Origin: a virus | Lineage: Duplodnaviria; Caudoviricetes | IMG/VR virus record: IMGVR_UViG_3300028923_000001 | Coordinates: 1-53,409 of that record | DNA: 53,409 nucleotides | Strand: one strand, 5' to 3' | Part shown: positions 1-53,409 of the stretch, one piece after another | Layout: every line of letters begins with the position of its first letter | How positions within the stretch are numbered: the stretch's first letter is position 1 | Notes under the pieces: model-generated | Database searches by the model: none | What the model saw: only the letters and a program-made list of their open reading frames with translations | What the model was told of the DNA's origin: nothing | Position numbers and translations under genes: made by a program

Positions 1-3000
1 GGCACAGACATCACGCCCTTCAAGAGCTACACATCTAACAGTTACATGGGAGCCAAGAAGTCAACCTATATCCGCGACCGGATGGTGCAACTCGGCGACG
101 TCGAGGAAAACGCCTACCTGCATTTCTATAACGACACCAAGCTGACCAACTGGAATGGCACTGCCTATGACACGCTGCTGATTCGCGGCACCAACTCGAT
201 GACCATCACCGCCAAGGACTCCGTCAGTCGCGTTCCCAATTCCTATGTCAACTACGTCTTCTACTCCGGGAACACCTACTCCGGCGAGACCCGACTGTCG
301 CCGAACTTCACGAACGCCAAAATGCGTCTGGCCTACAAAGAGTATATCACCCAGGCTTTCAATAGCCAGCGCCTGACGCATTGGCCGACGATGACTGGCT
401 ACTGGGACGGCATCTACTTCGACAACTACAACCCCGTTGCCATGCAGGGGGGACGACTCGCCTCCGGCGGCTTGGTTGTCGAGACCGGCACCAGCCCCAG
501 CAGCCTGCTGACCTTCGGAACGGACACCTATGCGGCCTGGGGGTGGAACTGGATGAAGGTTTTCGGACGCGAGGTTCACGATACCCTGAAGACGTCGGCA
601 CAGTGGTCGGCTGACGGACAGAGGAAGGTACTGGCGTACAACGTCGGCATCAGCTTCAAGACGGAATACATGTATCCGGACTCCTCCGGAGCGGATGCCT
701 TCAACTACGAATTCGCTTTTGATCCCGTATCCTGTGCCAACAACAGCTACTATCGTTTGGAGAATCTCCATACGCGGGATTCTATCGCAACCCTCAATGG
801 CGCGACCTTCTTCTGGTGCTCTCGCCCGCGTACCGATCTGGTCACCAAGCGGCAGTCGATCTACAACAACCTCTGCTTTTACTATGCCGCCCGAACAGAT
901 TCCACCTGGATTTACATGCGCCCTGAACCGGGAAACGCTTATGGCGCCTTTCTGAATACCGGTTTTGACACTCTGTCCTGGATAACGGCGATGGAGTATG
1001 ATATCGGTTCACCGCTCGGCCATTACCAGCTTGCTGCGTCCGGTACCTCCCCCGACATGAGCGGGGCACAATACAAAGTCTGGATGCGGGACTATCAGGG
1101 AGCGCGAGTCTATACTCGTCCCAAGGATCACATTGACGCCTCGGTTTGGGGTTCGACCTCCACTCCGGTCACCGTCGACCTGGGTGGCTCGTACAAGCAA
1201 CTTCTCCCCGACGGAACCTTCGGTTCGGTAGTCACCTCGATTTCGTTACGATCCACTGAGGGCGCCATTATGATTCCGGTCAGCGTCGGCGCCTGTACCA
1301 CTCCGCCGACGGTGCCGACGTTCAGCAGTCCAGCCGACAACGCCACGGTGACATCACGCACGCCCAGCCTCTGCGTGGTCAATTCGACGCAGTCGGGTAC
1401 CTGCACGCAGCCGATCGTCTACCATTTTCAGGTTTCGGCGGCATCGAGTTTCAGCACGATCGTCTCCGAAGACAGTTCAGTGTCCCAGGGTTCATCGACA
1501 ACCTGTTGGACGGTGGGGACGACACTTAATCCCGGACAGCTGTACTACTGGCGGGTACGCGCGGGCAATGGCACCTCCTGGTCCAGCTGGTCTTCTGCTC
1601 GTCGCTTTGTGACGCCCAACAACGTCCCGACGGTGCCGACACCCTCGTCACCGGCCAACGGTGCCACGATCACTGTGGTCCAGCCCACCTTAACGGTGAC
1701 GAACTCGACCGACGCCGACGGCACGACTCCGTCATATCATTTTCAGGTTTCCACCACTTCTGGTTTCACAGCCATCGCCGCTGAGAATGCGTCAGTGGCT
1801 CAGGGCTCAGGTACCACCAGTTGGGTGGTCAGTTCGGCTCTGAGTAATCTGACCACCTACTATTGGCGCGTGCGCGCCTATGACGGTATAGCCTATTCAA
1901 GCTGGAGCAGTACGCGTTCCTTCTACGTCAACCAGCCGGTGGCAAACAACCCGCCGACGGTCCCGACCCTTTCGGCTCCCGCCAATGGCGCCACGATGAC
2001 ATCGCTGCAACCGACTCTGGTGATCGTGAATTCGACTGATCCCGAGGGTACAACACCCATCTATCATTTCCAACTGTCGACCCTGTCCAGCTTCTCGACG
2101 ATCGCCGTCGAGAATCTCTCCGTGATACAGGGGCAGACGACGACAACCTGGCAGGTCACGCCGGCACTCAACAACCTGACGACCTACTACTGGCGCGTGC
2201 GCGCCTCTGACGGACAGGCATACTCCAATTGGAGCAGCACACGATCGTTCTACGTAAATCAGACGGGCGCCAACAGCCCGCCGTCGATGCCCGTCTGCAG
2301 TTCGCCGAAAAACGCCACCAAGGTCACCAGCCTGATTCCCGATCTGTCCGTCGTCAACTCGACTGACGTCGATGGCGATCCACTGACCTATCAATTTGAG
2401 ATCTATAATTCCACCTTCTCGACGTTGATCGCGCAGTCGTCCATGGTTGCTCAGGGGAGCGGGACGACGACGTGGCAGGTTCCGGTGACCCTGTCGCAGA
2501 AGACGGTCTACGTGTGGCGCGCTCGCGCCTACGATTCCCAGAACTGGTCGAACTGGATGACACTGGCCAGCTTCCGCACCAATCGTCCACCGATCACGCC
2601 GGTGCCCCGCGCGCCGGTACAGGATACCGTTTTCGGGTCAGTGCATGTGCTGGTGACGTACAACACGACGGATCCCGATGACGACACGCTTACCTATGAT
2701 TTCCGCGTCTTCTCGGATTCTCTGCTGACCAAGCAGGTCGAAATCGGTTTGGCGATACCACAGGGGACGAATTACACGTCTTTCACGACTGCGGCCACTT
2801 ACACCAACAACAAGCCATACTGGTGGCGCGTGCGGGCCTATGATGGCGGCGCCTGGTGCAACTGGAGCGATCCCGTGGAATTCTGGCACCTGGATATGGC
2901 GCTTGATGTAACCGACGCGCCGACTCTGGTGAAGCCCGCAGATGGGTCAGTCGAAACCGACATGACACCGGAATTCCAGATCACGTGGTCGGGAAGCGGC

Positions 3001-3447
3001 TCGTCGACCTGTCAGTTCGAGTTGGCAGACGATGCCAATTTCACCACCGTTGTTGATGGAGGATCGGCCAGTGGAGACAACGGGTCCGCCGTCTGGACCG
3101 TCTACCGATCTCTGGAAAACGGCCGGACATACTATTGGCGCGCCAAACGAGAGGGTGGCGGCTACTCTCAGACTGCTGCTTTCTCCGTCAGTGCGAATAT
3201 CTTCCTTTCGCCGGTTCCCTTCTCCTATCTTGACGGCGCTATCACCATTCACACTCTCCCGTCCGGGTCGCGATTTGAAGTCTACACCCCCTCCGGGGAC
3301 AAAGTCGTCGAACTGGACAATCTGAGCGGAGACTACTCCTGGAACGTCCTCAACTCCCGAGGCGAGAAACTGGGGTCGGGCGTGTTCCTCTATTACATCC
3401 GCTTCGACGACAAGACGGTGGCTGACAAATTCATCGTTGTCAGATAG
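1..3447 (+). CDS. Host secreted protein (5'-partial): putative GHL15-like glycoside hydrolase domain, about six FN3/Ig-like repeats, T9SS/FlgD-like C-terminal sorting domain
   Basis: Frame open from base 1. DGIYFDN and KVWMRDYQGARVYTRP motifs. Repeats of PPTVPTxSxPANGAT...YHFQVS...YYWRVRAYDG..WSxWS. C-terminus SPVPF...VYTPSGDKV...WNVLNSRGEKLGSGVFLY...KFIVVR. Confidence 0.75.
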   Translation, partial: GTDITPFKSYTSNSYMGAKKSTYIRDRMVQLGDVEENAYLHFYNDTKLTNWNGTAYDTLLIRGTNSMTITAKDSVSRVPNSYVNYVFYSGNTYSGETRLSPNFTNAKMRLAYKEYITQAFNSQRLTHWPTMTGYWDGIYFDNYNPVAMQGGRLASGGLVVETGTSPSSLLTFGTDTYAAWGWNWMKVFGREVHDTLKTSAQWSADGQRKVLAYNVGISFKTEYMYPDSSGADAFNYEFAFDPVSCANNSYYRLENLHTRDSIATLNGATFFWCSRPRTDLVTKRQSIYNNLCFYYAARTDSTWIYMRPEPGNAYGAFLNTGFDTLSWITAMEYDIGSPLGHYQLAASGTSPDMSGAQYKVWMRDYQGARVYTRPKDHIDASVWGSTSTPVTVDLGGSYKQLLPDGTFGSVVTSISLRSTEGAIMIPVSVGACTTPPTVPTFSSPADNATVTSRTPSLCVVNSTQSGTCTQPIVYHFQVSAASSFSTIVSEDSSVSQGSSTTCWTVGTTLNPGQLYYWRVRAGNGTSWSSWSSARRFVTPNNVPTVPTPSSPANGATITVVQPTLTVTNSTDADGTTPSYHFQVSTTSGFTAIAAENASVAQGSGTTSWVVSSALSNLTTYYWRVRAYDGIAYSSWSSTRSFYVNQPVANNPPTVPTLSAPANGATMTSLQPTLVIVNSTDPEGTTPIYHFQLSTLSSFSTIAVENLSVIQGQTTTTWQVTPALNNLTTYYWRVRASDGQAYSNWSSTRSFYVNQTGANSPPSMPVCSSPKNATKVTSLIPDLSVVNSTDVDGDPLTYQFEIYNSTFSTLIAQSSMVAQGSGTTTWQVPVTLSQKTVYVWRARAYDSQNWSNWMTLASFRTNRPPITPVPRAPVQDTVFGSVHVLVTYNTTDPDDDTLTYDFRVFSDSLLTKQVEIGLAIPQGTNYTSFTTAATYTNNKPYWWRVRAYDGGAWCNWSDPVEFWHLDMALDVTDAPTLVKPADGSVETDMTPEFQITWSGSGSSTCQFELADDANFTTVVDGGSASGDNGSAVWTVYRSLENGRTYYWRAKREGGGYSQTAAFSVSANIFLSPVPFSYLDGAITIHTLPSGSRFEVYTPSGDKVVELDNLSGDYSWNVLNSRGEKLGSGVFLYYIRFDDKTVADKFIVVR

Positions 3448-3572
3448 CTTCAACATCATAGCTTTTGTCAGGAGCTTACTCGATCGGGTCCGGCAGTAGC
3501 CGGACTCGGTCGGTTGTATCTTTGGCAGACCGGCTCGTCCGGCTTCACACCTCACTGAAGATGGAGAATAAC

Positions 3573-4175
3573 ATGCATCGGATCAGCAGAATCAGTCTCG
3601 GTGTTGTGATCGCGCTGCTCGCGGTTTCAACCAGCGCCTACGCTCTTTCTGGTCTGGGATTGGGAGCCAAGGCCGGTGTCCTGACGAACTACAAGAACCC
3701 CAATCTCAAGCTCTCCACGTACAAGATGGACGACCTCAAGTTCTATGGCGCCTTCGTCAAATTTGGTGCGCAGGGAATGACACTGGAGGCAGGTGTCGAG
3801 ACGTTCTGGGACAAGAAGAATCTCGATCTTCTCGGCGGACAGGTTGAGGTCAAGGCCCGGGACGTTGTCCTGACTCTGACCGGGAAATTCTACTTCAAAT
3901 TCCCGATCGTCAATCCCTTCGTCGGTGTCGGTATAGGCGGGCACAAGTTCACTTACAGTTACACGGGCGACCTCGGTGGTTATTCAAACGTGGAAATCAA
4001 CATTCCGGACGATAAAATGTACTTCGGTTATCATCTGGTCGTCGGCGCCAAGACCGCCATCGCCGTGCTTCCGTTCGACATCTTCGTTGAAGGCAAAATC
4101 GGCCGAGTCAATTCCTCAGGCGACCCGATTGACTTCACGATCCTCGCCGGAGGGATCATCATCAATCTGCCCTGA
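3573..4175 (+). CDS. Host outer-membrane beta-barrel protein
   Basis: GGAG RBS before ATG 3573; signal peptide ending SAYA; amphipathic strands (NPFVGVGIGG, FGYHLVVGAK, IFVEGK). Confidence 0.7.
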   Translation: MHRISRISLGVVIALLAVSTSAYALSGLGLGAKAGVLTNYKNPNLKLSTYKMDDLKFYGAFVKFGAQGMTLEAGVETFWDKKNLDLLGGQVEVKARDVVLTLTGKFYFKFPIVNPFVGVGIGGHKFTYSYTGDLGGYSNVEINIPDDKMYFGYHLVVGAKTAIAVLPFDIFVEGKIGRVNSSGDPIDFTILAGGIIINLP

Positions 4176-4261
4176 GGCAGGTGACTGAGATTCGAGTTCA
4201 AACGGCAACTCTGCCGTGAACTGCAGTGGCATCTCGGCCACACCGCTACGGCAAATTCCGG

Positions 4262-4290
4262 TTGACAAGTGCCCTCGCCGCGCGTAAATA
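4262..4290 (+). promoter_or_regulatory. Putative sigma70 promoter for tRNA-Thr
   Basis: TTGACA at 4262, 17-bp spacer, imperfect -10 TAAATA, about 60 bp upstream of the tRNA. Confidence 0.4.
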
Positions 4291-4351
4291 GTGCGTCTAA
4301 TCTCGGTGGCGAGGGATGCCGATCATCCTAAGAGTCGAGAAGACAACACAA

Positions 4352-4424
4352 GCCGGTGTAACTCAGCTGGTAGAGTAGCTGATTTGTAATCAGCCTGTCG
4401 TAGGTTCGAGTCCTATCACCGGCT
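4352..4424 (+). tRNA. tRNA-Thr(TGT); probable prophage attachment site
   Basis: Acceptor stem GCCGGTG/CACCGGC, D-arm CTCAGCTGGTAGAG, anticodon arm GCTGA-TTTGTAA-TCAGC, T-loop GGTTCGAGTCC; CCA not encoded. Confidence 0.96.
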
Positions 4425-4552
4425 CATTGTGCGACAAAGGGTTGGCTCTGTCCGACAATGACTTTGAGAGATTGAGAATCTGATCCGGACAGGGGCAGAA
4501 AGGGGGTTGATGGGGGTTACAGGGGGTAGAGCTATGCGAAAATTGTGCGAAA

Positions 4553-5566
4553 TCAATCGGGGAGGGATTCGACAAGTTGGCGCTGGAAATCGGCGTCGGG
4601 GTGGATGTAGACGCGATCGGCGAGCCCCTGCGTCAGGTGTCCGAGCGCCGTGGCGATATGCTTGGGTTGTGGGTGAGCCGTCGACCGGGCGACGCGCGAA
4701 GCAAAGGTGTGGCGGAAATCATGAAACCGACAGGGCATACCGAGACGGGTGCGAAGATCCACGAACTTGTTGCTGATGTTGTCAATTCTGGGACAACGAG
4801 CACCGGATTCGGAGAGAAAACGAATAGCCTCCCGGGCAGATTTGTTAAGATAGCGGACATCGGATTTGCGGCTTTTGGTGACTCCGGCAGGAAAGAGAGC
4901 GATGGCGGCGCGGAGATCGACCGTCGCCCAGTCTCCTGACCAGAGCCAGTGAATCTCGCCCCGGCGCATGCCGGTCTGATAGGCGAGCTCGAGGATGGCG
5001 GCAAAGATCGGGTCGGTGTTGAGTTTCAGGAGATCGACTTCCTGACGGGTGAAGATGTGCGGCTCGGATTTCCTGATCTCGCGATAGCGATCAACATCAG
5101 CAGCCGGACGATGCGCCATCATGCCGGAGCGCCGGCAGAAGCGGCAAAAGTCGGAGATGATCGAGAGATAACGGTTGCGGCTGGAGGCGGATATCGGCAA
5201 ATCATCAAGCCAGGACTGAATCGTGCGCGCCGTGATCTGGTTGAGGGTTTCGATTTTGCGATCGGCCGCGAAACGGAGGAGCTGATGGTGTTTTTGGAAG
5301 AGAGTCCGGGGTGTTTCGGAATCGGATTCGCAGTGAGCCAGGTACTCCCGCAGAGCGCGAGTGAAGGAGCGGCCATCGGATTGTGCCGGCGAATGGAGGA
5401 GTTTGAAGATCTCGAGGGCGAAGGACTCGGCACTGCGTTTGGTGAGAATCGGGAGCAGGCGTTCGCCGGTGAGTTCCGCCCAGAGTTTGTGAACCGGACG
5501 GTGGATGCGCGATTTGCCGGAACCGTCGGTATAGTAATAGCAGTTATCACGTTTGTGGCAGCGCAT
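4553..5566 (-). CDS. int: Tyrosine recombinase / phage integrase
   Basis: Catalytic motifs TGMRRGEI, TKS, HDFRH, LGH and Tyr in VYIH. Confidence 0.95.
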   Translation of the reverse strand: MRCHKRDNCYYYTDGSGKSRIHRPVHKLWAELTGERLLPILTKRSAESFALEIFKLLHSPAQSDGRSFTRALREYLAHCESDSETPRTLFQKHHQLLRFAADRKIETLNQITARTIQSWLDDLPISASSRNRYLSIISDFCRFCRRSGMMAHRPAADVDRYREIRKSEPHIFTRQEVDLLKLNTDPIFAAILELAYQTGMRRGEIHWLWSGDWATVDLRAAIALFPAGVTKSRKSDVRYLNKSAREAIRFLSESGARCPRIDNISNKFVDLRTRLGMPCRFHDFRHTFASRVARSTAHPQPKHIATALGHLTQGLADRVYIHPDADFQRQLVESLPD

Positions 5567-5579
5567 CAGGACACACCCC

Positions 5580-5885
5580 TCACGGGAAGATAAGACCGTA
5601 GAAGTAGACGATTCCCAAGATCAGGCCTGCCAATAGCGCCTGAATCAACAGAAGCGCCATCACATACCAGAACACTTCTTTGAGACCCCGAAGCAGGAAC
5701 TCGGTTATCTTGAGGATGCCGATGAGTCCATCGAACACGAAATCACTGGACTTAACGGCGCTTTTGGGAATCCGTTTGACGAGGTTGGCAAGCGAATGTC
5801 CCATCAGGAAAAAAAACCGACGGTACTCGGTCTGTTGGCAAAGTTCCGGAGCCAACGGGTTTCGTTCACGTTCATCTCCAGTCAT
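5580..5885 (-). CDS. Small membrane protein in the repressor-integrase operon
   Basis: C-terminal hydrophobic segment; start overlaps the stop of the upstream small ORF. Confidence 0.5.
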   Translation of the reverse strand: MTGDERERNPLAPELCQQTEYRRFFFLMGHSLANLVKRIPKSAVKSSDFVFDGLIGILKITEFLLRGLKEVFWYVMALLLIQALLAGLILGIVYFYGLIFP

Positions 5886-6007
5886 TGTTCGGTCATGACC
5901 CCGGCAATCCAGATTACGAAGAACAAAAACAGAATGCCGACGACCATGACAATGTAGAACACAACGGGACTATTCAACAGGTTTGCGATCCAACGGCGGC
6001 GAGCCAA
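5882..6007 (-). CDS. 41-aa single-TM peptide (not in ORF track)
   Basis: GGAGGA RBS, TTG start, MARRRWIANLLNSPVVFYIVMVVGILFLFFVIWIAGVMTEQ, ATGA coupling to the next gene. Confidence 0.5.
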   Translation of the reverse strand: MARRRWIANLLNSPVVFYIVMVVGILFLFFVIWIAGVMTEQ

Positions 6008-6126
6008 GCCGTTCCTCCAATCTCGTCATAAGCCAGCGAATAAGCGAGATCAGCACGGTGGTTTGTTGATCTTCAGACATGATAATTCCTCCCCTGTTCC
6101 AGATGGATTAGTAGTACAGCATAGGT

Positions 6127-6567
6127 CTAGCCTCCACGATTACCGCCGCTGGCGAAGGCCTCGATGATGCGGCCCAGCGATGCTCGTTCGTTTGGGTTCA
6201 GGGTGATCAGGGTGGTCATGATTTTCTGCAAATCGGGATCGAGATCGGGAGCGGTGGCTCCGTATTTGGCCAAGACGGCGTCAAGAAGCTCGCGGATCTG
6301 ACGAATGTCGTGTGGTTCGGTTTCCTGGCCGGTGAGAAGCCAGTCGATGGAGACGCCAAGAACCTCACGGAGGCCGATGAGGACTTCGGACTTGGGGAGC
6401 GATTTGCCGGAAAAATAGGCACCAAGGGCTTCGTGAGTGATGTAGTAGCCTGATTTCTTCATCGCCTGGGCGAGACTCACTCGCGTTTTGAATCCCTTCC
6501 TCTCCATTGCTTCCCCGAGTCTGCCCGCGATGGCCGTGCGATCCGTTTTGGCCTTACGCATGATCAA
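6127..6567 (-). CDS. XRE-family HTH repressor (cI-like)
   Basis: IAGRLGEAM...SLAQAM...LGAYFSGKSLPKSEVLIGLREVLGVSIDWLLTG; divergent from the early operon. Confidence 0.9.
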   Translation of the reverse strand: MIMRKAKTDRTAIAGRLGEAMERKGFKTRVSLAQAMKKSGYYITHEALGAYFSGKSLPKSEVLIGLREVLGVSIDWLLTGQETEPHDIRQIRELLDAVLAKYGATAPDLDPDLQKIMTTLITLNPNERASLGRIIEAFASGGNRGG

Positions 6568-6574
6568 GTTTCCA

Positions 6575-6672
6575 TCAAACCTATCTTAAGGGTGTTGACT
6601 GTCAAGCGATTAGAAGAAAAGTTAAAAATAATGAAAAAAACATCTTGACAAAGTAATATGACTTCATATTTT
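6575..6672. promoter_or_regulatory. Divergent lysis/lysogeny promoter-operator region
   Basis: AT-rich. Rightward TTGACA(6645)-16-TATTTT with inverted repeat AATATGA-CT-TCATATT (6655-6670) over spacer and -10. Palindrome TTGACTGTCAA (6595-6605) gives a leftward TTGACA-16-TAGGTT. Confidence 0.6.
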
Positions 6673-6702
6673 GCCGACAGTGATAGAAGGTGTGTTGAAG
6701 CA

Positions 6703-6891
6703 ATGGAAAATAACTTGACTTGGTTTAAGACGGTAAAACTCAGACAAAACGGCGAGACCGGTATGGAGGTAACAATGCCTCCAGCGGCGATTCGGGAAGC
6801 TGGAGTTGAACTCGGTGAGGAATTGGATGTGTTTGTGAATCGCGAGACCAAGGACATCGTGTTTCGCAAGCATGAACCGGTGGCGGCATGA
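6703..6891 (+). CDS. AbrB/MazE/SpoVT-family DNA-binding protein at the cro position
   Basis: VKLRQNG..MEVTMPPAAIREAGVELGEELDVFV...IVFRK swapped-hairpin pattern. Confidence 0.75.
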   Translation: MENNLTWFKTVKLRQNGETGMEVTMPPAAIREAGVELGEELDVFVNRETKDIVFRKHEPVAA

Positions 6892-7088
6892 GCGAGTACA
6901 TGACGGTGGCCGAGGTGATGGAGCGCTGGCACAAGCGCGACCTGAAGAGTTTCTACGAGAAGTGGCTGCCGCTGTTCCGCGGAGTGCGCAAGATCGGGAG
7001 GTACTTGATCCCCACGAGCGAAGTGATCAGGGTGGAAAAAGAACATCGGACGACTCCGGGTAAGCCATCCGTGGCGGGTTCGCAATGA
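6888..7088 (+). CDS. Excisionase-like HTH protein
   Basis: YMTVAEV...GVRKIGRYLIPTSEV pattern; ATGA-coupled to the AbrB-like gene. Confidence 0.65.
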   Translation: MSEYMTVAEVMERWHKRDLKSFYEKWLPLFRGVRKIGRYLIPTSEVIRVEKEHRTTPGKPSVAGSQ

Positions 7089-7509
7089 AGATAATGCACA
7101 AATGGGCAATGTCAAGAGAAAAGGAGAGTGCGTGGACAGAATAATCACAGATCGGCAGGTTGACCGGGCGATCGCGCGAGTGAACGGACCGGTGATTCGA
7201 CTGGCGCTGAAGAAGCGGTGGCTGGCGATCAGGTACGGAGTCAGGAAGTCTGCAGGCGCCAAATGACCGAGCAACAGAACTTTGATTTCTGGGAAGGATT
7301 TGCGGCAGTGAGCATTGTCAGTGCGCTGATGGCGCTGGCGTTGACGTTGGCGCCGGTTTTCGCGCAGGCACAAGGAGGAATCAGATGAGATTGATATTTC
7401 CGTGGTTGCTGCCGCTGGTGCAGTTGCTCGGTTGGCCGGCATTCGGAACGACGATCGACAAGCGGTACATGCTTGGACACGATCCGACGGTGTGCGGAGG
7501 ACCGGAGTT

Positions 7510-7824
7510 GTGATCGTCGAGAAGCCACGCGGTGGTGAGTTTCGGTTTCGGCTCGATCGCGATGAGTTGCAACTCGGAGCGCGCGAGTTTTTCGAAGAGA
7601 TCAAGCAGGCTATACCGGGGCGGTGTCGCCGATACGATCCCCAAGCACGGATCTGGACCGTAAGCGATATCTTTCTTCCAGTAGTTCTAGACAAGCTCGC
7701 ATATCATTTCCCTCCAACTGAACCGCAATTATGCGAGGTCGGAGCACTGTCCCGGTTTGTCGTGAGAAAGAAGAGAGGGCGCACAGCCGTGCGCCCCTAC
7801 GGTGGAACAAGGGTGGTGGCGTGA
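7510..7824 (+). CDS. Hypothetical protein, possibly HARP/DUF5710-like
   Basis: EEIKQAIPGRCRRYDPQARIWTV; GTG 7510 overlaps the stop of a small upstream ORF. Confidence 0.4.
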   Translation: MIVEKPRGGEFRFRLDRDELQLGAREFFEEIKQAIPGRCRRYDPQARIWTVSDIFLPVVLDKLAYHFPPTEPQLCEVGALSRFVVRKKRGRTAVRPYGGTRVVA

Positions 7825-8008
7825 TGGACTGGAGATTCGTGACATCGGAGATCGCGATACAAACGGTGGTCGTTTGTTTCCTGATGGCGTTCGCGATTGC
7901 GTTGTGCGTGTGGACGATCAGGAAGGACAGGAAAAGACACACCCCTTTATCCCCTCTCAAGAGGGGAATAACAGCACCTGACAGCACCTGGAAAAGGATG
8001 ATACGGGG

Positions 8009-8278
8009 ATGACGGAGACGGAGGTTGAACGAGTTCTTCGCAACGGCTATTACTGCGAGGGTCACTTGATTCCACTGAATCCGAGTGGCAAATGCGGAAT
8101 TTGTGAGGGAGCTCCATGGAAAGAGGACTGGCAGCCCGATGTGTCATTGATGCAGTATCTGCTGCTGAAAGGAATCGACCAATTTCCCAAGATTGGATTT
8201 TCTACCGAACAGATCAGGGCAAAACTGAGATCGACTTATAGGGCGATTGAAATGGGAGAATATTGGGATTTGTTATAG
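8009..8278 (+). CDS. Hypothetical protein with possible Zn site
   Basis: CEGH...CGIC; ATGA-coupled to the upstream ORF. Confidence 0.45.
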   Translation: MTETEVERVLRNGYYCEGHLIPLNPSGKCGICEGAPWKEDWQPDVSLMQYLLLKGIDQFPKIGFSTEQIRAKLRSTYRAIEMGEYWDLL

Positions 8279-8490
8279 CGGGTTTAAGGCCATTGGCGCG
8301 CAAGTGCATCTCGGAGTTCCTGCCCCCCTCTCCGAGTTCGGTGGGTCGATGGCCTTCCCGGTTAAATGAAGCGGTGCACGCCGACGTACACCAGGCACGA
8401 AAATAACCCCACCCGCTGGGTGGGGTACGAGTGAAATCAAAGTAACGCCCTGGGTGCAGGGAGAGCAGATAACGGTTTTCAAGGAGAGAA
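8275..8490 (+). repeat. 216-bp direct repeat, copy 1 (structured leader plus RBS)
   Basis: Reads identical to 8995-9210, offset 720 bp. Confidence 0.97.
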
Positions 8491-8491
8491 A

Positions 8492-8932
8492 ATGGAAGAT
8501 CAATCAGACAATCAGAATGAAGCGATGAAGCAGGAAGGTCGGCCATCGGTAATGGCGGCTGACATAGCCGCTCCGGGAGCAGCAGCACCAGTCGGGGTCC
8601 CGGGACCGAATGCAGGTAAACCTGGGGATTTGTCAGAGGTACATGCGGCTGCAGAAGGATTGTCTTGGCAATTCTGTCACGTAACGAAAGCAGATCCGCA
8701 TGGCGTGAAATTCTACATCCAGCACGGACCGATCAAAGAGGTCGGGGTAAATGGTTGCCAGATCGATGAGGTGATTAAGTTTTCACGGAACTTCATCATG
8801 AATGCAAACCACCGGTTCCCGTGCGATGAGAATATCGACGCAATCACGCATCTGGGAATGGCAATCGAGGCACTGGAGCGTCGTAAGGCCAATCGTGAGG
8901 CGCGCGGAGTGGAAGGGACGGATCAGCTTTAA
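8492..8932 (+). CDS. Tad1-like anti-defence sponge protein
   Basis: IQHGPIKEVGVNG...FPCDENIDAITHLGMAIEALERRKANREARGVEGT matches the Tad1 pattern FQxG...GV...F.SREN..A.T..EEA..W...R..DR..R.V.GT as I recall it. Confidence 0.8.
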   Translation: MEDQSDNQNEAMKQEGRPSVMAADIAAPGAAAPVGVPGPNAGKPGDLSEVHAAAEGLSWQFCHVTKADPHGVKFYIQHGPIKEVGVNGCQIDEVIKFSRNFIMNANHRFPCDENIDAITHLGMAIEALERRKANREARGVEGTDQL

Positions 8933-8994
8933 TCGTGTGCGCGGCGCACGAGGGCGTACGCCGCGCACGGTGATATCTGGAGAAGGATGATGAG

Positions 8995-9210
8995 ATAGCG
9001 GGTTTAAGGCCATTGGCGCGCAAGTGCATCTCGGAGTTCCTGCCCCCCTCTCCGAGTTCGGTGGGTCGATGGCCTTCCCGGTTAAATGAAGCGGTGCACG
9101 CCGACGTACACCAGGCACGAAAATAACCCCACCCGCTGGGTGGGGTACGAGTGAAATCAAAGTAACGCCCTGGGTGCAGGGAGAGCAGATAACGGTTTTC
9201 AAGGAGAGAA
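8995..9210 (+). repeat. 216-bp direct repeat, copy 2
   Basis: Reads identical to 8275-8490. Confidence 0.97.
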
Positions 9211-9212
9211 GA

Positions 9213-9539
9213 ATGCCAGACAAACAACTACCAGGTAAGATAGCTACGATTCGGGGGGAGGGAAGGCCAGAGAATAAACCGACGACCGTCACACTAGCGA
9301 TGATTCGTGTAGGTGCGGAGACGGTCGAAAAGAAGCAGGCGGAACTTGTCTCTTCACTCCGCCAAATTCTCGCGCACTTGTGTGGTTCGAATCCCGCACC
9401 CACATCTGAAGTTTCTCAACCTCAGCCCGGCGAGTTGGGTCAGGTTGGCGCAATTCTGGCTAACATCATGTGCGACGTAGACATGGCAAGAGCCATTGGC
9501 ATGGATATTGCGATGCTGCTCTCAGTGAAAGAGCAATAA
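9213..9539 (+). CDS. Hypothetical helical protein; candidate anti-defence factor
   Basis: ATG follows the AAGGAG RBS of repeat copy 2; lies between two sponge-like genes. Confidence 0.6.
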   Translation: MPDKQLPGKIATIRGEGRPENKPTTVTLAMIRVGAETVEKKQAELVSSLRQILAHLCGSNPAPTSEVSQPQPGELGQVGAILANIMCDVDMARAIGMDIAMLLSVKEQ

Positions 9540-9557
9540 CGGTTTCAGGGAGAGAAA

Positions 9558-9905
9558 ATGGAAGATCAGACTGACAACCAGAATGAAGCGTTGGCGGGTG
9601 CGCAGGGAGGTCGGCTATCGGCAACATGGAAATATCCAATCTCAGAAGAGGATGCGCAGGAGATCGAGCGCATCTTCTGCCGGATTTATGGGAAGAATCA
9701 GGACCAAATGCTGCGGGTCGAACTGATCAGAGAGGCGGCACGCAAACTTGTCATAACAATCGTGGCAAGCAGCCCGGCTTGCAGTGACCGGACTGCGGCG
9801 ATTCGGAAGGTCCGTGAAGCGATGATGACAGCCATCGCTGCAATCGAAGTTTGGGAACATCCGTTTTACGCGGAAGGAGTGAACGCCCCGGGGCATTTGA
9901 GTTGA
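9558..9905 (+). CDS. Acb2/Tad1 hairpin-domain-like protein
   Basis: IERIF...DQMLRVELIREAARKLVITIVASSPACSDRTAAIRKVREAMMTAIAAI fits the F.YH....Q...y..IR.aAk.la..i....P.s.dr..A..kl.EA.M.anAaI helical-hairpin family. Confidence 0.65.
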   Translation: MEDQTDNQNEALAGAQGGRLSATWKYPISEEDAQEIERIFCRIYGKNQDQMLRVELIREAARKLVITIVASSPACSDRTAAIRKVREAMMTAIAAIEVWEHPFYAEGVNAPGHLS

Positions 9906-10107
9906 GTTATGACGGTGACGGTGGTCTGAGGCTATTCAGAAAGTCGGTAAAACCGGACGTACGCCGGAAGCCACGAACGTGCATGTTAATCAAGAGGAAG
10001 TTTCTGGTGACCTGCATAAGTAGAGGTTGAGCCAAACCGGTCACTGTTGGGCCACCGCACCAGGTTAAATAGAGGCAGGGACGCACGAGCGTCAAAGGAG
10101 TGACGAA

Positions 10108-10920
10108 GTGTTAGTGTACGATGTAGAGACGTTGAGGACTCCAGAAGAGGTTTGTCCGGAGGATCCGGTAAAGGGATGGCAGAATCCGGTGGCAATGGGA
10201 TTTGGTTCGGCAGTGGTCTATGACTACCGGACGGACAGGTACTACTGTTTCATGACGGCGGAACGGCAACAGCTGATCGAAATGCTGTTCGGTCGATTCG
10301 TGGTCAGCTTTAACGGAATCAAGTTCGACAACAGGGTGGCACTTGAAGGCAGGTGCGAAGAAACTCAGGAACTGTCGACGCCGTGGCTGAATTACGATCT
10401 GCTGCTGGAGGTGGTGAGGGCGAAATTCCAGGTGGCCTCGGTACGAGAGGCGGAGTTGCAGTACGGTGCGATGAATGTGCATGACGGCACGATCGGGTTG
10501 GACGGACTGGCGCACGGGACGCTCGGGATGCGCGAGACGGGACACGGGTCGAAATCGCCGCTTTTGATCAGAGAAGGCAAATGGGGCGAACTCTTCGCCT
10601 ATAACCTGCATGACGTCAGGCTGACGCGGAAGTTGCTCGACTTCCTGATGCGGTACGGATATCTGATCGATCGCGGTGGATTCAAGATCGAGATCGAGGT
10701 CCCGGAGTGGGTCAGGAAAGAGTATCTGGGAACGCAGTGCGGTTGTGGGCGCGGAAACGCCGAGGTTCATTGCGGTGGATTATCGACCGCTCGCGCGGGT
10801 CTGGTGCAGTCTGTTCGGGAGATTCAAAGTCCTGGAGTTCCGGAGAAATTCACTTTCGCGGATAGTCCGTCTGAGAGCGGCAATCCCGATTGTGGATTTG
10901 CGGAGGATCTTCAGCCGTGA
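10108..10920 (+). CDS. DEDD / RNase H-like 3'-5' exonuclease (YprB-like)
   Basis: VYDVET, SFNGIKFD, LDGLA..TLG, YNLHDV motifs. Confidence 0.8.
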   Translation: MLVYDVETLRTPEEVCPEDPVKGWQNPVAMGFGSAVVYDYRTDRYYCFMTAERQQLIEMLFGRFVVSFNGIKFDNRVALEGRCEETQELSTPWLNYDLLLEVVRAKFQVASVREAELQYGAMNVHDGTIGLDGLAHGTLGMRETGHGSKSPLLIREGKWGELFAYNLHDVRLTRKLLDFLMRYGYLIDRGGFKIEIEVPEWVRKEYLGTQCGCGRGNAEVHCGGLSTARAGLVQSVREIQSPGVPEKFTFADSPSESGNPDCGFAEDLQP

Positions 10921-11424
10921 AGATCGCGACGTTGAGGAGAGTGGCGCCGGTGCAGGAACCTCCCGATCTGAGGAGGTGGAGTTACTGGTTGACACGGTGT
11001 CGGCGGCATCATGTACCGTACGGCAGGCAGTATGTGACCTGCAGCAGGAAGTGGCGTGAGGCGGCGGTGATGATGGTTGGCGGCTTTCCGGTGCGATTTC
11101 GGATGTTCGTGGCGGACAAGGTGGTGGTGGGATGCTCGAATTACCATCGGGAGCGAGCGCTGAAGAGGGATGATTTGTTGATTCAGATCATCCAGGCGGA
11201 CCGGTGGACGCAGCGGCTTTGCAAGGAAGTGGCGGATTTCACGACTGACTGGCTGGTATTGCGGGATGGTCGGGTCGTGATGGTCGCCGGCGGTCCGGCG
11301 CATACCAGGGATGGTGGCGCCGGATCGTGTTGTTTCAGGCCCGGCGAAGTTGCCGGGATAGCGATGGAGGATAGGAATGGCGTTTGAATTTGCAGACTCA
11401 GTGGTTGCTGAGAGGAGGAATCCA

Positions 11425-11637
11425 ATGGCAGATGATTTGGAGTTTCAGGCGAGCATCGACGGATTTCGCATGGTGCATGTGAAGATCGCGAAGGACGAGT
11501 ACCTGCCCGTCTACAAGATGGTGGTGACGGTGCCGGCGAGTTCGATCAAGGATGTAAACCGGTTGATCGGGCACGTTCGCAACGGCTGTTTCATCACGAT
11601 GGCAGAACATCAGACCGGATTGCCACTGGGTGAGTGA
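11425..11637 (+). CDS. Hypothetical protein
   Basis: GAGGAGG RBS before MADDLEFQAS; coupled to the next gene. Confidence 0.5.
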   Translation: MADDLEFQASIDGFRMVHVKIAKDEYLPVYKMVVTVPASSIKDVNRLIGHVRNGCFITMAEHQTGLPLGE

Positions 11638-12641
11638 TGGCTGACACGAAGATTGAGTGGGCGACGAAGGTCTGGAATCCGGTGACCGGGTGCAAGCGCG
11701 TGAGTCCGGGGTGTGACAATTGCTATGCGATCAGGCAGAGTCATCGGTTTAGTGGGTTCAAGGGGTCGAAGTTTGAGGGAGTGACGAAGAATATCTATAT
11801 GCACGACCAGGTGGTCAACAAGATAGTTCAAGGAGTCGATTGGTCGGGGGTGGTCAGGTGTCACGAGAGGTTGCTTGAGTTGCCATTCGGGTGGGCAAAG
11901 CCGCAGCGGATTTTTGTAAACAGCATGAGCGATCTGTTCCACGATGATGTGCCCGAAGAGTTCATTTTCAAGGTCTGGAAGACGATGCTTCAGAGTCCGG
12001 GGCATACCTACATGATTCTGACCAAGCGGCCGCAACGGATGAAGGTGGTGGTCAAAAAGATAGTGATCTCGATGCGAGATTGGTTGGCCGAACAATATAC
12101 GTCGCTCAGGGCGATTCCTGGCGTGCCGTGGCGGAATGTGTGGCTCGGGGTGAGTTGCGAGAATCAGGCAATGGCGGACCAGCGGATCCCGCATCTGCTG
12201 AATACGCCGGCAGCAGTGAGGTTCGTGAGTTGCGAGCCGATGCTGGGGGGGATTGACTTGAATAAGAGGGAATTGTTGTGCAAGACGTGGTCCGAAGGCG
12301 GTGCCACTATTGGAACGTACCTCGACTGGGTGATTTGTGGTGGTGAATCGGGACCCAAGGCGCGACCGATGCACCCGGATTGGGTGAGGTCGGTACGGGA
12401 TCAGTGCGTGGCTACGAGTGTGCCGTTTTTCTTTAAGCAACATGGGGAATGGTTACATGAGAGCCAGGTGTTCGATAGCGGCTACTCGCTTGACCAATTC
12501 AACGATAAATGCAGATCTGATGGTTTTGCGCGTGTCGGGAAGAAGGTTGCGGGTCGGTTGCTGGATGGTCGGGAGTGGAATGAGTTTCCGCGGCAAGCGG
12601 GCACGTTGCAACGTGCCCCTACGGAGAAGGTGAGAGGATGA
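11634..12641 (+). CDS. Phage Gp37/Gp68 (DUF5131) family protein
   Basis: TKIEW...WNPVTGCKRVSPGCDNCYA, IFVNSMSDLFH, LTKRP, WLGVSCENQ, DWVICGGESG, FFFKQHG, GRLLDGREWNEFP. Confidence 0.93.
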   Translation: MMADTKIEWATKVWNPVTGCKRVSPGCDNCYAIRQSHRFSGFKGSKFEGVTKNIYMHDQVVNKIVQGVDWSGVVRCHERLLELPFGWAKPQRIFVNSMSDLFHDDVPEEFIFKVWKTMLQSPGHTYMILTKRPQRMKVVVKKIVISMRDWLAEQYTSLRAIPGVPWRNVWLGVSCENQAMADQRIPHLLNTPAAVRFVSCEPMLGGIDLNKRELLCKTWSEGGATIGTYLDWVICGGESGPKARPMHPDWVRSVRDQCVATSVPFFFKQHGEWLHESQVFDSGYSLDQFNDKCRSDGFARVGKKVAGRLLDGREWNEFPRQAGTLQRAPTEKVRG

Positions 12642-12777
12642 GCAGAAAAGGTAGAAGCGGAATATGCAAGACGTGCGGTGACGCGTTCAGAGTGCACCGG
12701 CGAGTTTTGCCGGAGAATTGCCCGAGTTGCTGGGCGAAGATCAAGCGGTTGCGCGAGAACACGAAGGGCGCAGCGAA

Positions 12778-13110
12778 ATGAAGTGGTTGCGAGTAGGGAT
12801 CGTGCTGTTCTCGGTTGTCGGGACGGCTGTCTGTCTGGTGATCATCTGGCAGCAGCAGTCGATGATCGTGGAACTCCAGCAGGATATCGATGCGCTGAGG
12901 ATGATGGAAGTCAGGCGCATGGTGATGCTGGATTCGTGCGTGCAGGCGGATTTCGACAGGCACGCGCGGGAGTTTTTCTCAAGGGGACCGTTGGTCGATG
13001 TCGGTTGCGGACTGAAACTTCTGGGACGAGGTGATGCCGTGCTGAGGGTGATGCGACCGGAAAACGAACGCAGAAAAGCCGGTAGATATATCGAATTCGG
13101 AAAGGAGTAG
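12778..13110 (+). CDS. Membrane-anchored hypothetical protein
   Basis: N-terminal TM segment followed by a coiled-coil-like stretch. Confidence 0.5.
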   Translation: MKWLRVGIVLFSVVGTAVCLVIIWQQQSMIVELQQDIDALRMMEVRRMVMLDSCVQADFDRHAREFFSRGPLVDVGCGLKLLGRGDAVLRVMRPENERRKAGRYIEFGKE

Positions 13111-13112
13111 AA

Positions 13113-13475
13113 ATGCACTGTCTCATGCAGGATGACAGGATCCTGATCAAGGTGATCGAGGAAGGGGGCGAATCGAAGACGAGCAGCGGGTTGATCATTC
13201 CGCAGACGGTGGCGCCGCAGAGCCAGGGGTTGACCGGAGTGATCGTTGCGGTGGGGCCGGGGCATCTGGACACCTCGGCTATGATAATCCGACAGTTACC
13301 GATGCCCTATCGCGCCGGGCAGAAGGTGATTGTCAACAAGTACGTCGGCCTGGAGATGCTGATCGAGAGAGAGCGGCATGTCGTGGTGCGCGCAACGGAC
13401 ATAGTGGCACTGGTGGTCGAGGAGGAGGAAGCGGTCACTGAGGTCGCTCCTGCAGAAGTGGCGCGGGAGTGTTGA
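13113..13475 (+). CDS. groES: Co-chaperonin GroES/Cpn10 homologue
   Basis: DRILIK...KTSSGLIIP...GVIVAVGPG...GQKVIVNKYVG...VVRATDIVA. Confidence 0.9.
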   Translation: MHCLMQDDRILIKVIEEGGESKTSSGLIIPQTVAPQSQGLTGVIVAVGPGHLDTSAMIIRQLPMPYRAGQKVIVNKYVGLEMLIERERHVVVRATDIVALVVEEEEAVTEVAPAEVAREC

Positions 13476-13476
13476 A

Positions 13477-13743
13477 GTGAATGTCAGGATACCGGAGGGA
13501 AGAGTTGACAGGTTTGTGGCGGAGGTGCGGAGCAAGCCGGAATGGTATGTCCAGCGGAAGTATAATCCGGAGTGTCAACGCGGGGATCAGATCAGGTTCT
13601 ACGAAGGCGGGAAGTTGGTCGCGACCGCGACGGTGAATCGGGTCGAGGCGCCGGGAGAAAGCGATATCAACAAGATCGACCGGGCGGATGCGGATCGGTG
13701 GATTGTGTGGTTTGCGAGAGAGACGTTTAGGGTGGCGAAGTAG
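13477..13743 (+). CDS. Hypothetical protein, possibly PUA/ASCH-like
   Basis: GDQIRFYEGGKLVATATVNRV pattern; weak. Confidence 0.4.
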   Translation: MNVRIPEGRVDRFVAEVRSKPEWYVQRKYNPECQRGDQIRFYEGGKLVATATVNRVEAPGESDINKIDRADADRWIVWFARETFRVAK

Positions 13744-13751
13744 GAGAAGAC

Positions 13752-14189
13752 ATGCAACGGCGACCAATAATAGTATGCCTGTGTGGCTCTACGCGGTTTA
13801 TGGAAGCATTTTTTGCTGTCGGTTGGACGTTGACGATTGGCGGCCAGATTGTCTTATCCGTGGGTGTGTCCAAACACGCTGACGAAAACGGACACGGAGC
13901 TGAACTGCTGGGTCAAGATATTGCCGACCGAATTGACGAATTACATCTACGAAAAATCGATCTGGCGGATTGGGTACTGGTCTTGGATGTTGGCGGATAT
14001 ATCGGCAAGAGCACGGCCGCGGAAATAAAATACGCAACTAAACTTGGCAAACCGATCGAATATCTCTTCTACAAAAGGGGAGAATCGGCCTGTCGCCCCT
14101 CAGAGCCGCCATCGCGATCCGAATATCCATCCTGGGAGACGTTATGTTTTGCCACAGAAAAGGCAATGAGAGACTGCGAGAGTAGGTAA
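13752..14189 (+). CDS. Nucleoside 2-deoxyribosyltransferase-like (NDT-fold) protein
   Basis: VCLCGSTRF...LHLRKIDLADWVLVLDVGGYIGKSTAAEIKYATKLGKPI. Confidence 0.65.
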   Translation: MQRRPIIVCLCGSTRFMEAFFAVGWTLTIGGQIVLSVGVSKHADENGHGAELLGQDIADRIDELHLRKIDLADWVLVLDVGGYIGKSTAAEIKYATKLGKPIEYLFYKRGESACRPSEPPSRSEYPSWETLCFATEKAMRDCESR

Positions 14190-14190
14190 C

Positions 14191-14991
14191 GTGGCGACGA
14201 CTCCGTACGGTAGGATAGCGCGGAAGACGCATAAGGACCGGAGATTCAAGGCACTGTGCCGCGAAGACCGGGATTTCCTGAAATACGTCTGGTCATGCGA
14301 GGAAGCCGACGGGAGTCCAGGACTGTTTCGGTTGACCATCATGGAGATCGTCGAAACCTGTGAGTGTACCGATCCCGAAACGGTTGAGGCAACGGTATTG
14401 GGAACGGTTATCGCAACGGTTCGGGAACGGTTGAAGAGACTGACGGAACAGGGTTGGATCGAGTACGATTTCGAGGCCAAGATGATGTTTTGTCCGAAAT
14501 GGCACCAGTTCGACCCGCCGGCGAATGGAAATGTGGTGATCGCGATGCTGAATCGGGCTTTGAATTTCCCAGAGACAGGACTCTTCCTCAGCAAGGGCGG
14601 GAAAGTATTGGCCCAAGAGGTAAAGAGGTTTCCAACTCCGCGAGTCTGTGCGGGTCTTCGATCGAGCGGGTCGAATCGGACGGAGTTTTATCGGGTGATG
14701 TTTCCGACACCGAATACCAGCAACTCGACGGGAGCGGGAGAGCACGGAGACGGGGGACTGAACCTACAAACAGCGGTGAAGATGCTGCCAACACCACAGT
14801 CGAGGGATTGGAAGGACACCAGTCAACGAGCGAGTCACGGGAACACGACGGATTGTCTGCCGAATGCAATTGGTGGTCAACTGAACCCGACGTGGGTAGA
14901 GTGGCTAATGGGGTGGCCTTTAGGGTGGACAGACTTAGAGCCCTTGGAAATGGATGGGTTCCGCAAGTGGTTAAGAGAATTCTTGAGGTGA
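14191..14991 (+). CDS. Chimera: phage replication-protein-like N-terminus fused to a C5-methyltransferase beta-chain-like C-terminus
   Basis: N-part DRRFKAL...GLFRL...GWIEYD...PKWHQFDPPANGNV; C-part three PTP repeats and GGQLNPTWVEWLMGWPLGWTD. Confidence 0.6.
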   Translation: MATTPYGRIARKTHKDRRFKALCREDRDFLKYVWSCEEADGSPGLFRLTIMEIVETCECTDPETVEATVLGTVIATVRERLKRLTEQGWIEYDFEAKMMFCPKWHQFDPPANGNVVIAMLNRALNFPETGLFLSKGGKVLAQEVKRFPTPRVCAGLRSSGSNRTEFYRVMFPTPNTSNSTGAGEHGDGGLNLQTAVKMLPTPQSRDWKDTSQRASHGNTTDCLPNAIGGQLNPTWVEWLMGWPLGWTDLEPLEMDGFRKWLREFLR

Positions 14992-15026
14992 GAGAACGTG
15001 GCGACGATGAACATTTTCAGTCATGA
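14590..15026 (+). pseudogene. 3' remnant of a C5 cytosine methyltransferase (alternative frame)
   Basis: Frame 14454-15026 ends WWSTEPDVGRVANGVAFRVDRLRALGNGWVPQV (motif X-like); no FxGxG, PCQ or ENV motifs upstream. Start coordinate approximate. Confidence 0.65.
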
Positions 15027-15342
15027 CTTGAAGGATCGGATGTTGACGTGGCTGCTGCAGGGAGACACGGGGTGTAGCAGCATGACAATCTTGGCAGTGG
15101 CTCTTGAGCTAGAGCCGAGGCATCAATTTGAACCGGCTGATTCCGCTGACTTCGGAAGGTGTCGTGAGCTTCTAAGGCAGTGCCCGGAGCTGACTGTCTA
15201 TTTGCCGGAGGTGGCTTCGAGATATCCACGATGGTTGGGTATCGTGGCGAGATGGAAAGACCTCACTGGTTTGTACGACAATGGAAGATTTGCCGATGTT
15301 ACGACGATGATTCGTGAAGTTAGAAATTGGCGAGGATTTTAG
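14998..15342 (+). CDS. Phage-type hypothetical protein
   Basis: WLLQGDTGCSS...PADSADFGRC..LL...PE...W....W..L pattern I recognise from phage hypotheticals. Confidence 0.55.
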   Translation: MATMNIFSHDLKDRMLTWLLQGDTGCSSMTILAVALELEPRHQFEPADSADFGRCRELLRQCPELTVYLPEVASRYPRWLGIVARWKDLTGLYDNGRFADVTTMIREVRNWRGF

Positions 15343-16367
15343 TGCCGACGATTAACATTGATTTGGGATGGCCGAGGCATCGCAAGACAAAGCGATTGAT
15401 CGCGCTGGCGGGTCCACAGGCGCCGTTTTGCCTGGTCACGCTCTGGTGCTATGCCGGTGAGTACCACAAGAAGGATGGTGCGCTCGGTTGCTACACTCCC
15501 GAAGAGATTGAATCGTTGGCAGGTTGGACAGGCAAGAAAGGTAAGTTCTGCCAGGCGTTGCTTGACTCAGGATACCTCGATTCGGGAACCATGAAACTGC
15601 ACGACTGGGAGGATCATGAAGGACATCTTCAAGTGTACGCGGAGAAGGTCGTGAAGATGAACATGGCGAGACTCTCCAAGATATCCTCACAAGGAGTTCG
15701 TGTAGAGCGTCTACAAGACACTCGTCAAGAGTTTCTACAAGACGCTCTACAAGAGGTCTCACAAGAGCATCGTGTAGAGCCTCTACATGAGCCTCCAGTT
15801 CAGAGCAGTTCAGAGCAGTTCAGTTCAGAGCAGAAATCTGCAGAGCGAAGGTCAGAGAAAATGTTAACCAGTTCAACGGCTTCGCCCTCGACGCCTGCGG
15901 CCTCTGCGCTGCGCGCGGTGGAAGAAAGTGAACGGGCGCAGCATGCTGCGCCCCTACGCGAGAACGATACGGCGGCCGCAGAGACGTGCGCCCCCAGGGA
16001 AAGGACCTCTGGTGGGAATGAAGCCAGAGCGGAAGGGCAGATCAGATACGAGGTTCGAATGGAGATGCTGACGACCTACCTGATGGACCATTGCAAGATC
16101 GGTCGGAACGGGAATCGGACCCCGGGAGTGGTGGCGAAGTTTCGGGAACAGGCCGGGCGGTTCGAGAAGTTGCTCAGGGATCGCAGTAAGCAACTTGGCA
16201 GCTTGACGGATCGGGAATTGGTGGCGGCGGCGAAGGTGGCATTTGCGAAGGCAGGAAGTCTTGACAGGATCGGGGCGTTTGTGACGGTTCTGTGCAAGGC
16301 AGGAGAGTCGGCGCAAGTGATGGAGATCGCGCAGACGGCGAGGAAGATAGTCTCAAGGGAAAGGTAG
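15342..16367 (+). CDS. Phage replication initiator-like protein
   Basis: HRKTKRL...LVTLWCYA...DG.L....EEIE..AGW.G....F..AL...GYLD...LHDWEDH N-domain, followed by an internal repeat tract. Confidence 0.7.
   Translation: MPTINIDLGWPRHRKTKRLIALAGPQAPFCLVTLWCYAGEYHKKDGALGCYTPEEIESLAGWTGKKGKFCQALLDSGYLDSGTMKLHDWEDHEGHLQVYAEKVVKMNMARLSKISSQGVRVERLQDTRQEFLQDALQEVSQEHRVEPLHEPPVQSSSEQFSSEQKSAERRSEKMLTSSTASPSTPAASALRAVEESERAQHAAPLRENDTAAAETCAPRERTSGGNEARAEGQIRYEVRMEMLTTYLMDHCKIGRNGNRTPGVVAKFREQAGRFEKLLRDRSKQLGSLTDRELVAAAKVAFAKAGSLDRIGAFVTVLCKAGESAQVMEIAQTARKIVSRER
15698..15833 (+). repeat. Iteron-like repeat tract; putative replication origin
   Basis: CAAGA at 15714, 15726, 15738, 15750, 15762; TCGTGTAGAGC(G/C)TCTACA at 15698 and 15770; tandem CAGTTCAGAG at 15796-15830. 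Confidence 0.65.
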
Positions 16368-16375
16368 AAGACGTA

Positions 16376-16621
16376 ATGCCGAGACGGTCTGAAGTGGTTA
16401 ATATGCTTGACAGGGGAGAATTGCCGCTGTCGATAGCCAAACTCAAGGAATTACGTGCTGAGGTACACGCAACGGACGTGCAGTTGGTCAGGTTTATGCA
16501 GGCGAAGGCGATAGACAGGCCATCATCCGTAGAAATGGCATTGCTGCGATCAGAGAGGCAGACCAACTACGCGATCATGTTGTTGCTCGAGGAGCGAATC
16601 GCGATGCAGGAAGGATTATGA
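16376..16621 (+). CDS. Hypothetical protein
   Basis: Continues operon; ATGA overlap with the next ORF. Confidence 0.45.
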   Translation: MPRRSEVVNMLDRGELPLSIAKLKELRAEVHATDVQLVRFMQAKAIDRPSSVEMALLRSERQTNYAIMLLLEERIAMQEGL

Positions 16622-16911
16622 TGATTGAAGAAAGAACATGCCCCAAATGCAATCATCGTGTCTGGTTAGACGGCAAGATCAACGAGAGAACGTGCCCCCA
16701 ATGTGGGATAGGATTGGTCAGAGGAAAAAGACATAAACGATCACAGGCTATCATTCATGGCATCGCCGTAACCGCGGGAGTTATTCTCGGAGTTTGGATA
16801 CTGGTCACGGCGATTATGTGGTTAATGCCATTAGACGGGGAACCTACGCTCCGGGAGGTTCTTCAATCACAGTGGAAATGGGTGAGCGGACTTACGAGGA
16901 GATTGTGGTAG
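16618..16911 (+). CDS. Zn-ribbon membrane protein
   Basis: CPKC...CPQC followed by a TM segment. Confidence 0.55.
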   Translation: MMIEERTCPKCNHRVWLDGKINERTCPQCGIGLVRGKRHKRSQAIIHGIAVTAGVILGVWILVTAIMWLMPLDGEPTLREVLQSQWKWVSGLTRRLW

Positions 16912-17012
16912 TGCCGAAAAGTGAACGGCTGCTGGCGCGGTTTGAAATCTGGCGGGCGGTAGTTTGTGGGCGCAAAATTGTTTGACTGGGTTTGACGGAA
17001 AGTGGTGGAAAT

Positions 17013-17591
17013 ATGGCACTAAAGAAATTGGATGAGGCGCAGCAAAACTTTGTGCGCAAGTGTCTTGCGGTAGGATGGAGTCCGAAGCGGATCATCCAAT
17101 CCGTCAAACAACGGTTTGAAATCACGATCACAAAGCAGAACGTCTCGCATTACGCCAAAGATATCGAGGGGATCAGGGAGTTGCGACGGGAGATTAGAGA
17201 CGATCTGGAAGAGAATTTTCCGATTGCTTGTGTCGAGGCGAGACTGGCCGAATTACAGGATCTACTGGAGAAGGCAGACGATATCGGGGAATTGGATATC
17301 GAATCTTACCTTATCCGTCTTAATGGAATGGATGATAACCAGAAGGAACAAGCGGGGTTACTTCTGGAGTTGGCACGGGATATTGCATCGAAGCCAAAGG
17401 ATATGATTCTGGCCAAGTGCAAGGTAATTCAGCTTGCCAAACAGGAAGTGGCACCGCTTGAGATTGAAGTCAAGGACAAACGAAAGCCCAAGGCGGTAAA
17501 TCTTCGCGGAGTACCGCCAGAGAAGCTACGTAGCTTGATGTCTAACATTGACCAACTTAGAAAGATAGCCGAGAAGAAGGGTCGTCGGTGA
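17013..17591 (+). CDS. Putative terminase small subunit (DUF2280-like)
   Basis: FVRKCLA...SPKRIIQSVKQRFEITITKQNVSHY...PIACVEARLAELQ; directly upstream of TerL. Confidence 0.65.
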   Translation: MALKKLDEAQQNFVRKCLAVGWSPKRIIQSVKQRFEITITKQNVSHYAKDIEGIRELRREIRDDLEENFPIACVEARLAELQDLLEKADDIGELDIESYLIRLNGMDDNQKEQAGLLLELARDIASKPKDMILAKCKVIQLAKQEVAPLEIEVKDKRKPKAVNLRGVPPEKLRSLMSNIDQLRKIAEKKGRR

Positions 17592-19198
17592 ACTTTAAAC
17601 TACAGGAAGATTTCCTGAGCGAGACCGAGCAGGAAGCTCAAAAGGAACTATGCGCTCAGGATATCTGGGAATTCGCCAAGTTTTGTTGGACCTACGATGC
17701 GAAAACAAGGAAGTGGCGACAGTTCCCCACCGACTTAGAAGTATGGGGATACCTTGATACCAAGGTGTTCAAGAACTTACGGCCGGGGAGAATCACCCAA
17801 TTTGTCAAGCACCGGCAGTTGCTGATAAGCTGGTTTTTGGGAGGGATTTATCCGAATTGGGAAGTTTATCGCGCCTTACGATACGGTTGGGTATGGGACG
17901 GAGCGGCGGCATCGATCGGACTCCAGGACGCAATGGAGGTCTTCAACAGATTTAATACGGTCCGCCAATCGCTTCCGGATTGGCTTAAAGAAACGAAACC
18001 CTACGATTCGGATTATCTAGATAGTTTGCCGGAGTTTATCAGAAATCAGGAGATGGTGAAACTTGAGGATACGAAGACCGCGGTCAGGTTCGCTCCGGGC
18101 ATCAGCTACAGAGCATTGCCGACAACCCCGAAAAAAGGACGCGGTTGGACGTATTCGTATATCCTTTTCGATGATGCTTCGTACAATCCTCACGCCAGAA
18201 GCATGTTTGATTCATTACTGGCAACTTTAGGGGAGGATTCAGTCGCTGCCATCGTAGCGACGCGAAATGGACGCCACGAATGGTTTGCTGAGTGCTGGTT
18301 TGACGAGACATTGGACTGGGACAAAGTTGAGTTGCGGGATTCGGATATACCTGGGAGAGATGAAGCTTGGCTGGCTGCCGAGGAAAAGCGTTATCCGGAT
18401 CGGCGGGTATTTCAGCGTGAGCACGGCGATAACTGGGATGTCTTCCGGGGCAAACCGGTTTTCCCGATGTACGAAGCTACGAAACAGGGGAAATGGCGTT
18501 CAGCGGAGAGTTTCAAAATCACAGCCGACACAGTGATTTATCTCGGGGTAGATTTCGGCTTTCACTACCCGTACGCCTGCTGGGCATGGATCGATCAGTG
18601 GGACCGGCTTTGTTTCATCAAAGAGTTTATGGGCAAGGAGATCAATACCGACGTGTTCTGGAATAAGGTAGTGGATATCAGCCAGGCATTGTTTCCGGGA
18701 TGCATGTTCAAAATCTATTGTGACCCTGCCGGCGCACAGACAAAGGATGTTTCGCGGAAATCATCGATTCCTGGTGAGGCAGACCAACAGACGGATGTCG
18801 ATATTATTCGAGTAGTCGGTAAGGAACGCGGCTTTCCTACGCATCCAGAGTTCCATTTCAGTAACGTTGATACGGGCGTAAAGAGAATGCGGATAATGCT
18901 CGGGCTGCGTGATGACGGGATGTATGGCATGATGGTTGATGCTTTGGGATGTCCGGTGCTGAGCGCTGCGCTGGCTGGTGGGTTGCGATATCCAGAAGAT
19001 GACGAAATCACTGAGAAATATGAAAAGGACGGATGGCACGACCATGCGGCTGACGGGGCGCGGATGATTGTGGTGAACCGATATGGCAAATCGGATCCGG
19101 AGAAAGGTCGCGATGAAGAGGCGCATTTTGTGTCGGACGCGCCGATTGCGAATGTGGCGATGATGCCAAAACCGAGAGGTTGGAGGATGGTGCCGTGA
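17588..19198 (+). CDS. terL: Terminase large subunit
   Basis: KHRQLLISW (Walker A-like), GRGWT..ILFDDA (Walker B-like), ATRNG, nuclease motifs GVDFG, YCDPAG, DHAADGARM. Confidence 0.88.
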   Translation: MNFKLQEDFLSETEQEAQKELCAQDIWEFAKFCWTYDAKTRKWRQFPTDLEVWGYLDTKVFKNLRPGRITQFVKHRQLLISWFLGGIYPNWEVYRALRYGWVWDGAAASIGLQDAMEVFNRFNTVRQSLPDWLKETKPYDSDYLDSLPEFIRNQEMVKLEDTKTAVRFAPGISYRALPTTPKKGRGWTYSYILFDDASYNPHARSMFDSLLATLGEDSVAAIVATRNGRHEWFAECWFDETLDWDKVELRDSDIPGRDEAWLAAEEKRYPDRRVFQREHGDNWDVFRGKPVFPMYEATKQGKWRSAESFKITADTVIYLGVDFGFHYPYACWAWIDQWDRLCFIKEFMGKEINTDVFWNKVVDISQALFPGCMFKIYCDPAGAQTKDVSRKSSIPGEADQQTDVDIIRVVGKERGFPTHPEFHFSNVDTGVKRMRIMLGLRDDGMYGMMVDALGCPVLSAALAGGLRYPEDDEITEKYEKDGWHDHAADGARMIVVNRYGKSDPEKGRDEEAHFVSDAPIANVAMMPKPRGWRMVP

Positions 19199-19410
19199 GT
19201 GGATATTCGATCAAGCGGATGAATAGAGAAGCGGAGGAACGGATTCTGGGAATGCCACAGCCGATGGTGAAACCGTCCTCAATGGGCCCGGGTTGGATCG
19301 AACTATATTGCTCCTGCGGTCGTTTTTGTGGTCATTACGAGGGACTTAAGGCGGCTGATGTGGTCTGTCCGAAATGCGGTGCGCGTTGGCAGTGGAGGAA
19401 GACCGGATGA
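19195..19410 (+). CDS. Small Zn-finger protein
   Basis: CSCG...CPKC; GTGA overlap with terL stop. Confidence 0.5.
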   Translation: MSGYSIKRMNREAEERILGMPQPMVKPSSMGPGWIELYCSCGRFCGHYEGLKAADVVCPKCGARWQWRKTG

Positions 19411-19784
19411 GGGAAGGAAAACGATTGGATCCTGGGAGAATGTCTGAAATTGTCAGAGAGGCTATATTCCATCCTGACGATCCGGAGAATATTCAGATTA
19501 TGAATGCGATAGAGGGGATGGAGGCTACGCGACGAGTTGAGAAAGAAAGGGAGCAGCAGAAGATCAACCGCCGAGTAGAGGCTACGAAAAGGCGAGGATA
19601 CTATAGTGGTTACTGTTTTGTGGTCAGAAAATGGGGATGGGAACTGATTATCGGGACGCGATGGTGGGGATTTTCGTACTGGTCAGAATACAAGCATCCC
19701 TATGGATTGCAGTGTCCCTGTATAGAACTTCGGTTTGGGTTTGGGAGAGTCTACCATTTTCCGAACGGGGTGCCACTACGGTGA
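19407..19784 (+). CDS. Hypothetical protein
   Basis: ATGA-coupled to the upstream ORF. Confidence 0.45.
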   Translation: MREGKRLDPGRMSEIVREAIFHPDDPENIQIMNAIEGMEATRRVEKEREQQKINRRVEATKRRGYYSGYCFVVRKWGWELIIGTRWWGFSYWSEYKHPYGLQCPCIELRFGFGRVYHFPNGVPLR

Positions 19785-19788
19785 TAAG

Positions 19789-20109
19789 ATGAGTGACGCG
19801 ATGCGGTTGACCGATGAGGAGCGGTTTATCGACCTGCTGACGCGGAATGGGAAGATGACCGGTAAGCAACTTGCCAAGCAGTTAGGAATGGGTCGCCGAA
19901 AAGTACAGGATATCGCGAAGAATATCAAAACGATGGGACTGGCTCCGCTGTCGACCTCGCTTGACGCTAAAAATGGTGGGTACTGGATCGGGACCGACGG
20001 ACTGGAACATTTGCGAAGAAGAGCCTTGATTTTGATTCACGAATATAAGACTATGAAGGCATGGAGAGTGAAGGAAGCTATGCAAAGACAGGGGAAACTG
20101 GGAGTATGA
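19789..20109 (+). CDS. Winged-HTH DNA-binding protein
   Basis: MTGKQLAKQLGMGRRKVQDIAKNIK...GGYWI. Confidence 0.7.
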   Translation: MSDAMRLTDEERFIDLLTRNGKMTGKQLAKQLGMGRRKVQDIAKNIKTMGLAPLSTSLDAKNGGYWIGTDGLEHLRRRALILIHEYKTMKAWRVKEAMQRQGKLGV

Positions 20110-20435
20110 GCGTTGAACAAGAAATTCCGGGGTTTGTGATTACTAAGGAAATGGTGCCTTTTCCACGGCAATACTGTGAACATTGTCAATGTCCGAGTTG
20201 TCGCCAGATAACGGGTCACCAACACGCAGCAGACGGCAGTTACTGGTTTCAGGCGATTAACGTCTGTGGAGCGTGTGGACGTGCAGTGATTTACCCCGAA
20301 AGCAGATTTGAATCTTACGCACGTCTTCGGAATTGGTGCGCGACGAACGGAGCGCTTATTGATCAGGCGACTGGTCGACTTATACTGGTGGAGATGATAC
20401 GCGATTACATGAAACCTTGCCAGTGTCCGAAATAA
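20106..20435 (+). CDS. Cys-rich hypothetical protein
   Basis: CEHCQCPSC and CGAC motifs; GGGAG RBS. Confidence 0.5.
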   Translation: MSVEQEIPGFVITKEMVPFPRQYCEHCQCPSCRQITGHQHAADGSYWFQAINVCGACGRAVIYPESRFESYARLRNWCATNGALIDQATGRLILVEMIRDYMKPCQCPK

Positions 20436-20937
20436 CAAAAAAAATAGTTGCGGAAAAGTTTGAACTTGTTAAGGTGAGAGCATGATAATTGCACCTTCGA
20501 TAACCGACCCGATTCCTGTGATCACTTGCGGGGTCAATTTGCGCGAAGTGGCCGAGAAGATGGTCATCCAAATCGGCCAATATCAGATTCCGGTGGTAAT
20601 CGTGGATGGTCTGGAAGGCATGTACTTGGGTATGACATCATGAGCTTAAGCAGACGGATGAAGATCAAAGAGAAACGCAGGATGGCCAAACTCATCCGTG
20701 AGTATAGACCCGGAGTTGTCAGACCGCTCGCAGAAGACGGGACACTAACGATGGCTGCCCTTCTCGACACGCTCATGAATCCGATGTTCGATTGTAAACT
20801 ACCAGCGCCGCTGACCGCATTTCGGTTGCAATGTCTGGAACTGGTGTTACCCGCGGCACCGTTTCAAGGTTTAGGTGAGATGACGTAGGGCGGCCGTCCC
20901 GACGCAGGGACACAAAGCAGTTTTCCAGAGGACCATT

Positions 20938-20995
20938 AGAGACCCGCTCAGACCTCGGCGAAAGCCGGGGCGAGAGTTGGGTCTCTTTTTGTTTA
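20938..20995 (+). terminator. Rho-independent terminator-like hairpin
   Basis: AGAGACCC...CCTCGGC-GAAA-GCCGGGG...GGGTCTCT followed by TTTTGTTT. Confidence 0.7.
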
Positions 20996-21213
20996 TAGGC
21001 GAAATATGAAGAGCACAGATAGCAGACGAATCCGAAAAACCCACCCGCTGGGTGGGGTACAGAACGAGTGCTTCATGGTAGGGCGACTGGTTTGTATGCC
21101 GTACTTCGAACTTTACTATGGGCACTTAATGTATCGGACTTCAACGTTTTTCGACAACGGGCAGCACCCCACGATTCTAATACCCATGTGGAATTAGGGA
21201 AAACGGGATTGTG

Positions 21214-23064
21214 ATGGCGGAGAAGAAGGGATATCGCGGGTTGTTGTTGTCGGATAAGTTGGACTTCGAGCCCGACACGCCGGCAAAGGTGCAACAACTC
21301 TGCCGGGATTGCTGTGGAATCTCCGGCGCCTATATGGAGCCGTACTACGAACAGTCGCGGCGGTTTCGCGATCTCTACTACGTCCATCTTGATTTAGCAA
21401 ATCTGAATCCCATGCAGGTCCATGTCCGACTCGGGAAAATCCATTCGTTGATCGAGATGTACGCAGCGCAGAGCGTGGGGGCGCTTTTCTCTTCGACGCC
21501 TTATATGCCGCTTTACCCGGAAAATCCCCTTTGGGCAAAGAACGCGGAACTGATGACTAAGGCACTGGATATCCAGTCGCGACAGCACAAGTGGTTCCCG
21601 CGTCTGGCCAAGGGAATGAAGATGTGTCACCTCGATGGCACATCATTTCTGACCGCGGAATGGCAGATGGAACCCCGACGCGAGACCCGCAAGGGAATAA
21701 ATCGGATCGGCAAATGGATGGGGGGCGAGAGCAAAGTTGAAGATCAGTGGGTTGACGAAGGGCTACGCATCCGGGAGATACCGTTCTGGGCGTGCTATTG
21801 GGACCCGATGAAAGAGAGCACCGGCGAGATGCGCTGGTTTATCGAGAAGTATCCCTGCTCGCGGACTGAAGTGCTCCGAATGATCAAGGCCGAGATGTTT
21901 GAAATCGACGGCAAGGCGACCAAGGTCGAGGATATCAAGCAACTAAGTTCATACCGCGACAGCTCGCAGAGTTTGGGGAACGTGCTTCTAAGCGAACTCG
22001 ATTCGCGCGGCAAAGGGCTTGATGACGACGCCTGTGTCTTAGTGATCATGTACTGCCCGCTGACTTTGACGAAATATATCCTGCTTGACGGCGAAACTTT
22101 GATCCACAAACAGACCAGCGGGAGTTCCCGGGAGTATTTCGTCCCTTACGCGGCGCTGATCAACAGCCAGGATCCGGTATCGAATCGCCTGATGGGAATC
22201 TCGGACGTAATGGGAGTCGAACAACTGGCGTATTACATCGACGATTCCCTGTCGATTGCGTTGCGCGCCGACCGGCAACGGCTGGATCAGGTTCTGCTCT
22301 ACAACAGGGACGCTTTCCCCAACTTCAACATTCTCAATACGGTAGCGGGTGCGAGAATACCGATCACGAGTGATATGCTCCTAAAGGTCGGTGGAGACTG
22401 GGAACAGTTGGTGCATCAATTGGCACCGCATCCGCAGTCGGCGGACTCCTACCGGATTCGGGAAGAACTGGTGAACCATTACAACGAGACGGTGGGGAGA
22501 GGACAGACTGCGCAGGGCTCGGAGACACAGGGGGACCCCACCGCGTACGAAATCCGCAAGATGCTTGAACAGACGGAGAAACGGTTTGCGGTGAAAATGG
22601 CGTTGGCCGAACAAGTGGGGTTGGAAGTGCTCGCGCAACACGCCTACAAGATCAACGGCGAAAACATGACCGAAGAGATGCGGCAACGGTACTTCGGAAA
22701 AGACGCCAAGAAATTCCTGCGCAAAACTCCGAGTGATCTACCGGGGGGTGCTTTGGTGCGACTGCGCGGATCGGCGCTTCTGGGAGGAGAAGAAGCGAAG
22801 AAAAATGAACGGCTGGCGCAGATTCAGGCCGGAGCGGGATTCCTGCCCCCTGAAATGCTGATGATGATGATGGAACAAACGATGAAGGATTCGAATGCCT
22901 GGGATAGTCAGTTCATGGAGAAAGCAGCGGATTTGTTAAAGCCGCAACCGCAACCGGAACAACTTCCGGGAATGTCGCCCGTAGCCAAACCCCCGATTGT
23001 GGGAAATCTGGTGCCGATGGGGGCGAGTACGGTGACCGCAGGAACGGCGGGAATGGCAGCGTGA
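21214..23064 (+). CDS. Portal protein (podovirus/P22-like)
   Basis: About 616 aa after TerL; AELMTKALDIQ, LDGTSFL, YWDP...FIEK, VPY.......LMGIS, TAYEI, Q/P-rich C-terminus. Confidence 0.8.
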   Translation: MAEKKGYRGLLLSDKLDFEPDTPAKVQQLCRDCCGISGAYMEPYYEQSRRFRDLYYVHLDLANLNPMQVHVRLGKIHSLIEMYAAQSVGALFSSTPYMPLYPENPLWAKNAELMTKALDIQSRQHKWFPRLAKGMKMCHLDGTSFLTAEWQMEPRRETRKGINRIGKWMGGESKVEDQWVDEGLRIREIPFWACYWDPMKESTGEMRWFIEKYPCSRTEVLRMIKAEMFEIDGKATKVEDIKQLSSYRDSSQSLGNVLLSELDSRGKGLDDDACVLVIMYCPLTLTKYILLDGETLIHKQTSGSSREYFVPYAALINSQDPVSNRLMGISDVMGVEQLAYYIDDSLSIALRADRQRLDQVLLYNRDAFPNFNILNTVAGARIPITSDMLLKVGGDWEQLVHQLAPHPQSADSYRIREELVNHYNETVGRGQTAQGSETQGDPTAYEIRKMLEQTEKRFAVKMALAEQVGLEVLAQHAYKINGENMTEEMRQRYFGKDAKKFLRKTPSDLPGGALVRLRGSALLGGEEAKKNERLAQIQAGAGFLPPEMLMMMMEQTMKDSNAWDSQFMEKAADLLKPQPQPEQLPGMSPVAKPPIVGNLVPMGASTVTAGTAGMAA

Positions 23065-23135
23065 TTGGATACGAGAAGATAGGTGGCGCACGGGGACATA
23101 CGCCACGCACGAATAGATAACGAGGAGATGGGAAG

Positions 23136-24149
23136 ATGAAGACGAGAACGTGGATGTATTTGATACTGGTCCTGATCTGGGGGATAATCGCCTTGGCGGC
23201 ACTTGGTGGTTCCGGGCGTGAAGTAATCCTGTTTGAGAAAGTAGTCATGCTGGAGTTGACCGACACCTGCATCGACTATATGACGGGAACGGTGACGGAC
23301 GGTGATTCGGGAGCGGTCATTGTCAGGGTTGATGATGCGGATTTCCGGGGATTTGAAGGGGGTACGGGCGCCGGTCAGGCGATCTGGTTTGATACGGCGG
23401 CGTGGAGCGACACTGGAACTTTCTCGGACAATGATTCGAACATCGCCACGTCGTGGAATCCGGTCATTTTCCCACGGGCGAACCTGTACGGAAACAAGGG
23501 TTGGGATAGCGCGACCGTTGACGTGGATTCCGGCGATAACGACTTCACGGTGGCTATGGAGAGTGCGACGAACGATTCGGAATTTGTGTTACTGGAAGCG
23601 CTGCCGTATGACGTAGCTGGACTGCACGCGACCTTTACGTTCTACCACGATACGATCAAGACGACCTTGGATTCGGCCTGGGCGGCGAAACCGGATACGG
23701 TATCCACGCACGATGAGTCATCGCATGAATTGACCGGTTGGACTTATACAGTCTGGCGCGGCGGGAACATCACGGATACGGTCTGGGTGTCGCCCTGGAA
23801 GGAAGACCCGAACGGGCTGCTCAACAGTTTCTTTCTGCGCTGCTTCAGCTTTTCCAATCTCGATTCGACGATGGCGAAGATTGTGATTTATACCCAATGC
23901 GTCGGCAGCGACACTGGCAGGCGGGTTCCGGTTTGCAGTTTGACCACCGCCGATACGACCGATGATCTCGCTAATTGGACGCATTTTCCGCAACTGGCGG
24001 ATGCAGATACGGCAATCGCACTAGGGGGACATTTATGCAGTCGCTACCAGGCGGTGATAACGGTGACCGATTCCAATTCGCTGCCGGCAGCGTACGGGAC
24101 CTATACGAGTGTTGGATTCAGAGTGGTGAAAAAGACCACAGGAGAATAG
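23136..24149 (+). CDS. Signal-peptide-bearing beta-rich protein; possible virion accessory
   Basis: GAGGAG RBS; MKTRTWMYLILVLIWGIIALAA; 17 D-[S/T] dipeptides by hand count. Confidence 0.7.
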   Translation: MKTRTWMYLILVLIWGIIALAALGGSGREVILFEKVVMLELTDTCIDYMTGTVTDGDSGAVIVRVDDADFRGFEGGTGAGQAIWFDTAAWSDTGTFSDNDSNIATSWNPVIFPRANLYGNKGWDSATVDVDSGDNDFTVAMESATNDSEFVLLEALPYDVAGLHATFTFYHDTIKTTLDSAWAAKPDTVSTHDESSHELTGWTYTVWRGGNITDTVWVSPWKEDPNGLLNSFFLRCFSFSNLDSTMAKIVIYTQCVGSDTGRRVPVCSLTTADTTDDLANWTHFPQLADADTAIALGGHLCSRYQAVITVTDSNSLPAAYGTYTSVGFRVVKKTTGE

Positions 24150-24202
24150 AACCAAAATAGCGTCAGGAAAGGGTTCCTGGCAGGGAAGAAGGAGAAGAGG
24201 AG

Positions 24203-24772
24203 ATGAAAAGGACATTTGGAGTGTTGGTGGTGCTGTTGCTGCTGGTGCTGTCGGTGGTGGTGTTCGTGTCGCCGGAGTTGTTTGGCGCGGGGGGGTGTCG
24301 TATGACGCGAACGATACCGAAGCCTGCGGTACTGGTAAGTGCTGAGTCGGCCTGGGTGAACATGGATACGCTGGTGACTTCGTGGGCGGGTCCACGGTTT
24401 GTCGATCTAGACCAGTATCGGAAAATGGGGGCCACACGAATGATCGTGTCGAGTCGGATTATTATCGCCGATACCGACATCGATTCATTTTATCAGCGGA
24501 TTCGTTTGACTGATGACGGACTGAATTGCATAGTGGCTGATTCACAGAAGTGCTTGACATCAACTGCGGGGAGCGCGGTCTACAAAGACTATCCGCTTGA
24601 TTCGCTCTACCAATTTCAGTACGGACAGGTGAACCTGATGATCTTTGGCGATGCGGCCGGCACAGCGATTCAAACCATTACGGTCCGGACTGACGTGATG
24701 TTCCTTGACTATCAGGGTAGAATGGTGGCGCGACTAACATCCGGACCTCTATCGACGAGTTTCCAGGAGTAA
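24203..24772 (+). CDS. Signal-peptide or membrane-anchored protein; possible virion accessory
   Basis: MKRTFGVLVVLLLLVLSVVVFVS. Confidence 0.65.
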   Translation: MKRTFGVLVVLLLLVLSVVVFVSPELFGAGGCRMTRTIPKPAVLVSAESAWVNMDTLVTSWAGPRFVDLDQYRKMGATRMIVSSRIIIADTDIDSFYQRIRLTDDGLNCIVADSQKCLTSTAGSAVYKDYPLDSLYQFQYGQVNLMIFGDAAGTAIQTITVRTDVMFLDYQGRMVARLTSGPLSTSFQE

Positions 24773-24781
24773 GGCGGGACG

Positions 24782-25168
24782 ATGCCGCGACCGGTTGACA
24801 CACAGCAGGTGGACGACGCACAGACGGAGAGTGCGTTTCTGGCGGAGGGTCAGGGGTACGAAGCGCATCTGAAACTCTGGGAGGAAATGCGCACGCTGAT
24901 AGATACCTATCCGCGGTGGCAAATTCTCAAGGAGTTGTGCGAACAGGAAGCCAGGCACTGCTTTGAAATCTGGATGGGACTGAACAACCTGCATCGACCG
25001 GAAGTGCAAGAACGCGCAATCATGCTCCGGGAGCGCTCGCGAACGTTACGCTGGCTTTGGACCGAAGCGGAACAGCTGGCCAGCGACACTAACAGAGAAA
25101 CGTGGCTCGGCAGGTTGAAGGACTTGCGAGAGAGATTTACACAGTGGCTTAACAGTAAAGGAAAGTAA
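24782..25168 (+). CDS. Small helical protein preceding the scaffold gene
   Basis: GGAG RBS; usual position between portal and scaffold in podoviruses. Confidence 0.55.
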   Translation: MPRPVDTQQVDDAQTESAFLAEGQGYEAHLKLWEEMRTLIDTYPRWQILKELCEQEARHCFEIWMGLNNLHRPEVQERAIMLRERSRTLRWLWTEAEQLASDTNRETWLGRLKDLRERFTQWLNSKGK

Positions 25169-25171
25169 TCG

Positions 25172-26014
25172 ATGCCAGAAGACTTGAACCAAAACAATGC
25201 CGCAGAGTCCGGGGGAGACCCGACAGGTAAAACTGGATCGGAACCTGGAGGTCAGGGCGCAAGCGCCACTGATCGCGGACCAGCCGCAAAGGCCGGTCAA
25301 GACGGTGGCAAGGGAAGTGGATCAGCCGATGGAGAGCTGACGCTCGAAGAATGGAAAGCACGGGCGGAGAAGGCGGAGAAAGAACGCGACCACTATCAGA
25401 ATCGTCTGCAGGATCGCGAGAAGTACCGCAGGACCGGTGCAATGCGTTCCGGCAAGTCCAGAGCGTCCGACGCAGGTGATGATGACGGCGCAAAGCCGCA
25501 GGTGGGTAAGGATGGGAAACCGATCGTTGACGCTTCGGGCAAGCCGGAGGGCGCCCTATCCGAACAGGAAATCGAACAGCGGGTTCGCGATACCATTCTC
25601 GTAAATGATACCGAAGACGAAGTTCGAGAGTACGCGAAGAAGGAATTGGGCGTACCGTATGATGAGACGAACGAGATTTTCGAACTTCTCGATGAATATG
25701 CCCGCACCATCGTCTCTAATGAGCTCAAGCCAGGCGCCAGGTATGGAAGCCTTGATATCGCCGACCAGAAGCAACTAGCAATGGATGTGCTCGCCGGACG
25801 GCACCAGCACGTTCTGATCGACAAGGCACATAAAGCCGGATACGATCAGGGTTACAAGGCGGGAGTCGCGAAGTTGAACAAACTTCTGCCGGGTGGCGGA
25901 GGTGGTACGGACGTGCCGGGAGGTGATGACGGTGGGAAGTCGCAGTTGACTCCGAGTCAACGGCAACTTCAGTCGACGATTGACAAGTTCTCCAAACCAA
26001 GAAAGGCAGGCTGA
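25172..26014 (+). CDS. Putative capsid scaffolding protein
   Basis: Low-complexity acidic/Gly N-terminus and coiled coil, directly before the capsid gene. Confidence 0.65.
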   Translation: MPEDLNQNNAAESGGDPTGKTGSEPGGQGASATDRGPAAKAGQDGGKGSGSADGELTLEEWKARAEKAEKERDHYQNRLQDREKYRRTGAMRSGKSRASDAGDDDGAKPQVGKDGKPIVDASGKPEGALSEQEIEQRVRDTILVNDTEDEVREYAKKELGVPYDETNEIFELLDEYARTIVSNELKPGARYGSLDIADQKQLAMDVLAGRHQHVLIDKAHKAGYDQGYKAGVAKLNKLLPGGGGGTDVPGGDDGGKSQLTPSQRQLQSTIDKFSKPRKAG

Positions 26015-26111
26015 TCTGGGACGCACCCGTAACCCCTCTCAAGAGGGGAATCGGGTGGGGTCAAGCTCCAAGTAGGCTTGACCTGGAATTGTGAAGAAGT
26101 GAGGAAGTGAG

Positions 26112-27386
26112 ATGCCTACAAGTTTAGCCCCAGCCGATGGGTATGTATCGGCAACGGTCCCGCACGAATCGGATTTATCGGCGGCGGGAAAACCGACGAT
26201 TGAAGCGGCAATGTACAACATCGACGAACCGTACGGTGCAGCGCTTAACATACTGAAGCAAATCCGCACGCGGGTGAGAACCGTGGAGTTCGGCAAAGAC
26301 TACAAAGTCGAGTACGAATTCCAAAAGCAACTGCCGCAGTTTGATCGCGTGAGAACCGCTTACGCCGCGGCAGCTACCGCAATCGATGTCGATCACTCTG
26401 AGTATTTCGGCCGGATGGAGTTGTGGCGCAACGAGCGCAACCTGGACAACTTCCTGGTGATCGCAACTCCGGCCTCCGATGCTTTGTCGGTGGTCAAACC
26501 GTTCGGAGTAACGGCGCTTCAGGCCGGCATGGTAGGCGATACCCTGCAACGTCTGGCGACAATCGATTCGGACGGCATGAAGATGGTCGACGTGAAGTAC
26601 GTCAAGAGCGAGTGGGCGTACAACCTGCTCTGGGGACACAGACGTACGACTATGGCGACCGACTGGGCCATGCTGATGAAGATGTACCACTCGAATGCGT
26701 GGGACCGTCTGATGCGGCAGGACCTGGAGCAGTTCAAACAGGAAGAAGCCAGAATGTTCCTGCACGGCAGGCTCGTGTCGGGAACGGTCGACCATTCCAA
26801 TTCGAGCTATATCGGCGGCGCCGGCAGTTCGGCTACTGCTGGAGCTCCGGTGATGCGCGGGTTCATTCAGGATATGCGAGACAACGCTCCGCAGGATTGT
26901 TGCCGTGACGTCTCCGGAACGATGACCTTCAGCCTGTTCTACGACATCATCACCGACTGGGCGTTCCGCAGCCACTCGAAGCAGTTGCTGCTTGCCTGCG
27001 GCAAGGAACTCTCCAAGGGCTTCGGCCTCTGGAAAAACGCCAAAGTGATCATGTCGAGTCAGGAGACGAAGTTCAACCTCATACTCGACAACTGGGAAGT
27101 GGCGCCCGGCAAGACGATCTCGGTCATTTACGATTCATCGCTCGATGTGCCGGATGTCGGCACGCCGACCCGCGGTGAAATGATGATCGGTCTCGATCTG
27201 GGCACCGAGGACGGGGAGGATTACTCGCCGCAGATTCTGCAGGTTCATCCGAATCGCGTCGAGGAGGTAACTCCGGGTGATGGCGCTTCGGCAAAGATCG
27301 TGCAGATGAAAGGTCTGCAGACGATGATCATGCCGCATCAGGAAGCGCAGTTGTTTGTCGAAGGAATTCAGGACGTAGCGGCTTAA
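26112..27386 (+). CDS. Major capsid protein (HK97 fold, SU10/DUF5309-like)
   Basis: 424 aa; KVEYEF, beta insertion domain, YNLLW, helix LEQFKQEEARMFLHG, MRGFI; follows scaffold. Confidence 0.78.
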   Translation: MPTSLAPADGYVSATVPHESDLSAAGKPTIEAAMYNIDEPYGAALNILKQIRTRVRTVEFGKDYKVEYEFQKQLPQFDRVRTAYAAAATAIDVDHSEYFGRMELWRNERNLDNFLVIATPASDALSVVKPFGVTALQAGMVGDTLQRLATIDSDGMKMVDVKYVKSEWAYNLLWGHRRTTMATDWAMLMKMYHSNAWDRLMRQDLEQFKQEEARMFLHGRLVSGTVDHSNSSYIGGAGSSATAGAPVMRGFIQDMRDNAPQDCCRDVSGTMTFSLFYDIITDWAFRSHSKQLLLACGKELSKGFGLWKNAKVIMSSQETKFNLILDNWEVAPGKTISVIYDSSLDVPDVGTPTRGEMMIGLDLGTEDGEDYSPQILQVHPNRVEEVTPGDGASAKIVQMKGLQTMIMPHQEAQLFVEGIQDVAA

Positions 27387-27418
27387 CGCCCGGACTGAGG
27401 TCAATAGATGCACATTTG

Positions 27419-27448
27419 CCCGGCCATCGGAAAGGGTGGCCGGGATTT
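27419..27448 (+). terminator. Hairpin after the capsid gene
   Basis: CCCGGCCATC-GGAAAG-GGTGGCCGGG then ATTT; short U-tract. Confidence 0.5.
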
Positions 27449-27502
27449 GAAAAGAAGATATACCGCTAACCCCTCTCAAGAGGGGAATGAGAGTGAAGAG
27501 AT

Positions 27503-28231
27503 ATGGCGAAGAACAAAGCCAAGACCGACGCTGAAGATGGCGGATTGACATCGCTTCAGGAGTTGGTCAAGGAATATGTGAGGATGTGCAGGGTGCTCGG
27601 GCTGCAGGTCGCCGAAGACGTGCTTACCGGATGCACGGAAGAGCAGTTGCAGGAACGCATCGATGTGTTGCAACCGACTTACGACGAGGAAATCAGTCGC
27701 CAGGCGGAAGCAACGGATCAGGCGGAGGCGCCGACGAAAGTGGAACCGATTGCGGAGTTGATTGTCAAAGCGGTCGGTATGGGTTCCGGACGTCGGACGA
27801 TCATACCGCCGGATGTCAATAAGACGACCGGCGCCAGGACTCCCGGGATTGAGATCATCTTTCCGGATGATTTCAAGGACGCGCGGGGTAACCCGATGTT
27901 CCATTCGCAGTATTGGAGTCCCAAGCCGACAGTGCTGTCTCACTACGGCAGCAAGGAACTGGTATTGGGAATCATCAAGGCGAAGATCGACGAAGACCTG
28001 AACTTTCACCCCGGAAAGTACGAGTATCTGACCCAGGCGCAGTTCGACGGCGCTCGAGCGGAGAAGGGCGTTGTCGACCGCACCACCAAGGTCGTCTCGA
28101 TGGCGTTGAGCAATCCGGAGGATCCGGAAGCCAAGAAGTTGTTCGCGGCGATCAAGGAGTACGAGACAACGCATCCCGTGGTTGGTTTCGTGCAATCGGG
28201 ACCGGCGAACGTCGGGAGTTTCGCGAAGTAA
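27503..28231 (+). CDS. Hypothetical late protein
   Basis: 242-aa ORF between capsid and adaptor genes. Confidence 0.6.
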   Translation: MAKNKAKTDAEDGGLTSLQELVKEYVRMCRVLGLQVAEDVLTGCTEEQLQERIDVLQPTYDEEISRQAEATDQAEAPTKVEPIAELIVKAVGMGSGRRTIIPPDVNKTTGARTPGIEIIFPDDFKDARGNPMFHSQYWSPKPTVLSHYGSKELVLGIIKAKIDEDLNFHPGKYEYLTQAQFDGARAEKGVVDRTTKVVSMALSNPEDPEAKKLFAAIKEYETTHPVVGFVQSGPANVGSFAK

Positions 28232-28311
28232 CACACCCCAAAGCCCTCTCAAGAAGGGAATGAACAGTAGCGGGCGCACACCGTGCGCCCGTACGATACG
28301 AGAGATAGAAG

Positions 28312-29064
28312 ATGGCGCAGGTAGTTGAACAGTTGGTCGCTCTGGTATGTGAGGCATGCCGGACGGTGAATACCAAGACCGGAGATTTGCAAAGACCATC
28401 TGAACAAGCGGTGAAGTTCGCGATTTTGTCGTACGCACAGCGTCTGATGGCCGAGGACTGGAAATTTCTCGAAGATGAAAAAACGGACAGAACCGTGGCG
28501 ACGATAGCGACCTACACGCTCTCGGGGAACAACAACAACTGCGGGAAGATCATCTATCTGTCTTACGACGGTGAGGATTTCACCAAGGGGCATTATTGCG
28601 ACTCGGAGGAATTCGCTCGCTTCTATGATGCCGATAACGCTCAGAACGTGGCGGTGTTGAAATGGACGATCAAGGGATATTTGAATAAGCACCCGATCGC
28701 AACATTTTACGGCACGCCAATGGAGACCGGCAAAGAGATTTTCTACCGGTTCAAGCGGATCATCGATTCGTCGGACCCGCTGGCGGTTTTGCCCGGTGAT
28801 ATGATCGATGTAATCGCCGCCAAGATGATCTGGCGGTTTCATCCGAGTGCGCAGGAAAAGCAGGCGGCATTGCAGGACTGGATAGAGGCATTGGTGGCGG
28901 CGAAGGAACGCTGGATTCCGGAAATCGGACTGCCGCGCGAACCGCAAATCAACGAAGAGCAGATGGACAGGAATTATGAAATCAACATGGCGATGGCTGG
29001 TCACGGCTGTAGTAGTAGCGCTCGGCGCGTGGTCGATGTCGGGACAATGCGCTACCTGCGGTGA
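28312..29064 (+). CDS. Putative head-tail adaptor 1 (no signal peptide)
   Basis: AILSYAQRLMAEDWKFLE...TVATIATYTL...FYGTP...IFYRFKR...P....DVI pattern and position. Confidence 0.6.
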   Translation: MAQVVEQLVALVCEACRTVNTKTGDLQRPSEQAVKFAILSYAQRLMAEDWKFLEDEKTDRTVATIATYTLSGNNNNCGKIIYLSYDGEDFTKGHYCDSEEFARFYDADNAQNVAVLKWTIKGYLNKHPIATFYGTPMETGKEIFYRFKRIIDSSDPLAVLPGDMIDVIAAKMIWRFHPSAQEKQAALQDWIEALVAAKERWIPEIGLPREPQINEEQMDRNYEINMAMAGHGCSSSARRVVDVGTMRYLR

Positions 29065-29710
29065 TTGGATCGAGCTTTACCGATTGATCAGCGCCAATCC
29101 GGACTCGACTCTGGGAGCGAGTCCTCATACGAACGCGCAGATCCGCGTCGCCATGAATGTCGCGCAGAGAGAAATCGCAGCGGCCACCTGCGCAGTGCAA
29201 CGGGAGACGACCTACACTCTCACGGCGAGCGTCTGCTACAAACTGCCGTACCGGTTCATCGCGCCGCGGGCACTGTATCTGATCAGGCCGAACGCCAACG
29301 GTTACGACCGAGTGACGTACCGCGATGCCCAGGAATTTCCCAGTGTGAAAAAACCGGGAGCCGAATTGGCGGGGGAAACGGCCGGGACCAATACCGATCA
29401 ATCCAGGGTCGATTTTGTGACGGAATTTTCGGTGTTTGGGGATTCGCTTAAGATCAATCCCATGCTGGGCGAGGTAACGGGTCACGACTTGCGACTGGAT
29501 TATTGCGCCTATCCCACACCACTGACGAGCGACAGCCAGACCTGCGATTTGCCCGAGTATTGTGATTTCGCGGTGGTCAAATTAGCCGAGTGGATTCTGA
29601 ACTCGGCCAATCTGACAATCACGGAAGAGACGGCAGCGCTGACGAACCTGAGCAGCATGGCGGGGTATTTTGTGGAGCGGTACGCGAGAAAGGTGGAGGC
29701 GGGAAAGTGA
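28976..29710 (+). CDS. Putative head-tail adaptor 2 with N-terminal signal peptide
   Basis: MNVAQREIA...YKLPYRFI...LKINP...LRLDYCAYPTPL...DLPEYCDFAVV adaptor pattern; leader MKSTWRWLVTAVVVALGAWSMSGQCA. Confidence 0.65.
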   Translation: MKSTWRWLVTAVVVALGAWSMSGQCATCGDWIELYRLISANPDSTLGASPHTNAQIRVAMNVAQREIAAATCAVQRETTYTLTASVCYKLPYRFIAPRALYLIRPNANGYDRVTYRDAQEFPSVKKPGAELAGETAGTNTDQSRVDFVTEFSVFGDSLKINPMLGEVTGHDLRLDYCAYPTPLTSDSQTCDLPEYCDFAVVKLAEWILNSANLTITEETAALTNLSSMAGYFVERYARKVEAGK

Positions 29711-30864
29711 TTGAGCTCCATTGCGGAGACTGGGTGCAAGTGCTGAAGACGCTTCCCGACGAGTCTGTCAACTGCGTGGTGACGAGTCCGCCGTACTGGG
29801 GGCTGCGAGACTACGGCATTGCTGGGCAAATCGGACTCGAAAAGACGCCGGAGGAATACGTTGCGAAGATCGTTGCCGGATTCCGTGAGGTCAGGCGGGT
29901 GTTGCGCAAGGACGGGACGTTGTGGTTGAATCTGGGGGATTCGTACGCCGGTTCTGGACGCGGACGTGATGCTGATGGAACTCGAGGTGAAGGACAGGAA
30001 AATACCAAGCAGGGCACGAACCGTGGAGCGATGGCCGGACGCTTGGTGAATACGAAGTCCCTGAGCAAGAATCTTATCGAACAAGGTGCAATCGGGAACG
30101 CATGGGTCAAACCGCCGATGGGTCTCAAGCCGAAAGACTTGTGCATGATACCGGCGCGGATGGCGCTGGCGTTGCAGGCGGATGGTTGGTGGTTGCGGAT
30201 GGATATTATTTGGGCGAAACCGAACCCGATGCCGGAGTCAGTGACCGACAGGCCGACGAAGAGCCACGAATATGTGTTCCTGATGTCGAAGAGCGCGAAG
30301 TATTACTACGACGCGGATGCGATCGCGGAACGGCTTACTGATTCGAGTATCATTCGCCTATCGCAAGATGTTGACGGTCAAGTTGGGTCGGATCGGGTGC
30401 ACGGTAAGACAAACGGCGCAATGAAGGCCGTCTACAAAAAGGAAGGTCGCAACAGCCACTTTCACCAAGACCGAGACCCGCAGCATTCGAGTGAGCGGAA
30501 GCAACGCAAACGCGACGGTACGAATAATGGCAGCGATGGCACGGGATTCCAAACTCACAACGGCAATTCGCTGAACCGGCCAGACGGCAAGCGCAACAAG
30601 CGGTCGGTTTGGACTATTGCCACGCAGGCGATGAAGGAAGCGCACTTTGCGACGTTCCCGGAGAAACTTGTCGAACCGTGCATCCTTGCGGGATGTCCTG
30701 AAGGTGGTGTGGTGCTTGACCCGTTTGCCGGAACCTGTACGGTCGGATTGGTGGCGGCAAGACTCAATCGCAGTTTTATCGGGATCGACCTGAATCCCGA
30801 ATACCTGAAGATGCGGCAGAAGGAGATTGATGCGATTCTCCGGCAGGAACGGATGGCGGTGTGA
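29707..30864 (+). CDS. Beta-class N4-C/N6-A DNA methyltransferase
   Basis: VTSPPYWGLRDY, IIWAKPNPMPES..DRPTKSHEY, HFATFP, VLDPFAG; GTGA overlaps at both ends. Confidence 0.93.
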   Translation: MIELHCGDWVQVLKTLPDESVNCVVTSPPYWGLRDYGIAGQIGLEKTPEEYVAKIVAGFREVRRVLRKDGTLWLNLGDSYAGSGRGRDADGTRGEGQENTKQGTNRGAMAGRLVNTKSLSKNLIEQGAIGNAWVKPPMGLKPKDLCMIPARMALALQADGWWLRMDIIWAKPNPMPESVTDRPTKSHEYVFLMSKSAKYYYDADAIAERLTDSSIIRLSQDVDGQVGSDRVHGKTNGAMKAVYKKEGRNSHFHQDRDPQHSSERKQRKRDGTNNGSDGTGFQTHNGNSLNRPDGKRNKRSVWTIATQAMKEAHFATFPEKLVEPCILAGCPEGGVVLDPFAGTCTVGLVAARLNRSFIGIDLNPEYLKMRQKEIDAILRQERMAV

Positions 30865-33707
30865 GGAATAGATGCACCCGCAGAAAAGGATTCCTGGCGA
30901 TGGTCGGAATGTTGGTGATGGCGGCAGTCGTGTTGGGGATGAGGCCGGAGTCGGAACAGACGGCTGATCTCGGACCGTGGTCGGGAGGAGTCAATATCAC
31001 AACGGATTCGTCGCAACTGCCGGCGAATCAACTTCAAGCGGCAAGCAACTTCATCTGGCACGACAACCAGCTCGAAGCACGGCAGGGATTTTACCAGTAC
31101 GTCGAGCCGCTCTCCGGTAATTCGACCAAATGGATGCAGATCTTCCGGAACACGACGGGGCAGAAATACCTCTTCTACTCGGACGGCAAAAAACTGTGGT
31201 GTCGGCGCAACCTGACCGACACTTCCGTGGCGATCAACTACGGCAGAGTCAGTCGCGGTTGCGCGAATACGACCGCGGGAAGCAAGATCGTGGACATCGA
31301 CACCGTCGGCGAAGCCAAGGTGCGGTCTTTGATCGGAACGGGAGAAGAGTGGACAATCACGGTCGGGGACACGAACCGGATAATCGACTTCGTGCTGGAC
31401 GATACGCTGATCTACGTGACGGTGGCGTTCTCGACGACGATGACTTGCGAAGCGTACAACATCGATCTGCAAGCCATCGAGGTGAGACAGGCGTTGCCGG
31501 TCTCGAACAATCTCTGGTTCTATACCAACACGGGCAAGTTCTACTTCAACAAGCCGGATTCGGTGGTGATCACCGACCCGCTGACGGCGGAGCGCTGGCA
31601 AATGACGACGCCGTACGTGGCGCGCAGCTGCTGGAATTCCAACAATCCGACACTGCGATTCACGGCGAGTTCATTCACGGGGAGCAACTACGCAGGAAAG
31701 TTTCTGCGACTGACAACCGACCCGAAATCGTGCGTGGCACATAATCCGATTCCGGCGGGACATGCCTTCTACATGCCGTATCCGATACAAACATCGGCCT
31801 CCGGACTGATCTACACCCGGGGAGCCGCGTTTATGCCGGACTCGGTCGGCGCCGGCGCGGCGGAGTATTTCACGATCGAGGATTTGAAGTACGACTCGAC
31901 CACGCTGGAATTCATCACCGTTGACAGCATCCAGCGGTGCCTGCAGGACTCGACTGAGTGGTCGACCTGCAACGGCGCCGAGGCGACCTACCTGAAAATC
32001 TGGCTGCGGTCGATGCCGGACACAATGGCATACGGCACCGGCGACTGGTTCGTCAGCCCGTCAGTGACAACGACAACGATGGGAGGGGGAACGCGCAGTG
32101 GCGCCACGTATGCGACAATCGTGAACGTCATTCGCGGGTCGAGATTTACCACCCCGGATAAGCCGGCGGTCAAAGTCTCTTCGATGACGTTCAAGTTCTA
32201 CGGCCTGAACAATACGGCCAACCAGGTCAAAGGGGCGATTTACACCGCGGGCAGAACCCTTGTCGATACCACAACCACGGCACTGGCCTCACTAGCGGCG
32301 AGTGCCGTGGAGTTGACCTTCGCCGATCCGGTCGACCTGCTTGGCAACACGCAATACTGCTTCGTGGTCTGGTGCAATTCGAGCGGTATCGGCCTTGATC
32401 TGCTGAAAAATGCTCAGTCGGGATACGGTTTCTGGTCACAGAACCGGACTTACTCCGGAACATTTCCGACGACGTTCGTGCCGAACGACTCCACGCCGTA
32501 CCAGGCGTGCGTCGACGTGGCCGTAAACTATTTCGATTCGACGGCGACGACCAATCGGGACGCTCTGACCTGCTATCCAGTCGCCGGCGGTTACGTGACG
32601 GCGGATTCCTGCATTTACGTGGCCTCGGACGCGGCTGGATTTCACGATCACGACACCTGCCGGATAGCCATGTTCCGGATGAAGAAGGACGTGAGCAAAC
32701 TTACCGTGGGAATCGGCTGGGCGACGGTGCATAACAAGACCGTTTTCGAGCGCCGAGACGAGACGCCGGACCATCTCTACTATTCCGAGCCCAATATGCC
32801 GGACAGTTTCCTGTCGAGCCATGTGATGGTGATCGAATCGGGAAATCCGATTGTCTGCGGCGGCGAGCAGGGATCGGATGAGATCATCTACACGGCAACG
32901 AGCCGGTACGGGGTCACCTATGCCGGATCAGGGGTATACCAGCATCAATATCTGGACGGATTTCGCGGCTGCGTAGCTCAGAAGAGCTTCATCAATATCG
33001 ATGGCGTGCACTACGGGCTGTCCGCAGATGGGTATTGGGAGACGTCAGGAGAGGCTCCGACGCTGATCTCACAGCCCGTAGCTTCCTATTTCCTGGACTC
33101 GCTGGACTGGAATCAACTGGACAAAATCGCGACCGGTTACGACGCGGAGAATGACATGATCGCGATCTCGTTTCCGACCAAAGGCTCGGCGGTCAATAAC
33201 GTAACGCTGTACTATCATCGGGGAACGGGATCGTGGTGGCCGCAGACGTTTCACGCGGGATCTTATGCCTACAACGGGGACGTGACGATTTCCGACAGCG
33301 TGCGGTTTCTGGCCGGTGGTGCGGATTCCAGTCGGGTGCTGGTTCGTGGGGGAAGAACTGACGCAGGAACTCGGTTCGCGGCGAACCTGAAAACCGCCTA
33401 CCTCGATTTCGGAGTTCCGCTGAACAGCAAGAGGCTGCTGGAATACACGTTTGGATATTCGGCGCCAGACACATCGACAGGGACGTTAACGGGCAGATGC
33501 CTGAGGGTCGTGAATGGGAGTCTGGCGTCGAGTTCCACCATGGCGGTGCCGTTTGCAATCAGTTCGGGTTGGAATCGCAAGAATCTACGGCTGCCGGCGG
33601 GATATTTCTCCGGGCAGGCGATCAGACTTGACGCGGAGTTCAGCAATGCCTCGGGGCTGAAAGTGCCAACCATAAAGGTGAAGGTGATCGTGGGAGGTGA
33701 GAGGTGA
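30861..33707 (+). CDS. Tail nozzle / stabilisation protein (beta-propeller type) with N-terminal signal peptide
   Basis: WSGGVN.......LPANQLQAASNF......LEARQGF, LYYSEPNMPDSF, GCVAQKS, PTLISQPV, LKTAYLDFG.PLNSKRL; leader MRNRCTRRKGFLAMVGMLVMAAVVLG. Confidence 0.72.
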   Translation: MRNRCTRRKGFLAMVGMLVMAAVVLGMRPESEQTADLGPWSGGVNITTDSSQLPANQLQAASNFIWHDNQLEARQGFYQYVEPLSGNSTKWMQIFRNTTGQKYLFYSDGKKLWCRRNLTDTSVAINYGRVSRGCANTTAGSKIVDIDTVGEAKVRSLIGTGEEWTITVGDTNRIIDFVLDDTLIYVTVAFSTTMTCEAYNIDLQAIEVRQALPVSNNLWFYTNTGKFYFNKPDSVVITDPLTAERWQMTTPYVARSCWNSNNPTLRFTASSFTGSNYAGKFLRLTTDPKSCVAHNPIPAGHAFYMPYPIQTSASGLIYTRGAAFMPDSVGAGAAEYFTIEDLKYDSTTLEFITVDSIQRCLQDSTEWSTCNGAEATYLKIWLRSMPDTMAYGTGDWFVSPSVTTTTMGGGTRSGATYATIVNVIRGSRFTTPDKPAVKVSSMTFKFYGLNNTANQVKGAIYTAGRTLVDTTTTALASLAASAVELTFADPVDLLGNTQYCFVVWCNSSGIGLDLLKNAQSGYGFWSQNRTYSGTFPTTFVPNDSTPYQACVDVAVNYFDSTATTNRDALTCYPVAGGYVTADSCIYVASDAAGFHDHDTCRIAMFRMKKDVSKLTVGIGWATVHNKTVFERRDETPDHLYYSEPNMPDSFLSSHVMVIESGNPIVCGGEQGSDEIIYTATSRYGVTYAGSGVYQHQYLDGFRGCVAQKSFINIDGVHYGLSADGYWETSGEAPTLISQPVASYFLDSLDWNQLDKIATGYDAENDMIAISFPTKGSAVNNVTLYYHRGTGSWWPQTFHAGSYAYNGDVTISDSVRFLAGGADSSRVLVRGGRTDAGTRFAANLKTAYLDFGVPLNSKRLLEYTFGYSAPDTSTGTLTGRCLRVVNGSLASSSTMAVPFAISSGWNRKNLRLPAGYFSGQAIRLDAEFSNASGLKVPTIKVKVIVGGER

Positions 33708-34156
33708 GACAGCGGTCGCGGATCTGGGATGTGATTCTGTTCACTTTCATGGGGCTGGTGCTGTTCGCGACGGTCTATGCGGCTCTGCAGCCGACCTCGC
33801 TCGAGGAATATAACCCGCAGGACAGCGGCACGGGACTGCGACTCAAGATGAATCGCAATCAGGAACGCATACAGTTCGTGACAAACTCGCAGCGGATCGC
33901 GATCGACACCAACGCGGTGCAGCGGTTCGAAGTCGTGGTGAACGACGTCGACACGGTGACCCTGCCGCAACCGTATACGGACGACGATTTTCAGATTTGC
34001 CCCTGGCCGATGGTCTGGTACGGCACGGCACCGACATCGTTCGGATTGACGGCGGTGGCACTGACCGATTCGACGTTTGTGATCGACATGGGGGGAACGG
34101 ATGACTCGGTCAGGATTCAGGTGATCACGGCCGGATGTATGTTGGGAAGGGAGTGA
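33704..34156 (+). CDS. Small tail-associated protein with signal peptide
   Basis: MRQRSRIWDVILFTFMGLVLFATVYA; beta-rich C-domain (VTLPQPY). Confidence 0.6.
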   Translation: MRQRSRIWDVILFTFMGLVLFATVYAALQPTSLEEYNPQDSGTGLRLKMNRNQERIQFVTNSQRIAIDTNAVQRFEVVVNDVDTVTLPQPYTDDDFQICPWPMVWYGTAPTSFGLTAVALTDSTFVIDMGGTDDSVRIQVITAGCMLGRE

Positions 34157-34158
34157 AG

Positions 34159-36420
34159 ATGGCGGTATTTGTTGCGACGAAAAAGAAGAAGTCTTTGATC
34201 GATCAGGCAGGCGACGTGAATGCGGTTAGTACGCAAAAAACCGATGCGCAAACGGCACTGACCAAAGATCCGAACCAGTTAACGCAGCAATATCCGGCAG
34301 CGGGAACGATGGCAGGCGGACAACGACGCAGCGGGGCGTTTGCGGTAAGACGAAGGCTGAAACGAAATGTTACGCCGACGGGGACGACGACCACAATCGA
34401 TACCACCGGCATCAGAGGACCACAAGCGGAAACTCCGACCAGCACAACCACAACGCCAGTAAACGTGGATGCACAGTCGCAGCAGTTGGCCACTCTGGCT
34501 ACTCAGATGCAGACAGCACGCGAAGCCGGGGACATGGGCAAACTCAACACGCTTACCGCTCAATATCAGTCTCTCGTTCAGTCCATGCAGAAGCAGGTCG
34601 CGGCGACGCCAGCGACGACAGCCACGACGGCCGCGACTGAAGTCGCTCCTACAGCAAAGGTGGCGGCTCCGACTACGGCGCAAGGAGAGACATCCTCGCC
34701 GGCACCGACAACGATTCCGGAAGCCGAAACGACGGGCACAACGACGGCAACGGGACAAAAGCAACAGGAATATAACGAGACACTTGCCACCCGCACGGGC
34801 AACGCCAGGTCACAGCTCAAAGATAAGGGTGGACTGCCCGATACGGCATCCGACGTAATTCTCAACTGGATGACGCAGAACAACTACCAAATGCCGTCAG
34901 GACAGCAGCTAAACGATATGCTGGAGCAGGCCGGATGGACGGCCAAGGGTGATGGCACGTTCACAAACGCGGCAGGCGACAGTTTCTTCCTTGGCAATGA
35001 CACCGGATTGGCCGTTCTCCGTGACTGGTCGGCTGAAGCACAGAATCTGACTACGACCTACAACGAGCAAGGACAATATGAAGACCGACTGAACGAGATG
35101 TTCGACAGCCAGGCGGCACAGTCGGGATACAAGATCGAGGATCTGCCGGAGACGCTGAAAAACGAGATGTACCGCGAAGCCATTGACGCGATGAAAAACG
35201 GCAAGGACGCAACGGACATCATCAATGACTATCTGAGTTACTTCAACGAGAACCCCGATTTTTCGCTTGGGAACAATCAGTATCAGGCGACGGCCGATGA
35301 ACTCCACGCCTACCAGAACGTGGCCACCCCGGAAGTGACCAAAGAGAATATCACCGTCGGCGGCGGTGACACCTCGAAGATCAGCGAAGCACTGGCCTCG
35401 GCGACGCAATCGGCTGCCGGTGATCAGGCGACCCAGCTGGCGCTTCAGGCGGCGGCCAAACGGTTGCAAGAGCCGGGAGGATTTACCAGCGAGGACATTG
35501 ACGCCCTGACGGCCGGGAAGTTCTCGCAGATCGAATCACAACTGCAGGCGGATATCAGCGCGCTGCAGCATGATGCGGCCGCCTCCGGTCTGGCCGAGGG
35601 AGTGGTGGTTCAACAGGTCGCGGAACTGCGTCAGAAGGCACTGGCCGACAAACAGACAATCGTGGCTGATCTGCTCAAAGAAAAGATGGCCAACGACGAG
35701 ACCGGATTCCAGAATTCGCTGTCGACTTTGACGGGACTTTCGAAACAGGAAGCGGATCGGCTGGTGGCGGCGCGCGGGCAGACGATCACGGGACAGACGG
35801 CGGCAACGGAGATCACGGCGGAAACGGCGCAGGCACAGGCGGAAATCGATTACAAGAGCAAGGCGCTTTTCCAGGAAGGCCAGTTGACGGCGGCGGGGCA
35901 GCAGATCGATCAGAATCTGCAGGCCTACAACATGTCGCTTGAGAAGTATCAGACGGACAAGGGATTCGACGAAGCGGGATTTGACCGGGATCTCAAGGAA
36001 CGAATCGCTCAATCGGGAGCGACTCAGGCCGAGGCGGAACTTGAGTTCAACCAGATCAAAGAGTCGATCACGGCCGCGCAGGAGCAGACCAAACAGACCG
36101 ACACCAGAAATGCTGAGATCGCCAATCTTGAACAAGATGCCGCTCAGGGTGATCAGGATGCGGCTTACAAGATTCAGGGACTGAAGGTCGAGCAGGATCT
36201 GCAGAACGCCGGGTTCACGAACGACCAACAGAAGACACTCGGAACGCTCATCTACGGGTTGCTGAGTCAGCGAATCCAGATCACAGCCGACATGGAGATG
36301 TTGCTCAAGAAATACCAGCTTGAGGAAGCACTGCAGGGATCCGAGACGATGGACTTCATCGGACAGATATTGGGAATGGGTGCGACAGTTGTTGGTGGTG
36401 CGCTCGGAGGGAAAGGGTAA
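34159..36420 (+). CDS. Putative internal virion / ejection protein
   Basis: A/Q/T-rich helical protein ending GQILGMGATVVGGALGG; follows nozzle. Confidence 0.6.
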   Translation: MAVFVATKKKKSLIDQAGDVNAVSTQKTDAQTALTKDPNQLTQQYPAAGTMAGGQRRSGAFAVRRRLKRNVTPTGTTTTIDTTGIRGPQAETPTSTTTTPVNVDAQSQQLATLATQMQTAREAGDMGKLNTLTAQYQSLVQSMQKQVAATPATTATTAATEVAPTAKVAAPTTAQGETSSPAPTTIPEAETTGTTTATGQKQQEYNETLATRTGNARSQLKDKGGLPDTASDVILNWMTQNNYQMPSGQQLNDMLEQAGWTAKGDGTFTNAAGDSFFLGNDTGLAVLRDWSAEAQNLTTTYNEQGQYEDRLNEMFDSQAAQSGYKIEDLPETLKNEMYREAIDAMKNGKDATDIINDYLSYFNENPDFSLGNNQYQATADELHAYQNVATPEVTKENITVGGGDTSKISEALASATQSAAGDQATQLALQAAAKRLQEPGGFTSEDIDALTAGKFSQIESQLQADISALQHDAAASGLAEGVVVQQVAELRQKALADKQTIVADLLKEKMANDETGFQNSLSTLTGLSKQEADRLVAARGQTITGQTAATEITAETAQAQAEIDYKSKALFQEGQLTAAGQQIDQNLQAYNMSLEKYQTDKGFDEAGFDRDLKERIAQSGATQAEAELEFNQIKESITAAQEQTKQTDTRNAEIANLEQDAAQGDQDAAYKIQGLKVEQDLQNAGFTNDQQKTLGTLIYGLLSQRIQITADMEMLLKKYQLEEALQGSETMDFIGQILGMGATVVGGALGGKG

Positions 36421-36426
36421 TAGAAG

Positions 36427-37479
36427 ATGTCTAAGATGGGAATTGCTCAGGGATTTGCCCGCACAAATCGATTCTCCGATGCCTATATGGAATCGTTGCA
36501 CGATAAGGTACAGAAGCAGCTTCAGGAGCAGGGTTTCGCGAATCGCTCATTGTTGGACCAGCAACAGGATGAGCGGAGGCGAAAGGCCGAAAAGGAAGAT
36601 GCGGCCGATCTGACCAAGCAAACGGAAAAAGCCAACCAGGATGCGATCAACCGGCAGAAGGCGGCGTTTGAGGCTGATGTCAACGCCGATGCGAGTCTGG
36701 ATCCGGCAACGAAATCGCGGGCGTTGGCTCTGAGTGCGCTGGGTACGTCCGAGGGACTCACGAGGGCACAGGCGGTAGTCGATGCAGCCCGGAAGACGGC
36801 TGCGACACCGGCGAAGAGCGACAAGGCGGCGGAATACAAGGACAAGATCGCGGAACTCGGAGGCTGGGAGGCGGCAAAGAAAGCCGATCCGACACTGATT
36901 GCAAAGGCCGAGGTCTACGGGGTCAAGCCGGAAGAAGTGAAGGGGGAGAAGGTACTGGACAGGGATAAGCCGCCCAGTGCTCAGGAAATGATCGATGCGG
37001 CATTAGCACATATCAAGGGACAAAAGGCATCGGCTCAGGCCATAGAGGCGAAGCTTATTGGAGAGCGCGTACCGGCTGAGAAGGCCCATGCAAGTGCAGT
37101 TCGGATCATGGAGTTAGAACCGGACGAGCGGAAGGCGGCTATCAAGTTTTTGCAGAGCGTGTATGGCAAGAAGAATCCGCTAGTAGCGGATAGCATCATC
37201 GCGGATTGGAGTCAGCCGGGGGATTTTGAGATGCCGATTGACCCGAATGCGAATCCGCTTGGTGCAAAATTGGAAACCGCGACGGCGAGGCCAGCAACAG
37301 GGCCAGCCGCTGCGGTGTTGCCAGAAAGGAAACCCACCGCGGTGGGTGGGACACCCGCAAGTCAACCGGAGGCGGCGCCGGCAGGGGAGATATCGAAGGA
37401 AAAGGAAATGTCGCTCTACGAAAAGGAGCGGCAGCTGGATGAGATCCTGAAGAAACTCCGTGAGGAACCGGCAGAGTGA
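36427..37479 (+). CDS. Putative internal virion / ejection protein
   Basis: MGIAQGF start and charged coiled coil; position. Confidence 0.55.
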   Translation: MSKMGIAQGFARTNRFSDAYMESLHDKVQKQLQEQGFANRSLLDQQQDERRRKAEKEDAADLTKQTEKANQDAINRQKAAFEADVNADASLDPATKSRALALSALGTSEGLTRAQAVVDAARKTAATPAKSDKAAEYKDKIAELGGWEAAKKADPTLIAKAEVYGVKPEEVKGEKVLDRDKPPSAQEMIDAALAHIKGQKASAQAIEAKLIGERVPAEKAHASAVRIMELEPDERKAAIKFLQSVYGKKNPLVADSIIADWSQPGDFEMPIDPNANPLGAKLETATARPATGPAAAVLPERKPTAVGGTPASQPEAAPAGEISKEKEMSLYEKERQLDEILKKLREEPAE

Positions 37480-40400
37480 CAGTTGCGGAATACGAGACGC
37501 GACTTGATGGGATCAGAGGCAAACTGGTTGAAGTCGAGGCGCTCAGGCAACAGCTGAAGGAAAAACGGCGGCGGGAAGTGTCGGGGAAGACGGTGGAACA
37601 AATCCTCACGGAGGCACCGGCGGTGGCGTCAACGGCTGTCTCAGTGACGCCCCTTTCAATGGAAGTGGCATCAAAGCAACCGTACGAACCGACCGCGACG
37701 ATCGGATTACCGAAGACAGAATTTGTCCAAACAACGGGCAAGCCGGAGGAACTCGCACCGGCGGCCAGTACAGCCATTAGAGATGTGCGGCCTATGGAGA
37801 CTCCAGGCCAAACGTCGATTGGACCGAGAGAAGGGGATATCACCCCATTCAAGGAGAAGGCAAAAGCCTTCGCAACCGGCTTAACGCATGAGGTAACGCT
37901 GGGGGCGTTTGACCTCACTCCCAACGAGATAAAACTGCTGCAGGAACACCCGGAAGCTGGAGTCCTTGGAAGTTTGGCTGGTGCAGTGGCACCGATGGCG
38001 ACATCGGTCGGGACGACTTCCACCGGGGTAAAGGGCGCGATCAAAATTGCGACGAAAATTTTCCCATCGTTGGGGGAATCAACGGTTGGCAAGAATGTCG
38101 TGGTGAAGATACTCGGCAGACTGGGGACAGAGCTGGCAGCTGGCGGGGGATACGGGGCCGCAAGAAAAGAGGTCAGTGGCGAGGGAGACTGGGGAGATGT
38201 GGGTGAGACGGCGACGATGTTTACGGCTCCCGGGATGGTCTACCAAGGGGCAAAAGCGATCCTCGACGAATCGGAGCCACAAGATATGACTAGACTTGTG
38301 CCTGTGATCATGGGGGCACTCAGTGCGGTAGGAATCAAAAAAGAAATACAGCAGCGGCTAGCCAGGGGGGGGGCACGTGGAACAGAGATGGCCGCTCGAT
38401 CCGAAGAGACCCACCCGCTGGGTGGGGTACAAAGCGAAGTGGCGACGCCCAAGGAAGTGCTCAAGGAAGTGACACCGTTGGAGGAAGTCGCTGCGGCCAA
38501 GGAGCGGGCGATCGCGGGGGAACCGGCGCCAGAGCGGGGGACGAATGTGTTGATTGAGGCGGAGAGGGAAGTTGCTCCTGCGGAGCAGCGGGCGCAGCAT
38601 GCTGCGCCCCTACGCGAGGAAGTGCCGGCGGCGGTCAAGCCGAAGAGGGCGAGGAAGCCGAAGACGAATGAGGAGATTGTAGTCGATCTGGAAAAAATGA
38701 CGGAGGAGGACCTGAACCGGAAGCCGGGGGAACAGCCGAAGGAGGTTGATTTTGAGGGGGCAATGCAGGACGCCTGGCAGACGCCGGAACCGAGATTGGT
38801 AAAGAAGGAAGTTGGTCCGACTGTCGCAGCGACCGTGCCAGCGAGAGCAGAAGTAGCAATATCTGGGAATCCCGCTGACGTAGTTGCGGCACGGACTGCG
38901 GCAGTCGAAACAACTTTTCCTAAACAGCCCTGGGGAATGACATTGACCGAATTTCGCGCGGCCTCCAAGAAAGCAAGCGATTTGAACTTTCAGGAACGTA
39001 ACCAACTCAATGTCATAGATAAACGCGTTCATAGCCATCTCGTCGAGAAAGCTCTGGAAGAAGGGAAACCCGTGCCGGCGGAAGTGCTCGCGGACTATCC
39101 GGATTTGGCGGCGAAGTATGGGAAGGTCGCGGCTAAAGCCGCTCCTACGGAGGTTACGAAGTATTACCGTCTAAAGGACGAAAATGGCAACCTCACGGGA
39201 AGTTATGCCGCCATTAGGAAACCGCCCGAAGGATACCACCCGGAAAATCCAGATCATGTTTGGATCACGACCGAACACCCTACACACAGTATGTACGCTG
39301 GCGGTGCTGGAGAAATTGATCCAGCACGTCTTGTGCCATTTGCGAATACGGCGAAAGACCTGAGATTAGCAAAGGAACTGACCGAAGGACGGAATGCCCG
39401 GATGCGTGGTTCTAAGGAAATGGCCGATTCGTACCGCGCTGCTGGGTTGGGCATAACCGACAAACCAGAGCGTCCGACGGTGACGGAGCGGTTGACGATG
39501 GCGGAGACCGATGCGAAGATCAGGATCAGGAAACGGGTCAAGAATGGTAAGGTGTTCGATATCGTTGCTGCGACGGCTGAGGCTGTTGCCAATACGGCTG
39601 ATCTGGTCATAATCGGTGCGGCTAAGATGGCGAAAGGGGCTATTGAGTTCAAAGAGTGGGTCGTGGAAATGCTTCGGGAGAAACCGGACCTGAAGGAAGA
39701 TCATCTCAAGCAGATATACGAGAAGGCCAAGGAGCAATTCCACCGGGTACGAGCGCGCGACATCGTCAAGGAACATATCGACTACTACAACAACATCAGC
39801 GCCCCGCCGGAGATGCGGCCGCGCGAATACTCAATGCTGAAGGACCTGAAGGAACAGGTGAAGGCGGAGGTCAAAGGAAAGCAACCCAAGGGCAAGGAAG
39901 CCAGGAAGCGGATCCATGATCTGGCCTGGCAGGAGATGCTCGGCGAACTGTGGCAAGAGGGCGTCCCGATGCAGAAGCTGGAGTCGGGGGAATTGGTGCC
40001 GCTGGTGAATTTGGGAAAACCGGCAAAGGAATTCATGGGGGAAATGATTGCCGATGCGGAGAAGCAGTTCAGCAAGGAACAACTGAAGGATCCCGCGGTC
40101 AAACGACAGATCAATGAGCAGGCCCGGGAGATGTTTGTGCTGGCGGCGCAGTCGCGCGGAATCGCCACCAAGATCAAGGGACAACAGAAACTGCGGCCGG
40201 AGATTCGACGTAAATCGGAACTCTCGCTACGGCTGATGACGGAAACGGTCATGACTCCCGAAGAACGGGTCAGACTGAGACGGCTCAACAAGGTCGATCC
40301 GGACAAGGCAATCGATGAATACCAGATGATCGCCAAACAACGGGGGATCATCTTACCGGGAATCAGACAGTCGGGAACCTACGTGCCGGATGAGGCACTT

Positions 40401-42926
40401 TTCTACAAGCATTTCAAGGATGCCGAAGCAGGACCGCTGGGCGGCACCAAAGAGTTTTTCCGACTGATGGAAGAGATCGACGGCGCACTGCCGGCGGAAG
40501 TGAAGGCGGCGCTTCCCGGGGGCGCGGGACCGATCAGTAAAGGCGTGCTATGGGCCAACCACGACATGCTGCGACAGAAAATGGAGTTTCTCTACGCTGA
40601 AGAAGCGTCATTAAAACAGATCAGAGGGAAGTTGTCGGACAAAGATCTGATATTCGCCAACCGGGTGCTTGAGCGGATTGGCAAAGATCAGGGGAATGTG
40701 TCACTAGACAACCTGATGACCGATTCGCGCTTCTACGAGGTCGTGACGGCCTATAAACCGATCGCCGAAGCGATCGAGAAAGCCAGAACGGCCGGTCAGG
40801 ATTTGTCGACGCAAGCAGTAGCGCGGATAGTTGAAGAGAAGGTCGGCAATATCGTCAGGTACGCACAGAAGATGCGGGGGTGGTATGATGAGCTGATATT
40901 GGACTTCATCAATCCCGTGCGTCGTGCCAGAAGTCAAAAGGAGATTCCATACCACGATTATTACAGCCCCCACGAACTGCAGCAGGAAGTGTTTTGGTCG
41001 AAGGCAAAACACTTCATCGAGGGGAAAGTCACGGGCAAAGGCGAAGCGGAAGTGACGCTACCGCCGATGCCGGAGTTTATCCAACCGAACAAGCCGTTCA
41101 ACCCGCGCGAACTGCCGCGCAACGCCGGTCTGGAAGAGTACGAGCGCGAAATGAATTCGGGGACGTTGGCGGAACATTACCTCGATCTGGCGGCCAAGGA
41201 CATCTTCCACACGTCAATCATTCAGAATGCGAAGGCGTACGCCGATTTCCTCGATGCCCGGGGATTTCCGAATGCGGCGCGCGCGATTCAGGAGTATACA
41301 TCGGAAGTCTACGCCGGAACGCCGAATTGGCTGGATAAACGGGTGCCGAAGGCAATTATCAAGTCGCTCGGAGTTTACAAAGGTGGACTCATCAGGAGCG
41401 TATTTCCGCTCAATGCACCGTGGATCGCGGTGATGCAGACCGCCAACGTGGTCAACACGACGATGTGGCACGGGTATTTGAACTCCGCGCAAGGACTTCT
41501 TGACTGGGTGACCAAACCGAAGTGGCGGCAGGAAGTGCTCGACAATGCCTATTCGTACATGATCAAAAGCGAACGCGGTGGCCGGGCAGCGTACCAGGAT
41601 TTCGATAAGGCGATGGCCTCGGCGGCGAGACTGGAACGGAGCAAACTGGAGAAAGCGCAGGACGCTTTCAACTACTTCTCCGAGCAGGTCGAGAAAGGGA
41701 TGACCGGCTTTGCGATCTCGGCAGGATATCGTGATGGCGCCAAGAGAGGGTTGACAGGCAAAGCACTGTGGGAGTTTGCCTCGGAAGCGGGTGAGCGCGC
41801 GCAGAATCTGTTCAACAACGAGGATGTCCCCGGAATCCTGAGAAGCAAGACGGTCAAGGGAGTGGCACCGTTTCAGACCTTCACGTTCGGGATGTTCAAC
41901 ACAATGAGGGAGATTGCGGGAAAGACCGGCACACCGCCGGCGACAGCCGCCGAACGGATGAGGATCGCGCTTCGGTTTGTGGCGGGAGCGACAGCGTTGA
42001 ACTACGCCTGGTCGACCATCAATCAGAAACAACCGTGGGATATCTCGAGCTGGGTGCCGTTCTACGGCGTGGTGTTTGGACCGCTAGTAGAAGCGGCCAA
42101 AGGCGAAGACTGGAAGTCGGCGAGTTCGCGGGGATTGCCGAGCCCGGTGGCGACGGGAGCGGAATTTGTGAAGGCACTAAGCGACGGGATTGGGAAAGGG
42201 AAATGGACACCGTTACGCAAATGGCTGATGAAGTACGCCACCGGTCTGGTGGGGATCCCGGGCGGGACACAGATGAACCGGATCTGGGACGGGGTCGAGG
42301 CCATAGCCAAGGGCGGAGTGGAAGACGCCTCCGGGAAGATGGTGTTTCCAGTGAGCGGGACCAAGGAATCGGTTCGCGCGATCTGGAACGGACCGTACGG
42401 AACCGACGCCGGACAAGAATATCTCCAGAAACGAGAAAAGGGAATTGACACCGGCGTTCAGAACAAAAAGGTCGTCAGAGCATTTCGGGCATTCCCGGTT
42501 GGCGGAGAACTGCTGAGACCGCAGAAGGCGGCCAAGACGCCGGCGCAGGAGCGGACACGGCTGAGGAAGGAGATATTTGAGGGGGCGAAGGGGAAAACGA
42601 AACCCACCGCAAGCGGTGGGGCACCCGAAGTTGACAAGGATTTGGAGTCGGATGTTGAGAAGTTTATGTGGAACGGGGGAGAATGGAAGGATCTGCAGAA
42701 GTCGCTTGAGGATCGGTATGCGACGGATGAGGAAATCGATGCCGTCAGCGCGATGTGGGAGAAAGTGAGCGAATCGATCGATCGGGCTGGGTTGACTGAC
42801 CAACTCTATGACAGGGTGACGGCGATTAAAGATAAAGAGCAATCCGAGAAGGATGCGGAGAAGAAGGCGAAGGAAGAGGAACGGGATAAACGCACCAAGG
42901 CGTTTCAGGTGAAGAAAGCGGGATAG
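37476..42926 (+). CDS. Large (1816 aa) ejection / DNA-transfer-type protein
   Basis: Size, Gly/Ala-rich helices near the N-terminus, helical C-domain; position typical of podovirus ejectosome genes. Confidence 0.65.
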   Translation: MTVAEYETRLDGIRGKLVEVEALRQQLKEKRRREVSGKTVEQILTEAPAVASTAVSVTPLSMEVASKQPYEPTATIGLPKTEFVQTTGKPEELAPAASTAIRDVRPMETPGQTSIGPREGDITPFKEKAKAFATGLTHEVTLGAFDLTPNEIKLLQEHPEAGVLGSLAGAVAPMATSVGTTSTGVKGAIKIATKIFPSLGESTVGKNVVVKILGRLGTELAAGGGYGAARKEVSGEGDWGDVGETATMFTAPGMVYQGAKAILDESEPQDMTRLVPVIMGALSAVGIKKEIQQRLARGGARGTEMAARSEETHPLGGVQSEVATPKEVLKEVTPLEEVAAAKERAIAGEPAPERGTNVLIEAEREVAPAEQRAQHAAPLREEVPAAVKPKRARKPKTNEEIVVDLEKMTEEDLNRKPGEQPKEVDFEGAMQDAWQTPEPRLVKKEVGPTVAATVPARAEVAISGNPADVVAARTAAVETTFPKQPWGMTLTEFRAASKKASDLNFQERNQLNVIDKRVHSHLVEKALEEGKPVPAEVLADYPDLAAKYGKVAAKAAPTEVTKYYRLKDENGNLTGSYAAIRKPPEGYHPENPDHVWITTEHPTHSMYAGGAGEIDPARLVPFANTAKDLRLAKELTEGRNARMRGSKEMADSYRAAGLGITDKPERPTVTERLTMAETDAKIRIRKRVKNGKVFDIVAATAEAVANTADLVIIGAAKMAKGAIEFKEWVVEMLREKPDLKEDHLKQIYEKAKEQFHRVRARDIVKEHIDYYNNISAPPEMRPREYSMLKDLKEQVKAEVKGKQPKGKEARKRIHDLAWQEMLGELWQEGVPMQKLESGELVPLVNLGKPAKEFMGEMIADAEKQFSKEQLKDPAVKRQINEQAREMFVLAAQSRGIATKIKGQQKLRPEIRRKSELSLRLMTETVMTPEERVRLRRLNKVDPDKAIDEYQMIAKQRGIILPGIRQSGTYVPDEALFYKHFKDAEAGPLGGTKEFFRLMEEIDGALPAEVKAALPGGAGPISKGVLWANHDMLRQKMEFLYAEEASLKQIRGKLSDKDLIFANRVLERIGKDQGNVSLDNLMTDSRFYEVVTAYKPIAEAIEKARTAGQDLSTQAVARIVEEKVGNIVRYAQKMRGWYDELILDFINPVRRARSQKEIPYHDYYSPHELQQEVFWSKAKHFIEGKVTGKGEAEVTLPPMPEFIQPNKPFNPRELPRNAGLEEYEREMNSGTLAEHYLDLAAKDIFHTSIIQNAKAYADFLDARGFPNAARAIQEYTSEVYAGTPNWLDKRVPKAIIKSLGVYKGGLIRSVFPLNAPWIAVMQTANVVNTTMWHGYLNSAQGLLDWVTKPKWRQEVLDNAYSYMIKSERGGRAAYQDFDKAMASAARLERSKLEKAQDAFNYFSEQVEKGMTGFAISAGYRDGAKRGLTGKALWEFASEAGERAQNLFNNEDVPGILRSKTVKGVAPFQTFTFGMFNTMREIAGKTGTPPATAAERMRIALRFVAGATALNYAWSTINQKQPWDISSWVPFYGVVFGPLVEAAKGEDWKSASSRGLPSPVATGAEFVKALSDGIGKGKWTPLRKWLMKYATGLVGIPGGTQMNRIWDGVEAIAKGGVEDASGKMVFPVSGTKESVRAIWNGPYGTDAGQEYLQKREKGIDTGVQNKKVVRAFRAFPVGGELLRPQKAAKTPAQERTRLRKEIFEGAKGKTKPTASGGAPEVDKDLESDVEKFMWNGGEWKDLQKSLEDRYATDEEIDAVSAMWEKVSESIDRAGLTDQLYDRVTAIKDKEQSEKDAEKKAKEEERDKRTKAFQVKKAG

Positions 42927-42979
42927 TTTCGTGGTGCACGGGGACGTATACCACGCAGGATACCAGTGAGGAGGAGACG

Positions 42980-43288
42980 TTGAAGAAGATCAATCGTGTA
43001 CTGAATGATTTCAAGGTGTTTGGCCTATCGGTGGGCAATCTGGCGATGATCGCGACGCTGGTTGTGACGACCATGACGATCTTCTCCAAGATCGGAGCGG
43101 CTCAAGACGCCAAAATCAAGGCGCATAATGACGCCTGGATGGGAGTACATCCGTATCTGCAGGCCGAGATCGACACTTTGCGATGCACTCAGGCGAAATT
43201 GTTCGATGCGGTGAAGTCGATTGAGAAAGGTCAGGACAGCAGTACCGACTTGATAGTCTCCGAGATCAGGAAACTGTACGACAGGTGA
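42980..43288 (+). CDS. Single-TM plus coiled-coil protein, possibly holin-like
   Basis: GAGGAGG RBS, TTG start, one TM segment. Confidence 0.5.
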   Translation: MKKINRVLNDFKVFGLSVGNLAMIATLVVTTMTIFSKIGAAQDAKIKAHNDAWMGVHPYLQAEIDTLRCTQAKLFDAVKSIEKGQDSSTDLIVSEIRKLYDR

Positions 43289-43291
43289 GCG

Positions 43292-43486
43292 ATGGTCGAG
43301 CCTCTCGCACTGATAATGACTGCGATCGCGGCATTCACTCTTGGATACACCCTGGGTTCCAGGACTTCACTTGCCACGGTGAGAGAGATAGCAACGCTGC
43401 GGGAACAAGCCCGGTTGCTTCTCGAGCAGGTGAGTAATCTACGAATTGATGTCGGCGTATTGAAGAAAGTGAGTAAACTCTCATGA
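43292..43486 (+). CDS. Small TM plus coiled-coil protein
   Basis: N-terminal hydrophobic helix. Confidence 0.45.
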   Translation: MVEPLALIMTAIAAFTLGYTLGSRTSLATVREIATLREQARLLLEQVSNLRIDVGVLKKVSKLS

Positions 43487-43587
43487 AGTGGAAGACGGGC
43501 AGAAGTTTGGTGGCGGCGGGAATCGTGGCAGCAGTCACCGCGGCGATCTGGATGCTCTGGGCGTTACATCAGTTGGTGCAGCCATGA
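43483..43587 (+). CDS. 34-aa TM peptide (not in ORF track)
   Basis: MKWKTGRSLVAAGIVAAVTAAIWMLWALHQLVQP, ATGA-coupled on both sides; supports 43584 as the next start. Confidence 0.5.
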   Translation: MKWKTGRSLVAAGIVAAVTAAIWMLWALHQLVQP

Positions 43588-45725
43588 GCAAACAATTCGG
43601 TACGGAGGAATTCTGGAGGCTGATCACCGGTTTTTTGTTTCTGATACTGTGCATGATCGTGCTGGCAGCCGCCCTGGGAGTGTTCAATCCCATATTCGGC
43701 CAGGCGAACGCGGTCAACAAGGTCAAGTACCAGAAGGATGTCAGCGGGGACAGCTCCAAGTACAGCTATATCGAGAACGACAGTTTGTTCCTGACGAAGT
43801 TGGCGGCATTGGTGGCGCCGTTTCTGCGAGCGGACTCTGGCCGGGTCCCGGTTCTGAACGCGGTCACGACGATTTCCGGTCCCAACGGAGCAATGGAGTT
43901 CTCGGATTCGGTGATCTATTTTGATTACGACTCGTCGGGGGGAGCCGTGACAGCTTGGTTGGGTGGACACGGTGCGGGTGCCCGGTGGGGTGGAGTTGCA
44001 AAGGATTCGGTGCAGATCACATTGGACGGGACTAACTGGTATACTCTATTGACTACAGCAACTGGCGGCGGAGGAGGGTCATCAGCGTGGGCAGACATGA
44101 GTGATTACCTACGACCTTTAGGCGACCAGTATATTGTGATCCACGGACTCGGGACGACGGATAGTTTGACCCTGACGCCCTGGGCGATTCATACCCCCAG
44201 CACGTCATTCATGATCGGCGACACGCTGCATTTGATCTTCACGATCGGTTCGGACACGGTGTCGGTAGACTCGAATAAAGTTACCAAACTCACGGGCGAT
44301 TTGCTGATTGACGCCGACAGTTCATCGGACGGATTAGCACGATTCAGTGGCTGGGGCGGAGGTGTCCGGTTCAGTCGCGCCGATAACAAGATGCAGTACA
44401 CGAACGATTTTCTGACCTGGACGGACATCGGTACAGGAGGCGGCGGCTCTGACTCCGACTGGATTTCCATCGGCGTTGACAGCATCAGAAAGTACGGTGG
44501 GGATTATATCTTCTTCGTAGACACGACCTGGTTCAAAGGGAAGATCCGAGCGGATCACATCATGCCGGCGGACTCGGGATTTCTTACGCTGGGAGACCCT
44601 GATTCGGTATCGCTGATCGTCTATGGGGACAAAGTCGTCTGGTGGGGAATTGAACTGGACTCGGCGTTTGTGGATTCACTGCGGAACGGGGATTTCTACG
44701 GGATCGAAACCGACATTGACTCGACGATGATCGCAGACGGCGCGGTGAGCTCCGCTGATCTGCGAGACACTTCTGTAACCGGCGACAAAATCGCCAACGA
44801 ACGCATAGACTCGACCAAGATCAAGGACGGGGCAATCGGGTCCGGTGATATCGGCACCGGACGGATTACGAGCACACACATATTGGATGCAACCGTCGCA
44901 CTGGGAGACATGGCGGCTAACTCGGTGGATTCGACGAAGATCACTGACGGCGGGGTTGGTTATGCCGATTTGGGAACTGGGGCGGTGAACAGGATCGTTG
45001 CGACGAAAGTTGACGCGGCTACCCTGGCGGATTCCTGCACGAAGTACGACACGACAAACACGGCGAGTTGGACGGAGATAAACGCCAAGGGATACCTGAC
45101 CTCCGAGACGGGAGACATTTCGTCGGTCGCTCTTGGTAACGGGGGAACCGGAGACGGGACAACGGGAGCGGTGACGCTGAATGTGGTGGCGGGCACCTCA
45201 ACGGGGCTGACAGTGAACGCCGATTCGGTTTACATAGCCACGATGGGAGTGACGACGAAAGAACTGCATTTCATCTCCGTTGCCGCGCAGGATCATATTC
45301 TGGAGGACAACATCGTCGCATCACTACCCGCATTTGACAAGAACACAAAGGCGATGTACCTGGTGAGAGATTCCTCTTTGGCGGCGGGTTCCGATACGCT
45401 GGAATTCGACCTCTGGCTGCCAAGTGGGATTACGCAATGTGATTCGATCCGGATTCTTTACTCGACCAGTTCGGCGACGGCGGGGACATCGAAGATAGAC
45501 GCTGTAGATATAGCAGTCACAGCTGACAGAGGCGTGACGATCGCCACCAGTCAATCATCGTCGAGTACGGATCAGGCGGCAACCGCCCGAACTCCCCTCG
45601 TCTTCGATCTCTCGAATGACGGTGATTTCAACTCAGGCGAGGAGGTTGTGATTACACTGATAACAGCATACGGTTCGGCAGGTCAGTGGACGAAGATCTG
45701 GGACATTGTGGGGTACTTCAAATGA
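43584..45725 (+). CDS. Tail fibre-like protein with signal peptide
   Basis: Leader ending GQANA; GGGGS linkers; IDSTKIxDGA[IV]-type repeats typical of fibre shafts. Confidence 0.7.
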   Translation: MSKQFGTEEFWRLITGFLFLILCMIVLAAALGVFNPIFGQANAVNKVKYQKDVSGDSSKYSYIENDSLFLTKLAALVAPFLRADSGRVPVLNAVTTISGPNGAMEFSDSVIYFDYDSSGGAVTAWLGGHGAGARWGGVAKDSVQITLDGTNWYTLLTTATGGGGGSSAWADMSDYLRPLGDQYIVIHGLGTTDSLTLTPWAIHTPSTSFMIGDTLHLIFTIGSDTVSVDSNKVTKLTGDLLIDADSSSDGLARFSGWGGGVRFSRADNKMQYTNDFLTWTDIGTGGGGSDSDWISIGVDSIRKYGGDYIFFVDTTWFKGKIRADHIMPADSGFLTLGDPDSVSLIVYGDKVVWWGIELDSAFVDSLRNGDFYGIETDIDSTMIADGAVSSADLRDTSVTGDKIANERIDSTKIKDGAIGSGDIGTGRITSTHILDATVALGDMAANSVDSTKITDGGVGYADLGTGAVNRIVATKVDAATLADSCTKYDTTNTASWTEINAKGYLTSETGDISSVALGNGGTGDGTTGAVTLNVVAGTSTGLTVNADSVYIATMGVTTKELHFISVAAQDHILEDNIVASLPAFDKNTKAMYLVRDSSLAAGSDTLEFDLWLPSGITQCDSIRILYSTSSATAGTSKIDAVDIAVTADRGVTIATSQSSSSTDQAATARTPLVFDLSNDGDFNSGEEVVITLITAYGSAGQWTKIWDIVGYFK

Positions 45726-46567
45726 ACATCAGACGCCTAAGTTTGTTACTCGGGTTCATTCTGATCTGGTCAATAGCCGGAGCCGCAACGAAAACGTATA
45801 ACTTCGGGTTTTCAAGCAAATGCGGTCTTATCAAACAAGGCACGCCTACAACCTCTTATTCGATTGGAACTGGAGGCAGTCTCGTAATGCCACTCTCCAA
45901 TCGTGATAACTACCAGGTGAGGGCGATTATCGTGGCAGAGTCAAGTCAAGTCTGGTCTGCCAGCGACACGGCGTATAAAGCTGGCATAACCTGGGCTTTT
46001 AATGGTGGGACATTCCCGGTGAAGTTAAGTATCGGGATAGCCGAAGGTCAGGGAGCTTTCACGCTGTTGGTTTATTCAATGAAACGCAGGTATTCGGCTA
46101 ACGCGCACGGTTGCTGGGATTCGGCTTACTATGATATGAAGTTCACTACTGCGGGAGCCGGTAGTGCGACGGACGATGTTATCGAGATGAATGCTGTGAG
46201 CGGTTCAGGAGAAGATAGAGCCTTAGCAGAACTCACTGGCGAATGGACGTACGACCCGGAGACCAGTCCTCCTCCTACAACGCAATACATCTATGTCTAT
46301 CCAGACACAGCATGGATGAGTGGAAGCCGTACAACGGCAACCTGGTCAACAGGTTTCCTTGTGATGATCGCTGACGCAGCCACAAATGACAGTTGTGCGA
46401 TCTTAGTAACAGATGCCGAGGCGGGATATTTAAGCTACATGGCTCCGACATTCGTCTTGCCTTCTTCGGGTTACAAAATCGCGCGCGCCGCGCAGACGGC
46501 GGTAGAACCGCGCGTATCGCAAACAGCCGTGGGAGCGCGAGCAACGCAAACAGGAACGAGCAAGTGA
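45722..46567 (+). CDS. Exported beta-rich protein, possibly DNRLRE/CBM-like
   Basis: MNIRRLSLLLGFILIWSIAGA; GLIKQGTPTTSY and WDSA...TTAGAGSATDD resemble DNRLRE domains. Confidence 0.55.
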   Translation: MNIRRLSLLLGFILIWSIAGAATKTYNFGFSSKCGLIKQGTPTTSYSIGTGGSLVMPLSNRDNYQVRAIIVAESSQVWSASDTAYKAGITWAFNGGTFPVKLSIGIAEGQGAFTLLVYSMKRRYSANAHGCWDSAYYDMKFTTAGAGSATDDVIEMNAVSGSGEDRALAELTGEWTYDPETSPPPTTQYIYVYPDTAWMSGSRTTATWSTGFLVMIADAATNDSCAILVTDAEAGYLSYMAPTFVLPSSGYKIARAAQTAVEPRVSQTAVGARATQTGTSK

Positions 46568-46571
46568 GGGT

Positions 46572-47294
46572 ATGATGAAAAGAACGCTGATACTCTGGTT
46601 GCTACTGGCGACTGGTGCGATCGCACAGTCGTGGAGCTTTACTGTTACCGCAACGGCACTCGAAGACGCCTACTGTTCGCAATTGTCTCCCAACACGAAT
46701 TTCGGAAATCTGGATGCTCTCTGGATCGGTCAGTCGTATGGCGACCGGTGGTTCTATATCGGAGCGGCGACGATCTCGGACTCGCTGGCGAAGTATGGAG
46801 GACAGGTGACGAGTGTCCGGCTGGTCGATTTCGTGCACAACCTCGATGGGGACTTTACCTCAATCGACAGTTTGTCGATCACCTGGAACGCTCTCAAGGT
46901 TGATCCGGTCGAACTGGAGGTCACGGACAATATCTACGCGACGGGGTTGTCATGGCAGGTTCGTGGAGCCAATGGCGACAACGATCAGTATACGCCGAGA
47001 GAGTCTGACGGGGTACACGCAGACTCGGTGATCCTGAGAAGTACGGCCGTCGCGGGTGACTCGATAGTGCTTTACGGGAATCCAGATCACGCTGGTGCTG
47101 AGTTCTATGTCGTCAGGGGAACGCATCTTGGAGCAGGTGAAGCTCGGGCGGTACTTTGCGCCAGTGAGCACCAGGTTTACGATAGTTACAAAACGCCGTA
47201 TTTTGTCTTCGAGGGAGAATCAGGAACCGGAGGCAGTGGAGCGTACAAAAAAGTCGGAAGTGGAGTCAGGCTTGGTTCGGGCGTTAAGATGTAG
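46572..47294 (+). CDS. Exported DNRLRE/CBM96-like domain protein
   Basis: MMKRTLILWLLLATGAIA; EDAYCSQLSPNTNFGNLDALWIG, WQVRGANGDND, ASEH....TPYFVF. Confidence 0.65.
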   Translation: MMKRTLILWLLLATGAIAQSWSFTVTATALEDAYCSQLSPNTNFGNLDALWIGQSYGDRWFYIGAATISDSLAKYGGQVTSVRLVDFVHNLDGDFTSIDSLSITWNALKVDPVELEVTDNIYATGLSWQVRGANGDNDQYTPRESDGVHADSVILRSTAVAGDSIVLYGNPDHAGAEFYVVRGTHLGAGEARAVLCASEHQVYDSYKTPYFVFEGESGTGGSGAYKKVGSGVRLGSGVKM

Positions 47295-50200
47295 TCTGCT
47301 CCTGATGGTCTTGCTATGCGTGAGTGGACAAGGAGCACACAGAATAGGAATGGTTGTCGGAAACGACACGCTGACTACAACCGTGGATGATAGTCTGGCG
47401 AACATTCTCAGATATGATCTCGGTTATGTGGTTCGCAAAGTTCCGCAGGGATTCATGCGAGACTCGTCATCATCCTTCTGGCTGAACAACTTTGACGGGT
47501 TATTGCTGACGCAATACTGGTCAGGGATCGGTTCCTCCTATATGAGCACCTACGGATCGAATCTCGCGGCAATCGCCATCCCGATCGTCACACTCCATCG
47601 GGAGTCTTATCTGCCCTTGAAACTGGCGATGAATCCGGTTTACATCTCTTTCAGTTCTGGCGGCTATACGACCATGCGCAAACGGAGCACAACGCACTGG
47701 ATAACCAGGACGATGCCAGACACGCTTTTCTTTACATGGTCAGGAGGATTGTCAACGGGGCTCTTTGCGTGGTACAATCTGGCCGGCGGAGCAACGAATC
47801 TCTACACCAGAGGTCGCCAAACGAGTCCGCTATGGAACGACTCGACAATGATGATGGTGGTTGATTCCGGAGCAACTCTGACCGTGGGAACAGCACCAGA
47901 ACGGAGGGCAATGTTTGCCGGTTTCTGCCCGCTGGAACTGGATGGCAACATAGCGCCGCCGGGATGGTGTCACTGGAAAACGGCCTTTCGGCGACTATGC
48001 GCCTGGACATTCCACGACACAGCCAATGCCTACGTCAACGAGAGAGCATGCGCTACTCACTACGAGGAAGTCGAGTTCTGCTGGACCGAACTCGGGGATA
48101 CAATAGTCGGGACAAAAGATGGGGAGTATACCTATACCAGTCAACGATCCGGTGGAGACAGTGACAATCCCCCGACTAACTATGGCAAAGTCTTAGGATT
48201 CACAAAGATTAACAATCTGGCACGATATGTTCCGAACGGATACCAAGTCGATTCGATCAGATTCATCAGGCCAGTGATTGCCAATGACAATGCAACCGGA
48301 GGTTGGAGCTTCACTGAATACTGGCGGTATGTTACCCAACCGACAAAGTGGTACTGCCCGTGCCTGACCGATAACGCGACACAGGCGAACTACTGGGCGG
48401 GCGTTTTGGACGACTCGAACTGGGTGAATCGATTCCATATCTCCGGAGTCAGGTTCAACGCGATACCGTGGGACTCTGCCGACTTGGGGACTACCGACTA
48501 CAACGCCACGCCGTTCGATTCGATCTACTTCGACAAGGATGTACGACCGCCCGGGACAGCCGACACGATCATCATTCCGAAAGCCGTCTGTGACCTGTGG
48601 TTGGACAGTGCAAGCAACAACGGTATGATAGGCAAATCCGTCTATTGGACCGGAACAGCATCACCGAACGACGTGGAAGTGTCCCACGGAGACGCCCTTG
48701 AGAGTAACAGCGGAACAAAGATTGAGATCTTCATGTCGCGGGCGACAGTCGGAGACATAACCCCGTCGATCAGAATGTCAGCGTACATGTGTGGCGCGGA
48801 CGGGATCAGTGCGGACTCAGTGTTTCTGAAACAGACGGGAGACGACTCGACCTTCTTTCAGCGATACGAAAACCTGATCGGTCTCGGACAGGGAATGGAC
48901 TCTTACGCACATCAAATGTGGCGATACGCACCGAACGGGATCAAGAGCTTCTACACCAGTCCCTGCGACATGCCGGCGGGACACTCCCTGCCGACGGACA
49001 TCAATCTGCAGCGAAAGTACAACTTCTATACGAACACATTCAGCGAAGTCGACGAGCGCCTCTACCTGCATTATTGGGATGAAACGGTTTCGGACGGCCA
49101 CACGATCACAGGGACCTACTCGGCAAAAGCAGATGGAACACAACTGTGTAATGTCGTTGCCGCAGACTCGATTTCGAGGGCGTTCCACTATACTTGGTGG
49201 TGGGGAGGAAATACCTACACGTATCCGACACGGCCGTTGTTCAGCTTCTACAATGTCATGGCTGAAAACTTCGTGATGACGGCATTCCATTGGGTGATTC
49301 TGAACGACTCCAACGCGGCGTTCTTTCCGGCGGCCGATACCGCCTATCCGACATCTCTTTACTTTGACAACTATATCTATCGTCTCCAAACGACCAACGT
49401 GACCAGCGGCGGACATATCACAGAACTACCCGGTTATGACTGCACACTTCCACGATTGTCGGTAGCGAACGCTTCTGCGGATTCGGAATATCAGGAGAAT
49501 ATGTGGACGGCACTGCGCAACACCGACACTATCACGATAGGTTCAACGGGACAAAAGTGCCGCGCGCAGATCAATGTCGGATCGGAATGCGATTCGTGCT
49601 ACAACGACGACGGCCAACAGATAGGAATCTTCCCGGGAGGCGTCTACGGCTATAACGGTTTTCTGGACACCAACGAGGTGGGACATGTTACCCTGAACTT
49701 TGAGTTTGGCTTTGACCTACTGCAAGTGAAAGGTCAAGCGGGAAACTGGACGCTCGGCGAACTGGCTCAATACGATTCGATTGCGTGCGCCCGGGGAATT
49801 ACGTTCATGTACTGCGCGGCTCCGTGGGATCGACAAGCCAGGTTTTACAGGGAAGGAACATGGGACTATTTCGGCTTTTCGCAAGCCGCCTGGTCGCTCT
49901 ATATGCGGATGATCCTCTACCTGGCAACGCGGTCAGACTCGACCATGTTCTATCCCATGCCGGACTACTACCACGGAGCCTATCAGGGCTATGCTTTTGA
50001 TTGCCCAACGCTTAACGCCGCAGGGGCTTCATGGTACGATTGGACCGGAGACTCTGTCGTAACGGGAGATCATACGCAGAGTTTCGATACCCTCAGTTGG
50101 CAGGAGTGTCTGACCTACGACATCGGAAAGCCACAGGGAATGCCCTTTTTGATGGCGGACACAAGCTATCATTTCCCGGTCGGGTCGGATACCTGGCACG

Positions 50201-50523
50201 GGAAGGTCTGGAAGCGCTGGTATCAGAACGGCGCGTTTGTGCTGGTTCGCCCCTACGATCATGGAGACGTCGGACGCTGGGGAGCGGTGGCAGACACCTC
50301 GACCGGAGGAACACGGGATCTGACCCTGAATATTTCGCTCGGGGACACCTGCAAGGTACTCTTGCCGGACGGGACATTGTCGGACTCGACCTATACGACC
50401 TATCCGCTCAACCCGGCTGACGGATTCGTGTTCGTGCCGGCGACGGGATATACACCGCCCGGCAACGCGGTGTCGATGCGAATTTCAGGAACAAGACTCT
50501 CAGGAGTGAGGATAAGACGATGA
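47236..50523 (+). CDS. Exported multidomain protein with C-terminal GHL15-like domain; putative receptor-binding or depolymerase appendage
   Basis: GGAGG RBS before GTG 47236; LRCSLLLMVLLCVSGQGA; SLYFDNY, KVWKRWYQNGAFVLVRP; collinear similarity to host ORF 1-3447. Confidence 0.68.
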   Translation: MERTKKSEVESGLVRALRCSLLLMVLLCVSGQGAHRIGMVVGNDTLTTTVDDSLANILRYDLGYVVRKVPQGFMRDSSSSFWLNNFDGLLLTQYWSGIGSSYMSTYGSNLAAIAIPIVTLHRESYLPLKLAMNPVYISFSSGGYTTMRKRSTTHWITRTMPDTLFFTWSGGLSTGLFAWYNLAGGATNLYTRGRQTSPLWNDSTMMMVVDSGATLTVGTAPERRAMFAGFCPLELDGNIAPPGWCHWKTAFRRLCAWTFHDTANAYVNERACATHYEEVEFCWTELGDTIVGTKDGEYTYTSQRSGGDSDNPPTNYGKVLGFTKINNLARYVPNGYQVDSIRFIRPVIANDNATGGWSFTEYWRYVTQPTKWYCPCLTDNATQANYWAGVLDDSNWVNRFHISGVRFNAIPWDSADLGTTDYNATPFDSIYFDKDVRPPGTADTIIIPKAVCDLWLDSASNNGMIGKSVYWTGTASPNDVEVSHGDALESNSGTKIEIFMSRATVGDITPSIRMSAYMCGADGISADSVFLKQTGDDSTFFQRYENLIGLGQGMDSYAHQMWRYAPNGIKSFYTSPCDMPAGHSLPTDINLQRKYNFYTNTFSEVDERLYLHYWDETVSDGHTITGTYSAKADGTQLCNVVAADSISRAFHYTWWWGGNTYTYPTRPLFSFYNVMAENFVMTAFHWVILNDSNAAFFPAADTAYPTSLYFDNYIYRLQTTNVTSGGHITELPGYDCTLPRLSVANASADSEYQENMWTALRNTDTITIGSTGQKCRAQINVGSECDSCYNDDGQQIGIFPGGVYGYNGFLDTNEVGHVTLNFEFGFDLLQVKGQAGNWTLGELAQYDSIACARGITFMYCAAPWDRQARFYREGTWDYFGFSQAAWSLYMRMILYLATRSDSTMFYPMPDYYHGAYQGYAFDCPTLNAAGASWYDWTGDSVVTGDHTQSFDTLSWQECLTYDIGKPQGMPFLMADTSYHFPVGSDTWHGKVWKRWYQNGAFVLVRPYDHGDVGRWGAVADTSTGGTRDLTLNISLGDTCKVLLPDGTLSDSTYTTYPLNPADGFVFVPATGYTPPGNAVSMRISGTRLSGVRIRR

Positions 50524-51686
50524 GACGATGGTTGACTTTACTCTTCATGCTGCTGACGGTGAGCGCCGTCGCAGCACCGTACTGGCTGCACGTTTGGGGT
50601 ACTTTCGCTGAATCGAATGTCGGACAAGCCCCAGACCGAATTCGTTTGTGGCTATTTTACCCGGGCGGAGACACGTTAGTCAGTGACACTCTGATTACTC
50701 CAGCGGCGCACTTCAGCTTCGTCCGGGGTGTTGACACCGCAGGTGTCTACAGTGGCCGCATTGATTTTATCAACGGCAGTGATTCAACTCCAGTGGGAAA
50801 CAACTTCTTCACCTATCCCCTGTTGGACACCGGCAGTGTGACCTCTCTAGTGATCGCGGCATTGATAGCTCAGGATATTACCGCGACGATCGACTCGGCC
50901 TGGTTGTCAGCACTCGTAGCGGCGGCGATCCCCGACATCACGGCGAACATTGATTGGGAACAATTCCGAAAAGACGTGGCACTGGTGGTCTGGAATTATC
51001 TGTTGACGGACACAAGCGAAGGCGTGCCTGAAGCCAGTCGGACGATCGGGAATGCAGGAGGATTTGATGACGGCAACGAAGTGACGTTCTACGTCATCGA
51101 CACCGCCAACGGCGATGCAGAGGTATTGCAGCAGCAGTTGTTGATTCGCAGTAGTGGCGGAACGTTAGTGGGGTATCCGAAGACGAACAACGCGGGCGAA
51201 GCGATGGTGGTACTGCCGTCCGCGACCTACGGGATCTCGATGTTGTCGCCGACCTACTATTTGCCGCCGCGCAATGTGACGATCTCCGCAGCGGTGACGG
51301 AGACCCTGCGAGTCGCGGGATTGACAGTCCTGGAGCCGGTGGCAGCGGGACTCTGCATGGTACAGGGAACGGTCAAGGATGTGGACGGAGCGGCGTGCGC
51401 CTACTGTCAAGTGGTGTTCGAGCTCGAGGGCGCGACGGGAAACTGCGTCGACACGGTAGGGGGATTCACGATCATGGATAAGACGGCACGGACGTCGACG
51501 AACGCAGCAGGGACGTTCTCGAAGGAACTGGTTCGGACGGACTACATTCTGTGCGAAGCGGGAGAAAACAACACGAAGCCGAAGTGGCGGGCAACGATCT
51601 GGAAGGGAGAGCGCCGGGCAAGCGCACAGGAATGGAAGTTCTACACCGATTCGAGTTCGGTGAACATAGGGAGTCTGTTGAGATGA
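50520..51686 (+). CDS. Exported protein with transthyretin-like (carboxypeptidase-regulatory-like) domains
   Basis: MRRWLTLLFMLLTVSAVA; KTNNAGEAMVVLPSATY; VQGTVKDVDG...TNAAGTFS. Confidence 0.6.
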   Translation: MRRWLTLLFMLLTVSAVAAPYWLHVWGTFAESNVGQAPDRIRLWLFYPGGDTLVSDTLITPAAHFSFVRGVDTAGVYSGRIDFINGSDSTPVGNNFFTYPLLDTGSVTSLVIAALIAQDITATIDSAWLSALVAAAIPDITANIDWEQFRKDVALVVWNYLLTDTSEGVPEASRTIGNAGGFDDGNEVTFYVIDTANGDAEVLQQQLLIRSSGGTLVGYPKTNNAGEAMVVLPSATYGISMLSPTYYLPPRNVTISAAVTETLRVAGLTVLEPVAAGLCMVQGTVKDVDGAACAYCQVVFELEGATGNCVDTVGGFTIMDKTARTSTNAAGTFSKELVRTDYILCEAGENNTKPKWRATIWKGERRASAQEWKFYTDSSSVNIGSLLR

Positions 51687-52039
51687 AGTTCAAAACGGAA
51701 GAACTGGAAACGCAGTTTGCATCCCACGCACTGCAGGATCGACTGAGGAGGTTGCTGGTCGAACTTGATGGATTTATGTCCGAACAACTGATGCCGGAGA
51801 TGGTGGTGACGTCACTCATCCGGCCGCAGGATCTCAAAAGCGATCATCGGGACGGGCACGCCGCCGATATCCGAGCACACGACTTGAAGACGCCGGACCT
51901 GGCAGGCATCCTGAACTGGGTGCATGAGCACTACTGGCGCGAGACAAAAAGCGTTCATGGATGGCCAGCCCGAGCAGCGTATGCCCACGGTGAAGGGGAG
52001 AATTTCCACATTCATCTGACGGTCGACAGGTTGGTGTAA
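51683..52039 (+). CDS. Peptidase M15-like (LAS) endolysin
   Basis: VVTSLIR...SDHRDGHAADIR...HIH zinc-ligand pattern. Confidence 0.75.
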   Translation: MKFKTEELETQFASHALQDRLRRLLVELDGFMSEQLMPEMVVTSLIRPQDLKSDHRDGHAADIRAHDLKTPDLAGILNWVHEHYWRETKSVHGWPARAAYAHGEGENFHIHLTVDRLV

Positions 52040-52060
52040 CGGAGATCGGAGGACCAGATA

Positions 52061-52234
52061 ATGGCGAAGAAGGTTGGCGGGAAGACCGAGAAGCAATGGA
52101 AGGCATTCAAGGCGGATGTCTACAATAGTGAGGTGAAAGCCGGGAAGTCGCCGGAGAAAGCGGAAGATATCGCGTACGCGACGGCAACCAAGAACGGTTG
52201 GCGCCGTGGCGCATTTACAGCGAGGAGGAAGTGA
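52061..52234 (+). CDS. 57-aa basic ChaB-like protein (not in ORF track)
   Basis: GGAGG RBS; KQWKAFKADVYNSEVKAGKSPEKAEDIAYATATK. Confidence 0.5.
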   Translation: MAKKVGGKTEKQWKAFKADVYNSEVKAGKSPEKAEDIAYATATKNGWRRGAFTARRK

Positions 52235-52428
52235 TGCCGGAACACGTGACAATCTGGAACGTAATGATGCTGTTGCCGCCGTTGATTAACGCGCTTCAGC
52301 GTGCATACGTCAAGGCCAAGGCTGCGGACCCGAACAGTCTCAAGCCGAGTTGGAAGACCTGGGAATTCTGGTTGCTGGTGCTGACCAGTCTGACCGGAGC
52401 CGCTGGGACAGTAGCGGGCGGACAATAG
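52234..52428 (+). CDS. Holin-like membrane peptide
   Basis: GAGGAGG RBS; KPSWKTWEFWLLVLTSL; near endolysin. Confidence 0.5.
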   Translation: MPEHVTIWNVMMLLPPLINALQRAYVKAKAADPNSLKPSWKTWEFWLLVLTSLTGAAGTVAGGQ

Positions 52429-52429
52429 C

Positions 52430-52684
52430 ATGGGAGGACTGCTGGCGAGCGCGAATCTGGATGCGTTGACCAAACAGGGGTTTTGGATGAATCTGCACCT
52501 GGCGATCGTGCTGCTGACGCTGGGAGGAGTCGCATGCGTCCTTCCGGCAGTCTGGGAGTATTGCGTCGGCGCGCAGTTGCTGATCATCGGGTCGGTGTGG
52601 AAATTGAAACTGGTGTTGCCGGAGAAACCGACACACCCCTTAATCCCCTCTCAAGAGGGGAATGACATGAAGGAGAAGGTATGA
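52430..52684 (+). CDS. Small two-TM membrane protein
   Basis: Two hydrophobic segments. Confidence 0.45.
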   Translation: MGGLLASANLDALTKQGFWMNLHLAIVLLTLGGVACVLPAVWEYCVGAQLLIIGSVWKLKLVLPEKPTHPLIPSQEGNDMKEKV

Positions 52685-53208
52685 AGAGGATTTTCGTGGG
52701 GCTGGTGATTTTGGCGATGTTTGTCGTGCCGCCGGTGATGGCAGAGAGTACGTCCACGCTTGCGGGAATCGCCGCGGGTTGGACGGCGGATTACTTCAAC
52801 GAGGAGCCAATGCGTAACGTCGTCGAACGGGCACGGCCGGAAGCATCCGTAGTCCTGAGACTCAGCCAGAAGGTCTGGAGTATGCCGGGGATCGATTGGG
52901 CGACAAATACCGGACTGGTCAGAATTGTCGGTGCGATTTACACTCATGTCTACACCTGGAAATCGATATCGTTCTACACGGGAGGATCGATGTCGGCCCT
53001 GCAGTTTGCCACGGACGGCGTTGTCAAGGTGAACTCCCAACTCAGCGGATCGATCGACGTCGGAGGTACATGGAGAATTACCAAGGGTGTCCGAATGGGT
53101 CTGGCGCTGAAACAGGAAGCAGCGACCAAAATCGGCGACACTGAACCGATCGTGAAATCGGAAACGCGGGTGACGACACTCAAAATAGGGACGATTATCA
53201 GTTTGTGA
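52681..53208 (+). CDS. Exported, probably outer-membrane beta-stranded protein
   Basis: MKRIFVGLVILAMFVVPPVMA; amphipathic strands ending TLKIGTIISL. Confidence 0.55.
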   Translation: MKRIFVGLVILAMFVVPPVMAESTSTLAGIAAGWTADYFNEEPMRNVVERARPEASVVLRLSQKVWSMPGIDWATNTGLVRIVGAIYTHVYTWKSISFYTGGSMSALQFATDGVVKVNSQLSGSIDVGGTWRITKGVRMGLALKQEAATKIGDTEPIVKSETRVTTLKIGTIISL

Positions 53209-53252
53209 GCCCCACAGACGCTGCTCTGCCTGATCCTTGTAGCGTCTACGCA

Positions 53253-53288
53253 GGCCCCCGGGATTCACCCCCCCAGGGGCTTTTGTCT
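53253..53288 (+). terminator. Terminator-like hairpin closing the late operon
   Basis: GGCCCCCGGG...CCCAGGGGCT followed by TTTGTCT. Confidence 0.55.
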
Positions 53289-53409
53289 AGGTAGATCCCA
53301 ACCATGTCAGGACCGAAATCGCAATAGAAGCCCGTGGCGCGACGATCTCGGCGGCTGCCATACTCGATGCAGGGGACTCGAAGAACGTGGCAGCAGGGGC
53401 AGGTTGTGC

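Follow-up and report, generated by a model that had tools for sequence, protein, structure and literature searches.

We propose with moderate confidence that positions 8009-9905 of the window, the whole 53,409-nucleotide stretch of viral DNA analysed here, form a variable island that was recombined at a repeated leader and that carries two homologues of nucleotide-signal sponges (ORF1 and ORF3) together with two passengers, ORF2 and o8009. It would sit in the rightward early operon of a temperate phage, sampled from a sediment metagenome, and is probably expressed early. ORF1 and ORF3 are additions to sponge families that are already known, and the type of locus is known too. An earlier note on this DNA had described a three-gene cassette; its three genes are present, with ORF1 and ORF3 starting at ATG, but the variable block spans 8009-9905 and holds four ORFs. 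The features of the region are as follows.

7731..8012, + strand: o7731, small conserved protein with a stretch of hydrophobic residues; conserved flank on the left of the variable block
8009..8278, + strand: o8009, accessory ORF of 89 aa that contains Cys/His pairs and terminates within leader copy 1
8275..8490, + strand: leader copy 1, 216 nt; exact repeat family D1
8492..8932, + strand: ORF1, 146 aa, Tad1-family homologue by sequence search, profile and model
8951..8998, + strand: 3'-end remnant of an o7731-like gene (...WRRMMR*), directly 5' of leader copy 2
8995..9210, + strand: leader copy 2, 216 nt, identical to copy 1 (D1)
9213..9539, + strand: ORF2, 108 aa, ORFan of probable helix-loop-helix shape
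9543..9557, + strand: short linker carrying a ribosome-binding site (RBS) and aligning as a homologue of the final ~15 nt of the leader (D2)
9558..9905, + strand: ORF3, 115 aa, divergent Acb2/Tad1-hairpin (PF24729) protein with N- and C-terminal extensions
10108..10920, + strand: o10108, conserved 270-aa protein; right conserved flank

A variable island between conserved flanks

We compared the region with a related phage contig, L169, in which homologues of o6888, o7102, o7402 and o7731 are followed by the 5' part of the leader and then by the homologue of o10108. The o7731 homologue (1229-1399 of L169) ends in ...WKRMMR* directly 5' of the leader, and the o10108 homologue (1675-2391) has a nucleotide identity of 76.5%. 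The leader is shortened in L169, where its 5' part is kept at 90% identity, with ~70 nt at 100%. Between these shared flanks o8009, ORF1, ORF2 and ORF3 are all missing. Because L169 has the same flanks and a shortened leader without these genes, we consider 8009-9905 a variable accessory island, apparently built through recombination at the leader. The remnant at 8951-8998 (repeat family D11) aligns to 1353-1400 of L169, where the o7731 homologue has its true 3' end.

An integrase, a CI-like repressor and a tRNA lie upstream, and the island lies ~1.5-3.5 kb downstream of the repressor and integrase. Searches of Pfam, PHROG and NCBIfam gave no match for o8009, and o10108 matched phrog_403, a DNA polymerase exonuclease subunit, weakly (E = 3.9e-5). 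NCBIfam with 9 proteins from the region as queries and megablast with 7000-12000 against cultured phages both came back empty, as did Rfam over 6000-11000 at E <= 1. Searching viral contigs for close relatives with o10108, the 21-nt hairpin and the 57-nt leader stem-loop returned nothing. A Tad1-like and an Acb2-like gene within about 4 kb of each other were found in 0 of 88 related loci. In a search for the host, no genome contig exactly matched the 3' half of the phage tRNA-Thr. Relatives of DUF5131 were spread over many phyla, the best being 54% identical and from an Ignavibacteria MAG, and they carried no cassette genes.

The sponge homologues ORF1 and ORF3

To place ORF1, we performed phmmer and found a significant match to CmTad1 (8kbb, E = 3.5e-7; residues 76-145 on 61-131 of 132). 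A profile of the ORF1 family (115 sequences) matched 8kbb (E = 1.4e-20) as well as five sequences of CbTad1 (about 2.2e-7). With tblastn, ORF1 hit 78 cultured-phage records, and by BLASTP a gene of Bacillus phage SPG24 annotated as Tad1 shares 42% identity with its residues 76-145 (E = 3e-13); a single-sequence scan of viral contigs with ORF1 returned nothing. When the ORF1 model was compared with the PDB by Foldseek, as the earlier note had suggested along with the profile comparison, ranks 1-10 were all Tad1 chains (probability 0.95-0.99), with E values of 0.026-0.21 and none reaching 0.001. The helical hairpin superposed at 0.8 Å on both 7uav_C (50 residues) and 8kbc_A (52 residues), and VIA Z scores of 6.3-6.5 were tied with unrelated hairpins.

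The homology to Tad1 (CmTad1 8KBB-8KBD; CbTad1 7UAV/7UAW/8KBE-H) covers residues ~72-146, which share its two-helix hairpin and the C-terminal R...R..RGVEGT loop. In the AF2 model, residues ~57-146 form a single beta-hairpin (63-68, 71-75) followed by helices 86-108 and 112-137 (pLDDT 93-98). The motifs that the earlier note had named for ORF1 were recovered with slightly different spacing (E113-N114..A117.T119 and R131...R135..R138.V140.G142-T143). The description of ORF1 as Tad1-like thus stands as significant homology, but it applies solely to the C-terminal ~90 residues, and the Arg that contacts cA3 is replaced by Asp. Tad1 has an N-terminal beta-sheet segment; ORF1 instead begins with 55 low-complexity residues that bear no relation to the family and come out as disordered in the model (pLDDT below 50 over 8-45), the first ~20 codons of which are common to ORF3. 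The family's N-terminal MALETL...IGGF segment is missing, and residues 1-55 do not align with it. Since the antiparallel beta-sheet that precedes the helices in Tad1 is absent from the ORF1 model, we regard ORF1 as the core of a Tad1-family protein whose N-terminus has been remodelled rather than as a canonical Tad1.

Several moderate lines of evidence support ORF3 as a divergent Acb2/Tad1-hairpin protein. On Pfam PF24729 it scores 22.5 bits (E = 1.3e-4), below the gathering threshold of 27. Its nearest homologues among 5.8 billion proteins, P0003 (E = 5e-7) and P0004 (E = 2e-6), at 47-51% identity, are bona fide members with 53.3 and 34.1 bits, respectively, on the same model, and membership of ORF3 is therefore transitive. 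The ESM feature score to a PF24729 cluster is 0.91, with an ESM Atlas structure match at TM 0.62/0.76, and a BFVD fold search returned Acb2/Tad1 hairpin names in 7/10 top and 12/20 top rows (best E = 6.8e-3). The profile of the ORF3 family reached a single PDB protein, Acb2 homolog 43 (9ptq, E = 0.064). Like the solved Acb2 proteins (PaMx33 Acb2 8H2J, T4 Vs.4 7UQ2, Acb2_43 9PTQ), ORF3 is modelled by AF2 as two long antiparallel helices (48-71 and 76-99, pLDDT 90-95), but it is extended at both ends, by 38 residues N-terminally and 18 C-terminally.

The fold search against the PDB does not add to this assignment because helical hairpins occur too widely to be diagnostic: 7uq2_A ranked 25th in Foldseek (E = 3.6) amid unspecific helical-hairpin matches, and VIA (Z 6.3, rmsd 3.5 Å over 60 residues) was tied with generic helical proteins. 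The earlier reading of ORF3 as Acb2/Tad1-hairpin-like is thus upheld by Pfam, homologues, ESM and BFVD, but not by this search. Searches of the PDB with phmmer and with a 3-sequence profile gave chance matches, among them a summed-repeat TAL-effector artefact. Between the ORF3 and ORF1 families, hhalign gave a probability of 4.4%.

Predicted functions of the cargo

ORF2 starts at ATG 9213, and its longest reading begins at GTG 9174. Among 5.8 billion clustered proteins it found itself alone, and it had no relatives in viral contigs or cultured phages; hhalign against the ORF1 and ORF3 family profiles gave a probability of 0.1%. Of 1.84 billion representatives searched with phmmer, two were hit, P0120 and P0121; both are tandem-repeat proteins matched through the summing of weak repeats and were discarded, and the best PDB match, uS13 (E = 0.0078 for the whole, 0.11 for the stretch), was judged to be chance.

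ORF2 and o8009 may be passengers with an anti-defence role that is suggested by position only; for ORF2 this would be guilt by association. It could also be a spurious or very young frame in spacer DNA, or have some other early role, for example in regulation or host takeover, which we consider somewhat unlikely. In keeping with such a frame, ORF2 lacks homologues in the protein, viral-contig and cultured-phage sets searched, its ESM Atlas model is helical with a pLDDT of 0.58, its best feature score (0.88) lies under the 0.9 bar, and its codon score of -0.027 falls below the 5th percentile of long-gene windows of the phage (0.08). Against it, the ORF2 frame outscores the other five by at least 0.29, and its GC1/2/3 of 0.62/0.44/0.53 is similar to that of ORF1 and ORF3. 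Like ORF1, ORF2 also sits behind a full leader whose AAGGAGAG RBS lies 5-6 nt ahead of the ATG, and it ends 18 nt before ORF3. Moreover, proteins without a recognisable fold do occur in known anti-signalling hotspots, as bioRxiv 10.64898/2026.06.04.730250 describes for Migulavirinae (N4-like) Pseudomonas phages, where gp59 Acb4-Sequestin, Bes1 and Bes2 are all reported to counter signalling defences.

That hotspot resembles the island in having several adjacent small non-essential genes, with a known sponge beside proteins without a recognisable fold. It differs in its sponge families and in phage type, ours being temperate; the genes of the island are joined by a duplicated leader, and the island is known from sequence alone.

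On the reading we favour, ORF1 would oligomerise, Tad1 itself being a homo-hexamer (trimer of dimers), and sequester a Thoeris gcADPR-type signal and/or a cyclic dinucleotide, since it keeps the Tad1 core of beta-hairpin, two-helix hairpin and C-terminal loop. The residues of the CbTad1 gcADPR/2',3'-cGAMP pocket that were tested by mutation, as given in 10.1101/2023.11.15.567273, are F82, N92, R109 and R113. By HMMER alignment, three of these four appear to be kept in ORF1, as N114 (114/115 of the family), R131 (115/115) and R135 (115/115), which would line the predicted pocket. At the cyclic-trinucleotide site (CmTad1 R88/T95; CbTad1 R90/T97) ORF1 has D112 and T119, the latter matching the cA3-site Thr. 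As Asp112 replaces the phosphate-binding Arg, ORF1 is predicted not to bind cyclic trinucleotides. The Arg column is itself variable in the family (R in 50/115, D in 9/115), and the site thus speaks to specificity and not to membership.

ORF3 would likewise form an oligomeric sponge as an Acb2-family helical hairpin, homo-hexamers being characteristic of the Acb2 family. Its ligand cannot be read from the sequence, as its N-terminal ligand-contact motif is unlike that of its closest relatives. In a profile alignment with Acb2_43, the family has F-x-Y-H-x-P and I-R-x-A-A at the ligand-contact places, and the Y-H column aligns with the beta1 contacts T4-V7 of Acb2_43, for which K19 and K55 are further contacts (10.1101/2025.08.24.671296). 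In ORF3 the motif is out of register by one residue (R-I-Y-G-K, with R58 kept), and two near-invariant columns differ, with K46 for P and I93 for N. The tools used gave no alignment of ORF3 to the PaMx33 ligand-contact residues Y11, K26, R67 and T74.

These deviations also fit an alternative that we regard as unlikely, in which ORF1 and ORF3 descend from sponges but are now relics, either decaying or put to another use. They would be inert or act on another ligand or partner, the known Thoeris and CBASS signals would no longer be sequestered, and recombination would have replaced the N-terminal sheet of ORF1 and altered the ligand-contact motif of ORF3. The start of ORF1, foreign to the family and predicted to be disordered, would fit a relic, as would the Ala105 at the position of CbTad1 F82, the sole Ala among 115 members (83 L, 23 F). 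According to PMC10312549, T4 Acb2 carries Asp in place of the equivalent Arg together with a lack of cA3 binding, a parallel to Asp112. ORF1 also has a terminal branch of 0.63 (median 0.16), and its function may for that reason have changed or been lost. Both frames are nevertheless intact, with gene-like codon scores of 0.158 (ORF1) and 0.212 (ORF3) against an off-frame 95th percentile of -0.20. ORF1 retains all the invariant family residues (Q77, P80, E83, G85, N87, G88, Q90, R131, R135, R138, E141 and G142), up to 12 contigs carry natural 87-aa members that likewise have no N-terminal segment, and ORF3 keeps the invariant KVREAMM helix.

Sponge proteins reveal which immune signals the host of a phage uses, and divergent members have uncovered new ligands, as with the Acb2 homologues binding 3'cADPR described by Hadary et al. 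(bioRxiv 10.1101/2025.08.24.671296). Table S1 of that work covers Tad1 and Acb2 homologues from IMG/VR v3 and may include ORF1 or ORF3. As a natural, N-terminally remodelled Tad1 core, ORF1 offers a test of how much of Tad1 a pocket needs; ORF3 is a lead as an atypical Acb2 relative, and ORF2 is an ORFan exactly where counter-defence genes accumulate.

The duplicated leader

The two leader copies, 8275-8490 and 8995-9210, form a 216-nt direct repeat with 100% identity, and both end at a AAGGAGAGAA RBS just 5' of the ORF1 or ORF2 start codon. Copy 1 consists of a 5' stem-loop (8279-8372), two middle hairpins, one of which is a 21-nt palindrome (8408-8428), a small hairpin and the RBS. ORF3 shares with ORF1 ~20 nt upstream (ATAACGGTTT(T)CA(A/G)GGAGAGAAAATG) and about the first 66 nt of coding sequence (repeat family D2, 51 nt, 88% identity), and because of this common 5' coding sequence both proteins begin MEDQ[S/T]DNQNEA. 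The three genes had been described as each following a related leader and RBS; this was an understatement for ORF1 and ORF2, but ORF3 has less of the leader. Neither pattern of sharing arose by chance, as 0 matches were expected in 100 shuffles for both. The fold of the whole leader was not exceptional (z = -1.64; 13/200 shuffles were equally stable), a sigma-70 scan of it found no promoter, and no RNA run is listed as containing the stretch.

We suggest that each cargo gene came with, or was joined at, the same leader by recombination, which would have left the exact duplication, the stump of the upstream gene and the common 5' end of ORF1 and ORF3. The island would then give a clear view of growth by recombination at a conserved leader. 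The PeSL mobile regulatory cassettes of T4-type phages (PMC2839356, PMC4122927) have reportedly been proposed to drive modular shuffling via recombination. These reportedly place a repeated promoter/stem-loop intergenic sequence beside small variable ORFs in a plastic region. They differ from our leader, which is 216 nt long, occurs in two copies in the window, is promoter-negative in the sigma-70 scan and comes from an unrelated phage; its mobility would be judged from a single relative, L169.

A bolder reading, which we hold to be quite improbable, is that the leader is a mobile regulatory cassette by which this phage lineage captures and stacks counter-defence cargo, that ORF2, driven by it, founds a new anti-signalling family, and that the 20-codon N-terminus of ORF1 and ORF3 is a functional tag and not a scar. 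ORF2 would then act either as a helical-hairpin sponge or, like Bes2, as an inhibitor that is no sponge. The known picture is unchanged unless ORF2 or the leader proves functional.

It is very improbable that the leader-ORF1-leader-ORF2 tandem is an assembly artefact merging two strain variants with different cargo and one leader: the 216-nt exact repeat does exceed assembler k-mers and no read spans the whole unit, but the stump of the o7731-like gene gives the second junction its own distinct sequence, and the Logan contigs fit a real tandem. A single Logan run contains the stretch; it is probably the source sample and hence not independent evidence. In this run the ORF1 unitig (8461-9024) reaches into the repeat on both sides, covering its 3' end to the left of ORF1 and its 5' start to the right, which means that the arrangement repeat-ORF1-repeat must exist. 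No joint bypassing ORF1 was seen among the contigs, which are blind to rare variants. The exact 8275-8490 unitig had a depth of 27.7, about that of two passes summed, compared with 15.4 in the left flank, 13.1 in the right flank and 10.6 in the ORF1 piece.

Setting of the three small ORFs

The 53,409-bp window is a complete IMG/VR record (class linear; CheckV completeness 58) that probably represents a phage genome in circularly permuted or wrapped form, not a prophage flanked by host DNA. The three small ORFs that an earlier note described as an anti-defence cassette are present in a rightward operon, approximately 1.5–3.5 kb past a CI-like repressor, beyond which nearly all genes, including those for replication, methylase, virion and tail fibre, lie on the plus strand.

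4352–4425: tRNA-Thr
4553–5566, minus strand: tyrosine integrase
6127–6567, minus strand: CI-like HTH repressor
8009–8278: o8009 (89 aa; C-x2-H...C-x2-C near the N-terminus), part of the variable block
8492–8932, plus strand: ORF1 (146 aa)
9213–9539, plus strand: ORF2 (108 aa)
9558–9905, plus strand: ORF3 (115 aa)
11634–12641, 14191–14991 and 29590–30864: a DUF5131 (Gp37/Gp68-like) gene and two DNA methyltransferase-like genes

The DUF5131 gene matches Pfam at E = 1.8 × 10−96, and the two methyltransferase-like genes may be additional anti-restriction equipment. The leftmost ORF (1–3447) is truncated by the left edge; it encodes Ig domains of tail type (Tip attachment protein J second Ig, Rha78A-like Ig), as do the right-end tail genes (43488–51686).

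Two sponge homologues and an ORFan

A phmmer search of PDB chains matched ORF1 residues 76–145 to the solved Tad1 protein CmTad1 (8kbb; E = 3.5 × 10−7), and among PHROGs ORF1 matched phrog_2428, of unknown function (E = 1.2 × 10−16). Searching 5.8 billion proteins gave 114 further homologues (42–61% identity across 48–73% of ORF1), and the ORF1-family profile found 8kbb at E = 1.4 × 10−20 and five sequences of a second solved protein, CbTad1, at approximately 2.2 × 10−7. The same profile matched the C-terminal 75 residues of the 230-aa “gp184” (8y6v_I; E = 2.1 × 10−11); this solved phage protein, larger than ORF1, therefore also ends in a Tad1-like hairpin domain. ORF1 was matched by 78 cultured-phage records, among them a Bacillus phage SPG24 gene annotated as Tad1 that is identical to it at 30/71 residues (E = 3 × 10−13), and its relatives are encoded in 140 of 227 pattern-matched stretches of viral contigs.

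The AF2 model of ORF1 (mean pLDDT 66.7) contains a confident helical hairpin (86–108 and 112–137; pLDDT 93–98), a beta-hairpin (63–75; pLDDT 66–78) and a disordered N-terminus, with residues 8–45 below 50. Tad1 chains took all Foldseek ranks 1–10 (probability 0.95–0.99) at E values of 0.026–0.21, none ≤ 0.001, while VIA gave Z scores of 6.3–6.5 against Tad1, with fits as tight as 0.8 Å over 50–52 residues, and these tied with generic hairpins. Because of this tie and these E values, Tad1 membership rests on sequence, where the matches to 8kbb and SPG24 bear out the Tad1-like assignment made in the earlier note.

ORF1 lacks the family's N-terminal MALETL...IGGF segment, in place of which it has ORF3-like first ~20 residues and then an Ala/Pro/Gly-rich stretch. 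Natural family members of 87 aa likewise lack the segment, the closest relatives are 121–135-aa forms, and the ORF1 branch is long (0.63 vs a median of 0.16). The gcADPR/cGAMP pocket residues of CbTad1 are F82, N92, R109 and R113 (Li et al., 10.1101/2023.11.15.567273). By profile alignment, N92, R109 and R113 would correspond to ORF1 N114, R131 and R135 (conserved in 114–115 of 115 family members) and F82 to Ala105, the sole Ala among the 115 (83 L, 23 F). The cA3-site Arg would be Asp112 (R in 50/115, D in 9/115), and the cA3-site Thr would be retained as T119. As judged from these aligned residues, ORF1 probably retains the main Tad1 pocket but lacks the trinucleotide site. Two cysteines are near-invariant in the family alignment, C89 in NGCQ (114/115) and C111 in FPC (100/115); the aligned stretch of CmTad1 has only the second. 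CmTad1 binds a Zn ion, according to a figure legend in the same paper.

ORF3 matched PF24729 (Acb2/Tad1 hairpin) at E = 1.3 × 10−4 and 22.5 bits, under the 27-bit cut-off, which its only two other homologues among the 5.8 billion proteins, P0003 and P0004 (47–51% identity), exceed with 53.3 and 34.1 bits. It also matched phrog_1454 (E = 3.3 × 10−8), and further relatives of 65–80 aa are encoded at eight viral loci. In a 10-sequence family alignment the KVREAMM helix is invariant; ORF3 has K46 where P is near-invariant and I93 where N is, and its Tyr is shifted by one residue relative to the family Y-H-x-P. In the PDB, the ORF3-family profile found only Acb2 homolog 43 (9ptq; E = 0.064), which is reported to bind 3'cADPR via its N-terminal strand (10.1101/2025.08.24.671296). 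ESM Atlas features placed ORF3 at 0.91 to a PF24729 cluster, with 29/30 matches in that set and a structure match of TM 0.62/0.76. In the AF2 model (mean pLDDT 73.8), helices 48–71 and 76–99 reach pLDDT 90–95; fold searches were non-specific in the PDB, and in BFVD returned mostly PF24729-named viral proteins, which took 7 of the first 10 ranks and 12 of the first 20 (best E = 6.8 × 10−3). The evidence for ORF3 as a divergent Acb2/Tad1-hairpin relative, as the note had proposed, is moderate but consistent. By hhalign, the ORF1 and ORF3 families were not linked (probability 4.4%).

ORF2 matched no Pfam, PHROG or NCBIfam family, the protein search returned only ORF2 itself, and viral contigs, cultured phages and the retrieved loci contained no relatives. 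Comparison with both the ORF1 and ORF3 families found it unrelated to either. Two matches, the sole returns of an exhaustive phmmer search, were rejected as tandem-repeat artefacts. Its frame scores best of six (−0.027, the others at most −0.32), and its GC1>GC3>GC2 pattern is like that of a gene, but the score falls below the 5th percentile for windows drawn from this phage's long genes. The ESM Atlas model (pLDDT 0.58) resembles generic helical hairpins, and the protein is mildly acidic (pI 5.8). ORF2 is probably a genuine gene, either young or evolving fast, with no assignable function.

Leader repeats and proposed assembly of the variable block

An identical 216-nt leader (100%) precedes ORF1 (8275–8490) and ORF2 (8995–9210). 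ORF1 and ORF3 share an upstream stretch of ~20 nt that contains the RBS, together with approximately the first 66 nt of coding sequence (a single 6-nt indel apart), so that both proteins start MEDQ[S/T]DNQNEA. Chance would not be expected to give either pattern. The only public run with this stretch is a sediment metagenome that is probably the source, and thus the same sample rather than an independent one. In its Logan unitigs, the repeat is its own 216-nt unitig (depth 27.7; flanks 15.4 and 13.1), and the ORF1 piece (depth 10.6) overlaps it at both ends; these unitigs fit leader–ORF1–leader as a true tandem.

A 21-nt palindrome in the leader, used as a query, returned 63 metagenome contigs, two of which (L169 and L219) are relatives of the window's early region. 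L169 carries homologues of the neighbouring ORFs o6888, o7102, o7402 and o7731. The o7731 stop is immediately followed by the 5' part of the leader (90% identical to 8279–8367), of which ~70 nt are identical, vs 69–77% identity for neighbouring genes; a shortened leader tail follows, then an o10108 homologue ~140 nt on. o8009, ORF1, ORF2 and ORF3 are all missing from L169. In the window, 8951–8998, ahead of the second leader, is the stump of an o7731-like 3' end (...WRRMMR*). Given this stump and the cargo-free gene order of L169, 8009–9905 is an accessory insert with conserved genes on either side, and was apparently put together by joins at the leader/RBS and the o7731 3' end. o8009 itself matched no family and had no relatives in the retrieved loci.

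The best reading of 8009–9905 is a counter-defence island that carries two sponge homologues; loci of this kind are known, and the Migulavirinae hotspot (10.64898/2026.06.04.730250) is one precedent. The leader-mediated stacking resembles the PeSL cassettes of T4-type phages. The three ORFs of the earlier note are confirmed, and its cassette interpretation is partly supported, for ORF1 as Tad1-like and ORF3 as Acb2-like. Elsewhere the two families are not a conserved pair, as 0/88 loci held both. ORF1 and ORF3 add divergent new members to known families, at a type of locus that is itself known; the recombination anatomy of the block is informative, and the ORFan ORF2, still a guilt-by-association candidate, is worth testing.

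Leader stem-loop and 21-nt palindrome

8279–8372 and 8999–9092 (1401–1494 in L169): first stem-loop of the leader
8408–8428, 9128–9148, 21040–21060 and 38410–38430, plus strand: four exact copies of a 21-nt palindromic hairpin (0 expected)

The stem-loop at 8279–8372 folds at −41.4 kcal/mol (z ~ −3.0), with 1/200 mononucleotide shuffles equally good, and had no Rfam match. Both changes in the L169 stem-loop, which fall in the 5' arm, preserve base pairing. Across these two sequences, the fold and the retained pairing hint at a functional element of RNA or DNA, perhaps a regulatory RNA or a site of protein binding.

The palindrome consists of 7-nt arms and a 3-nt loop, plus GTAC. Its 63 contigs (L163–L225) reach 698 kb and have unrelated flanks, giving 74 copies including those in the window; some are in tandem. 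A CAGGTGGG-like half-site lies ~40 nt upstream of many copies. The palindrome resembles a REP-like or miniature mobile element belonging to a sediment lineage and the phages of that lineage. One window copy lies within a 1816-aa ORF (37476–42926), where it is read through as ...HPLGGVQ..., and the o6888 homologue of L169 has its C-terminus encoded by a copy.

What the first reader, a model, noticed from the sequence alone, without database searches (positions are those of the whole stretch)
23136..53208. Tailed phage whose tail module appears to be Sec-exported: signal peptides on adaptor, nozzle and all fibre/appendage proteins
Seen: eleven late ORFs start with a basic n-region and hydrophobic h-region, most ending in a small-residue c-region: 23136 (MKTRTWMYLILVLIWGIIALAA), 24203, 28976 (MKSTWRWLVTAVVVALGAWSMSGQCA), 30861 (MRNRCTRRKGFLAMVGMLVMAAVVLG), 33704 (..FATVYA), 43584 (..GQANA), 45722 (..SIAGA), 46572 (..TGAIA), 47236 (..SGQGA), 50520 (..VSAVA), 52681 (..PVMA). 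Terminase, portal, scaffold, capsid, adaptor 28312 and the three ejection-type proteins have none. The split follows virion geometry: head and cargo cytoplasmic, everything distal to the first adaptor exported. Established: characterised Caudoviricetes assemble in the cytoplasm and their adaptor/nozzle proteins lack signal peptides. Inference: tail parts fold or assemble in the periplasm or on the membrane and join heads at or after inner-membrane breakdown, or particles mature across the membrane. I know of no described morphogenesis route like this.
Basis: partly seen in the sequence, partly recalled or inferred. Interest (0 to 1): 0.92.

Follow-up and report, generated by a model that had tools for sequence, protein, structure and literature searches.

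The report
Phage tail proteins carrying export signals
An uncultured short-tailed phage, and a large group of its relatives, put bacterial export signals and host sugar-attachment motifs on their tail proteins but not on their head proteins, which suggests the tail is made outside the cytoplasm and joined to the head late, a route not described for tailed phages.

Summary
All 11 quoted N-terminal leaders are in the sequence. By a hydrophobicity rule, 13 of 24 genes from 23136 onward have a leader against 1 of 27 upstream.

The leaders are not start-codon artefacts:
- All 10 non-self nozzle homologues keep one.
- Four related phage genomes keep them at the same gene positions.
- 54 of 74 long nozzle representatives carry one.

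28976 is an SU10-type adaptor and 30861 a nozzle. SU10, T7 and crAss001 tail proteins have no leaders.

Two further signals point to real export:
- A small residue followed by Gln at the leader end, the Bacteroidetes Q-rule, in 28 of 60 nozzle leaders against 9.7% of control windows.
- A 3.4-fold excess of the Bacteroidota O-glycosylation motif D-S/T-hydrophobic, found only in leader-bearing proteins.

Best reading: the tail proteins are Sec-exported and probably glycosylated by the host. How they reach cytoplasmic heads is untested.

The parts
23136..24149 (+). Post-portal protein A (337 aa), function unknown. Its N-terminal leader is MKTRTWMYLILVLIWGIIALAA.
   Evidence: GGAG site upstream. 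Leader flagged. Leader-bearing proteins sit at the same position in C28 and C48. It has 9 D-S/T-hydrophobic motifs against 2.9 expected, and 0 of 1000 shuffles reach that. No family hit; the ESM Atlas search was uninformative.
24203..24772 (+). Post-portal protein B (189 aa). Its long hydrophobic leader looks like a membrane anchor.
   Evidence: Strong GGAG site. Flagged with H10 3.96. Its homologue in C28 (17683-18228, 33% identity) also has a leader. It has 2 motifs against 1.1 expected, not significant alone.
28976..29710 (+). SU10-type head-to-tail adaptor with an added N-terminal leader of about 26 residues
   Evidence: Pfam SU10_adaptor, E 7.8e-10 and 39.9 bits against a cut-off of 27; residues 54-212 match profile positions 22-164. 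The AF2 model has pLDDT 73. Foldseek's top hits are the SU10 tail adaptor 7z47_B (E 5.3e-7, TM 0.53/0.56), then the A4, GP4, KHP30, Pa223 and VP1 adaptors. The leader is kept in P0013 (54% identity) and in C28, C32, C48 and L030. The automated gene call P0012 starts at residue 37 and so misses the leader.
30861..33707 (+). Tail nozzle protein (948 aa) with an N-terminal leader, MRNRCTRRKGFLAMVGMLVMAAVVLG
   Evidence: phrog_3287 'virion structural protein', E 1.8e-16. A profile search against PDB hits Pa223 tail chain 9nwi_Y at 1e-8 and VP1 nozzle gp16 at 5e-4. The AF2 model has pLDDT 62.5. Foldseek's top hits are the SU10 virion chain 7z4b_DW at 2e-15, then A4, Pa223, VP1, the crAss001 muzzle, P22 gp10 and T7 gp12. 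All 10 non-self homologues keep a leader. It has 13 motifs against 4.1 expected; 1 of 1000 shuffles reaches that.
33704..34156 (+). Small post-nozzle protein (150 aa) with a leader. It may be a needle or plug, judged by position only.
   Evidence: GGAGG site upstream. Leader flagged. A small leader-bearing ORF follows the nozzle in C28, C32 and C48. It has 3 motifs against 0.7 expected; 34 of 1000 shuffles reach that.
43584..45725 (+). Tail-fibre-like protein (713 aa). Its N-terminal hydrophobic stretch of about 22 residues looks like an anchor, and the n-region has net charge 0.
   Evidence: PHROG tail-fibre families phrog_892 (3.8e-6) and phrog_28766 (1.5e-4) match residues 409-577 of the longer ORF. 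Leader flagged. It has 18 motifs against 6.5 expected; 0 of 1000 shuffles reach that.
45722..46567 (+). Distal protein (281 aa) with a signal-peptide-like leader, MNIRRLSLLLGFILIWSIAGA
   Evidence: Its homologue in C48 (40342-41190) also has a leader. It has 3 motifs against 1.2 expected, not significant alone.
46572..47294 (+). Distal protein (240 aa) with a textbook signal peptide that ends AIA followed by Q
   Evidence: Weak CBM96 hit, E 0.036, below the cut-off. It has 4 motifs against 0.9 expected; 9 of 1000 shuffles reach that.
47272..50523 (+).
   Evidence: The TTG at 47272 has GGAG 7 nt upstream. No family hit. Partial similarity to the leader-bearing C28 37344-41420. It has 21 motifs against 4.8 expected; 0 of 1000 shuffles reach that.
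50520..51686 (+). Distal protein (388 aa) with a textbook signal peptide, MRRWLTLLFMLLTVSAVA
   Evidence: GGAG site. Its C-terminal part resembles leader-bearing C28 43552-45576 and C48 32-1225. It has 7 motifs against 1.8 expected; 3 of 1000 shuffles reach that.
52681..53208 (+). 175-aa protein with a signal peptide, downstream of the lysis genes. It is probably an outer-membrane or lysis accessory protein rather than a tail part.
   Evidence: Leader and GGAG site. Homologues of the same length with leaders lie at the ends of C28 and C32. It has 0 motifs.
17588..19198 (+). Large terminase, leaderless
   Evidence: A profile of five syntenic proteins hits T4 gp17 at 1.1e-14. No leader.
21211..23064 (+). 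Portal protein, leaderless
   Evidence: A profile of five syntenic proteins hits the cyanophage A4 portal 9k09_D at 9.1e-6. No leader.
26112..27386 (+). Putative major capsid protein, assigned by position; leaderless
   Evidence: No direct family hit. Among the five syntenic proteins, one matches SU10_MCP at 2.3e-7 and one matches Phage_capsid_4. It has 1 motif.
28312..29064 (+). Leaderless protein of unknown function just upstream of the adaptor.
   Evidence: No family or PDB hit. The syntenic protein is leaderless in 5 of 5 genomes. It has 0 motifs.
34135..42926 (+). Three large leaderless proteins (761, 350 and 1816 aa). They are putative ejection or internal proteins, judged by position and composition only.
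   Evidence: No family hits. No leader. There are 0 Cys in 2927 aa and 3 motifs in 2927 aa. Homologues in C28, C32 and C48 are leaderless.
51683..52039 (+). Putative endolysin without a leader. The naming as M15-type peptidase comes from my reading of the sequence, not from a hit.
   Evidence: Homologues in C48 and C32 at 46% and 38% identity. No Pfam or NCBIfam hit.

Best explanation
The window is an uncultured temperate podovirus. Its adaptor, nozzle, small post-nozzle protein and distal fibre or appendage proteins carry genuine Sec-type N-terminal targeting sequences. These are mostly signal-peptidase-I type, some are anchor-like, and in relatives the adaptor has a lipoprotein type. Terminase, portal, capsid and the internal (ejection) proteins are leaderless and cytoplasmic.

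The leader-bearing proteins are translocated across the inner membrane. There they become substrates of the host's periplasmic maturation systems, above all the Bacteroidota general O-glycosylation system, which acts on D-S/T-hydrophobic motifs, and in many relatives the Gln-to-pyroglutamate N-terminal capping. The host is most likely a member of the Bacteroidota in the broad sense, Ignavibacteria-like.

The tail would therefore mature as a separate, glycosylated sub-assembly outside the cytoplasm. It would meet DNA-filled heads only once the inner membrane is breached by the holin at lysis.

What is shown by sequence:
- The leaders are real.
- They are conserved.
- They are restricted to these proteins.
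- They co-occur with the motif excess.

What is inferred:
- Cleavage of the leaders.
- Glycosylation.
- Periplasmic assembly.
- Late joining to heads.

My odds are about 0.8 for translocation across the inner membrane, about 0.6 for glycosylation, and about 0.45 for virions being built from the exported pool by post-permeabilisation joining.
For: 1. The leaders are conserved.
- All 10 non-self nozzle homologues (31-62% identity) keep an n-h-c leader even though its sequence drifts.
- The adaptor leader is kept in P0013 and in 4 of 4 further genomes.
- In contigs C28, C32 and C48, leaders sit at the same syntenic positions as in the window. The adjacent unknown protein and the three internal proteins stay leaderless.
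- L030 shows the same for its leaderless adjacent protein, leader-bearing adaptor and leader-bearing nozzle; that contig ends inside the nozzle.

2. Breadth. Among 157 non-self nozzle representatives, 54 of 74 that are at least 700 aa carry a leader, against 5 of 75 of 440-699 aa. Leaderless nozzles begin directly at the conserved FSGGLN motif.

3. Identity of the proteins. See the adaptor and nozzle evidence. The mature lengths match the SU10 proteins, so the leader is an add-on.

4. Controls. SU10 1 of 20, T7 0 of 18 and crAss001 1 of 26 late proteins have a leader, and none of those is a tail protein.

5. Host-specific cleavage-site signature. A small residue followed by Gln occurs at the leader end in 28 of 60 nozzle leaders, against 239 of 2466 control windows (binomial p 1.9e-13). 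This matches the Bacteroidetes Q-rule for signal peptidase I substrates (PMC5837995 and PMC10653852, abstract starts seen in the listing).

6. Glycosylation motif D[ST][AILVMT].
- Window, leader-bearing proteins: 82 observed against 25.0 +/- 4.6 in shuffles; 0 of 500 shuffles reach it.
- Window, leaderless late proteins: 10 against 15.5.
- Replicated in C28 (97 against 21.2, compared with 17 against 16.7), C32 (46 against 14.1, compared with 23 against 20.4) and C48 (36 against 9.8).
- Nozzle representatives with a leader: 749 against 220.5, ratio 3.40.
- Nozzle representatives without a leader: 296 against 222.9, ratio 1.33; Mann-Whitney p 4e-19.
- Eight permuted or related control motifs give ratios of 0.5-1.4.
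- Tail proteins elsewhere: SU10 15 against 14.4, T7 1 against 4.8, crAss001 23 against 18.2.
- The review PMC12871550 (passages) states that this system modifies only noncytoplasmic proteins, that transfer takes place in the periplasm, and that an engineered motif is enough for glycosylation.

7. The putative endolysin has no leader. That fits a holin-dependent lysis that opens the inner membrane.
Against: - No experiment of any kind stands behind this, and no formal signal-peptide predictor was run.
- In the window itself only 1 of 11 leaders (46572) has Gln at +1. Several leaders (24203, 43584, and the nozzle, which ends VLG then MRPE) lack a clean small-x-small site and may stay uncleaved.
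- Start-capable codons lie just after the leaders: ATG at 29036 and TTG at 29084 in the adaptor, ATG at 30939 in the nozzle. Automated gene calls use downstream starts (P0001, P0012, P0014). Leaderless cytoplasmic isoforms therefore cannot be excluded.
- Podovirus tails are known to assemble stepwise on the portal of the filled head. How filled heads would hold their DNA until lysis, and how joining would be efficient after lysis, is unexplained.
- The motif excess is not individually significant for the small proteins 24203, 28976 and 45722.
- Host assignment rests on co-binning of relatives in two metagenome-assembled genomes of one phylum and on these motifs. It is not based on a CRISPR or integration-site match. 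The best tRNA-Thr match was only 95%.
- The capsid and ejection-protein assignments are positional.
Confidence: 0.6

Rival explanations
1. The leaders are mostly uncleaved signal anchors, or lipid anchors. They hold the tail proteins on the periplasmic face of the inner membrane as an assembly platform. The proteins are translocated, and perhaps glycosylated, but stay tethered until lysis or until a release step.
For: Long hydrophobic stretches without a clear cleavage site occur in 24203, 43584 and the C28 nozzle. Lipoboxes occur in the adaptor orthologues of C32 and C48. The window's leaders rarely follow the Q-rule, 1 of 11.
Against: Many homologues have short, classic leaders with small-x-small sites and Gln at +1: 28 of 60, against a 9.7% background. 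Orthologous proteins switch between peptidase-I-like, lipoprotein-like and anchor-like leaders. This suggests that translocation, not tethering, is what is conserved.
Confidence: 0.2
2. Two isoforms are made. The exported, glycosylated long forms serve a non-virion role at the cell surface, such as superinfection exclusion, receptor masking or decoys on vesicles. Leaderless short forms made from internal starts build the tail in the cytoplasm in the usual way.
For: Start-capable codons lie at or just after the predicted cleavage sites in the adaptor and nozzle of the window. Gene callers choose downstream starts in three records. P. gingivalis phage proteins with Q-rule signal peptides were interpreted as modifiers of the host surface (PMC10367356, passages).
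Against: The internal Met is not conserved in nozzle homologues. The motif excess extends over the whole length of core structural proteins and is conserved across a large clade. That is hard to explain if the virion copy never sees the periplasm. No ribosome-binding site precedes the internal starts of 30861.
Confidence: 0.1
3. The hydrophobic N-termini are not export signals. They are kept in the virion as membrane-active helices used to penetrate the host envelope at infection.
For: Podovirus tails and ejection proteins do contain membrane-active segments (general knowledge, recalled). AF2 models the leaders as helices.
Against: The positive n-region, the small-x-small sites, the lipoboxes and the Gln at +1 are features of Sec, peptidase I and peptidase II substrates, not of fusion helices. 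Such N-termini would in any case be recognised by the targeting machinery. The motif excess points to periplasmic exposure. The putative ejection proteins, which should be the membrane-active ones, have no leaders.
Confidence: 0.05
4. The leaders are artefacts of taking the longest ORF, or a chance result.
For: 28976 overlaps the upstream gene by 89 nt, and 30861 starts at a GTG with a weak ribosome-binding site. The same longest-ORF method produced false 5' extensions through palindromic repeats in C28.
Against: Leaders are conserved in every homologue examined, with conserved residues in the adaptor leader. Strong ribosome-binding sites precede six of them. Enrichment is 13 of 24 against 1 of 27. 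Controls are near zero.
Confidence: 0.02

Closest known systems
Kuravirus SU10 tail (adaptor PF24175 and nozzle; PDB 7z47, 7z4b)
   Same: The adaptor meets the Pfam family cut-off, and its model matches the SU10 adaptor best. The nozzle model matches the SU10 nozzle best. The gene order runs adaptor, nozzle, small protein, large internal proteins. One syntenic capsid protein matches SU10_MCP.
   Different: The SU10 adaptor and nozzle have no leader, and the SU10 tail shows no motif excess (15 against 14.4). Sequence identity is too low for tblastn. The window phage is temperate, with an integrase.
Signal-peptide proteins of Porphyromonas gingivalis phages that obey the Bacteroidetes Q-rule (Matrishin et al. 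2023, PMC10367356; passages read)
   Same: These are phage-encoded proteins in a Bacteroidota host with Sec signal peptides whose cleavage would expose Gln. The authors concluded that the phages are adapted to the host's secretion system.
   Different: There the five genes are of unknown function and were read as modifiers of the host outer membrane. Core tail proteins were not implicated in the passages I read.
Bacteroidota general protein O-glycosylation (review PMC12871550, passages; motif also in the PMC8550257 abstract start)
   Same: The same three-residue motif is enriched, only in proteins with export signals, by the same observed-to-expected measure that the review uses.
   Different: The system is described for cellular proteins. 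The word 'phage' occurs 0 times in the review. No glycan has been detected here.
Filamentous phages (Inoviridae), whose coat proteins carry signal peptides and assemble at the membrane
   Same: Virion proteins use the host Sec pathway (abstract start of PMC4823517 in the listing; the rest is recalled).
   Different: Those phages have no packaged icosahedral head, no terminase or portal, and are extruded without lysis. Here only the tail half of the virion carries leaders.
Separate head and tail assembly pathways of siphoviruses and myoviruses, and virion glycosylation in mycobacteriophages (both recalled, not checked here)
   Same: Heads and tails are built independently and then joined. Sugars are present on virion proteins.
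   Different: In those cases both pathways are cytoplasmic and the glycosyltransferases are phage-encoded. Here the split would be across the inner membrane and the glycosylation machinery would be the host's.

Membership tests
SU10-type podovirus adaptor (Pfam PF24175) | Sequence match above the curated cut-off | tested here: met
   39.9 bits against a cut-off of 27, E 7.8e-10. The precomputed PF24175 label is also on homologues P0012-P0014.
SU10-type podovirus adaptor (Pfam PF24175) | Adaptor fold | tested here: met
   AF2 model with pLDDT 73. Foldseek's top hit is the SU10 tail chain 7z47_B, E 5.3e-7, TM 0.53/0.56, followed by adaptors of A4, GP4, KHP30, Pa223, VP1 and N4.
SU10-type podovirus adaptor (Pfam PF24175) | Forms a 12-mer ring on the portal in the virion | not testable with these tools
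   Needs virion structure or proteomics.
Podovirus nozzle (T7 gp12 / P22 gp10 / SU10 nozzle class) | Sequence or profile similarity to solved nozzles | tested here: met
   Profile A1 hits Pa223 tail chain 9nwi_Y at 1e-8 and VP1 nozzle gp16 at 5e-4, over profile positions 660-806.
Podovirus nozzle (T7 gp12 / P22 gp10 / SU10 nozzle class) | Nozzle fold | tested here: met
   Foldseek probability is 1.00 to the SU10, A4, Pa223, VP1, crAss001, P22 and T7 nozzle chains. TM is only 0.2-0.4, from a model of pLDDT 62.5.
Podovirus nozzle (T7 gp12 / P22 gp10 / SU10 nozzle class) | Cytoplasmic, leaderless protein, as in all solved examples | tested here: not met
   The window protein and 54 of 74 long representatives carry a leader. 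The SU10, T7 and crAss001 nozzles do not.
Sec / signal peptidase I signal peptide | Positive n-region, hydrophobic h-region, small residues at -3 and -1 | tested here: met
   My heuristic only. The pattern is clear for 45722, 46572, 47272, 50520, 52681 and 33704, and weak or anchor-like for 24203, 43584 and 30861.
Sec / signal peptidase I signal peptide | Prediction by a trained tool; cleavage shown | not tested
   SignalP and DeepTMHMM were not available. Cleavage needs N-terminal sequencing.
Lipoprotein (signal peptidase II) signal | Lipobox L-x-x-C at the end of the h-region | tested here: inconclusive
   Canonical in the adaptor orthologues of C48 (LSAC) and C32 (LVAC). The window adaptor has SGQC, which is not canonical.
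Bacteroidetes Q-rule substrate | Gln at +1 of the cleavage site | tested here: inconclusive
   Nozzle representatives: 28 of 60 against a 9.7% background. In the window only 46572, 1 of 11.
Bacteroidota O-glycoprotein | D-S/T-(A/I/L/V/M/T) motifs in a noncytoplasmic protein, in excess over chance | tested here: met
   82 against 25.0 in the window; ratios of 3.3-4.6 in three related genomes; 3.40 in 59 nozzle representatives; control motifs 0.5-1.4.
Bacteroidota O-glycoprotein | Glycan attached | not testable with these tools
   Needs glycoproteomics.

The most novel reading that the evidence does not exclude
A large, so far uncultured clade of podoviruses of Bacteroidota-type hosts uses a two-compartment morphogenesis. 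DNA-filled heads are made in the cytoplasm. The whole tail (adaptor, nozzle, needle and fibres) is Sec-exported, decorated by the host's periplasmic O-glycosylation system, N-terminally capped or lipidated, and assembled outside the cytoplasm. It joins the heads only when the holin opens the inner membrane. Released virions would then carry host-type glycans on their tails.
Probability: 0.4. Interest if true: 0.92.

Novelty: new variant of a known kind. Interest (0 to 1): 0.86.

Why it matters
Textbook assembly of tailed phages is wholly cytoplasmic. If the core tail ring proteins of a widespread clade are exported, several things follow.
- Head-tail joining must cross a membrane barrier or wait for lysis. 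This is a new morphogenetic route with consequences for lysis timing and burst efficiency.
- Virion tails would carry host-made O-glycans and pyroglutamate caps. These could affect stability, protease resistance, receptor binding and recognition by defence or immune systems.
- Automated gene callers cut these leaders off in 3 of the 5 records whose automated call could be compared with the leader-including start: P0001, P0012 and P0014 were cut, P0013 and P0010 (the same protein as the C48 nozzle) were not. The feature is therefore under-reported in databases.
- The combined signature of leader plus D-S/T-hydrophobic excess is a cheap way to predict exported virion proteins, and Bacteroidota hosts, for uncultured phages.

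Tried and rejected
**Searches that found nothing**
- Close relatives in viral contigs, with the nozzle alone and with alignment A1: none confirmed.
- tblastn of the window nozzle, the putative capsid protein and two distant leader-bearing nozzles (P0073, P0040) against 50,697 phage records: no match. No cultured relative was found at BLAST sensitivity. A profile search of that collection was not possible.

**Family and structure searches without hits**
- Pfam, PHROGs and NCBIfam gave nothing for terminase, portal, capsid, scaffold, 27503, 28312 or the three internal proteins.
- Single-sequence PDB searches failed for terminase, capsid, 28312 and the adaptor.
- Profiles rescued terminase and portal, but not the capsid or the adaptor (a chance hit to Patched-1).
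- The ESM Atlas search for 23136 was uninformative; its model has pLDDT 0.38.

**Host and genome-end checks**
- The window's tRNA-Thr region matched 278 of 285 genomes of the phylum, best identity 95%. This does not discriminate.
- No direct repeat of 12 nt or more links the tRNA region to the rest of the window, so no second attachment site was found.
- There is no terminal repeat.

**Cysteine content**
- Leader-bearing proteins have 1.37% Cys against 0.62% in leaderless late proteins. The difference is driven by the Cys-free internal proteins, so I rejected it as evidence for export.

**Literature**
- Searches found no description of signal peptides on adaptor or nozzle proteins, nor of host-system O-glycosylation of phage virions.
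- PMC10747016, PMC5723332 and PMC12386605 were opened by passage search and were irrelevant.
- This is not proof of absence. Subscription journals and supplements are not covered.

**Tools I did not use**
- I did not use complex prediction, read laying or the look-up of sequencing runs.
- One homologous-protein search was left unused.

Full report
**What the window is**

The window is the whole record held for this genome: 53,409 bases, one contig, labelled a virus record, with no terminal repeat. Almost all long ORFs lie on the plus strand.

It encodes an integrase on the minus strand beside a tRNA-Thr gene, a DUF5131 protein and a DNA methylase, and a late region that starts near 17 kb.

Family libraries recognise very little of it. 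The assignments that could be made are these:
- Profiles built from the window and four syntenic relatives identify the large terminase (T4 gp17, 1.1e-14) and the portal (cyanophage A4 portal, 9.1e-6).
- The capsid assignment is positional. One of the five syntenic proteins matches SU10_MCP.
- The three large proteins at 34135-42926 are called ejection proteins only from their position and composition. They contain no cysteine in 2927 residues.

**Checking the observation**

A simple hydrophobicity rule flags 13 of 24 genes from 23136 onward and 1 of 27 upstream (Fisher p 5.4e-5).

Six leader-including starts have a GGAG-type site at the right distance. Three starts need comment:
- The adaptor start at 28976 overlaps the upstream gene by 89 nt and has a weak site.
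- The nozzle start at 30861 is a GTG in a 4-nt overlap.
- The ORF quoted at 47236 more likely starts at the TTG at 47272.

The same rule finds a leader in 1 of 20 SU10 late proteins (the holin), 0 of 18 T7 late proteins and 1 of 26 crAss001 late proteins (a lysis regulator). The enrichment is therefore real and unusual.

**Are the leaders translated?**

The first two were downstream true starts and leaders not conserved in homologues. The third, absence of adaptor and nozzle folds, is tested in the next section. I tested the first two as follows.
- The 10 non-self nozzle homologues found by word search (31-62% identity) all begin with a positively charged stretch, a hydrophobic core, and usually a small-x-small site. 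The leader sequence itself is not conserved, and the alignment becomes solid about 10 residues later.
- The adaptor homologue P0013 (54% identity) conserves the leader residue by residue in part.
- Two automated gene calls of the adaptor (P0012, the window's own, and P0014), and the window's own nozzle call (P0001), start downstream and lose all or part of the leader. This explains why the feature could go unnoticed.

A scan of species-representative genomes found two related loci, in two metagenome-assembled genomes. One is labelled uncultured Ignavibacteria. Both fall in the same phylum in the tool's taxonomy. One of these genomes holds two related phage-like contigs. I fetched all three contigs whole.

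The layout repeats in all of them:
- leader-bearing proteins after the portal;
- a leaderless protein;
- a leader-bearing adaptor;
- a leader-bearing nozzle;
- a small leader-bearing protein;
- three leaderless large proteins;
- leader-bearing distal proteins;
- a leaderless endolysin-like protein.

In two of the contigs the adaptor leader ends in a canonical lipobox. A much more distant viral contig, L030 (GC 39%, nozzle about 20% identical), again shows a leaderless protein, then a leader-bearing adaptor, then a leader-bearing nozzle.

**Are these really adaptor and nozzle?**

28976 passes the curated cut-off of the SU10 adaptor family. A model built on six sequences (pLDDT 73) matches the SU10 adaptor best, then the adaptors of A4, GP4, KHP30, Pa223, VP1, crAss001 and N4.

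30861 matches a PHROG of virion structural proteins. Its profile hits solved nozzles. Its model (pLDDT 62.5, so only moderately reliable) has SU10, A4, Pa223, VP1, crAss001, P22 and T7 nozzle chains as its best Foldseek matches.

Without the leader, both proteins have the length of their SU10 counterparts. SU10's own adaptor and nozzle start without any leader.

Since 28976 belongs to the class that binds the portal directly, the split between leaderless and leader-bearing parts lies at or next to the portal.

**How widespread is it?**

A profile search of 1.84 billion representative proteins gave 5865 hits at E up to 0.001. Among the 157 non-self proteins I could inspect, the counts by length were as follows.

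| Length class | With leader | Total |
|---|---|---|
| 700 aa or more | 54 | 74 |
| 440-699 aa | 5 | 75 |
| Under 440 aa | 1 | 8 |

The short, leaderless nozzles begin a few residues before the conserved FSGGLN motif. The leader-bearing ones have 20-35 extra residues in front of it. The leader is therefore a lineage-specific addition that has been kept across dozens of clusters defined at 50% identity.

**Two independent signs of real export**

The first sign is the Q-rule. Many of these leaders end in a small residue followed by Gln: 28 of 60, against 9.7% of equally long control windows in the same proteins (p 1.9e-13). In Bacteroidetes, signal peptidase I substrates typically expose an N-terminal Gln that is cyclised. 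This is described as specific to that phylum and not to the whole FCB group (abstract starts of PMC5837995 and PMC10653852). A cleavage-site preference of the host is hard to explain unless the host enzyme cuts these proteins. In the window itself only 46572 shows it. That would fit a host outside the Bacteroidetes proper.

The second sign is the O-glycosylation motif. The general O-glycosylation system of Bacteroidota modifies Ser or Thr in D-S/T-(A/I/L/V/M/T) motifs. It acts only on noncytoplasmic proteins, with transfer in the periplasm. An observed-to-expected ratio of the motif is used to trace the system across the phylum (PMC12871550, passages; the motif is also in the PMC8550257 abstract start).

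| Protein set | Observed | Expected | Ratio |
|---|---|---|---|
| Window, leader-bearing (0 of 500 shuffles reach it) | 82 | 25.0 +/- 4.6 | 3.3 |
| Window, leaderless late | 10 | 15.5 | 0.6 |
| Window, early | 5 | 5.0 | 1.0 |
| C28, leader-bearing | 97 | 21.2 | 4.57 |
| C28, leaderless | 17 | 16.7 | 1.02 |
| C32, leader-bearing | 46 | 14.1 | 3.25 |
| C32, leaderless | 23 | 20.4 | 1.13 |
| C48, leader-bearing | 36 | 9.8 | 3.66 |
| C48, leaderless | 49 | 27.5 | 1.78 |
| Nozzle representatives with leader (n = 59) | 749 | 220.5 | 3.40 |
| Nozzle representatives without leader (n = 86) | 296 | 222.9 | 1.33 |
| SU10 tail | 15 | 14.4 | 1.04 |
| T7 tail | 1 | 4.8 | 0.21 |
| crAss001 tail | 23 | 18.2 | 1.26 |

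- In C48, two 'leaderless' proteins hold 32 of the 49 motifs. One is the nozzle, whose long n-region failed my strict rule. The other is a protein cut off by the contig end.
- The difference between nozzle representatives with and without a leader gives Mann-Whitney p 4e-19.
- Eight permuted or related motifs give ratios of 0.5-1.4 in the leader sets.
- crAss001 infects Bacteroides, so the excess is not a general property of tail proteins or of Bacteroidota phages.
- In the window the excess is individually significant for 23136, 30861, 43584, 46572, 47272 and 50520, marginal for 33704, and not significant for 24203, 28976 and 45722.
- The two beta-barrel-like proteins have none. These are 3573-4175, which matches Pfam OMP_b-brl, and 52681.

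**Mechanism**

What the sequences show is a clean partition. One set of late proteins has Sec-type leaders and is enriched in a motif that only matters outside the cytoplasm. The other set has neither.

The simplest reading is that adaptor, nozzle, the small post-nozzle protein and the distal proteins cross the inner membrane and are matured there. Maturation could include glycans, pyroglutamate, lipid in some relatives, and possibly disulfides. Heads are filled in the cytoplasm.

A rationale follows, as inference. Export gives access to host modifications that stabilise extracellular proteins, which is the claim in the title of PMC10653852.

The cost is that the tail must join the head across a membrane or after it is breached. 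The endolysin-like protein has no leader. That fits a holin large enough to release cytoplasmic contents.

The leaderless proteins 27503 and 28312, between capsid and adaptor, are candidates for head-completion or stopper proteins that would keep the DNA in until joining. That is speculation.

I cannot tell whether the leaders are cleaved in this particular phage. I also cannot tell whether leaderless isoforms are made from the start-capable codons just after the leaders, or whether the exported pool is the one that ends up in virions.

**Comparison with what is known**

The nearest structural relatives are the SU10-type tails. The nearest conceptual precedent I found is the note that P. gingivalis phages encode five proteins of unknown function with Q-rule signal peptides, read there as host-surface modifiers (PMC10367356, passages).

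Seven literature searches found no report of export signals on adaptor or nozzle proteins, or of host-system O-glycosylation of virions. The O-glycosylation review does not mention phages. Supplements were closed, and Supplementary Data 4 of PMC10367356 may bear on this.

**Verdict**

Export is well supported by three kinds of sequence evidence. The two-compartment assembly route is a plausible, untested inference. I rate it a new variant of a known kind (a podovirus) with high interest.

Noticed in passing
window 29590-30864: A DNA methylase gene (N6_N4_Mtase, E 1.1e-48) is inserted between the adaptor and nozzle genes. Contig C28 has a different 381-aa gene at the same place.
   Followed up: partly
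window 34135-42926: The three large putative ejection proteins contain no cysteine in 2927 residues. They have only 3 D-S/T-hydrophobic motifs, and the 1816-aa protein has none.
   Followed up: partly
G002:C28 (L005-L007), e.g. ORFs at 27294, 36532, 41421, 37344, 47062: Longest-ORF calls read through repeated palindromic elements. This gives recurring pseudo-peptides at the 5' ends of ORFs, so the true starts lie downstream. The repeats look like terminator or REP-like hairpins between late genes.
   Followed up: no
window 3573-4175 and 52681-53208: There are two small signal-peptide proteins without glycosylation motifs. The first matches Pfam OMP_b-brl (E 1.5e-6). The second is a conserved 175-aa protein after the lysis genes in the window, C28 and C32. 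Either could be an outer-membrane or spanin-like function.
   Followed up: partly
window 1-3447: This 5'-open ORF (at least 1148 aa) has Ig-like domains (Rha78A N-terminal Ig, tail-tip J second Ig). Its start lies outside the window. The right end of the window closes with a terminator-like hairpin, so the two ends do not join. The motif ratio is only 9 against 5.6.
   Followed up: partly
window 4352-4425 and 4553-5566 (-): A full tRNA-Thr(TGT) gene lies beside the integrase. No repeat of it occurs elsewhere in the window. The best match in 285 genomes of the candidate host phylum was 95% identical.
   Followed up: yes
P0001, P0012, P0014 (database gene calls): Automated gene calls of the window's own nozzle and adaptor, and of one adaptor homologue, start downstream of the leader. 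Public protein sets therefore under-report these signals.
   Followed up: yes
crAss001 gp27 (L031 25093-25695): The only leader-bearing late protein of crAss001, annotated as a lysis regulatory protein, has 4 glycosylation motifs against 0.3 expected. The leader-plus-motif signature therefore also appears in a cultured Bacteroides phage, on a non-structural protein.
   Followed up: no
window 42980-43288, 43292-43486, 52430-52684: Three small proteins with hydrophobic segments (102, 64 and 84 aa) are candidate holin or lysis-timing proteins. None has a family hit.
   Followed up: partly
G002 (contigs C28 and C32): One Ignavibacteria-labelled metagenome-assembled genome holds two different phage-like contigs of this group, 48 and 45 kb. 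Neither has clear host flanks.
   Followed up: partly
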